This document shows positions 1 through 40,722 of a DNA stretch of 40,722 nucleotides, one piece after another. The DNA is from an uncultured Acidimicrobiaceae bacterium. Its GTDB lineage: Bacteria > Actinomycetota > Acidimicrobiia > Acidimicrobiales > Bog-793. The DNA lies in the NCBI GenBank assembly GCA_964485645.1, contig CAZAMA010000001.1, positions 9,512 through 50,233 of the forward strand. The letters are read 5' to 3'. A program made the position numbers and the translations under genes. The stretch's first letter is position 1. Every line of letters starts with the position of its first letter. A model generated the notes under the pieces. It did no database searches, had not been told where the DNA came from, and worked only from the letters and a program-made list of their open reading frames with translations.

Positions 1-1
1 C

Positions 2-1411
2 GATTTCGCCTACGCACTGATAGTCGTAGGCTTTTGCGCGAAGCTTGGCATCGTCCCGCTCCAGGCATGGATACCGGTCGGATATCCCGCCGCGCCCGGG
101 CCGATCCGGGCGGCAATGGCAGGCATAGCTGCCAACGTCGGCGTCTATGGCCTCTGGAGGTTTCTCTCGATCCTGGGCCGCCCACCGGCGTGGCTGGTCA
201 TAGCCGTGCTCCTTCTCGGCGGCGTCACGGCTCTGCTCGGCATTGCTTTCGCAGGGGTACAGACCCGGCTTTCCCGTGTGGTGGCCTATTCGAGTGTCGA
301 GAACGCCGGGATCATCGTCACGGCCTTCGGTGTTGCGCTGGCGGGCGCGGCCACGGGCGAGCCTCTCCTCGAAGCCGCCGGACTCCTTGCGGCCTCGCTG
401 CAAGTTGTCGCGCATGCGGTTGCAAAGGCGGGGCTCTTCTGCGCGGCCGCGAACGTCGAGCAGGCCTGCGGCACCGACGACCTCGAGCAGCTGCGTGGAG
501 TCGGACGCTCGCTCCCAATCTCTGGTGCGGCTTTCGCCGCGGGGGCACTCACGCTTGCGGGTCTTCCTCCGACCATCGGGTTCGTATCGGAGTGGTTCGT
601 CCTCGAGGCGCTCATGCAAGAGTTTCGCCTGCCGGGACTCGCTATCCGCCTCGGAATGGCAGGAGCAGGTGCTCTCGTCGCGCTCACCTCGGGCCTGGCC
701 GCTCTCGCGTTCGTACGCATCCTCGGCCTCGTGTTTCTCGGGCCGAAGCTCGCCACGGCTGCGCGGGGACCCGATACCGGATTGCTCGGGCGCGCCGGGC
801 TCGTTGCCCTCGGGCTCAGCTGCTTTTGGATCGCAGCGGTGACTCCGCTCGAAATTCGCGTCCTCGCGCTCGGTCTCTCTCCTGTCGTCGCCAAGACTCT
901 CGTCGAGCAGGCCCTCAGGTCGCCGTGGGTCCTGCAGCCAAGTTACCCGGGGTTCTCGATCCTCTCTCCTTCGTGGCTCTATGTAGCCATGCCGGTGGCT
1001 TTCCTCGCGGTCGCGGCCGGCGCTGTCGCCCTGTCCGGCGGGCGGTACTTCAAGGTCCGCCGGGAACCGGCCTGGCACTCGGCCACCTCGGGCGTACAAG
1101 GCCCGTCGAGCTACAGCGCATTCGGGTTCGCCAACCCACTGCGTCACGTTCTCGCGAACGTGCTCGGCACGCGCCGCGAGGAAAGACCCCTCGATCCGGG
1201 CGTCGACGCGATCCGCGGCCGAGGGCAGGTGGAGTACACGACCCGGGTAGTGGAACCGGTCGAGACCTACCTTTACCGACCCCTTCGCTCCGCCATGCTC
1301 AGCATCGCGAGACGCGCGAAGGCGCTGCAGTCGGGACGCCTCGAGGCCTACGTCGCGTACATGCTGTTCGCGCTCATCGTTGCCCTCGCTGTCAGCGCGG
1401 CGCTGCATTGA
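2..1411 (+). CDS. Proton-conducting membrane transporter subunit (HyfB/NuoL/MrpA-like; hydrogenase-4/formate-hydrogenlyase type), 5'-partial
   Basis: Frame is open from base 2 (DFAYALIVVGFCAKLGIVPLQAWIPVGYPAAPGP), upstream of the listed ATG at 116. Antiporter-like motifs: KLGIVPLQAW, VAYSSVENAG, HAVAKAGLF, AGLPPTIGFVSEW. Highly hydrophobic. Confidence 0.85.
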   Translation, partial: DFAYALIVVGFCAKLGIVPLQAWIPVGYPAAPGPIRAAMAGIAANVGVYGLWRFLSILGRPPAWLVIAVLLLGGVTALLGIAFAGVQTRLSRVVAYSSVENAGIIVTAFGVALAGAATGEPLLEAAGLLAASLQVVAHAVAKAGLFCAAANVEQACGTDDLEQLRGVGRSLPISGAAFAAGALTLAGLPPTIGFVSEWFVLEALMQEFRLPGLAIRLGMAGAGALVALTSGLAALAFVRILGLVFLGPKLATAARGPDTGLLGRAGLVALGLSCFWIAAVTPLEIRVLALGLSPVVAKTLVEQALRSPWVLQPSYPGFSILSPSWLYVAMPVAFLAVAAGAVALSGGRYFKVRREPAWHSATSGVQGPSSYSAFGFANPLRHVLANVLGTRREERPLDPGVDAIRGRGQVEYTTRVVEPVETYLYRPLRSAMLSIARRAKALQSGRLEAYVAYMLFALIVALAVSAALH

Positions 1412-1482
1412 ACCGAGGTAGTGCAGGTCCGGCCGGTGGTTACCCAAGGTCCGGGGCGTGGTCGAGCAAAGGGGGTTGAGCA

Positions 1483-1687
1483 ATGGCAGCGAGCGGACGG
1501 TTCAAGCACCCGGGACCCAGCTGGCGCCATCGCCCACCATGCCAGCGAACATGGCTTCGACCTCGTCGTGATCGGATCCCAGGGGCGCGAGCGCGCGAGT
1601 CATGGAGGCCTCGGGCGAGTCGTCGAGCGACTCCTCAAAGATTCTCACTGCCCGGTCCTCGTCGCAGCAGAGTCTCGGGGCGGTTAG
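1483..1687 (+). pseudogene. Universal stress protein (Usp) remnant with internal deletion and frameshift
   Basis: Purine-rich SD (aaaggggg) then ATG 1483 gives MAASGRFKH, a Usp-like start. At about 1510 the similarity continues in another frame as the Usp C-terminal half (DPAGAIAHHASEHGFDLVVIGSQGR...GGLGRVVERLLKDSHCPVLVA). The central part is missing. Confidence 0.6.
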
Positions 1688-1715
1688 AGCCCCACACCAC
1701 CGAGACCGAAGGCGC

Positions 1716-1729
1716 GCGACAGAAGGCCC
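1716..1729 (+). promoter_or_regulatory. DosR/DevR-like box (GCGAC-AGAA-GGCCC) upstream of the ygfM/xdhD-like pair
   Basis: Fits GnGnC-N4-GnCnC. A -10-like TAACTT lies at 1754-1759, starting 31.5 nt from the box centre. Confidence 0.4.
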
Positions 1730-1783
1730 ATGATCTACAGCCCGCCCTTTCCTTAACTTCTGTGCGGTGGGAGCATTGCTCAT

Positions 1784-2509
1784 ATGGCCAGAGTTCTCGC
1801 GTACCATCGGCCCGGCACCATCGACGATGCGCTGGAGCTCCTGCAGCGCCCGGGCGCGGTACCGCTCGGCGGCGGGACGCAAGTGAATTCTCCGCCGGGC
1901 TCCTCCCCGATCGAGGTAGTCGACTTGCAGGGCCTGGCTCTCGACCGGATTCTGCCGTTGCGCGGGGAGCGGCTGGCCATTGGCTCCGGTGTCACCCTCC
2001 AGGCACTTTCCTTGAGCCAAGATGCACCGCCGGTCGTGAGAGAGGCCGCTCGCCGGGAGCTCCCGAGCACGCTTCGGGCCATGGCGACAGTAGCTGGCAC
2101 ACTCGTGACCGCCGAGGCAGAAAGTGAGCTCCTTGCAGCTCTGCTGGCATTCCAAGCCACCGTTGACTTTGTCGGGCCGACTGGCTCGACCACGATCGAC
2201 CTGACGGAGCTGCTGGCCGATCCTGCCGCGCGCAAGGGCAGCTTGATCACCACTGTCACCATCGAGACGAGCGGGGTCGCCCGAGCCGAGCGCGCAGGAC
2301 GGACGCCGGCCGATCGCCCCATCGTCGCCGCGGTCGCGCGTCGCGCGGAGGGGCGTCTCCGTCTCGCCTTAAGCGGCGTCGCATCAACACCAAGGCTGGT
2401 CGCCGACGTCGAGGCGCTCGACCCGCCAGGGGATTTTCGCGGCTCGTCAGAGTACCGAAAAGCGCTCGCGAAGGTGCTCGCCTCGCGTGCGAGGCAAGGG
2501 ACCGAGTGA
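1784..2509 (+). CDS. ygfM: Molybdo-hydroxylase FAD-binding subunit, YgfM-like
   Basis: YHRPGTIDDALELL, LGGGTQVN, ESELLAALLA and DFRGSSEYRK motifs. Short (241 aa) like YgfM. Stop overlaps the next start (GTGA). Confidence 0.8.
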   Translation: MARVLAYHRPGTIDDALELLQRPGAVPLGGGTQVNSPPGSSPIEVVDLQGLALDRILPLRGERLAIGSGVTLQALSLSQDAPPVVREAARRELPSTLRAMATVAGTLVTAEAESELLAALLAFQATVDFVGPTGSTTIDLTELLADPAARKGSLITTVTIETSGVARAERAGRTPADRPIVAAVARRAEGRLRLALSGVASTPRLVADVEALDPPGDFRGSSEYRKALAKVLASRARQGTE

Positions 2510-5442
2510 TGGAGATCGAACTGACGCTCAACGGCAAGCAGCGCCGTCTCGCCTGCGCGCCGGGAGACAGCCTCCTTGTGGTTCTCAGACGCGAGGGTTG
2601 TTACAGCGTCCGCTTTGGATCCGAGACCGGCGAGACCGGTGCCGGTGCTGTTCTCCTCGACGGCCGCCTCATCTCGGCCGAGGTGATGCTCGCCGCCCAG
2701 GCCAGCGGCCATACCGTCACGACGGTCGAGAGCCTCGACGAACGCACGGGAGAGCTTCATCCCATCCAGGAGGCGTTCCTTGAGGCCGGTGCACTGCAGT
2801 CCGGCTACTCGGCCGGGGCGATGGTGCTTGCCACCATGGCGCTGCTGGAGCGCACCTCGGACCCGAGCGAGTCAGAGATTCGAGACGCCCTTGGGGGCAT
2901 ATTGGACCGCGAGACCGGGTACACAAAGGTTTTCGAGGCGGTTCGACGCTCGGGTGCCCTGCTTCGCGGCGAGAAGCCCGAGCCGATGCAACCGGTAATC
3001 GTCGAGCACCTGACCGACGCGACTGGCGCCATGATCGGCCCCGAGCGCACCGAGCCCGTAGAGGCATCTTTGGCCCGACCGCGAGTCGTGCTCTCGGCGG
3101 CGGTCCCGCCGACGGCCGTCGTAGGACAGAGCGACCGCAAGGTCGACGGGCTCAGGCTCGCGAAGGGTCACCCGGCCTTCACCGACGACGTGGCGATGCG
3201 TGATCTGCTGTATGCAAAAGTGCTCCGCAGCCCGCACGCGCATGCACGAATCGTGAGCATCGACGACAGCGCGGCCCGCGCGCTCCCCGGTGTCCATGCG
3301 CTGATCCACTATGGCAACACGCCCCGCGTCAAGTACGCGTCGGGAGGTCAGAGCTGGCCGAACCCCTACCCCTGGGACCAGGTCAGCTTCGACGACAAGG
3401 TGCGTCATGTGGGAGACCGGGTGGCTGCCGTCGCCGCCGAGAGCCTCGAGACAGCCGAGGAGGCGTGTCGCCTCATCAAAGTCAGCTATGACGTGCTCCC
3501 AGCCGTCTTCGACGAGGTGCAGGCCCTCGGGACTGGCGCTCCCCAGATCCATGACGAGTCCGACTCGCCTGGCATCTACGACGCCAGCCGCAACGTGAGC
3601 AACCACATAGAGGGAGCCACGGTGAAAGACATCGAGGAGGCGCTCGGCCGCGCCGACCACGTGTTCGAGCAGACCTTCCATACCCAGCAGATGCAGCACT
3701 GTCCCATCGAACCGCACATCGCCATCGGATGGCTGGACGAGGACGACCGACTGGTGCTCAGGTCGTCGACCCAGGTGCCGTTCCACACGCGGCGGATGCT
3801 GGCACCCCTGCTCGGCCTGACGGTGAAACAGATCAGGGTGATAAAGCCGCGCATCGGCGGGGGTTTCGGCGCCAAACAGGAGATGCTCATCGAGGACATC
3901 GTCGGTCATCTCGTGCTGGCAACGCGAAGGCCCGTCCGCCTCGAGCTCACTCGCGAGGAGGAGTTCGTCTCCTCGCGTACGCGCCACGCGCAGACGATCA
4001 CGCTTCGTACCGGAGTGAGCAGTGACGGCAAGCTGGTCGCCCAAGACATGCGTGTAGTCGGCAACACCGGTCCTTACGGCGTGCACGGCTTCACCGTCCT
4101 ATCGGTCACAGGGCTGCGCGGCCTTTCTTCCTACAACTGCCCAGCCAAGGCCTACTCGTGCGACGTCGCCTACACGAACCGCCCCGTGGCAGGCGCCTTT
4201 CGCGGCTACGGCGGTCCTCAGGCCCTGTTCGCGCTCGAGAGCCACCTCGACGACATCGCGCGATCTCTTGGCATGGATCCGATCGAACTGCGCCGCAAGA
4301 ACTGGGTCGAAGTCGGCGACTCGCTGGACATCGCGCCAAGGCTGAGCGAGCGAGGCGGCGTCGTCGACGTCGCCGCCGAGGACATTCCCAAGGTGACGAG
4401 CTGCGGCACCGCCGAGTGCGTCGCGCAGGCTCTAGGCTCCATCGGCTGGCACAGACGCGACGACCCCGCCTGGAAGCACCCGAGTGACAGACCACACATC
4501 CGCCGGGGGATCGGCTTCGCCCTCTGCATGCACGGCACAGCGATTTCCCATGTCGACATGGGATCGTGCTCGATCAAGATGAACGACGACGCTTCGTTCA
4601 ACATGCTCTTTGGCGCCACGGATCTCGGTACCGGCACCGACACGGTGCTGGCACAGATAGCCGCCGAGGTGCTCGGCGTCGGAAGCGGGGACATAATCGT
4701 CTATGCGGCCGACACCGACCTCACTCCATTCGACGTCGGCGCTTATGCTTCAAGCACCACCTATGTGTCCGGGATGGCGGCAAAGAAGGCGGCCGAGGCG
4801 GCCCGAGCGATGATCGTTGCCCGCGCCGCCGAGATGCTCGGGATCGAGTCCCCAGCAGGGATCGAGCTTCATGACCGCCGCGCTCTTGCGCCCGACGGCA
4901 GGTCGGTCTCCCTCGAACAGATCGCTCTCGACTCTCTGCATACTCGCGACCAGCACCAGATAATCGGCACCGCTTCCCAGATGGCGCCCGACTCGCCCAA
5001 CGCCTTTGCTGCCCAGCTGGTCGAGGTCGAGGTCGACGTCGATACCGGTCAGGTCTACGTGCAAAAGATCGTGACCGCGGTCGATTGCGGCGTGCCGATC
5101 AACCCGATCACGGCGAGTGGCCAAGTCGAGGGGGGTATGTTGCAGGCGCTCGGCTACGCGCTCACCGAGGAGACCGCGATCGACGCCGAGGGTAAGCCGC
5201 TCAATGCTCGCTTTGGCCCGTACTGGATCTACCGCGCCGACGACGCCCCGCCAAGTGAAGTGTTCCTGGTGCAGACCTTCGAGCCATCTGGTCCATTTGG
5301 AGCAAAAGCAGTCGGAGAGATCGTGATCGACGGCATCGCGGCTGCGGTGCGAAATGCGATCCTGGACGCCACCGGCGTCGCCCTCACATCACTGCCACTG
5401 ACACCCGAGCGGGTATGGAGGGCCCTGCAGACCGCATCCTGA
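2506..5442 (+). CDS. xdhD: Fused (degenerate 2Fe-2S)-molybdopterin oxidoreductase, XdhD/YgfN-like
   Basis: N-terminal Fe-S-like domain whose ligand Cys are replaced (GSETGETGAGAV, QSGYS, LDRETGY). Mo-domain motifs LRSPHAHARI, GGGFGAKQE, FRGYGGPQ, GQVEGG and GAKAVGE (catalytic Glu). Architecture matches my recollection of E. coli XdhD. Confidence 0.85.
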   Translation: MMEIELTLNGKQRRLACAPGDSLLVVLRREGCYSVRFGSETGETGAGAVLLDGRLISAEVMLAAQASGHTVTTVESLDERTGELHPIQEAFLEAGALQSGYSAGAMVLATMALLERTSDPSESEIRDALGGILDRETGYTKVFEAVRRSGALLRGEKPEPMQPVIVEHLTDATGAMIGPERTEPVEASLARPRVVLSAAVPPTAVVGQSDRKVDGLRLAKGHPAFTDDVAMRDLLYAKVLRSPHAHARIVSIDDSAARALPGVHALIHYGNTPRVKYASGGQSWPNPYPWDQVSFDDKVRHVGDRVAAVAAESLETAEEACRLIKVSYDVLPAVFDEVQALGTGAPQIHDESDSPGIYDASRNVSNHIEGATVKDIEEALGRADHVFEQTFHTQQMQHCPIEPHIAIGWLDEDDRLVLRSSTQVPFHTRRMLAPLLGLTVKQIRVIKPRIGGGFGAKQEMLIEDIVGHLVLATRRPVRLELTREEEFVSSRTRHAQTITLRTGVSSDGKLVAQDMRVVGNTGPYGVHGFTVLSVTGLRGLSSYNCPAKAYSCDVAYTNRPVAGAFRGYGGPQALFALESHLDDIARSLGMDPIELRRKNWVEVGDSLDIAPRLSERGGVVDVAAEDIPKVTSCGTAECVAQALGSIGWHRRDDPAWKHPSDRPHIRRGIGFALCMHGTAISHVDMGSCSIKMNDDASFNMLFGATDLGTGTDTVLAQIAAEVLGVGSGDIIVYAADTDLTPFDVGAYASSTTYVSGMAAKKAAEAARAMIVARAAEMLGIESPAGIELHDRRALAPDGRSVSLEQIALDSLHTRDQHQIIGTASQMAPDSPNAFAAQLVEVEVDVDTGQVYVQKIVTAVDCGVPINPITASGQVEGGMLQALGYALTEETAIDAEGKPLNARFGPYWIYRADDAPPSEVFLVQTFEPSGPFGAKAVGEIVIDGIAAAVRNAILDATGVALTSLPLTPERVWRALQTAS

Positions 5443-5449
5443 GGCTCGG

Positions 5450-5848
5450 TCAGCTGCCGGACCCGCTGCCGGCTCCACTGCCGGCTCCACTGCCGGCGGG
5501 AGCATCGCGGAGCTGGGCGAACTCGTTGAACGCGGCCCACGCGCGGGGCCCGTAGACGGTGGCAGGACCCCCGTTCATCAATATCGCGACCGAGATCGCC
5601 TCGGCCACCTGTGCTGTGGTCGCGCCCTTGCGGGCCGCCCCGCGCGCGTGCGAGGCGATACAGCCGTCGCACTCCTTGGAGACCGCGATCACGAGGGCCA
5701 TGAGCTCCTTCACGTAGCCTGGCAGCTCTCCATCAGCCAGAGCCGCGTGATGAAGCGCCGCGAAACCCGCCCACGCCTCAGGTGCGGCCTCGCGCAGCGA
5801 GCGCGCCGGCCCCCGCAAAGCATCGAGCACCTCTTGTGCCTCACCCAT
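5450..5848 (-). CDS. AhpD/carboxymuconolactone decarboxylase family protein
   Basis: KELMALVIAVSKECDGCIASH (CxxC...H), EAISVAILMNGGP. AGGAGG SD upstream. Confidence 0.85.
   Translation of the reverse strand: MGEAQEVLDALRGPARSLREAAPEAWAGFAALHHAALADGELPGYVKELMALVIAVSKECDGCIASHARGAARKGATTAQVAEAISVAILMNGGPATVYGPRAWAAFNEFAQLRDAPAGSGAGSGAGSGSGS
5454..5497. repeat. 12-bp tandem repeat (ctgccggctcca, about 3.6 copies, first copy degenerate) encoding a Gly/Ser/Ala tail
   Basis: ctgccggacccg ctgccggctcca ctgccggctcca ctgccggc; translates on the minus strand as AGSGAGSGAGSGSGS. Confidence 0.8.
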
Positions 5849-6019
5849 CTTCCTCCTGCTTTCTCCGACCCCTAGGCACGACTCTCCAGTCAGTCTGTTC
5901 TACCGGCCGGGCTTGCCGCCTGACTGTCCTTGCCGGCCGGCGGACCAGACGGTGCCCGAGCTTGGCACAGTCACCGGCAGGATCTCCACCGGCGCCAAGG
6001 CGGGCACGGCATCGGCAAT

Positions 6020-6033
6020 GGGACCTTTGGCCC
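6020..6033 (+). promoter_or_regulatory. DosR/DevR-like box GGGAC-CTTT-GGCCC
   Basis: Close match to the actinobacterial DosR core GGGAC-N4-GNCCC. A -10-like TACAAC lies at 6057-6062, starting 30.5 nt from the centre. Intergenic, upstream of the 6139-14475 run. Confidence 0.6.
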
Positions 6034-6138
6034 TTGCAGGGGAGCGAGAGCACCGCTACAACCACATACAGGACGGACTTAGATCGCGGAGATGTTGAAA
6101 TCCATGGGTCAGCCAACGGGCCGTGAGACGACCGAGCA

Positions 6139-8793
6139 GTGAGAGGCTCCATCTTCGTCAACGGAGAGAGACGCGAGATCTCAGGCGACGACGAGATCTC
6201 CCTGCTCGAGGTGGTAAGGGGAGATCTTGGTCTGCTGGGTACGAAGTTCGCCTGCGGAGAGGGTGCCTGTGGTGCCTGCACGGTGCTGATCGGGCGCGAG
6301 CCTGTATCCGCGTGCCAGGTGCCCGCGGCGAGCGTGCTCGGGCGCCAGGTCACCACCGTCGAAGGCTTGGCCGAGGACGGTGTCCTTCATCCCGTCCAGC
6401 AGGCATTCCTGGATCTCGGTGCGTTGCAGTGCGGCTTCTGCACGGCCGGATGGGTCGTCGCGGCTGCCGCCCTCCTCGCAAGAGAGCAAGACCCGAGCGA
6501 TGCCCAGATAGTCAGCGCTCTGGACGGACATCTGTGTCGCTGCGGCACCTACTCGCGCGTCCTGCGCGCTGTGCGGCGAGCCGCCGAGGTCATGGCGACG
6601 CCTGAGGCATATCTGCGGGCAAGCAGCGTGGGGCACGAGAAGGGCCAAGCCCCGCCGAGCGACCCGAGCGCGTCGGTGACAGCTACGAGGGTTGCGCGCG
6701 GTGGCGACATCCAGCCTCTCGACCTTGCTCCGAGCCGGATGCGACCCTTCTTCGAGCATCTTGGCGAAGGGCTCGTCGTAGCAGTGGAAGCTCCTCGAGG
6801 CGCCGAACCCGAGGAGAGATGGACGACGGCTCGCACCGCGTGGCTCCACTTCGGCTCGGACGGAAAAGTCACCGCGTTCACAGGCAAGGTCGAGCTCGGA
6901 CAGGGCACGAGGACCGGCCTCAGCCTGCTCGTGGCCGAGTCTCTCGGCGTCCCGCTCTCCTCGGTGGAGCTCGTCATGGGCGACACCGACGTGTCTCCCT
7001 ACGACATGGGTACCTTCGGCAGCCGCTCTATGCCCGATGCCGCTCCCCACCTGCGCCGCGCCGCTGAAGCCGTTCGGGGCATACTCCTCGAGGCGGCGGC
7101 CGAACGCGTCGGCGCATGCGCGAGCGACCTCGAGCTCGCCGGTGGCGGCGTCGCCGATCAAAGTGGTGCCGTCAAGATCACCTACGCCGGCCTCCTTGGC
7201 GGCGTCAAGCGCGTCGAGACCGTCGACAACGACACACCACTTGCCCACGTGGGCAAGTGGGAGACCGCCGGGCGCGCGACGACGGCAGTCGGAGCAAACG
7301 ACGTCGTCACCGGGCGTCGTCGCTACCCTTCGGACCTCTCGCTGCCGGGAATGCTGTATGGATGCGTCCTGCGCCCTCCTGCATTCGGCGCCGTGCTCGA
7401 CAGCCTCGACACCGCAGGCGCAAGAGAGGTGTCAGGCGCGATCGTGGTGCACGACGGCGATTTCGTCGCGGTCTGTGCAGCCGATCACCGAGTTGCGCGC
7501 CGGGCACTTCGCGCCATCGGGGCGAGGTGGTCCCTTGCGGCCCAACCTGACCAGCGCGGGATCGAGCAGTATCTGCGCTCTCACCCGACAAGCGGCGACG
7601 GCTGGGAAGCGGCTCTTGAGCAGGAGAGCGGCGACGTGAGCGCGGCGCTTTGCCTTGATCCGGCTCGAACTCGGGCAACCTACACGACGGCCTATATCGC
7701 CCACCTGCCTCTCGAGCCGTGCGTGGCGATCGCGCAGTGGGAAGACGACCGCGTGACGGTTTGGACCGGGACACAGACGCCCTTTAGTGATCGCCGCCAG
7801 GTCGCCATCGGGCTCGGGGTGGACGAGGGCCGGGTACGGATCGTGGTACCTGACTTCGGAGGGGGTTTCGGCGGGCGTCAGCGCCTTTCCATCTCCCTCG
7901 AGGCCGCCCGACTCGCGAGAGCCGTCAACCGACCGGTGAAGGTTCAGTGGAGCCGGTGGGAGGAGCTCATGGCGAATCATTTCCGTCCCGCCGCAGTCAT
8001 CGACGTCGAGAGCGCCACCGACGCAACCGGGATGCTGAGTGCGTGGTCATTTACAAATATCAACTCCGGTGCCGCAGGCATTGCCACGCCGTATCGCGTG
8101 CCCAACCGGCACATCTCCTACGTCCCGGCCGCCTCACCTCTGCCCCAGGGGCCTTACCGTGCACTCGCCGCGACCGCCAACCACTTCGCCCGTGAGTCAC
8201 ACATGGACGAGGTCGCGCATCGGCTCGGTCTCGACCCACTTACGTGGCGCTTGGCACACATCGATGACGACCGGCTGGCTCACGTGCTCACGGTGGCGGC
8301 CGAGCGCATCGGATGGCAGGACACGACTTTGTCAGATGCGGGTGTCAGGGGTCGGGGCATTGCTTGCGGTAGCGAAAAGGGGGCCCGGATCGCCACCGCG
8401 GCAGAGGTCACGGTTGACGACGCAGGCCGGCTCGCGGTCACAAAGCTCGTATCTGTCTTCGACGGCGGCCGTATCGTCAACCCCGACAACCTCTCGAACC
8501 AGGTCGAGGGTGCTGCCTTGACGGGCCTCGGCGGCGCGCTCTTCGAGGTAGTCGAGTTCTCTGCGGGACGGATCGGGAATGCCTCGTTCTCGACTTACCG
8601 GCTCCCACGGCTGAGCGATCTGCCTAAGATCGAGGTCGTGCTGGTGGACCGCCAGGAGCTCGACCCGGCTGGCGGGGGCGAGACACCCATCGTCGCAGTC
8701 GCGCCGGCCGTCGCGAACGCCATCTTCGCCGCCACCGGCGTGCGGCTGCGCTCGCTGCCTCTTTGTCCCGACGGCATCGTGGTCCGATCCTGA
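6139..8793 (+). CDS. Fused 2Fe-2S plus IorB/nicotinate-dehydrogenase-type molybdopterin oxidoreductase
   Basis: Intact ACGEGACGACTV...SAC, QCGFC and LCRCG Fe-S motifs. Then IorB-type order: TGKVELGQGTRT, DMGTFGSRS, GGGFGG, YRALAATAN, NQVEGA, GGGETP. Confidence 0.85.
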   Translation: MRGSIFVNGERREISGDDEISLLEVVRGDLGLLGTKFACGEGACGACTVLIGREPVSACQVPAASVLGRQVTTVEGLAEDGVLHPVQQAFLDLGALQCGFCTAGWVVAAAALLAREQDPSDAQIVSALDGHLCRCGTYSRVLRAVRRAAEVMATPEAYLRASSVGHEKGQAPPSDPSASVTATRVARGGDIQPLDLAPSRMRPFFEHLGEGLVVAVEAPRGAEPEERWTTARTAWLHFGSDGKVTAFTGKVELGQGTRTGLSLLVAESLGVPLSSVELVMGDTDVSPYDMGTFGSRSMPDAAPHLRRAAEAVRGILLEAAAERVGACASDLELAGGGVADQSGAVKITYAGLLGGVKRVETVDNDTPLAHVGKWETAGRATTAVGANDVVTGRRRYPSDLSLPGMLYGCVLRPPAFGAVLDSLDTAGAREVSGAIVVHDGDFVAVCAADHRVARRALRAIGARWSLAAQPDQRGIEQYLRSHPTSGDGWEAALEQESGDVSAALCLDPARTRATYTTAYIAHLPLEPCVAIAQWEDDRVTVWTGTQTPFSDRRQVAIGLGVDEGRVRIVVPDFGGGFGGRQRLSISLEAARLARAVNRPVKVQWSRWEELMANHFRPAAVIDVESATDATGMLSAWSFTNINSGAAGIATPYRVPNRHISYVPAASPLPQGPYRALAATANHFARESHMDEVAHRLGLDPLTWRLAHIDDDRLAHVLTVAAERIGWQDTTLSDAGVRGRGIACGSEKGARIATAAEVTVDDAGRLAVTKLVSVFDGGRIVNPDNLSNQVEGAALTGLGGALFEVVEFSAGRIGNASFSTYRLPRLSDLPKIEVVLVDRQELDPAGGGETPIVAVAPAVANAIFAATGVRLRSLPLCPDGIVVRS

Positions 8794-8866
8794 TGCCCTT
8801 GAGAACGCTCCGCACGACAACAAGACTGCTCCGCGATTCCAACAGTGAGGACAGGAAGGACACGAG

Positions 8867-11742
<2,876 letters not shown>

Positions 11743-11788
11743 GCAGCTCGGCACTCGGGCGAGAGAGCACCTGAGGAGAGGAGCGACC

Positions 11789-13087
11789 ATGAGGCAACGA
11801 CGGGTGCTCCGCGGAGCGCGCTGGCCGGGAGATATCGCCATCGAGGGCGGCCTCATCACCGAGGTCGGCCCCGTCGAGCACCTAGGAGGCGACGTCGAGC
11901 TCGACTGCACCGACACCATCATCACGGCCGGCCTCGTCAACACGCATCACCATCTCTATCAGTGGCTCACGCGAGGAAGGGCGACGGGCTGCGCTCTGTT
12001 CGAGTGGCTGAGCGAGCTCTACCCGATCTGGGCCAAGATCGACGCCGACGACGTGGCTGCGGCTGCCCGGCTCGGCTTGGCTGAGATCGCGCTCGGCGGC
12101 GCCACCACGGTCGCAGACCACCACTACATCGTGCCTCGAGGCGACGACTCGGTGTTCGAGGCGCTAGCTCGTGCTTCCCGCGAAGTCGGCGTGCGCATCT
12201 TTCTCTCCAGGGGCTCGATGGACCTCGGTGAGAGCCGGGGCGGGCTCCCCCCCGACGACGTCGTCGAGGAGACCGCCGCCATCTTGTCCTCCACGGAGAC
12301 GATCGCTTCACGCCTCCACGACGGCGACCTCGTAAACGTTGTCGTCGCTCCCTGCAGCCCCTTCTCGGTGACGACGGAGCTGATGACAGAGTCGGCAGCT
12401 CTTGCCCGCCGGCTCGGATTGCGCCTCCACACTCATCTTGCCGAGACCGTGGAGGAGGAGCGTGACTGCCTTGCGCGCTTCGGCAAGCGGCCGCTCGAGG
12501 TACTGGAGGATCTCGACTGGATCGGCCCCGACGTCTGGTTCGCCCATGGCATCCACTTCGACGCCGACGAGATACGCCGCGTCGGGGCCGCCGGCACCGG
12601 CGTCGCCCACTGCCCGAGCTCGAATGGCCGCCTCGGCTCAGGGATCTGCGCCGTGACGGATCTGCGGAGGGCCGGCGCACCAGTCGGCCTCGGGGTGGAC
12701 GGTCCGGCCTCGAACGAGGTCGGGACCTTGTTTCCCGAGCTGCGCCAGTCCCTCTACTTCGCCCGCCAGCGCGCCGGCAGCGCCGCGGCGTTCTCCCCCT
12801 TAGATGCACTCGAGCTCGCGACAACAGGCGGCGCCCGTGCCCTTGGTCGGCACGACCTCGGCCGGCTCGAGCCGGGCGCGCCCGCAGACGTCGCGGTGTG
12901 GCCCGCCGGTGACCTGGCAGACATGTCCGATCCGCTGGCCGGGCTCGTGCTCGGTCCCGATCGCCGCGTCCGCCACCTGCTCGTAGGGGGCAAAGACGTC
13001 GTGACCGACGGCGCCTTGACAGGCGTGGACCTCGCGGGAGCCAGGGAAGACCTGGTACGCCGGGCAAAGAGGCTCTGGGCATGTTGA
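11789..13087 (+). CDS. 8-oxoguanine deaminase-like amidohydrolase (AtzB/SsnA superfamily)
   Basis: SD gaggag then ATG 11789. NTHHHLYQ, PCSPFSV, HTHLAE, HCPSSN, GVDGPASN. Confidence 0.8.
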   Translation: MRQRRVLRGARWPGDIAIEGGLITEVGPVEHLGGDVELDCTDTIITAGLVNTHHHLYQWLTRGRATGCALFEWLSELYPIWAKIDADDVAAAARLGLAEIALGGATTVADHHYIVPRGDDSVFEALARASREVGVRIFLSRGSMDLGESRGGLPPDDVVEETAAILSSTETIASRLHDGDLVNVVVAPCSPFSVTTELMTESAALARRLGLRLHTHLAETVEEERDCLARFGKRPLEVLEDLDWIGPDVWFAHGIHFDADEIRRVGAAGTGVAHCPSSNGRLGSGICAVTDLRRAGAPVGLGVDGPASNEVGTLFPELRQSLYFARQRAGSAAAFSPLDALELATTGGARALGRHDLGRLEPGAPADVAVWPAGDLADMSDPLAGLVLGPDRRVRHLLVGGKDVVTDGALTGVDLAGAREDLVRRAKRLWAC

Positions 13088-14475
13088 TCAGCGGGGGCAC
13101 CGTCGTAGACGCTGCCGGGGAGCGCTCCTGCGACCTGCGTGTCGGCACCGACGGGAGGGTGGAGGACGTAGCCCTTGGCCTCGTGCCTAGGCCCGGCGAG
13201 CCCGTGCATGACGCGACGGGCAAGCTGGTCGTGCCCGGAGGCGTGGACGTTCACACCCATCTCAATCTTCCGCTCGGGGCAGTCCGGGTCTCCGACAGCT
13301 TCGCGACAGGTACGAGGGCCGCTGCGCTTGGTGGCACGACGACGATCATCGACTATGTCACCGTGCAACGGGGCGAGGATCCGATGGAGACCGTGGGCCT
13401 CTGGCGGTCTTGGGGGAAGGATTCGGCCATCGACTGGGGGCTGCACCTCACCTTCACCGAGCCTGCTTCAGAGTCGACGCTCGCGGCCGCGACCGATGCC
13501 GGCATCACGTCGTTCAAGCTGTATCTCGCGTACCCTGCCAGCCTGCAGGTGGACGACGGCACGGTGCTGCGCCTCATGCGCGCCGCGCGACGCCACGAGA
13601 TGCTCGTCAACCTTCACTGCGAGAACGGCGACGCCATCGAAGAGCTCCGCCGGGAGGCCGTCACGGCCGGGCGCACGGCAGTTGCGGAGCACGCCCGGAC
13701 GAGGCCGGCAGCCCTCGAAGCTGAAGCGGTCAATCGTGCCGCCGTCTTGGCGGAGATCACCGGGGCGGGAATCTATATCGTGCATGTCTCCTCTGCCGAC
13801 GCTCTCGCCGCGGTGCGCGCCGCGAGGCAGCGGGGCGTCGACATAACGGCGGAGACCTGCCCGCACTACCTCTACCTGGATGCAAGCCGCCTCGAAGGCG
13901 AAGACGCCGCGGATTTTGTCTGCACGCCTCCGCTGCGCGACCCATGGCATGCCGCGGAGCTGTGGCGGGGGCTTGCCGATGGATCAATCCAGACCGTCGC
14001 AACGGACCACTGTCCCTTCTGGCGCGCGGATCGTCGCGCCGGCATGGCTCACTGGCACGGCGACGCCGCAGGCTTCACGGACATACCCGGGGGCCTGCCC
14101 GGGATCGAAACCCGCCTCGCCCTCCTCTTCGAGGGGGTGCGCGCCGGCAGGATCACCGTGGCTGACTGGGTGCGGCTGTGCGCGGAGGCGCCGTCGCGGA
14201 CCTTTGGCCTGTGGCCGGAGAAGGGCTCTCTCCAGATCGGCGCCGACGCAGACGTCATCGTCTGGGATCCCAGCCGCAGGCAACCCTTGGGCGCGAGCTA
14301 CCTGGATATGGCAGTCGACCACTCGCCCTACGAGGATATGGTCGTCACGGGCTGGCCCGAGCTGGTGCTCTCCCGGGGCAGGGTCGTCGCACGCGACGGC
14401 CGTTTCACTGGTGAGCAGGGGTGGGGACGCTACACGGCACGCCGGCCGAGAAGCTACTCAGGGCCGGGCGAGTAG
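13081..14475 (+). CDS. hydA: Dihydropyrimidinase/D-hydantoinase
   Basis: PGGVDVHTHL, GGTTTIID, TSFKLYLAY (carbamylated Lys), HCENG, ETCPHYL, ATDHCPF, PGGLPGIETR. Confidence 0.88.
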   Translation: MLISGGTVVDAAGERSCDLRVGTDGRVEDVALGLVPRPGEPVHDATGKLVVPGGVDVHTHLNLPLGAVRVSDSFATGTRAAALGGTTTIIDYVTVQRGEDPMETVGLWRSWGKDSAIDWGLHLTFTEPASESTLAAATDAGITSFKLYLAYPASLQVDDGTVLRLMRAARRHEMLVNLHCENGDAIEELRREAVTAGRTAVAEHARTRPAALEAEAVNRAAVLAEITGAGIYIVHVSSADALAAVRAARQRGVDITAETCPHYLYLDASRLEGEDAADFVCTPPLRDPWHAAELWRGLADGSIQTVATDHCPFWRADRRAGMAHWHGDAAGFTDIPGGLPGIETRLALLFEGVRAGRITVADWVRLCAEAPSRTFGLWPEKGSLQIGADADVIVWDPSRRQPLGASYLDMAVDHSPYEDMVVTGWPELVLSRGRVVARDGRFTGEQGWGRYTARRPRSYSGPGE

Positions 14476-14500
14476 CTGCCGGCAAGACGGGGAAAGCCTC

Positions 14501-15505
14501 TCAGGCCGTCCAGCCGGCAAAAGCGTCGATCATGGCATGGACGTCGCTCCCGAGCGGGTAGAGCACCGGGCAGGTGCAGCCGCCGTGAACGTACTCGGCC
14601 ACCTTCTCCCGGCACTCGTCGGCCGTTCCAGAGGCAGTGATCATCTGCACCACGTCGTCGGGCACGAGCTTGGACGCCGCGACGATCTGCTCCTCGGTGG
14701 CCGGCCAGGTGAGTACCTTGGCGATCTCGTCCAGCAACGAGTCCGGCACGCCCGACGCCTTCATGATGTGGGGTTGTTGACCCAGGTACTGGGTGACGAG
14801 GAGCCGTGCCGCATCGAGGGCCGCCTTGCGGTCCTCGTCGAGCGAGCACACGACGAGCTGGGGCCGGTCGAGGTCGGTGGCTGACCGCCCTGCGCGCCGA
14901 GCGCCGATCTCGAGATGCTCCATCGCAGTCGCGTTGTACGCAGGAGAGACCAGGTAGTTGAGCACGACACCGTCACCTATCTCCCCGGCGAGCTCCATCA
15001 TCTGCATGCCGGTCGCCCCGATATAGATCGGCACGTCCTTCGGACGCCGCTCCTGGTGTACGTAGTCGAGCTCGACGCCGTCGAGGTGGACGAACTCGCC
15101 CGCGTAGGTGACGTTCTCGTCGGCTAGAAGCGCACGCACCGCCTGAACGGTCTCGCGCATTGCGAGAAGCGGCTTGATGCGCTTGACGCCGACCTTGCTC
15201 GCAAGCGGCTCCCACCACGCACCGATGCCGAGGATTACCCGACCCGGCGCGAGGTCGTCGAGCGTCGAGAAGGTCGCCGCCAAAAGCGCTGGGTTGCGGG
15301 TCCAATTGTTCACGACGCCCGAGCCGACTTTGATCCGCTCGGTGACGGCGAGATAGGCCGCCATTGGCACGGTCGCCTCCCGTACGAGCCTGCTCTCGGC
15401 TTGCCATATCGCCGCGAAACCCTTCGACTCGGCATACGCGGAGATCTCCATGCCCTGCCGAACGGGGTGCGCGTCCTGCAGGTAAACCGCGACCGGGGTG
15501 CTCAT
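14501..15505 (-). CDS. LLM-class (luciferase-like) oxidoreductase, Mer-like, possibly F420-dependent
   Basis: [65 protein letters not shown]. Start overlaps the stop of the Mo subunit. Confidence 0.85.
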
Positions 15506-17811
15506 GACCCTACCTCCTCGTGCTTGTGGGCTTCTCGAGACCGAAGGGCGATGTCCTGGGGACGGATCGGTACGCGGGTGAGGTCGATCCCGGTCGCCTG
15601 GCGAATAGCTGCAACTACGGCCGGAGTCGAGGAGATGGTCGGCGGCTCACCGGCGCCTTTTGCCCCGAGGGGGGCTCCGGGCTCTCTCTGCTCGATCAGT
15701 GCCTGGATGTGGACCGCAGGCATGTCGAGGGCCGTGGGGATGATGTAGTCGGTGAAGGACGCGTTGCGAGGCCTGCCATGGTCGAGGACGATCTCCTCCA
15801 TCACTGCCAGCCCCACACCCTGGGCTATGCCCCCCTCGATCTGGCCAACGAGCTGCACCGGGTTGAGGACCCGGCCGACATCCTGGGAAGTCGCGATCTC
15901 GACGACCCGCACGAGGCCGAGGTCGAGGTCGACATCGACTACGGCGCGATGGGCCGCGAAGGCATAGGAGACGTGAGCGTCGCCCTGGCCGTTCGCGTCG
16001 AGCGGCACCGTCGGCGGGTGGCGGTACACCACGGTCTCCTCGATTACCCCGCCCGCCGCAGCCTCCGCGAGCGAAAGATCGAGCGAACCGTCGCGGGCGC
16101 CGACCCGGCCGTCCACCACCTCGAGGCCCGCGCGGGGAACTTCCAGACGCTGGGAGACCGTGTCGAGCAGGCGGTCCTTCACCTTCTCGCACGCCGCCGC
16201 GACGGCGCCGCCGCTCATCCAGGTCTGGCGGCTCGCCGAGGAGGAGCCCGCCGAGTCGATGCCAGCTGTGGCAGCTTCGCCGAGGACCACCTCCTCGACG
16301 CCGAAGACGTCGCGAGCTATCTGCTGGATCAAAGTGACGAGACCTTGGCCGACCTCGACCGCCGCGGTCGTGACCGTGACCCGGCCGTCATCGAGGCGGC
16401 AGCGCGCGGTCGCGTAGTCATCGAATCCGGCCGAGTACATGAGGTTCTTGAATCCCACAGCGAAACCCACGCCTCGGCGGACCCGACCGCGGTCCGCGCT
16501 CCGCCCTGCCCCCCCTGGGAGCGCGACCTCTGTCAGTGCCTCCGGGCCGCCCTGCGGGAGGGGCGCCGAGGCACACGTACGGATCAGCTCGGCGACCGGA
16601 GCCGCGCCGGAGAACTTCTGGCCGGTGATGAGCTCGTCGCCGGTGGCCACCGCGTTGCGCAGTCTCAGCTCGACGGGATCCATCCCGAGCGCGCCGGCAA
16701 GCTTGTCCATCTGGGCCTCGTACGCGAAGCAGACCTGGACGGCACCAAAGCCGCGCATCGCTCCGCACGGCGGGTTGTTGGTCCTGACGGCCGTGGCGTC
16801 CACGAAAGCGTTGGGAACCTTGTACGGTCCCGCCGCGAAGCTCGCGGCATTTTGCAGCACCGCGGTGGACGACGAGAGATACGCTCCGCCGTCAAGCAGT
16901 ATGCGCGCCTCCACTTTTACGAGCTTGCCCGCCGCGTCGGCGCTGTGCCGGTACCACATCTTGGCTGGGTGACGGTGTACGTGACCGAAGAACGACTCCT
17001 CGCGCGAAAAGACCATCTTCACCGGGCGGGCAATGCGCAGTGCCAGCATACTCAAGGGGATCTGCATGCTCAGGTCCTCGCGGGCCCCGAAGGCGCCGCC
17101 GACGCCGGCGAGGTGCAGCCGGACCTGTTCGGTCGGAAGATCGAGGCAGGCAGCAATCTGGTCGCGATCGACATGCAGCCACTGGGTGGCGATGTAAAGG
17201 TCGATGCCGCCGTCCCCTGCTGGAACAGCCAGGCCCGCCTCTGTCCCCATGAAGGCCTGGTCCTGCATGCCGACCTCGTAGTAGCCGTCAACGACGACGG
17301 CACCCGTCGCGCCGGCCTCGCCGCGCCTCACTTCCTGATGGACAAAGACGTTGCCGTCCGGGTGGATCGGCGGAGCGTCTACCGCCAGCTCCGAGTCGAC
17401 AAGCGGCGCGGTTAAGTCAAAGTCGACCACGACTGCCGCCGCGGCCCTGCGGGCCGTCTCGGGATGATCGGCGGCGACCGCAGCTACCGGCTCTCCCATA
17501 TAGCGAACGACGTCTGAGGCGAACACCGGCTGGTCGGGCTTCTCGAGGCCGTAGGTCTTCCGTCCTGTGACGTCGTCAGCGGTGATCACGGCAAAGACGC
17601 CGGTCATCGACAGGGCCGGCGAGACGTCGATCGACCTGATCCTTGCCGAGGCATGCGGGGAGCGAACGAGGTGTCCCCATGCCATCTTCTCGTCATGTAG
17701 ATCGGAGGAGAAGGCGAAGCGTCCGAGCACTTTGTCCCTCCCGTCGGGCCTCGGCGCGCTCTGCCCGAGCCTGAGGGCGGGATTAGTCTTTGTGAGCGCG
17801 GCGGTCGTCAT
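15502..17811 (-). CDS. pucD: Xanthine dehydrogenase-family molybdenum-binding subunit (PucD-like)
   Basis: Likely start is ATG 17811 (MTTAALTK), in an ATGA overlap with the Fe-S gene. [50 protein letters not shown]. Confidence 0.85.
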
Positions 17812-18308
17812 GGTCGGCGCGCGATCTCCACTGCCCGCACGGCCGCGAGGATGCGACCGTACCCGGTGCATCGGCAAAGGTTCCCTGAGATGGCCTCCCG
17901 CACCTCGAGCTCTGTCGGAGTCGGATTGTGCTCGAAGAGGTCGTGCACGCTTACGATGAGCCCAGGCGTACAGAACCCACACTGGACGGCTCCCTCGTTG
18001 ACGAACGCCTCCTGGATGTCGGAGAGGTCACCGCCGCCGCGTGACAGGCCCTCCACGGTGACGATCTCGCTGTCGATCGCGCCGGCGGCAAGAACCATGC
18101 AAGCGCACTCGAGCCTTCCATCGAGCAATACCGAGCACGAACCGCACTCGCCCTGTTCACAGGCGTTCTTTGACCCCCATAGGCCGAGCCGCTCCCTCAA
18201 CACGTACAGCAGGCTCTCGCCGAACCAGGCGTCGACGACGCCTCTGCGCTCTCCGTTCACGCGAAGCTCGTAGCTGAGCAGCTCACCCGGATCGCTCAAG
18301 TCTCCCAT
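17808..18308 (-). CDS. pucE: Xanthine dehydrogenase-family 2Fe-2S subunit (PucE/CoxS-like)
   Basis: ACEQGECGSCSV...CAC, QCGFCTPG, NLCRCTGY. Confidence 0.9.
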   Translation of the reverse strand: MGDLSDPGELLSYELRVNGERRGVVDAWFGESLLYVLRERLGLWGSKNACEQGECGSCSVLLDGRLECACMVLAAGAIDSEIVTVEGLSRGGGDLSDIQEAFVNEGAVQCGFCTPGLIVSVHDLFEHNPTPTELEVREAISGNLCRCTGYGRILAAVRAVEIARRP

Positions 18309-19183
18309 GGCACCTCCTCGGGGCTATCTTCGGCCCTCTTTGCAAGCACGCGCTCCAGGGCACGCCTCGCGCACACCCCTGCAGCGTGGCGGCGGTACTG
18401 CGCCGTCGAGCGGTGGTCGTCGATCGGCCGCACCGCCTCACGAACCAGCGCCGAGAACTGCTCCAGATCCTGCTCGCCGCCCCGCAGCCGTCGCTCGTCC
18501 CAGTCGATCGCCGTCGTCGCGAACTTTTCGGCAGCGCTCGCCCTGATGATCACGGGTCCGACCGACCCGAGCGCGCATCGCACAGTTCGCCCGACCCAAT
18601 CGACCACGAGAGCGGCATTGGCAACCGCGATGACCATGGCGTTGCGCGTTCCGACCTTCAAGAACTCCTGCGTCCCGAAGGCGGCTGGCAGCCGGATCTC
18701 GACGATTACCTCCCCTTCCTGCAGACAGTTGCGCTTCGGGCCGACGATGAGCTCCGCGACGGAGAGCTCGCGACGGCCGTCACTGCGTCCGACCACGACC
18801 TTGGCGTCAAGTGCCGACAGGACCGGCAATGTGTCGCCCGCGGGCGACGCGGTCCCGAGATTGCCGCCGAGCGTGCCCGCGTTGCGTATCTGGGGCGAGC
18901 CGACTGTCCGAGCCGCCTGGGAGAGGCCCGGCAGGAGGTCACTGAGCTCCGGGCGCATCAGCTCGCCATAGGAGAGTCCCGCACCGATGACGACGTCGCC
19001 ACCTTCGCGTCGCCAGCCCTTGAGGTCCCCTACGCCTCTCAGCGACACTATGGCCCGAGGACGACGCTGGGCGTAGTTGACCTCCACCATGAAGTCGGTG
19101 CCACCTGCGATCATCTCGGCGCCCGGCAGGCTCGCCAGTGCATCGAAGACACCTTCGAGAGATGTCGGAACGAGTACCGGCAC
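18296..19183 (-). CDS. pucC: Xanthine dehydrogenase-family FAD-binding subunit (PucC/CoxM-like)
   Basis: AGGTDFMV, VGSPQIRNAGTLGGNLGTASPAGD, PIDDHRSTAQYR. Confidence 0.9.
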   Translation of the reverse strand: MPVLVPTSLEGVFDALASLPGAEMIAGGTDFMVEVNYAQRRPRAIVSLRGVGDLKGWRREGGDVVIGAGLSYGELMRPELSDLLPGLSQAARTVGSPQIRNAGTLGGNLGTASPAGDTLPVLSALDAKVVVGRSDGRRELSVAELIVGPKRNCLQEGEVIVEIRLPAAFGTQEFLKVGTRNAMVIAVANAALVVDWVGRTVRCALGSVGPVIIRASAAEKFATTAIDWDERRLRGGEQDLEQFSALVREAVRPIDDHRSTAQYRRHAAGVCARRALERVLAKRAEDSPEEVPWET

Positions 19184-19186
19184 GCC

Positions 19187-19264
19187 TCAGCCCGCCCATC
19201 TGAGACCGAAGAGGACCGAGCAAGCCATGGCACGTGATGTCTTCATAGGCTTCACCACCTCCAC
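19187..19264 (-). CDS. Putative small upstream ORF/leader peptide (MEVVKPMKTSRAMACSVLFGLRWAG)
   Basis: AGGAGG 8 nt before GTG 19264; alternative ATG 19246 after GGAGGT. Stop ends 3 nt before the FAD-subunit GTG. Confidence 0.3.
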   Translation of the reverse strand: MEVVKPMKTSRAMACSVLFGLRWAG

Positions 19265-19332
19265 CGCCTGGACCTCCTCTGGCAACGGCGCGATTGCCTC
19301 ACAAGTCTCTCCTCGCCGAGCTGCGTCGGCTA

Positions 19333-19346
19333 GGGCCGAAGGTCAC
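19333..19346 (-). promoter_or_regulatory. DosR/DevR-like box (minus strand GTGAC-CTTC-GGCCC) upstream of the pucCED-LLM operon
   Basis: Fits GnGAC-N4-GNCCC. A -10-like GAGACT at 19309-19304 starts 30.5 nt from the centre. Confidence 0.5.
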
Positions 19347-19419
19347 CGCAGCTGCTATCTACGGCCAATCTAACCCGACCATGTGTCACCTGAGCAACGC
19401 CACCGCCATCTCAAGGCCG

Positions 19420-19425
19420 TACAAT
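19420..19425 (+). promoter_or_regulatory. Candidate housekeeping -10 element (TACAAT) for the 19469 gene
   Basis: TAnnnT near-consensus hexamer in the divergent intergenic region. No clear -35. Confidence 0.35.
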
Positions 19426-19468
19426 CGGGGAGAACGGGACCGCGAACCGAAAGAGAGGCGGCGCAAGG

Positions 19469-20974
19469 TTGCGAGCAGGTACCTGGAAAGTCGCGCTCTG
19501 CGCCGCGGTCTTGGCCCTGCCGGCCGGAACGGTCGCTTCGCGCGGCGGAGCGAAGTTGGCAACTCGGGTGACGGGGTCACTGACCGCGCCCGCCTTCCGG
19601 CTCGTGTGGACGGCTTCCTTCCCCAATGACCATCTGCCCATTGCGCTCTCCTCGCCTGTAGTCGCCCAGCTCCCAGGGGGTCCCGCGGCAGTGGTCGGTG
19701 ATCGCTCCGGGCACATCTTTGCCGTCTACCTCACGCCTCGAGCAAACGGGCGGAGCATCGTGGCGTGGACGGTCACTACGAGGGGGCCAAACGGTCCTGT
19801 GGGAGTCGACTCTTCACCATCGACGAGAGGTGGCATCGTCTACTTCGGCATAGGCTGGGCGGGCGAACGTGGCGTGGGCGGCTACGAGGCAATCAACCCG
19901 AACGGATCCCGCAGGTGGTTTCACCTCGCCGTGAACCCGTCCACGGACCCGACACGCGACGCGGGTGTGGCCGCGGGCCTCACGGTAGGCGTCCTGCAGT
20001 CACAGATCGCTGTCGTAGGTCCGTCGCTCGGGCAGCGCACCTACGTGCTCAACGCGTCGAGCGGCGCGCTCTTGAGGGGTTTCCCCTGGTTCCAGGCCGA
20101 CACCGAATACTCCACCGCCGCCCTTGCCGACGTCGAGGGCAACGGCCAGAACCAGATCATCGAGGGTGGCAACACCACCGCCGGAATCTCCTATGGCACC
20201 AGCTACAGCGACGGAGGTGAGATCCGCATCCTGCGTGAAGGTGGCCGGGGCCAGAATCTGCGGCATCCCGGTTCGGGGCTCTACTGCCAGTACAGAACCG
20301 ACCAGGGCGTCGACTCGTCGCCGGCGGTCGGTGACATCTTCGGCGGCCGGCCGGGAATCGTCGTCGGCACCAGCGCGGAGCGGGCGGGCAAGAAGACGAC
20401 CGACGACGTGATCGCGATCAACCCGTCATGCCGACTCATGTGGGAGACGAGACTGGACGGAGTCACGGTGAGCAGCCCAGCCCTGGCAGACGTGCTCGAC
20501 AACGGCTCGCTACAGGTAGTGGAAGGGACCGAGGGCGGCTCGGTGTATTGCTTAGACGCGGCCAACGGTGCGGTCTACTGGAAGACCAAGGTCAAAGGCT
20601 CTGTCATCGGGGGCGTCGTCACCGCCGATCTAGGTCAGGGTCGCCAGGATCTCGTGGTCCCCACGACGAGCGGAGCTTTCATCCTCGACGGCAGGACCGG
20701 GGTGGTCCTCGCGACTTTGGAGAACGACGTCGGCCTACAGAACTCCCCGCTCGTAACCGATGACCCGAACGGGACGGTCGGCATCACGGTTGCCGGCTAC
20801 AGCGGCGCTGGCGGTTACCAGCACGCGGTCATCGAGCATTTCGAAATTGTCGGATCGAGCGGCGCGGATGTGAACGCCGTCGGGACGTGGCCCGAGTTCC
20901 ATCACGACCCCGGGCTTTCCGGGAACGCGAGCCTGCCCGTAGCTGCGCCGGCTCCACACACGGTGGCAGGATGA
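19469..20974 (+). CDS. Secreted FG-GAP/PQQ-like beta-propeller repeat protein
   Basis: Signal-like N-terminus (WKVALCAAVLALPAGTVA). Repeated SSPxxxD motifs (STAALADVEGNG, SSPAVGD, SSPALADVLDNG). C-terminal WPEFHHD. Confidence 0.7.
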   Translation: MRAGTWKVALCAAVLALPAGTVASRGGAKLATRVTGSLTAPAFRLVWTASFPNDHLPIALSSPVVAQLPGGPAAVVGDRSGHIFAVYLTPRANGRSIVAWTVTTRGPNGPVGVDSSPSTRGGIVYFGIGWAGERGVGGYEAINPNGSRRWFHLAVNPSTDPTRDAGVAAGLTVGVLQSQIAVVGPSLGQRTYVLNASSGALLRGFPWFQADTEYSTAALADVEGNGQNQIIEGGNTTAGISYGTSYSDGGEIRILREGGRGQNLRHPGSGLYCQYRTDQGVDSSPAVGDIFGGRPGIVVGTSAERAGKKTTDDVIAINPSCRLMWETRLDGVTVSSPALADVLDNGSLQVVEGTEGGSVYCLDAANGAVYWKTKVKGSVIGGVVTADLGQGRQDLVVPTTSGAFILDGRTGVVLATLENDVGLQNSPLVTDDPNGTVGITVAGYSGAGGYQHAVIEHFEIVGSSGADVNAVGTWPEFHHDPGLSGNASLPVAAPAPHTVAG

Positions 20975-21555
20975 CGGAGGCACCGGAGGGCTTCGACGGC
21001 GAGCGCTACCAAGCACGTTTCGAAGATCTCGTGAAGGCCGGGATGGACGTGCACGGCGAGGCGCGCTTCGTCATGTCATTTGCGCCCGAGAGCGTCCTCG
21101 ACGCAGGCTGCGGCACCGGCCGGGTCGCCCTCGAGCTTGCTCGTCTCGGCGTCTACGTTGTCGGCGCCGATCGGGACTCCTCGATGCTGGCCGTAGCCCA
21201 ACGGTTGGGCAGCGAGCTCTTGGAGGAGCTTCCGGCCGCGCGGATCCAGTTCGTCCAGTCAGACCTGGCCGAGCTCGATGTCGGCGGGAGCTTCGACGTC
21301 GTGGTGATGGCAGGTAACGTCCCGCTTTTCACCGCACGAGGCACCGAGGAGGCCCTTGTCGCGGGCGCCGCACGCCACGTCAGGCGAGGTGGCGTCCTCG
21401 TTGCCGGTTTCCAGCTCGACCGCGGGTACACGCTCGATACCTACCTCCTGCACTGCGCGGCAGCTGGGCTCGAACCGGTGGAGCGGTTCGCTACCTGGAG
21501 CCGGGAGCCGTTCGGGGGCGGCAACTACTGCGTATCTGTCCACCGCAGACCCTGA
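20971..21555 (+). CDS. Class I SAM-dependent methyltransferase
   Basis: ATG 20971 overlaps the upstream TGA. VLDAGCGTGR and FDVVVMAGNV. Confidence 0.85.
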   Translation: MTEAPEGFDGERYQARFEDLVKAGMDVHGEARFVMSFAPESVLDAGCGTGRVALELARLGVYVVGADRDSSMLAVAQRLGSELLEELPAARIQFVQSDLAELDVGGSFDVVVMAGNVPLFTARGTEEALVAGAARHVRRGGVLVAGFQLDRGYTLDTYLLHCAAAGLEPVERFATWSREPFGGGNYCVSVHRRP

Positions 21556-21637
21556 GATCCTGGGCGTCGCCCTCGTGCTGTGGTGCCGGCCTCCGAGCTG
21601 GGCCCGAGCGAGGTGGCCCGCACCCGCCGCGATTGGA

Positions 21638-23638
21638 TCACGCGCTCTTGATCCCGAGCCGCCTCAGATCCTGTTGCACGTCGGGCCAGACGTAGGAGCC
21701 ATCGAAGCCGACCGGCGGAACCCGCAGGGCCGCGCTGTAGTAGGCGAGGACCGAGGCTGTTCCCGGACCCGAGGGAACGACCGTCACGGCCCCCACGTCA
21801 TAGGTGCTGAGGAAGATCTGGATCGCCCGCGCGGTGGCGGCGTCGTTGGCCGGCGGAGGGCTCGGTTTGCCGTAGAGGGCCCAAACTAGGACCTGCTCAG
21901 CTTCATAGGGCGGGAGCAGGAGAGCAGCCCCGCGCACCGGCTTGCCGGTCGGGCCGGCGACCGAGCCTCGAAAGCCGATCAGCTTGAAGCGCATCGAAGC
22001 GGCCGACTGCCAGAGCAATGCCTGGTCGTTCGGCCCACCATAGGAAACTGGCAGAGGATAGGACAGCACAACACTTCCAGGGACCAGAGGCGAGTTGGGC
22101 GCGGTGAACAGCGCCGGCACGCCCGCGAAGGTCGACTGGTAGGGAAGGGCAGGAAGGAGCGGGAGGAGGGCCACAGCCGCGATCCCGAGGCAGCCAAGGG
22201 CCGTGCCCAGGCGCGCGCCTGTCCGTCCGTCTCGCCCGCTCGCCTGCCGCTCGCCTGCCGCCCGCTCGCCTGCCGGGCCCGTCGATAGCTGGGCCACCGC
22301 GGGGGATCCCGGCGGTCGCGGCGCGGTCGCGGCCCTTCCTCGAAGCCCGGCGAGCACTCCCTCGTTCCGCATCCGGTCCAGGCCGACGGCCAACACCACC
22401 GCGATCCCGAGGTACATCACCGACGAGTACCGCAGATCGAGGGCTCCGCTTATGAGCGGGAGCTTCATGAGCAAGGCGTAGGGAAGCTTGACGCTCCCTT
22501 TGCCAGGTCCGAGAGTGATGACCCAACCACCGAGGGCGACCAGCATGAACAGCTGTACCTGACCAACGCGGCGGCAGCGTACGCAGATGAATGCCAGCAG
22601 GACGAGGAGCGGGATACCGATATAGGTCGTGTGCTCCACCCCGTTCTTCTGCACGAGCACCATGCCCTTGGCGAGCCAGCTCCCAAGGCCGAAGCGCTGC
22701 AGCGACGTCGGGTATATGAGCGAGGCCGGGTAGGAGTGGTACTGGTCGAGCGCGGACACCGGATGCGGCGGGCCTGAGACGTGAAAGGGACCGCGGAAGT
22801 AGATCCAGATCGGATAAGCAGCAAGAGCTAAGAACGTCACTCCCGCGCTGAGGGCGCCTCGCAGGAGGTCCCGGCTTCTCTCGAGTGCCGCCCGCGGACG
22901 GCGAATGGCCATCACCACCAAGCCGCACACGGCCGCGAGCACCATTATCGCGAGGATCTCGGGCGAGATCATGAGCTGAGCCGCAACCACGACCCCGAGC
23001 AGGATGCCATTGCGGACGACATGGCGGCGACGCACGACCAACTCGTCCAGCAGAGCCATCATGATCGGCGGAAGGGGGAGAAACACAAGGAACAGGTGCG
23101 ATTGGGACTGACCGACCATGAAGGGCGAGAACTCGAAGAGCAATCCCCCGAGAAAGGCGGCGGGCCACCATCTGACCCAGCGCCGCAGGACGAAATACAT
23201 CGATATCCCGGACAGCGCAAATGCCAAGCGCATCAGGAGGCTGAAGGTCGAGAGAGCACCATATGCCAGCGTGAAGGGCGCAAAGATGATCCCGAGCAAC
23301 GGGTCGGCGGTGTTGTTCATCAAGTTGACGCCGTGCGGATAGTCGGCCCAGGTCGTATAGAGCGGGTTCAGGCCATGGGAGAGGGCGTAGGCCGGCCAAG
23401 CGAGGAACCACACCTGTGAGGAGATGTCGCCACAAGCGCACGGAGGCAGTGTGACGCCCGTAGCCGGAGGGTGAACCCCATAGACAAAGGCGGCCAGCGT
23501 TGTGTAGACGAGGACGACGGCAGTTGGGGGACCGTATCTCCGGAGCCGGTCGTGCCTTGGCCCGGCCGCTGGCGGCGTCGCGGCGGACGCCGGCTCGGAG
23601 GCAGCGATTTGTTCGTCGATAGAGGAGCCGGCGCTCAT
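21638..23638 (-). CDS. Polytopic membrane protein, GT-C/YfhO-like glycosyltransferase candidate
   Basis: About 12 hydrophobic segments. Loop CGDISSQVWFLAW...YPHGVNL, AAFLGGLLFEFSPF, YIG motif, and a soluble C-terminal domain (ALLWQ). The GT-C assignment is inference. Confidence 0.6.
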   Translation of the reverse strand: MSAGSSIDEQIAASEPASAATPPAAGPRHDRLRRYGPPTAVVLVYTTLAAFVYGVHPPATGVTLPPCACGDISSQVWFLAWPAYALSHGLNPLYTTWADYPHGVNLMNNTADPLLGIIFAPFTLAYGALSTFSLLMRLAFALSGISMYFVLRRWVRWWPAAFLGGLLFEFSPFMVGQSQSHLFLVFLPLPPIMMALLDELVVRRRHVVRNGILLGVVVAAQLMISPEILAIMVLAAVCGLVVMAIRRPRAALERSRDLLRGALSAGVTFLALAAYPIWIYFRGPFHVSGPPHPVSALDQYHSYPASLIYPTSLQRFGLGSWLAKGMVLVQKNGVEHTTYIGIPLLVLLAFICVRCRRVGQVQLFMLVALGGWVITLGPGKGSVKLPYALLMKLPLISGALDLRYSSVMYLGIAVVLAVGLDRMRNEGVLAGLRGRAATAPRPPGSPAVAQLSTGPAGERAAGERQASGRDGRTGARLGTALGCLGIAAVALLPLLPALPYQSTFAGVPALFTAPNSPLVPGSVVLSYPLPVSYGGPNDQALLWQSAASMRFKLIGFRGSVAGPTGKPVRGAALLLPPYEAEQVLVWALYGKPSPPPANDAATARAIQIFLSTYDVGAVTVVPSGPGTASVLAYYSAALRVPPVGFDGSYVWPDVQQDLRRLGIKSA
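22236..22272. repeat. 11-bp direct repeat (ccgctcgcctg x3) inside the membrane protein gene
   Basis: Copies at 22236-22246, 22247-22257 and 22262-22272. Confidence 0.7.
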
Positions 23639-23700
23639 TTCGCTGGACAGTACCAGGCCACCTTGCGCCGGTGGCGGCCGGCGCGGGCCGCGCCTCGGGC

Positions 23701-24141
23701 TCAGTCCGGTGGCACGAGCTTCAGCATGCTTGATCGGACAGCTGAGGGCCGCTCGACCAGGCTCGGGCCGGGCTCGTCGTTGCGCAGCATCGCAGCCGCG
23801 GAGGCAAAGTACCTGAGGACCTCGGCCTCGTCCGAGTCCTCAAGGCCGCCGGCTCCCACCGCAGAGGTCATGTGTGCCAGCCAGGCGTCGTGCTCGGCGG
23901 CTCCGACGACGAACCCGGCGTGGCGCATTCTCAGGCGGGGATGCCCCCGCAACGCGTCGTAGCGGCGCGGACCTCCGAAGTACTGGGCGAGGAACATCGC
24001 GAGGTGGGTGCGCGACCCCGCCATATCCTTCGGATAGAGCGGGCGGAGCACAGGATCGGACTCGACGCCTTCATAGAAGCGGGCCACGAGGGCATCGAAC
24101 CACTCCTGCCCGCCGACACGGTCGTAGAGGGTTTCTCCCAC
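23701..24141 (-). CDS. Group II truncated hemoglobin (GlbO-like)
   Basis: GTG 24141: GETLYDRVGG...LVARFYEGV..DPVLRPLYP...FLAQYFGGP..Y...RGHPRLRMRH. TAAGCT lies 7 nt upstream, suggesting a leaderless mRNA. Confidence 0.88.
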   Translation of the reverse strand: MGETLYDRVGGQEWFDALVARFYEGVESDPVLRPLYPKDMAGSRTHLAMFLAQYFGGPRRYDALRGHPRLRMRHAGFVVGAAEHDAWLAHMTSAVGAGGLEDSDEAEVLRYFASAAAMLRNDEPGPSLVERPSAVRSSMLKLVPPD

Positions 24142-24218
24142 GGAGCTCAGCTTAGAGAGGGAGGCGGCGCAGGCTTGCCGGCAGCCGCCGGCGGGACGGC
24201 TCTGACGCGTTCGCTCCT

Positions 24219-25103
24219 TCAGATGCGCTCGTGCGCGGCGCCGTCGAAGAGCGGCTCGATACCGAGACGGTCGACATCTCCGATCATCTCGACCTCCGAC
24301 GGCGCTCCGAGCTCGCGCCACGATGCAGCGGCCCCGAGGATGGGGCGAAGAAGCCTCGTGTCACTCGATGTGTTGAGGAACAGCTGCTCGTTCGAGAGCA
24401 CGTAGCGGACCGCCCGCGCAAGAGCCGTCTCATCCTCGGTCGGCTTGTACCAACTGAGCCTCGCTCCGGTGTCCTGCGGGCTCCAGCGCCTCTCGGCAAT
24501 GGACTTGATCGTCTGAACTGCGATCCGTCGCTCGGCGCAGAGCTCGAGAAGCCGCTCCACATCGCGCCGGTAGTCATCGTTGCCGAGCAGGGCGAAGTTG
24601 TATGGCACCAGCACCGAGTCGAGGTCGGCGCGCGCCAAAGTGCGTAGGTGCATCCCCGCTATGCGAAGCCCATGTCCGGTGACCCCTACGTGGCGAGCGA
24701 GCCCCTCGTCTCGCGCACGCAGCAGTCCCTCCACGGCACCGCCCGCGCCGTGGGCCAGGGACCACTCGTCTTCCTCTACGAGGTTGTGCATCTGGATCAG
24801 ATCGACATGGTCCACGCCGAGGCGCTCGAGGGAGCGCTCGAGCTCCGCGCGGGCGGAGTCACGCGTCCGGCCTTCGGTCTTCGTGGCGAGAAAGAACACA
24901 CCTGGATGCCGCGCGAGCCACGGCGCCAGCCTGAGCTCGGAGTCCCCGTACGAGGCGGCTGTGTCGAGGTGGTTGACGCCGAACTCGAGAATGGTAGGCA
25001 GCAGCGCGTCGGCCTGTTCTTGTGACATGGAGCCGAGGCCGGCGGCGCCGAAGATGACCCGGCTGCTGCGGTGACCTGTTCGGCCGAACAGTGCGCTCTC
25101 GAT
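24219..25103 (-). CDS. Aldo/keto reductase family protein (start uncertain)
   Basis: LDTAASYGDSE, FLATKT, SLERLGVDHVDLIQMH, GVTGHG. The family-typical N-terminus FGRTGHRSSRVIFG lies upstream of ATG 25028, back to ATC 25103. Confidence 0.85.
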   Translation of the reverse strand: MESALFGRTGHRSSRVIFGAAGLGSMSQEQADALLPTILEFGVNHLDTAASYGDSELRLAPWLARHPGVFFLATKTEGRTRDSARAELERSLERLGVDHVDLIQMHNLVEEDEWSLAHGAGGAVEGLLRARDEGLARHVGVTGHGLRIAGMHLRTLARADLDSVLVPYNFALLGNDDYRRDVERLLELCAERRIAVQTIKSIAERRWSPQDTGARLSWYKPTEDETALARAVRYVLSNEQLFLNTSSDTRLLRPILGAAASWRELGAPSEVEMIGDVDRLGIEPLFDGAAHERI

Positions 25104-25150
25104 TGCCTGAGCTTACTCGCGCGACCCACGGACTCTGCCCGTTGGCCGCC

Positions 25151-27061
25151 TCATCGAGAGGTCATGACGCGCCGGACAGTTGCCGCAAGGACGGCGGTGA
25201 ATGATGCCCTCGTCGCCTCCGTCGAGGGCTCCCGCACGACATTCAGACGGTATCTCTCAGTCCCCCTCGTGTCGAGCACATAGACGGCGTAGCTCGTGAC
25301 GCCACCCGATCCCGGCGGCGCCACCCCGGCGCTAACCCTGTCGGCCTTCCAGAGCGCCGCGAGGCGGTTCACCGGCCCGGTAAGAAAAAGCCAGTTCCCC
25401 ACGGCGCCCAAACCCTGCGCCCGGTCGAACGCCCTCAGTGCCGCCAGCGAGCGGTCGCGAGGACTCGTGTCGATCGCGACAAACTCGACTCTTGCACGCT
25501 CGGCTGCGAGCAAGCCGTCCGTCTGGGCTAGCTCATGACCGAGAGCGCGGCTCGACTCGGTGCCCACGGGGTCGAGGAAGGCGAGCACCACCACCTTCCC
25601 GCGCAGGCCCGCGAGCCTCTCGGTCCTGCCGGACTGATCTCGCAGAACGAAATTGGGCACGGCGACGTCGATGCGAGTCGGCGGACCATCGATCGCCTGG
25701 TAGGCGATCGGATCGGCGCGAGAGTTGATCGCGGCCCCCACAATCGGCACGACACCGAGCGCCGTCACTGCAAGAGCCCCAAAGCTGCAGAGACCGCGCA
25801 AGACATAGCCCGGGCGCTCTCGCGCCCTGTTCCCCCACGTCGGCCGCGACACGGCATCTCCTGAAGCCAAGGACTGCCCACGATCAGGTCCCAGCCGGGC
25901 AGGAAGCTCTAATTCGGGAGACAGCAGCTCCACCTCGGTGCCCGCACGAGTGACTGCCAGATACGCGGTGACAAGGATGACCAAAGTCGGGATCATGCTG
26001 TTCGGGTCCGTGCCTGTCCCGCCGAGGAAACCCAAGTCCTGCACCAGCACCCAGTCAGCCAGGCACACCAGGACGGACGCGCCCAAGGCGAAGCGAAGTG
26101 TCGCTGTCCTCTCGGAGAGATAGGCCAGCCCGAGGAAGCTCAACACGACTACGACGGCCAGGTTCACCGCCAGGCCGTTGGCTCCGGCAAAGGAGGCAAA
26201 CGCCGTGATCCATGACGAGAGGTAGTGGGGCTGAGGGGTCCTAGCCATGGCAGCCAGCATCGAGACAAGCGTCCCCGGACCGTTCTGCGCTGTCCCATCC
26301 CCGCGCCAAAAGCCGCGCCCGGGCCAGGCTTGCAGCAAAGCCATCAACAGGAAGAAGATGCCAGCCGTGCGCGTGATCGCCAGACCGACCTGGCCCTCCT
26401 CCCATCGTCTGTCGTCGAGCACGATCAGAGCTCCGGCCACGCAGTAGAGCAGGGCGGCTCCCGGTGCCCCGAACATCCAGCTCGCCCCGGGGGCAAGAAG
26501 ACCACCGAACGACTCGCCGAACACCCAGGCTGTCAGTCCCCAAACCACGCTCGCGGCGCCGGCACATCTCGACCAGACCCCCCGGGGCGCAAGCAACAGC
26601 CAAGTCCCGATCCCGAGACCGATCCACATAGAAGCGCAGCTCACGACGATCGGGTGATAGCTCCAGACGACTACAGCAAAGCTCGCGACCTGGCGAACCC
26701 ACAAAGGTGCCGACGCAGCTGATGGCTCGAAGACCCTCGAGGGCACGTACAGAGGCACCGACGTCTGCAGCCCTAAAAGCGCGTCGAAGATCCACAGCAA
26801 CGCGAATCCGATCCGGAGAAAGCGGCGGGCCGCAGGCTCGGTGTCTCCGCGGTCGTGGCTGGTGCTGGCTGCTCCCACGACTGCTCCGGTGGATACGCGG
26901 GCGGCACTCGGCCGGCGCAGTCCGATGACGAGCACTGCCCAAATGGTCGCGAGCAGCACGAAGATGCCGGCGACGATAACCGACTGACGGATCAGCGCGG
27001 AATGGAACGCGGAGACGATAAGGGCGTTGCCTGGCGGTACACCCCTGCTCATCCCCGGCAT
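25151..27061 (-). CDS. Membrane protein (DoxX-like helices) fused to a C-terminal SCO1/SenC-like thioredoxin-fold domain
   Basis: TM region with LRIGFALLWIFD and GTGTDPNS. C-terminal PNFVLRDQSG...LRGKVVVLAFLDP...NWLFLTG...VYVLDTRG. Confidence 0.7.
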   Translation of the reverse strand: MPGMSRGVPPGNALIVSAFHSALIRQSVIVAGIFVLLATIWAVLVIGLRRPSAARVSTGAVVGAASTSHDRGDTEPAARRFLRIGFALLWIFDALLGLQTSVPLYVPSRVFEPSAASAPLWVRQVASFAVVVWSYHPIVVSCASMWIGLGIGTWLLLAPRGVWSRCAGAASVVWGLTAWVFGESFGGLLAPGASWMFGAPGAALLYCVAGALIVLDDRRWEEGQVGLAITRTAGIFFLLMALLQAWPGRGFWRGDGTAQNGPGTLVSMLAAMARTPQPHYLSSWITAFASFAGANGLAVNLAVVVVLSFLGLAYLSERTATLRFALGASVLVCLADWVLVQDLGFLGGTGTDPNSMIPTLVILVTAYLAVTRAGTEVELLSPELELPARLGPDRGQSLASGDAVSRPTWGNRARERPGYVLRGLCSFGALAVTALGVVPIVGAAINSRADPIAYQAIDGPPTRIDVAVPNFVLRDQSGRTERLAGLRGKVVVLAFLDPVGTESSRALGHELAQTDGLLAAERARVEFVAIDTSPRDRSLAALRAFDRAQGLGAVGNWLFLTGPVNRLAALWKADRVSAGVAPPGSGGVTSYAVYVLDTRGTERYRLNVVREPSTEATRASFTAVLAATVRRVMTSR

Positions 27062-27333
27062 CGTGAATCGGCTCCCTGCAACTCCTCAGGTGCGCGCGCG
27101 GCCGGAGCACCGGCGCAAAACCGCCGGGCATGGGCCGGCCGCTGCCGGTTCCGCCGTGCTGTAAGTTCCGCCACTACTCCCCTACACGGTACCGGAACTT
27201 CGTCCCGTGTGCCGGAATTGTGACGAAGTGGCGCTTCAGCGACATGGCGATGACCGGTGGAGCCGCATCATCAGTTGCCAGCCGGCGCATCCGGCCCTGG
27301 CGCTGCCCACCCTGCGCCGTCGAGGGATTTCTC

Positions 27334-29766
27334 CTAGGAGCGGACCCGGTCGGCCGCCGGGTCATAGAGGGGCCGGTCATGGCGAATCGCAGGGAACTGC
27401 TCGCCGGCAACCTCTACCGAGAAGGCCGTCCCGGCCGCCAGCTCGATCGGGAGAAAGGCCGAGAAGATAGTCCGAGCCACGGTGTATCCATAGCCGGCGC
27501 TTCTTACGGGGCTCAGGTACCCGGTCGGCGGATGCACCAGGCATTCCCCCCCGTGCATGGCGAGATCCGCGTCAGCAGTGAACCAGCAGAGCTTTCTCTG
27601 CGGCCCCTGTGCGGAGATCGCCCGCAGGGCCGGGCCCGCCAGCAGCTCGGGCCTGTCCGCCTTTACGGCAAAGCCGAGGCCGACCTCGTAGGGGTTCGTG
27701 TAAGCGTTCATGTCGAGCGCCCAAGCCAGATACTGCTTCTCGAGACGCAGGCTGTTAAGAGCGCGGTAACCGGCGTCTCGGATCGCGAATGTGGACCCGG
27801 CCTCGATAAGCTGCTCGTAGAGTCCGCGCACGTACTCCGTCGGCACGTGCAACTCGTATCCCAACTCGCCTACATAGGTGACACGTAAGGCCCTGACCGG
27901 GGCATAGCCGATGTCGACGTCTCGCGCCGTCATGTAGGCAAAGGACTGCCTGGACAGGTCCGCCCTGCTCAGAGCTTGCAGTAGATCGCGCGACCTCGGT
28001 CCGCAGACGTTCAGCACGCCAAAGTCAGAGGTGACGTCTCGGATCACAACTGTGCCGTCATCTGGCGCGTGCTCGAGGAGGAACGCGACGTCATGGCGAC
28101 CAAAGCCGCTCCCGGTCACGAGATAGAACAGGTTGGTACCCAGTCGAGTGATGGTGACGTCGGCTTCGATGCCACCTCTTTCGTTCAGCAGTTGGCTGTA
28201 GACGACGCTGCCAACGGCGACGTCGGTCCGGTTGCCCGCGAGCTTTGCCAGGAGCTCGACAGCGCCCGGTCCGGACAGCTCGTACTTCGAGAACGAGCTC
28301 TGGTCGATAACGGCAACCGAGGTGCGGATGGCCTCGTGCTCGGCGCCGACCGGCTGAAAGGCGTTGCTCCTCCCAAATGTCGGCTCCTCTGCTTCGTGGG
28401 TGCCCTGCGGCGCGAACCAGTTCGCTCGTTCCCAACCGAACTTGGTCCCCAGCACCGCACCGCGCAAGGAGAGGACGTCGTAGAGAGCGCTCCGGCGCTG
28501 ACCCCGCGGGGCACTCAGCTCCCGGTTCGGATAGGCGATCGAGTAGTAGTGGCCGTAGGCCTCCACGGCGCGTTCTTCGAGATAGGTCGGGACGCTGTGC
28601 GAAGCGCCGAAACGTCGAACGTCGAAGTCCCAGAGGTCGAGGCCGGGATCGCCGTCGGCGATCCAGTTCGCCACTGCCCACCCGGCGCCACCGGCAGCTG
28701 CGACGCCGGCCGAGAATCCGCAGCAGTGATAGAGGTTGTCGAGATCCTCGGTCACGCCGAGCAAGGGCTCGGCGTCCGGAGAGAAAGGGATCGGACCGTT
28801 GATGAAGCTCTGGATGCCCAGCTCGGCCGCGAACGGGATGCGCTTGCTCACGCCCATATGTATGGGCTCGAAACGGTCGTAGTTCGGCTCGAACAACTGC
28901 GGTCCGAAGTCGCGCGGGACTGTCCGCCAAGGTGCCCTTGTCCCCTCCTCCCATCCCCCGAAAGCAAGCGACCCCGATTCCGGCTTGAGGTAGAACCGGG
29001 CATCTGGGTCGCGAAGCGTCGGAAGGTCGGCCGGTATCTCGGCGGCTTTGCCCGTGACGACATACTGGTGCTCGACCGCGTTGACCGCCACGTCGACTCC
29101 AGCCAAGCGGGCGGTCTCCGCCCCCCACATGCCGGTGGCGTTGACGACAGTCTCGCACTCGATGCGTCCCTGTTCGGTGACGACAGCCGTGACTCGGCGG
29201 CCGACTCTCTCAAGCGCCTCCACCCGGCAGTGCTGAACGATCCGGACGCCGGCTGCTCTGGCCCCGCCGGCAAATGCGTGGGTCAGCTGGCTCGGGTCTA
29301 TGTAGCCGTCGCTCGGAACGAAGGTCGCGCCGTGGACGCCATCGATGTCGAGGAACGGGAACAGTTCCTTGGCCTCGGCCGGAGAGGTCAGGTGGACGTC
29401 GAAGCCGAAGCTCTTGCCAGCGGTGGCCAGCCGGCGAATCTCCCGCCAGCGATCGGGGCTCGAGGCAACCCTGAGGCTGCCCACCGGCCTCCAGCCGGTC
29501 GCAAGGCCCGTGTCCTGCTCGAGGCGATCGTAGATCTCGACGCTCTTGGCCATGAGCTGGGTGAGGCTCGCGGAGCTCCTGAGCTGACCGACGAGGCCGG
29601 CCGCGTGCCACGTCGAACCATCGGTAAGCCCGCGGCGCTCGACGACAGTGACACCGTCGACGCCTCGGACGGCCAGTTGGTAGGCGATGCTGCAGCCGAC
29701 CACGCCTCCGCCTATGATCACGACTCGGCTGCTCGCAGGGACCGTGGTGCCTTGCATGTCCCCCAT
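27334..29766 (-). CDS. GcvT-family FAD-dependent oxidoreductase (dimethylglycine/sarcosine dehydrogenase-like)
   Basis: IIGGGVVG, GSTWHAAG (flavinylation His), NGPIPFSPD, GWERANWF, RVTYVGELGYE, LRLEK, YDP. Start 29766 chosen from an upstream TATGGT; 29790 and 29757 are alternatives. Confidence 0.9.
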   Translation of the reverse strand: MGDMQGTTVPASSRVVIIGGGVVGCSIAYQLAVRGVDGVTVVERRGLTDGSTWHAAGLVGQLRSSASLTQLMAKSVEIYDRLEQDTGLATGWRPVGSLRVASSPDRWREIRRLATAGKSFGFDVHLTSPAEAKELFPFLDIDGVHGATFVPSDGYIDPSQLTHAFAGGARAAGVRIVQHCRVEALERVGRRVTAVVTEQGRIECETVVNATGMWGAETARLAGVDVAVNAVEHQYVVTGKAAEIPADLPTLRDPDARFYLKPESGSLAFGGWEEGTRAPWRTVPRDFGPQLFEPNYDRFEPIHMGVSKRIPFAAELGIQSFINGPIPFSPDAEPLLGVTEDLDNLYHCCGFSAGVAAAGGAGWAVANWIADGDPGLDLWDFDVRRFGASHSVPTYLEERAVEAYGHYYSIAYPNRELSAPRGQRRSALYDVLSLRGAVLGTKFGWERANWFAPQGTHEAEEPTFGRSNAFQPVGAEHEAIRTSVAVIDQSSFSKYELSGPGAVELLAKLAGNRTDVAVGSVVYSQLLNERGGIEADVTITRLGTNLFYLVTGSGFGRHDVAFLLEHAPDDGTVVIRDVTSDFGVLNVCGPRSRDLLQALSRADLSRQSFAYMTARDVDIGYAPVRALRVTYVGELGYELHVPTEYVRGLYEQLIEAGSTFAIRDAGYRALNSLRLEKQYLAWALDMNAYTNPYEVGLGFAVKADRPELLAGPALRAISAQGPQRKLCWFTADADLAMHGGECLVHPPTGYLSPVRSAGYGYTVARTIFSAFLPIELAAGTAFSVEVAGEQFPAIRHDRPLYDPAADRVRS

Positions 29767-29795
29767 GAGGGGCGACCATACCAGCGTCACTCCCT

Positions 29796-29809
29796 AAGGT
29801 CTAGACATT
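29796..29809. promoter_or_regulatory. Imperfect palindrome AAGGTCTAGACATT, GntR/HutC(DasR)-like operator candidate
   Basis: Perfect GTCTAGAC core (29799-29806) between divergent genes. One-mismatch copy GTCCAGAC at 29848-29855. Confidence 0.45.
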
Positions 29810-29868
29810 TAGATCCCAGATGTGTAGGTTCTCGCGGAGAGTCGGGAGTCCAGACACAAGGGCAGGAC

Positions 29869-30825
29869 ATGGGAGCAAAAGGGGCGGCGACGGACGGCTC
29901 GGACGACCCCCGAGGACCCGACGGAGCTCTCAAGCGGCTGCTCTTGCAGCTCGACTGCGTCGGTAGCCGCCCCTTCACAGTGAGCGAGCTGTCAGGCGGG
30001 CTCACGAACAAGAACTACCGTGTGAACACACCCGAGGCCGACCTCGTGGTCCGGGTAGCGGCTCCCAATGCCGGTGCGCTCTCGATCGACAGGGATAACG
30101 AGTATCACAACTCTCTTGCCGCTGCAGCCGCCGGGGTCGGCGCGCCAGTCGTCGAGTACCGGCCCGAGCTCGGCGTTCTCGTCGTCGGTTACATCGAGGC
30201 CCGGACCTTCCACGAAGAGGACCTGCGAAGCGGTCTCCACCTGGCCAGGGTGGCGGCAGCTTGCCGGTGTCTTCACGGCGGTCCCCGCTTCCGCAACGAC
30301 TTCGACATGTTCGAGCTGCAGGGACGCTACCTCTCGATAGTCCGAGAACGCGGGTACCGCCTCCCCGACGGCTACCTCGAGCTCGCGCCGCAGGTCGAGC
30401 GCATAAGGGCTGCCCTGAGTGCAAGAGCCATGCCGACCGTGCCTTGCAACAACGACCTGCTCGCCGGGAACATCCTCGACGACGGCGAGCAGATATGGCT
30501 GATCGACTACGAGTACTCGGGGAACAACGACCCGTGTTTCGAGCTCGGTAACATCTGGAGCGAATCTGGGCTCTCCCTCGAACAGCTTGGTGAGCTCGTC
30601 GGTCACTACTTCGGCCGTGGCAGAGTCGACCTTGTCGCGCGCGCCCGCCTGCAGGGTCTCATGTCCAAATACGGATGGACGCTGTGGGCATCGATCCAGG
30701 ACGGCGAAGCCGATCTCGACTTCGACTTCTGGTCCTGGGGGATGGAGAAGTACTCAAGGGCGGTGGCCGAGTTCGAAGGAGACGTCTTCGACGAGCTGGT
30801 CGATACTGTGACTCACGGCTCGTGA
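29869..30825 (+). CDS. Choline/ethanolamine kinase-like phosphotransferase
   Basis: Start ATG 29869 after gcagga. LSGGLTNKNYRV, PCNNDLLAGN (Brenner-type motif), IDYEYSGNNDPCFELGN. The listed ORF's N-terminal 600 aa is an antisense shadow. Confidence 0.88.
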   Translation: MGAKGAATDGSDDPRGPDGALKRLLLQLDCVGSRPFTVSELSGGLTNKNYRVNTPEADLVVRVAAPNAGALSIDRDNEYHNSLAAAAAGVGAPVVEYRPELGVLVVGYIEARTFHEEDLRSGLHLARVAAACRCLHGGPRFRNDFDMFELQGRYLSIVRERGYRLPDGYLELAPQVERIRAALSARAMPTVPCNNDLLAGNILDDGEQIWLIDYEYSGNNDPCFELGNIWSESGLSLEQLGELVGHYFGRGRVDLVARARLQGLMSKYGWTLWASIQDGEADLDFDFWSWGMEKYSRAVAEFEGDVFDELVDTVTHGS

Positions 30826-30849
30826 GACCGAGAACCTAGGAGGGCAAGC

Positions 30850-33312
30850 ATGTCGATCGCGGTCCCCGCGCGGGCGCAGGTCGTGATCATCGGCGGTGGG
30901 GTGATCGGGCTCTCGACTGCCTACCATCTGACGAAGCAAGGTTGGAAGGACGTCGTCGTCCTCGAGCGCAACCAGCTGACCTCCGGCACCACCTGGCATG
31001 CGGCCGGGCTCATCACCTCTGCCGGCATGACCGACGAAGCCTCGCTCACCATGAGCATCTACTCGCGCGAGCTGTATGCCCGCCTCGAGGACGAGACCGG
31101 CTTGTCGACGGGGTTTCGGCGGTGCGGACACCTGCACGTAGCCACGACGCCCACACGGGTCGAATCCATGCAACGAGAGGCCGCCTATGCCAAGCGCTTC
31201 GGCCAGGAGTCCCACGAGGTGAGCCCCGACGAGATAGCCGAGCTGTGGCCGCTCGCCGAGACGTCCGACCTCCTAAGGGGCTTCTACGTGCCGGCCGAAG
31301 GACGGGCGAACCCCCACGACGTCGCCATGTCTCTGGCCAAAGGCGCGCGTCAGGGCGGGGCCAGGATCTTCGAGGGCATCGCGGTGACGGGCGTCACGAG
31401 GGAGGGCGACCGGGTGAACGGCGTGGTCACCGATGGTGGACCCATCGCAGCCGAGGTGGTCGTCCTCTGCGCGGGCATATGGAGCCGTCAGCTCGGCGAC
31501 AAGATAGGCGTGCGGATCCCCCTGCAGGCAGCCGAGCACTACTACCTGATCACCGAGCCTTTCGACGGCGTGCATCCGGACCTACCCGTCCTCGAGGATC
31601 CTGCCACCTATGGCTACTTTCGCGAGGAGACGGGCGGCCTGCTCGTCGGCCTCTTCGAACCAGAGGCGGCGGCCTGGAAACTCGAGGGCATACCCGAGGA
31701 TTTCGCCTTCGGTGAGATAGAGCCCGACTGGGACCGGATCGGCCCCTACGTCGACCTCGCGATGTCACGGGTGCCCGCCGTGCGATCCGTCGGGGTGCGC
31801 AAGTTCTTCTGCGGTCCTGAGTCATTCACATCCGACGTGCACCCACTGCTGGGCGAGTCGCCGGAGCTGAGGGGTTTCTTCGCGGCCACGGGCCTCAACT
31901 CGCTCGGCATCCTCCTCGGCGGCGGCGTCGGCAAGGTCATGGCGGAGTGGATAGTGAGCGGCCATCCACCGCTCGACCTGACCGGTTACACCCTCGATCG
32001 TGCGAGCCCGCACGAGGCGACAGCACGGTTCCGGCGCGTACGGACGCCAGAGCAGCTCGGAGTTCTCTTCGGGGACGCCGTAGCCCCGGGGTGGACACCG
32101 AAATCGGCGCGCGACATCCGCCGATCGCCGCTTCACGAGAGACTCGTCGCTCACGGCGCGCGCTTCGACACCACGACCGGATGGGAGTGGGCGGACTTCT
32201 TCGCTGGCCTCGGTGCGAAGGCCCCGGCGGTGGAGCAGTCATTTTCTCGCGAGGCGCACTGGCCCCTCATCGAGTCCGAGCATCGCGCCGTACGAGACGG
32301 CGTAGGGCTGCTGGACATGTCCTTTATGTGCAAGTTCCTCCTCCAGGGTCGAGACGCCGGCGTGGTGCTCGACCGCCTGGTCGTGTCGGACGCGGCGTCG
32401 GCGCCTATCGGCAAGGTTGTATACACGGCCATCTGTCATGAGGGCGGGGGTATGTGGGTGGACTGCACCTTTACCCGACAAGGGCAAGACAGCTACGTCG
32501 TGATCGGTACCGATCTCGTCGCGCGCCGGCTCGAGACCCTGCTGCGGCGTGGCCTCCGCGCCGAGGACCGCGCCACGGTGACAGATATGACGGCGGCTTT
32601 CGCCCTCCTCAGCATCCAAGGACCGCTGTCACGCGCGCTCCTCTCCATGGTGACGACAGCGGATCTGTCCAACGAGGCATTTCCGTACCTGAGCGGCCGC
32701 GCGATAGACGTTGCATACGCCCCCGCTGTCTGGGTTCAGCGGGTGACATATGTCGGCGAGCTCGGCTACGAGCTTCATGTGAGCGCGGAGTTCGCGGTGT
32801 CGGTATATGACGCGATCTTCGAGTTAGGTGGCAGCTTCGGGCTGCGCGACATCGGCATGTCGGCCCTGAACGGTCTGCGGCTCGAAAAGGGGTACCGGGA
32901 CTACGGGCACGACATAGGCAACGACGACACACCGCTCGAAGCCGGTATCGGCTTCGTCGTCGACTACGAGAAGCCCGGCTTTGCCGGTCGCGCGGCGCTC
33001 GTCTCCCAGCGCGAGAACCTGCCGCTGCCGGCGCGCCTCGTGAATGTGCTCGTGCTCGATCCCGAGCCGCTCCTGTTCCACGGAGAGGACGTGCTCCGCG
33101 ACGGAGCGCTCGTCGGCGAGATCGAGGCCGGCGCGTACGGCTACAGCCTCGGTGGCTCCGTCGCCATCGCCACCGTGCGCTGCGAGGAAGGGGTCACCGG
33201 CGCCTGGCTGTCGGGTGGAGCCTTCGAGGTCGAGGTAGGCCGGCGCCGCTACCCCGCGAGGGCGCAACTGGGGCCGCTCTACGATCCGGAGCGATCCCGC
33301 ATCCTCGCCTGA
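30850..33312 (+). CDS. GcvT-family FAD-dependent oxidoreductase (second paralog)
   Basis: SD aggagg. IIGGGVIG, SGTTWHAAG, CGPESFT, RVTYVGELGYE, LRLEKGYRDYG, PLYDP. Confidence 0.9.
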   Translation: MSIAVPARAQVVIIGGGVIGLSTAYHLTKQGWKDVVVLERNQLTSGTTWHAAGLITSAGMTDEASLTMSIYSRELYARLEDETGLSTGFRRCGHLHVATTPTRVESMQREAAYAKRFGQESHEVSPDEIAELWPLAETSDLLRGFYVPAEGRANPHDVAMSLAKGARQGGARIFEGIAVTGVTREGDRVNGVVTDGGPIAAEVVVLCAGIWSRQLGDKIGVRIPLQAAEHYYLITEPFDGVHPDLPVLEDPATYGYFREETGGLLVGLFEPEAAAWKLEGIPEDFAFGEIEPDWDRIGPYVDLAMSRVPAVRSVGVRKFFCGPESFTSDVHPLLGESPELRGFFAATGLNSLGILLGGGVGKVMAEWIVSGHPPLDLTGYTLDRASPHEATARFRRVRTPEQLGVLFGDAVAPGWTPKSARDIRRSPLHERLVAHGARFDTTTGWEWADFFAGLGAKAPAVEQSFSREAHWPLIESEHRAVRDGVGLLDMSFMCKFLLQGRDAGVVLDRLVVSDAASAPIGKVVYTAICHEGGGMWVDCTFTRQGQDSYVVIGTDLVARRLETLLRRGLRAEDRATVTDMTAAFALLSIQGPLSRALLSMVTTADLSNEAFPYLSGRAIDVAYAPAVWVQRVTYVGELGYELHVSAEFAVSVYDAIFELGGSFGLRDIGMSALNGLRLEKGYRDYGHDIGNDDTPLEAGIGFVVDYEKPGFAGRAALVSQRENLPLPARLVNVLVLDPEPLLFHGEDVLRDGALVGEIEAGAYGYSLGGSVAIATVRCEEGVTGAWLSGGAFEVEVGRRRYPARAQLGPLYDPERSRILA

Positions 33313-33397
33313 GCCCTTCCCGACGTGGCGCGGCCGACTTCCCTCGGCCCTGGTGGCCAGTCGCGCGTGGGGGTCGCGACCATGCCACCATGTATGG

Positions 33398-34429
33398 ATG
33401 CGCATAGGGGTTCTCACAGGTGGCGGCGACTGCCCGGGGCTCAACCCAGCGATCAGGGCCGTCGTCCGCAAATGCGAGGTGGGTTACGGCGACGAGGTGA
33501 TCGGGTTCCTCGACGGCTGGCGAGGAGTCGTCGAGGACGCTACCGTGCCTCTCGACGTCGAGCGATGCCGCGGCATCCTTCCGCGCGGTGGCACCATCCT
33601 CGGCACCTCGCGGACCAATCCATACCGGATCGAGAACGGGCCGGAGCAAGCCGTCGAGACGATCGAGCGGCACCACCTCGACGCGCTCATCGCGATCGGC
33701 GGAGAGGACACGCTCGGCGTCGCCGACAAGCTGGGCGCATCCGGCATACCGGTCGTTGGAATCCCGAAGACGATCGACAACGACCTGTCCGAGACCGACT
33801 TCACCATCGGCTTCGACACCGCGGTGCAGATCGCCGTCGAGGCGATCGACCGCTTGCACACCACGGCCGAGTCGCACCACCGGGTGATCGTCTGCGAGGT
33901 CATGGGCCGCCACGTCGGCTGGATTGCCACCTACGCCGGCATCGCCGGTGGCGCGACCGTCATCCTTGTGCCCGAGGAACCGTTCGCGATCGACAGCGTC
34001 TGTCAGTACCTGCGGCACCGCCATTCCTCGGGCACTTACGCCTCTATCGTCGTTGCCGCCGAAGGAGCCAAGCCCGTCGAGGGAACCCTCGCCCTCGTCG
34101 CCCCCGAGCTCGACCAGTTTGGCCACGAGCGACTCGGGGGAATCTCCACGGTCGTTGCCGAAGAGGTGGAACACCGGACCGGTTACGAGTCGAGGGTCAC
34201 GATCCTCGGACACGTGCAGCGCGGCGGTACGCCGAGCGCATTCGACCGGGTTCTCGCCACGCGCTTCGGCACGGCCGCAGTGGATTGCGTCCACGACGGG
34301 GCCTGGCGTTCGATGGTGGCACTGCACGGGACCCGCGTCGAGAGGGTCCCTATCGCGGATGCCGTCGCGAAGCTCAAGACCCTCGACCCTGACCTGTTCC
34401 GCTCGGTAGCCGAAGTCTTCTTCGGCTGA
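33398..34429 (+). CDS. pfkA: 6-phosphofructokinase, actinobacterial group III type
   Basis: MRIGVLTGGGDCPGLN, GGTILGTSRTNP, GGEDT, PKTIDND, EVMGRH, LGHVQRGG. Confidence 0.93.
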   Translation: MRIGVLTGGGDCPGLNPAIRAVVRKCEVGYGDEVIGFLDGWRGVVEDATVPLDVERCRGILPRGGTILGTSRTNPYRIENGPEQAVETIERHHLDALIAIGGEDTLGVADKLGASGIPVVGIPKTIDNDLSETDFTIGFDTAVQIAVEAIDRLHTTAESHHRVIVCEVMGRHVGWIATYAGIAGGATVILVPEEPFAIDSVCQYLRHRHSSGTYASIVVAAEGAKPVEGTLALVAPELDQFGHERLGGISTVVAEEVEHRTGYESRVTILGHVQRGGTPSAFDRVLATRFGTAAVDCVHDGAWRSMVALHGTRVERVPIADAVAKLKTLDPDLFRSVAEVFFG

Positions 34430-34518
34430 TACTTTCCCCCACTGGCGCTGAGCCAGGCGATCGATTCCGGGATCCGCACTGCGGCCGCAGCCGCCAGGTC
34501 CGGTGGAGCGACGAGGCC

Positions 34519-35109
34519 TCAACCAGCCGCTCGCGCCTCCTCGCCGCCAGGCTGGGAGAAGTCGATCGTCTCGGCTGTCTCGGTGCCGTTGGTGCGGTCC
34601 GGGTAGCTGACGAACCTCATGCAGATGTTGAGCTCGTCGATGACGTTCGAAGCCTCGATCTTGACCCCGCCGTCGAGCTCCATCGAGCCTGTCGTGTGGG
34701 CGTCCTCGATGAGGGTGAGGTCGTAGCCAAGATCCAGCGCCCCGTAGGCCGTGGCTCGGATACACCAGTTCGTCGCAGCTCCAGCCAGCGCGATGTGGGT
34801 CGCGCCGAGCGTCGCGAGCTTGGTCTCGAGCTCGGTCTGTTGGAAGCAGGAGTTGAACTGTTTGTGTATGAGGATCTCGTCCTCTAAAGGAACGAGCTCC
34901 GGCACCCACTGCCACTGCGGGCTACCGTAAGCGAGCTCCTCGTCCGAGTGCTGCACCCACAAGACGGGCACGGCCGCTGCGCGTGCGCGCTCGACAGCGC
35001 GCGCCACGTTCTTGACGACTCGGGCGGAATCCCACGCCTCGCCCATCACGCCGACTTGTACGTCGACAACGAGCAGCACCTTCTTGTCGCCCTCGCGCAC
35101 CGTTGCCAT
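34519..35109 (-). CDS. Isochorismatase/cysteine hydrolase family protein
   Basis: LLVVDVQ, IHKQFNSCF, GAATNWCIRAT (Asp-Lys-Cys triad), DAHTT. Confidence 0.88.
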   Translation of the reverse strand: MATVREGDKKVLLVVDVQVGVMGEAWDSARVVKNVARAVERARAAAVPVLWVQHSDEELAYGSPQWQWVPELVPLEDEILIHKQFNSCFQQTELETKLATLGATHIALAGAATNWCIRATAYGALDLGYDLTLIEDAHTTGSMELDGGVKIEASNVIDELNICMRFVSYPDRTNGTETAETIDFSQPGGEEARAAG

Positions 35110-35223
35110 GATGACCCCCCTTGTGCTCGCCAGACAGTGATCCTCAGCCGTAGCTAGTTGGATCGACAGTAGTCGCGGCGCGCGACGGCCGCCGCCAGGA
35201 CGCCGGCACTCCCAGCCGTCTGC

Positions 35224-36018
35224 TCAGCCCGCCGACGCAACCACGTCAGGCAAGCTGACCACCACGTGCAGCCCGCCCTGTGGCCTCGCCACCGCCGTGA
35301 CCACCGCACCGTGCGCGTCGGCGATCGCCTTCACGATTGCCAGACCGAGACCGTGACCGCTCGAGCGAGACGTACGGTCCGTTTCGAGCCGCTGGAACGC
35401 ACCGAACCGGCGGCCGACGTCCACAGCCGCGACGACCGGCCCGGTGTTGGTGACCGCCACCCGGCTCTCAGCTCCCGAACGGCTCGTCGCTACCTCCACG
35501 GTGCCGCCGGGCACGTTGTACTCCAAGGCATTGTCGAGCGAATTGGCGACCAGACTCTCGATCAAACTCGTGTCCCCGCTCGCCGGCGCTGGCGCCAGCG
35601 ACACCTGCAACACCGTGTGCTGACCGGCTAGTGGCGTCCGCAGCTCGTGTGAGGCGTTCGCAACGAAACGCCGGTGGGTCGCAAACGATCCTTCCAAGCG
35701 CCCGAACAGCCCGTCGAGGGTGCGGCCGAGCTCGGTGAGTTCATCGTCCGGCCCGGCGACACCGAGGCGTCGGTGGAGGTTAGTCGCGGAGATCTCCCGC
35801 GCACTCTCGTTCCTCTCACGTAAGGGCCGCAAGAAACGCGCCGCGACCCACCATGCCACCGCCACCGCCGCGCAGACGGCGACGAGCGCCACGAGAGCTG
35901 CTCCGATGGCGAAGTGGCGACCGTTGAACTGCGCACCGCTGATCGGCGGAACGCCGTACGGATGCGGGGCGACTGAGGTCGAACCGCGCTGGATCAGCAA
36001 CCCGGCGACCCCGAGCAC
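35224..36018 (-). pseudogene. Sensor histidine kinase remnant (HAMP, HisKA, HATPase) with 5' truncation and internal deletion
   Basis: GPDDELTELGRT (HAMP) and FVANASHELRTPL (H-box). The H-box helix is joined almost directly to PASGD..LVANSLDNALEYN (N-box) and GHGLGLAIV, so the second DHp helix and linker are missing. No response regulator nearby. Confidence 0.7.
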
Positions 36019-36973
36019 GAAGGCTGGCGCACCGTACGCGGCCGTGATGGCGACGGGAGGCCACAGCGTCCGGTTCCAGTACGACTACTCCCACGACCTC
36101 GCCGGAACGCCAGGTACCGTCTCGCCAAGCAATCCGCGTTGGCTTCGGCTCGTGCGCCGCGGCGGCGCGCTCACCGCCTACGACTCGACCAACGGATCGT
36201 CGTGGCGCGAGATCGGGTCGACCGCCCTCACGGGGCTGCCAAACACGGTTGATATCGGTCTGTTCCTCACCTCGCCCGTCACCTATGCCCAGTCGAGCCA
36301 GGGCAACGCCACGCAGGCGACCGCTCGCTGCGACCACGTGAGCGTGCAGGGCCGCACGACCACGGTGGCCTGGCAGCCCACCAGCGTCGGCGGCGGCAAC
36401 AACTTCTACCCGACGCTTGGCTTCGGGATCGCCCGCCGCATCGATGGCACTTTCGTGATCACGGGCACCGGCGACATCGCCCCCGGCGTGTTGGCCGGCA
36501 TCATCGCCCAGAATCCGGCTACGGGACAGACGATCATCGGCATCCTCGTGGGGCTCATCGTCCTCATCGTGATCGCGACGGTGTTCGTCACGGCCGAATA
36601 CCGGCGCCGGCTCATCCGCACGACGTTCACGGCGATGCCGAACCGCGGCCGAGTCCTCTCTGCCAAGGCGATCGTCATCTTCGCCGTGGCGCTTCTAACC
36701 GAATCGGTCGCGGCCGCCATCTCCATCCCGATCAGCCGGCACCTCTTGATCAGTAACGGGAACTTCCTCTTCCCGGTCGGAGCACTCACCGCGGCACGCG
36801 AGGTGTTCGGGTCCGCGATCCTCGTCGCGTCGTCGCCTCTCGTCAGCTACCCCTATACCGTCCAGAACGGCTACTACCCGCTCGGCGCCTGGGTCTCGCT
36901 GATTGTGCCGTGCTGCTACGCCGCCCTCGCGCTCGGCGAGGCGGCGATAGTGCTCCGCCGGAGGGACCCATGA
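36014..36973 (+). pseudogene. ABC transporter permease remnant with extracytoplasmic beta-sandwich insert; lacks its 5' end
   Basis: PRWLRLVRRGGALTAYDSTNGSSW domain, then TAEYRRRLIRTTFTAMPNRGRVLSAKA (ABC-2 permease motif) and a LRRRDP end. No start with an SD; the C-terminal TM segments are shortened. Confidence 0.65.
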
Positions 36974-37245
36974 CCGATGCGCTCAGGGCGGAATGGACGA
37001 AACTCCGCACTTCACCCGGCACCGCCTGGATCCTGCTGGCAACCGTCGCGCTCACGGCCGGGCTCAGCACGCTGGTCGCGGGCACGATCCACGTCAGCGG
37101 CCGGAGCGGAGAAGACCCCACCAAGATCAGCTTGATCGGCGTCGACCTCGGACAGGCGATCTTGGCCGTGCTCGGCGTCCTCGCCGCCTGGAGCGTCGGC
37201 GCGCTCCTGATCGGCGGCTGTACGCTCCAGGTCCGCAACTCATAG
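36970..37245 (+). pseudogene. Second ABC-2 permease remnant, internally deleted
   Basis: MTDALRAEWTKLRT start is typical of roughly 250-aa permeases. After GQAILAVLGVLA it jumps to the terminal AWSVGALLIGG..LQVRNS. Only 91 aa. Confidence 0.7.
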
Positions 37246-37382
37246 CGGTCGCCGTAGATGCGGCCCAACGATCGCCACAGTCCGACGCCTGGCCAGCTCC
37301 TCGAGGATTTCTCCCTACGGGGCCTGCATCAGGCAACGTTCGACGATGTCTGGAGATGGGCCGACCACTACCGACCGTCAGA

Positions 37383-38042
37383 TCAGCCCTCAGCCGTCGT
37401 CAAGCCGACCGGACAAGCCACCCCCGTTCCTCCCAAACCGCAGTATCCCGTCGGATTCTTCGCGAGGTACTGCTGGTGGTAGTCCTCGGCGTAATAGAAC
37501 GGGCCGGCCTCGGCGATCTCGGTAGTTATCTCACCGTGGCCCGCAGATATCAATGCCGCCTGGAAGCGGTCACGTGACAGCTTGGCCGCAGAGAGCTGGT
37601 CATCGGACGCCACGAATATCGCCGAGCGGTACTGGGTCCCAGCGTCGTTCCCCTGCCTCATGCCCTGCGTGGGGTCGTGACTCTCCCAGAAGATTCGCAG
37701 CATCTCGCCATAGGTCGTGCGCGCGTTGTCGAACACGACGAGTACGACTTCGGCGTGGCCCGTTCGACCCGTGCACACCTCCTCGTAGGTAGGGTTCGGG
37801 GTGTAACCACCCGAGTACCCGACAGCCGTCGTGACGACTCCCGAAGCCTCCCAGAATTTCCGCTCTGCCCCCCAGAAACAGCCAAGTCCGAATATGGCCG
37901 TCTCGGATCGGGCCGGATAGGGCGGAGCCATGGGACGGTGGAGGACCACATGGGTGCTCGGAGGAAGAGTTGCCGTCGTCCTTCCCGGCAGCGCCTTGTC
38001 CCTCGCGACCAACTCGTGCTTGCCGGCGCCGAAAAGACCCAC
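37383..38042 (-). CDS. msrA: Peptide-methionine (S)-S-oxide reductase
   Basis: [39 protein letters not shown]. Confidence 0.95.
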
Positions 38043-38194
38043 CTTGTCCCACCTCTGCTCGCGTCTCCCACAGGTCCCAACGCATCTTGTAGCCCTATCT
38101 GTTCCCTCCGGCCGGAGCGGTGGCTAGCGTCGGCACGAGGCCGGCACGCGGTCGAGGGCGAAGCGACAGGAGGCACCGTGGGGCAGGCGACGAG

Positions 38195-38947
38195 ATGAGC
38201 ACACGGCTCGACGGCAAAGTTGCCCTCGTCACCGGATCGTCGAGTGGGATCGGCGCCGCCACCGCGCGGGCACTTAGCCGCGAGGGAGCCACTGTCGTCC
38301 TCAACTCCTCGTCCTCGGCGAAGGCGGGCCGGGCCCTGGCGGCAGAGCTCGGCGATGCCACCTACCTCATGGCCGATATCTCCGACGAGACCCAGGCAAG
38401 AGAGCTGGTCGAAGCCTCCGCCCGGCGCAACGGTCGCCTCGACATCCTCGTCAACAACGCCGGGGTCACCGTCAAGATCCCGCACCGGGAGATCGACGAG
38501 GTGACCGGGGCGGTCTGGGCGAAGAGACTCGGCGTCAACGTCCTTGGCACCTGGAACGTCACCGCGGCCGCCATTCCATACCTGCGGGCGGCAGCCCGCG
38601 ACCACCAAGGCGGGTCCGTCGTGGTGAACGTGTCCTCAGTCGCCGGCATTCGGCCCACGGGATCCTCCATCCCTTACGGGGTATCGAAAGCTGCCGTCAA
38701 TCACATGACGCTGATGCTCGCGAATGTCCTCGGGCCCGAGATTCGCGTGAACGCCGTGGCGCCCGGGCTCGTCGACACACCCTGGACGGCTGGGTGGGAC
38801 CACGAGAGGAGCCTCGTGCACTCGAGAGCACCTCTCAAGTCGAGCGCGCAGCCCGAAGACGTGGCCGATGTGATCATGGGACTCGTCCACTCGTACCAGG
38901 TGACCGGCGAGGTCGTGATGGTGGACGGGGGCCTGCACCTGCGCTGA
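38195..38947 (+). CDS. Short-chain dehydrogenase/reductase (SDR)
   Basis: TGSSSGIG, LVNNAG, NVSS, YGVSK, NAVAPG. Confidence 0.9.
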   Translation: MSTRLDGKVALVTGSSSGIGAATARALSREGATVVLNSSSSAKAGRALAAELGDATYLMADISDETQARELVEASARRNGRLDILVNNAGVTVKIPHREIDEVTGAVWAKRLGVNVLGTWNVTAAAIPYLRAAARDHQGGSVVVNVSSVAGIRPTGSSIPYGVSKAAVNHMTLMLANVLGPEIRVNAVAPGLVDTPWTAGWDHERSLVHSRAPLKSSAQPEDVADVIMGLVHSYQVTGEVVMVDGGLHLR

Positions 38948-38970
38948 GGCGTCCGGCGCGGGCGCCTCAG
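38944..38970. terminator. GC-rich hairpin between convergent SDR and holB
   Basis: CTGAGGCGTCC-ggcgc-GGGCGCCTCAG, an 11-bp stem with one G-U pair. No U-tract. Confidence 0.4.
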
Positions 38971-40022
38971 GCGAGCGAGTCGAGCCGCAGCAGCAACCAC
39001 TCGAGGAGCAGGACCTCGTTGACGTTGCGCTGAAGTCGCTCCGCAGCCTCGGCGATGAGCTCGACGGCCCTGAGGGAGGCGGACGAGACCTGGGTCCCCT
39101 GCGGGCCGTCGAGCCGCGCCCTGTACACGCCGGCCAGCGTCGCGAGCCCGGCGCGCATCTCGTCTGCTCGCACTCGGCGCTGCTCGCGCCGGTGACGATC
39201 CTCGATCGCTGCCCGGCCGGAAATGGTCCGCTCCCCGAACCGCTCGGCCTGGGACGCCAACGCCTCCAGCTCTGCCGACTGGCGAGCCTTCACCGCCTCG
39301 AGCGGCTCGAGCGAAGCCGCCACCAGCTCCTCGGCGAGGATCACGACCGTCGCGCCCGTCCCATCGAGGCGCGACGGAATCGACCTCCACCGCTCCAACC
39401 GCCTGAAGAAACCCTCCTCGCCCAGAAGGAGCCGAGCGCGATCGAGACGACCGCCGGCTACGTCAGCCACTGCGGTGGCCACCGCGACGTCGGCTCCCTC
39501 CTTCACGAGCATCCTCACCACATCGGTACCGGCAAGCGCGTCGAAGGTCACGGTCACGCACCGGCTCGCGATCGTGAGCAGATCGGGAGGGAGACTGTCA
39601 GCGACGACGATGACCACGGTCGTCTCAGGTGGCTCTTCGAGAGTCTTCAGCAGGACCGGCGCCGCCTGCTCGACGAGATGGAAGTCGACCAGGATAAGTA
39701 CCTGAAAGCGCGCCGCGCGAGGCGAGCGCATCGCCAGCCTCACGACCTCCTGTGCCTGGGATACCTGGATCGACGCGCCTTGACGCTCGACGAGAACGAC
39801 ATCGGGATGGCGGAGGGCGAGCACCTCGCTACAGGAGGGACACCCGCCGCAACCACCGCTCGGGCAGGTGATCGCCGCGGCGAACGCCAGGGCCGCCTCA
39901 CGCTTTCCCGTACCCGGCGGTCCGAGGAACAGGTAGGCATGTACAGGAGTGGCGATCGAGGCATCGAGCTGGCGCACGGCCCTGGCCTGCCCGACGACGC
40001 GGCCGAGAACGGGCGCTGTCAC
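38967..40022 (-). CDS. holB: DNA polymerase III subunit delta'
   Basis: GTG 40022 overlaps the tmk stop. HAYLFLGPPGTGK, CGGCPSC..HPDV, LLKTLEEPP, TIASRC. Follows tmk as usual. Confidence 0.9.
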   Translation of the reverse strand: MTAPVLGRVVGQARAVRQLDASIATPVHAYLFLGPPGTGKREAALAFAAAITCPSGGCGGCPSCSEVLALRHPDVVLVERQGASIQVSQAQEVVRLAMRSPRAARFQVLILVDFHLVEQAAPVLLKTLEEPPETTVVIVVADSLPPDLLTIASRCVTVTFDALAGTDVVRMLVKEGADVAVATAVADVAGGRLDRARLLLGEEGFFRRLERWRSIPSRLDGTGATVVILAEELVAASLEPLEAVKARQSAELEALASQAERFGERTISGRAAIEDRHRREQRRVRADEMRAGLATLAGVYRARLDGPQGTQVSSASLRAVELIAEAAERLQRNVNEVLLLEWLLLRLDSLA

Positions 40023-40657
40023 CGCCGGCCTCCCCGATGCCGGAGAGCGTCTACAGCCTCTCTCGCGGCCCTCGCGACGGTATCGACGTCGAGGGTCGCG
40101 TCTATCACCACCCAGCGGTCGCCCTCGGCTGCCGCGAGCGCACGAAAGCCCCGGGCCACCCTCTCGTGGAACCCTTCGCTCTCTGCCTCGATCCGATCGG
40201 GCCGCGAGCAAAGTGCGGCCCGCCCTGCACCGGTCGCGGGCGCAACATCGAGGAGAATGTTGAGATCTGGCCAGAGACCACCTGAGGCCAGCGCGCAGGC
40301 GCGCCTCACCTCCTCCAGCGGCAGGCCCCGGCCGTAGCCCTGATAGGCCAGGGTGGAGGCAGAGAAACGGTCGACGACGAGGTCACGCCCGGACTCCAGC
40401 ACCGGAGCGATGCGCTCCGAGACGTGCTGGGCCCGCGCCGCCAGCATGAGCATGAGCTCAGTGCGGGGATCGAGGGCCCTGCCCTCGTCCTCGGCATCGG
40501 GGTGGAGCAGCCACACGCGGATGCGATCACCAAGGTCCGTGCCACCTGGCTCTCGCGTCAGCTCGGCATCGAGAGATTCGGCAAGGAGCCTCGACTGGGT
40601 CGACTTCCCCGCTCCTTCACCGCCTTCGAAGGCGACGAACAGGCCGCGGCAGGTCAC
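40019..40657 (-). CDS. tmk: Thymidylate (dTMP) kinase
   Basis: FEGGEGAGKSTQ, TREPGGT, DRFSASTLAYQGYGRG. Confidence 0.95.
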   Translation of the reverse strand: MTCRGLFVAFEGGEGAGKSTQSRLLAESLDAELTREPGGTDLGDRIRVWLLHPDAEDEGRALDPRTELMLMLAARAQHVSERIAPVLESGRDLVVDRFSASTLAYQGYGRGLPLEEVRRACALASGGLWPDLNILLDVAPATGAGRAALCSRPDRIEAESEGFHERVARGFRALAAAEGDRWVVIDATLDVDTVARAAREAVDALRHRGGRR

Positions 40658-40666
40658 GGCGGCACC

Positions 40667-40722
40667 CTAGGGGTCGGCGTTGCCCGCGACATCGGGCAGC
40701 GCCTTGCCGGCGTTGCCCGGCG
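40667..40722 (-). CDS. Possible 3' end of an upstream gene (...PGNAGKALPDVAGNADP*)
   Basis: Open frame from the window edge to a TAG just before tmk. topA often precedes tmk in actinobacteria, but this cannot be confirmed here. Confidence 0.25.
   Translation of the reverse strand, partial: PGNAGKALPDVAGNADP

Follow-up and report, generated by a model that had tools for sequence, protein, structure and literature searches.

A probable F420-dependent, two-locus variant of the reductive urate pathway in an Acidimicrobiales-like actinobacterium

Results

In an Acidimicrobiales-like actinobacterium, the reductive urate (2,8-dioxopurine) pathway probably exists as an F420-dependent variant with its genes in two loci, and positions 1784-19264 of the 40,722-nucleotide stretch of DNA analysed here (the window) would make up the larger of the two parts. 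We consider it likely that the block belongs to the reductive urate pathway family. An earlier note on this DNA had assigned it to a purine-catabolic system related to that pathway, and the protein families and gene neighbourhoods both agree. In soil bacteria, this oxygen-free way of breaking down urate, which was discovered only recently, would use unrelated proteins in place of some of the enzymes known from gut bacteria, among them members of a large, uncharacterised family of vitamin-B6 enzymes, and the block would contain one half of the genes. The PLP enzyme pair and the twin carbamoyltransferases appear undescribed in the literature, as does the weak selenium link.

Gene content of the window

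Gene identities in the block were assigned through Pfam and NCBIfam profile scans, which recovered every gene type that the earlier note had listed for this 17.5-kb region, as follows:

1784-2509, +, short FAD-binding subunit, 241 aa, YgfM-like, partner of the XdhD-like gene (PF00941, 71.5 bits)
2506-5442, +, fused 2Fe-2S and molybdopterin enzyme, 978 aa, with E. coli XdhD-type architecture (Pfam Fer2_2, hammerhead, MoCoBD_1, MoCoBD_2)
6139-8793, +, IorA/IorB-type fused Fe-S/Mo hydroxylase, 884 aa (Pfam Fer2, Fer2_2, MoCoBD_2, MoCoBD_1)
8867-10366, +, PLP1, 499 aa, CysK/CBS-fold PLP enzyme with N- and C-terminal extensions (PF00291, 39.1 bits; cut-off 35)
10363-11742, +, PLP2, ~459 aa, threonine-synthase-like PLP enzyme with an N-terminal Cys-rich motif (PF00291, 121 bits)
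11789-13087, +, 8-oxoguanine-deaminase-family amidohydrolase (NF006055, 533.1 bits; cut-off 532)
13081-14475, +, D-hydantoinase/dihydropyrimidinase, HyuA equivalent (TIGR02033, 456 bits; cut-off 393)
14501-15505, -, F420-type luciferase-like oxidoreductase (LLM), 334 aa (PF00296, 224.7 bits)
15502-17811, -, xanthine dehydrogenase Mo subunit, PucD type (TIGR03196, 828.5 bits; cut-off 783.65)
17808-18308, -, xanthine dehydrogenase 2Fe-2S subunit (Fer2_2, 105.8 bits)
18296-19183, -, xanthine dehydrogenase FAD subunit (FAD_binding_5, 153.7 bits, and CO_deh_flav_C)

The 2506-5442 enzyme aligns with E. coli XdhD at 35% identity over residues 1-954 (full length), scores 656 bits with TIGR03313 (XdhD type; cut-off 1102) and 652 bits with the XdhA model. 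A loop insertion and a glutamate (E615, aligned to XdhD E606) are present in both this enzyme and XdhD but absent from XdhA. We regard it as a candidate urate 6-dehydroxylase (2,8-dioxopurine dehydrogenase). Its FAD partner shares 30% identity with E. coli YgfM, and has TIGR03312 (Se_sel_red_FAD) as its top NCBIfam match at 73 bits against a cut-off of 241; most of the pathway proteins, like these two, score too low to pass the curated cut-offs for E. coli-type families. The XdhD-like gene is adjoined by a YgfM-like homolog (at least 45% identity) in 9 of 80 related loci. Comparison with the E. coli ygeW-xdhD proteins, which the earlier note had proposed, also ties the hydantoinase to HyuA (41% identity), whose top match in the genome it is; its homologs with at least 40% identity were found in 12 of the 80 loci.

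The amidohydrolase, whose ATG at 11789 is preceded by a strong Shine-Dalgarno sequence, had been placed in an SsnA/8-oxoguanine-deaminase family, and only the second half of that label stands. It reaches 533.1 bits on the 8-oxoguanine deaminase model versus 119-125 bits with SsnA models, which rules it out as the SsnA; the genome's SsnA homolog lies on another contig, C7. E. coli SsnA is 25% identical to it, and its PDB matches are 3hpa (3e-94) and 7ww2 ("8-oxoguanine deaminase", 4e-91). It is probably a feeder deaminase producing urate, and homologs with at least 44% identity occur in 20 of the 80 loci.

Two more xanthine-oxidase-family enzymes had been reported in the block; both are present, but one is an ordinary xanthine dehydrogenase and the other belongs to a common family. 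By profile score, the three-subunit enzyme at 15502-19183 is of the ordinary PucCDE type, since its Mo subunit passes the PucD equivalog. Its FAD subunit scores 155 bits with the XdhB model, under the cut-off, and the Mo subunit gene starts with an ATG at 17811 that overlaps the Fe-S gene's stop codon. Homologs of the IorA/IorB-type enzyme (53-94% identity) are very common and carry the source labels "nicotinate dehydrogenase subunit B" or "isoquinoline 1-oxidoreductase", and none with at least 40% identity was found in the 80 related loci. This enzyme is accessory and stands outside the membership of the conserved cluster.

A second locus in the same genome

As had been claimed, ygfK, ygeW, ygeY, dpaL, and uricase are absent from the window. 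For the genome as a whole, the expectation that such orthologs would be missing held in part. At family cut-offs there were no orthologs of ygfK, dpaL, or uricase, absences that are provisional in a metagenome-assembled draft that is 86% complete, and no homologs of YgfK, YgeY, YgeX, MocA, YqeB, or YqeC were found in it, but ssnA-like, ygeW-like, and yqeA-like genes are located outside the window, on contig C7. The C7 set comprises an SsnA homolog, a clostridial-type urate-dehydroxylase-like enzyme, two dedicated carbamoyltransferases, a carbamate kinase, and purine transporters. The window alone does not make a complete pathway, with SsnA, the carbamoyltransferases, and the carbamate kinase all on C7, and the dedicated carbamoyltransferases and kinase contradict the idea that unrelated families stand in for YgeW and YqeA. 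Other genomes carry the window and C7 genes together as a single cluster, of which this genome has a split version, and the block would be the larger half of a two-locus system.

The compact C7 SsnA (~340 aa) is 39% identical to E. coli SsnA and scores 254-270 bits against SsnA cut-offs of 444-455; its metal-ligand motifs are retained, and the short form is conserved in the class. The carbamate kinase is 49% identical to E. coli YqeA. Both carbamoyltransferases are extra paralogs alongside housekeeping copies, and the YgeW-related one shares 33% identity with YgeW (158-174 bits; cut-offs 453-500). The C7 dehydroxylase-like enzyme is a fused Fe-S/Mo protein without a FAD subunit, and together with the window XdhD/YgfM-type pair it brings the candidate urate dehydroxylases in the genome to two.

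Conservation of the cluster

Neighbourhoods were sampled as 80 PLP1-anchored loci out of 573 relatives, a set selected on PLP1 in which 44 loci had full 10-kb flanks. The number of these 44 loci with each gene was 33 for PLP2, 32 for an SsnA-type gene, 31 for a C7-type Se-XDH-like gene, 27 for an ATC-like gene, 22 for an OTC-like gene, 21 for carbamate kinase, 18 for LLM, and 6 for YgfK. In 38 of them the neighbourhood included one or more pathway partners other than PLP2, while PLP1 had no recognisable pathway partner in 6. Gene maps display contiguous same-strand clusters, as in Nocardioides taihuensis (AH, PLP1, PLP2, SsnA, LLM, ATC-like, OTC-like, FAD subunit, XdhD-like), and a PnrA-type ABC transporter, an adenine deaminase, and an NCS1 permease are recurrent neighbours. 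Two of five cluster-bearing genomes tested also encode uricase, so the term "O2-independent", which is true of the inferred chemistry, says nothing about the hosts.

The luciferase-like enzyme in the position of YgfK

The top NCBIfam and PDB matches of LLM are all F420 enzymes (Mer, 1z69, at 6e-38), and cofD is present in the genome. LLM orthologs with at least 60% identity adjoin SsnA in gene maps and were found in 23 of the 80 PLP1 loci, 22 of them labelled Actinomycetota in their records. YgfK occurred in 9 of the 80 and the two together in none; restricted to the 45 loci containing SsnA, LLM was seen in 22, YgfK in 9, and neither in 14. An SsnA-centred sample not selected on PLP1 comprised 27 loci, 22 of them with a convincing SsnA, and gave YgfK in 8, LLM in 6, both in 0, and neither in range in 8. 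Related genomes are non-independent, and such exclusivity counts overstate their statistical weight. In the PLP1-anchored sample, all five Chloroflexia loci with a visible reductase had YgfK. Across 251 genomes of the phylum, 14 carry LLM orthologs, and 13 of the 14 (9 of 10 without unpublished genomes) are SsnA-positive, compared with 42 of 251 overall.

The position of LLM corresponds to that of YgfK in other genomes, which supports a non-orthologous replacement of ygfK. There is a good probability, on homology and context, that LLM acts as the 2,8-dioxopurine reductase. The replacements proposed in the earlier note therefore fare differently: that of ygfK is supported, LLM and YgfK never standing together beside SsnA, that of dpaL is plausible, and that of ygeW fails.

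The PLP pair and DpaL

Like DpaL/YgeX (TIGR03528), PLP1 and PLP2 are fold-type-II PLP enzymes of PF00291, and among SsnA-positive genomes their phyletic niche is the same as its own. Unlike DpaL/YgeX, PLP1 resembles CysK and CBS and carries long extensions, and PLP2 resembles threonine synthase; neither matched the DpaL models at E <= 1e-5, and neither was retrieved with E. coli YgeX as a query against the genome. PLP1 belongs to a family of at least 8000 members, its Schiff-base lysine (K112) and S-T-G-N loop are invariant, and its AlphaFold model (pLDDT 79) has CysK and CBS as closest folds. In PLP2 the PLP-Lys motif is conserved, and the top PDB match is threonine synthase 2zsj (1e-13). The GTG start of PLP2 at 10363 overlaps the PLP1 stop, and by this arrangement PLP2 is translationally coupled to PLP1. 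The two genes adjoin in 62 of the 80 loci, with PLP2 missing in 18.

Thirteen of the 251 genomes carry PLP1, all of them SsnA-positive and none DpaL-positive; DpaL-type genes occur in 24, of which 13 are SsnA-positive. None of five well-assembled cluster-bearing genomes has a DpaL over the cut-off. In a near relative (G114), whose module is otherwise equivalent (LLM 83%, ATC-like 85%, OTC-like 79%, and short SsnA 74% identity), PLP1 is absent and a DpaL-like gene stands in for PLP1/PLP2. The phyletic distributions of the PLP enzymes and DpaL are complementary, and a replacement of dpaL is plausible, with PLP1 as a candidate terminal beta-eliminating lyase. We put the chance that PLP1/PLP2 serve as the terminal lyase at a little under even.

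It is unlikely, though worth weighing, that the reductive purine route stands while the pair does something other than DpaL's job. PLP1 might eliminate the ureido group of albizziin (3-ureidoalanine) directly, bypassing YgeY and DpaL, or the pair might carry out a beta-replacement, the usual reaction of CysK/CBS-type and threonine-synthase-type enzymes, that yields another amino acid from diaminopropionate or from a ureido intermediate. The CysK/CBS fold of PLP1 belongs to a family forming aminoacrylate from beta-substituted alanines, O-ureidoserine synthase is among its structural neighbours, and YgeY (5/80) and YgeX (2/80) are rare in PLP1 loci. In the last two loci, one of them from Dermatophilaceae and also encoding YgfK, SsnA, a HyuA-like protein, YgeW, and YgeY, a YgeX-like gene lies within 10 kb of PLP1 and PLP2; therefore PLP1/PLP2 may act beyond or differently from DpaL. 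Most LLM-type clusters, however, have two carbamoyltransferases and a carbamate kinase, accounting for both ureido groups, and the swap in G114 and the lack of any genome among the 251 with both PLP1 and DpaL also favour substitution. The anti-correlation suggested earlier is seen for LLM and YgfK (0/80 and 0/22), and for PLP1 and DpaL it holds among genomes (0/251) but not in these two loci.

Discussion

Every enzyme assignment in the flow proposed here is drawn from homology and gene context, and the pathway chemistry and the roles of the E. coli and clostridial enzymes follow Li et al. 2025 and Liu et al. 2025. The 8-oxoguanine-deaminase-family enzyme and the PucCDE-type dehydrogenase would feed purines in as urate. 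A molybdenum enzyme, either the window XdhD/YgfM-type pair or the C7 clostridial-type enzyme, would strip the 6-oxo group to give 2,8-dioxopurine, and the luciferase-like enzyme would transfer a hydride from F420H2 to the ring as the counterpart of YgfK in E. coli and UacX in C. difficile. The compact C7 SsnA would then open the pyrimidine ring and the window D-hydantoinase the hydantoin ring, yielding 2,3-diureidopropionate. The two C7 carbamoyltransferases and the carbamate kinase would remove the ureido groups by phosphorolysis, and energy may be conserved twice, versus one phosphorolysis and one YgeY hydrolysis; that both groups are phosphorolysed is a tentative proposal. PLP1, usually with PLP2, would replace diaminopropionate ammonia-lyase to release pyruvate and ammonia.

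The E. coli ygeW-xdhD pathway, as given by Li et al. 2025 and Liu et al. 2025, consists of XdhD-YgfM, YgfK, SsnA, HyuA, YgeW, YqeA, YgeY, and YgeX. The system described here resembles it in the pairing of a fused Fe-S/Mo enzyme and a short FAD subunit, the HyuA-type hydantoinase, the C7 SsnA, carbamate kinase, and YgeW-related carbamoyltransferase, and the adjacent xanthine dehydrogenase and purine deaminase. It differs in having the F420-type LLM, a second carbamoyltransferase, and PLP1/PLP2 in the places of YgfK, YgeY, and YgeX, as well as a compact SsnA and genes spread over two loci. In the clostridial variant, according to the same papers, C. sporogenes XdhAC is DOPDH, and C. difficile has UacX and UacY. 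The C7 fused enzyme without a FAD subunit is likened to it by model score (TIGR03311, 798 bits; cut-off 830) and architecture; it is 25.7% identical to E. coli XdhD, and a value of 25.6% is given for C. difficile "XdhD" by Li et al. 2025. An Amidohydro_3 protein of the same Pfam family as UacY adjoins the C7 carbamoyltransferases. Unlike in the clostridial variant, selenium maturation markers were not found in this genome (86% complete).

An F420-for-YgfK/UacX swap (PF00296) was suggested for Chloroflexota SsnA neighbourhoods by Li et al. 2025, in what is, in the available text, a one-sentence bioinformatic remark from neighbourhood analysis without biochemistry. Our cluster likewise has a luciferase-family, putatively F420-dependent reductase adjoining SsnA, but is found mainly in Actinomycetota, the two samples having been drawn differently. 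There, every member of PF00291 is taken for YgeX and every member of PF00185 for YgeW; beyond this, the present analysis quantifies the exclusivity with YgfK and separates the PLP and carbamoyltransferase components as distinct families.

It is improbable that the PLP1/SsnA/LLM/carbamoyltransferase cluster acts on another N-heterocycle, such as a pyrimidine, a pterin, lumazine, or 8-oxoguanine through a different route, with the xanthine dehydrogenase loosely linked. The family of the window deaminase also includes isoxanthopterin deaminases, the nearest relatives of LLM have a pterin cofactor as their substrate, dihydropyrimidinases are named in the hydantoinase model as well, and the SsnA, XdhD, and YgeW homologs are all below equivalog cut-offs. 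Yet the families match the urate pathway step by step, from Mo dehydroxylase, reductase, SsnA, and hydantoinase to carbamoyltransferase with carbamate kinase and PLP enzyme; some genomes mix the set with true YgfK, YgeW, and YgeY homologs (40-66% identity); and the recurrent neighbours are purine-specific (adenine deaminase, PucD-type XDH, purine transporters). Chance juxtaposition of an oxidative purine module (XDH and deaminase) with unrelated hydantoinase, LLM, and PLP genes would fit the use of both strands, the inserted unrelated IorAB-type enzyme, the SsnA homolog on another contig, and the finding of no Rfam regulatory RNA tying the window genes together, but is very improbable given that the same families recur together across several phyla, often in tight co-directional clusters, and that PLP1 and LLM are strongly associated with SsnA at the genome level.

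A probable split variant of the 2,8-dioxopurine pathway

On homology and gene context, the window is best read as part of a variant of the 2,8-dioxopurine pathway that is F420-type, modular and split; the pathway itself has been on record only since 2025, from gut anaerobes and E. coli alone. The earlier note, which had proposed a variant of the reductive purine/urate pathway here, was right in kind; its assignment of SsnA to a window gene, the presumed lack of ygeW and yqeA functions and its treatment of the window as a complete pathway did not hold. The gene content that it claimed at 1784-19264, in a window of 65-69% G+C, is borne out by scanning the long open frames with Pfam and NCBIfam.

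Genes of the 1784-19264 block
+ strand: FAD subunit, 241 aa; top match TIGR03312 (YgfM type), 73 bits against a cut-off of 241
2506-5442, + strand: fused 2Fe-2S/molybdopterin enzyme, 978 aa (XdhD-like); its gene overlaps the FAD subunit gene
6139-8793, + strand: fused Fe-S/Mo enzyme, 884 aa; IorA/IorB-type fused family by homolog search
8867-10366, + strand: PLP1, 499 aa; PF00291
10363-11742, + strand: PLP2; PF00291; GTG start at 10363 overlaps the PLP1 stop (start-codon inspection)
From ATG at 11789, + strand: amidohydrolase; strong ribosome-binding site ahead of the ATG
+ strand: D-hydantoinase/dihydropyrimidinase; TIGR02033, 456 bits, above the cut-off of 393
14501-15505, - strand: luciferase-like oxidoreductase (LLM); top matches all F420-dependent
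On the - strand: xanthine dehydrogenase, three genes; the Mo subunit passes the PucD equivalog TIGR03196 (828.5 bits, above 783.65)

The hydantoinase is of the HyuA type, by its TIGR02033 score and by 41% identity to HyuA. The xanthine dehydrogenase is of the PucCDE type: its Fe-S and FAD subunit genes overlap the Mo subunit gene, which starts with ATG at 17811 by start-codon inspection, and the three form one operon. By its model scores, the amidohydrolase is an 8-oxoguanine-deaminase-family protein; it passes NF006055 at the borderline (533.1 bits against 532) and matches PDB 7ww2, an "8-oxoguanine deaminase," at 4e-91. The earlier identification of this protein as SsnA fails, as it scores just 119-125 bits on SsnA models and is only 25% identical to SsnA. 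A role as SsnA substitute is likewise rejected, given its family and the presence of an SsnA homolog elsewhere in the genome. The gene of the 884-aa enzyme sits between those of the XdhD-like enzyme and PLP1. The order of its Pfam domains (MoCoBD_2 before MoCoBD_1) had raised the idea of a circular permutation, which is dismissed because homologs place it in a family that is very common.

Pathway genes on a second contig

The host genome is a 3.97-Mb draft of 519 contigs, 86% complete. E. coli K-12 pathway proteins were compared by BLASTP with all of its six-frame ORFs, and the best matches fell in the window and on C7, another contig of the same genome.

Best matches of E. coli K-12 pathway proteins in the host genome
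XdhD: window, 35% identity, full length
YgfM: window, 30% identity
HyuA: window, 41% identity
SsnA: C7, 39% identity
YqeA: C7, 49% identity
YgeW: C7, 33% identity
YgeX, YgeY, MocA, YqeC: no match in the genome

C7 carries a second locus of purine type, whose gene order begins with an NCS1 purine/cytosine permease and an Amidohydro_3 protein, followed by an ATCase-like carbamoyltransferase (ATC-like), an OTCase-like carbamoyltransferase (OTC-like) and a carbamate kinase, and it ends with a PnrA-type ABC transporter, a 985-aa fused Fe-S/Mo enzyme and, directly after it, a 341-aa SsnA-like protein. The SsnA homolog, the carbamoyltransferases and the carbamate kinase thus lie outside the window, and the functions of YgeW and YqeA that had been thought missing have candidates here. 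The carbamate kinase, at 49% identity to YqeA, exceeds the NF009007 cut-off of 266 with 390 bits. The OTC-like protein is related to YgeW at 33% identity but reaches only 158-174 bits against cut-offs of 453-500. Housekeeping PyrB/ArgF roles for the two carbamoyltransferases can be set aside, with separate pyrB-like and argF-like copies present.

The SsnA-like protein (C7:41705-42730; L014:17706-18731 in locus numbering) has ~341 aa and its own ATG, keeps the amidohydrolase metal-ligand motifs and scores 254-270 bits on SsnA models with cut-offs of 444-455. Its compact form results from a missing N-terminal beta-sandwich segment and several shorter losses inside the protein. Nine other sample genomes have this short form as well (model positions ~57-340), eight of them in the window's class, which together with the start codon and intact motifs dismisses a truncated pseudogene.

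For YgfK, the best genomic match was confined to the C-terminal half and reached 273 bits (cut-off 835). The best DpaL model match in the genome was 35 bits (cut-off 532), YgeY gave no BLASTP match in the genome at E <= 1e-3, and no uricase match was found there. Neither YgeY nor YgeX/DpaL was thus recovered from this genome.

Conservation of the window and C7 genes in PLP1 loci

One genome per species was scanned for PLP1 relatives, with at least 573 matches. Of these, the 80 best loci, each with as much as 10 kb per side and 44 of them with full flanks, were searched by tblastn with window, C7 and E. coli proteins. A partner was called at E <= 1e-10 with one alignment covering at least half of the query, plus a per-partner identity floor.

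Partners of PLP1 (identity floor): all 80 loci; 44 full-flank loci
PLP2 (>=40%): 62; 33
SsnA-type: 45; 32
C7-type Fe-S/Mo enzyme (>=45%): 40; 31
ATC-like (>=60%): 37; 27
OTC-like (>=60%): 28; 22
Carbamate kinase (>=50%): 29; 21
LLM (>=60%): 23; 18
Window-type deaminase (>=44%): 20; 14
Hydantoinase (>=40%): 12; 6
Window-type XdhD-like (>=70%): 8; 6
YgfK (>=30%): 9; 6
YgeW (>=45%): 7; 3
YgeY (>=30%): 5; 4
YgeX (>=30%): 2; 1

At least one partner besides PLP2 was present in 38/44 full-flank loci and none in 6/44. Gene maps show compact clusters; that of Nocardioides taihuensis holds, in this order, the deaminase, PLP1, PLP2, SsnA, LLM, ATC-like, OTC-like, FAD subunit and XdhD-like genes. Because the partners recur together, and in compact clusters, in PLP1-anchored loci, the window and C7 genes are by gene context one system that is split in the host genome. 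Three well-assembled genomes from the same order as the window (G067, G096 and G152) show this split too, with 0.3-2.2 Mb separating PLP1 from SsnA. Beyond C1:9512-50233, the flanks of the window's own contig yielded no more pathway homologs by tblastn with the query panel.

Clustering of ORFs outside the query set found PnrA-type ABC transporter components in 9-17 loci, adenine deaminase and a GntR/UTRA regulator in eight loci each, and an NCS1 permease in seven. A class-III aminotransferase lies near PLP1 in 9/80 loci (L055 and eight others among L019-L098). Homologs of the 884-aa enzyme at >=40% identity were found by tblastn in 0/80 of the loci, and only near relatives have such an IorA/IorB-type hydroxylase at the place of window 6139-8793.

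A candidate F420-type reductase in the position of YgfK

LLM has the PF00296 fold (224.7 bits), and its top NCBIfam and PDB matches are all F420 enzymes, below subfamily cut-offs. Its fold, its nearest relatives and a cofD gene in the genome (313 bits, cut-off 257) place it among the F420-dependent luciferase-like oxidoreductases, and coenzyme F420 would be the apparent electron donor of the variant.

The anti-correlation of LLM with ygfK that the earlier note had asked about was seen in the 80 PLP1-anchored loci, where 23 have LLM, nine have YgfK and none has both. Among the 45 of these loci that bear SsnA, the counts are 22 with LLM, nine with YgfK and 14 with neither in range. A sample independent of PLP1 was drawn from SsnA-model matches of at least ~209 bits in 251 phylum genomes minus four unpublished ones. 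SsnA was convincing in 22 of its 27 regions, and these had adjoining YgfK in eight cases, LLM in six, both in none and neither in eight. LLM orthologs (>=68% identity) occur in 14/251 genomes, and 13/14 of those are SsnA-positive versus 42/251 overall (9/10 versus 38/247 without the unpublished genomes). The PLP1-positive, LLM-free genomes include G096, G152 and G165, in which YgfK adjoins SsnA. On these distributions, the proposal that an F420-type LLM takes the YgfK position in related clusters stands.

The nearest solved relatives of LLM are Mer enzymes, which transfer a hydride from F420H2 to a nitrogen-bound carbon. Its chemistry also appears compatible with 2,8-dioxopurine reduction, because conversion to ureidomethylhydantoin (product identities from the available text of Li et al. 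2025) amounts to one two-electron reduction plus water. The available text of Li et al. 2025 suggests a substitution of LLM for YgfK in Chloroflexota, from Pfam-level neighbourhoods. In contrast to that assignment, the LLM carriers among the best 80 loci are labelled Actinomycetota in 22/23 cases and Ca. Sysuimicrobiota in one, and the five PLP1-anchored Chloroflexia loci in which a reductase is visible carry YgfK rather than the F420 type given in that text. In the literature searched, this substitution is the only element of the variant already published, and we found no mention of an F420 variant beyond Li et al. The literature searched gave no account of the compact SsnA, of the loose selenium tie, of the paired carbamoyltransferases or of PLP1/PLP2 as occupants of the DpaL niche; neighbourhood details in the supplements of Li et al. 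and Liu et al. may bear on their novelty. Colouring neighbourhoods at the Pfam level (PF00291 as "YgeX", PF00185 as "YgeW") masks non-orthologous components, and annotations made in this way call for caution.

PLP1 and PLP2 in relation to DpaL

PLP1 has a CysK/CBS-type core, with an invariant Schiff-base lysine and substrate loop, and is extended at both termini by ~100 residues. PLP2 resembles threonine synthase and has a Cys-rich N-terminus. The PLP1 family is very large and highly conserved, with at least 8000 significant candidates and 58-97% identity among the 120 matches listed; Acidimicrobiales (97% identity) and Chloroflexota are among the sources of its labelled members. For both families, homolog listings and the protein atlas give nothing but generic names. 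By NCBIfam, neither enzyme is of DpaL type, with DpaL models absent from their matches at E <= 1e-5, and BLASTP with YgeX finds neither.

An anti-correlation of the PLP pair with dpaL, which the earlier note had also asked about, held in part. PLP1 occurs in 13/251 sample genomes, the host included; each of these is SsnA-positive and lacks a DpaL-type gene. DpaL-type genes occur in 24/251 genomes, 13/24 of them SsnA-positive (21 and 10, respectively, without the unpublished genomes). In five well-assembled cluster-bearing genomes, no DpaL match exceeded the cut-off, the best being 44 bits. Genome G114 has a DpaL-like gene and no PLP1, in a module close to that of the host genome (identities of 83% for LLM, 85% for ATC-like, 79% for OTC-like, 74% for the short SsnA, 73% for the Fe-S/Mo enzyme and 67% for the hydantoinase), and G097 combines LLM with DpaL-like and YgeY-like genes. 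A YgeX-like gene (33% and 46% identity) lies beside PLP1 and PLP2 in 2/80 PLP1-anchored loci, one of which also has YgfK, SsnA, YgeW and YgeY, and PLP2 is missing from 18/80 loci; both observations count against a simple swap for DpaL.

A far-reaching and rather doubtful extension would see in PLP1 a novel kind of terminal lyase that acts on 2,3-diaminopropionate or beta-ureidoalanine and has thousands of uncharacterised relatives across Actinomycetota, Chloroflexota, Acidobacteriota and further phyla of soil. This lyase, a 2,8-dioxopurine reductase that uses F420H2, and twin carbamoyltransferases would then make up a widespread environmental version of the pathway, often selenium-independent, able to run in aerobes too and possibly yielding two carbamoyl phosphates (two ATP) per urate rather than one.

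With two carbamoyltransferases, energy might be conserved at each of the ureido cleavages, which would give the route a second step that saves ATP. PLP1 and PLP2, members of large and generically named PLP-enzyme families, gain a testable function. With PLP1 matched in at least 573 species-level genomes, a modular relative of the pathway is apparently common outside the gut, among Actinomycetota, Chloroflexota, Acidobacteriota and others from soil and fresh water. Among the carriers of the cluster, Nocardioides taihuensis (CGMCC 4.7318, cluster at L082) and Rhodovulum sp. PH10 are in culture and are organisms in which it could be tested.

Candidate urate 6-dehydroxylases

The window Mo/FAD pair has XdhD-YgfM architecture. 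The XdhD-like enzyme scores 656 bits on TIGR03313 (XdhD type) against a cut-off of 1102, and it is equally similar to the XdhA model (652 bits). A loop insertion is common to this enzyme and XdhD, as is a Glu at the position of XdhD E606, a residue singled out in the available text of Li et al. 2025; this position is a gap in XdhA, Gly in the PucD-type enzyme and Asp in the C7 enzyme. In this loop alignment, Glu would be a weak sign of XdhD function.

The C7 Fe-S/Mo enzyme (C7:38747-41704, 985 aa) falls below the cut-off of TIGR03311, "selenium-dependent xanthine dehydrogenase" (798 bits against 830), and resembles the FAD-less clostridial type in model score and architecture. Its identity to XdhD is 25.7%, close to the 25.6% in the available text of Li et al. 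2025 for the C. difficile enzyme. The C7-type enzyme is the commoner SsnA partner (40/80 loci), and the window type occurs without a C7-type enzyme in range in 4/8 loci, so either may serve; the maker of 2,8-dioxopurine may be the window enzyme or the C7 enzyme. The host genome has both candidate types, which also share several related loci (e.g., L040 and L074).

Selenium and oxygen

The available text of Liu et al. 2025 reports SelD with YqeB/YqeC in every cluster-bearing gut strain and shows selenium dependence. In the 86%-complete host genome, SelD is present (331 bits) and YqeB and YqeC had no match, so the selenium-cofactor set was recovered in part. Homologs of E. coli YqeB were found in 1/80 loci and of YqeC in 0/80. 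Across eight other cluster-bearing genomes, YqeB was above cut-off in one, adjoining the cluster, SelD was present in five, and three had neither. SelD and YqeB were both not found in genomes G001-G003 (those of loci L082, L042 and L036), which include the cultured Nocardioides taihuensis; this suggests that the pathway, which in gut bacteria is reported to depend on selenium, also has a selenium-independent form. The markers present in every gut strain are thus often missing from the variant, which points to a weaker selenium tie. Uricase was present in 2/5 carriers tested. The route would be O2-independent in its chemistry, and its hosts would not necessarily be anaerobes.

Other features of the window and C7

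An Rfam scan found no riboswitch or other Rfam family in the window or the C7 locus. The 696 bp between the XdhD-like and IorAB-type genes (5443-6138) contain only short ORFs without Pfam match and fit no Rfam family. Pfam likewise matched none of the open frames at 1-1479, 21638-23638 and 25151-27061 (492, 666 and 636 aa). A divergent pair at 27334-29790 (- strand) and 30850-33312 (+ strand), of ~820 aa each with DAO, FAO_M and GCV_T domains, looks dimethylglycine/sarcosine dehydrogenase-like and apparently has no link to the purine genes. On C7, the purine locus is followed directly downstream by the hydrogenase maturation genes hypD, hypF, hypE-like and hypC-like (C7:44512-50591, L015), which hint at hydrogen metabolism in the host.
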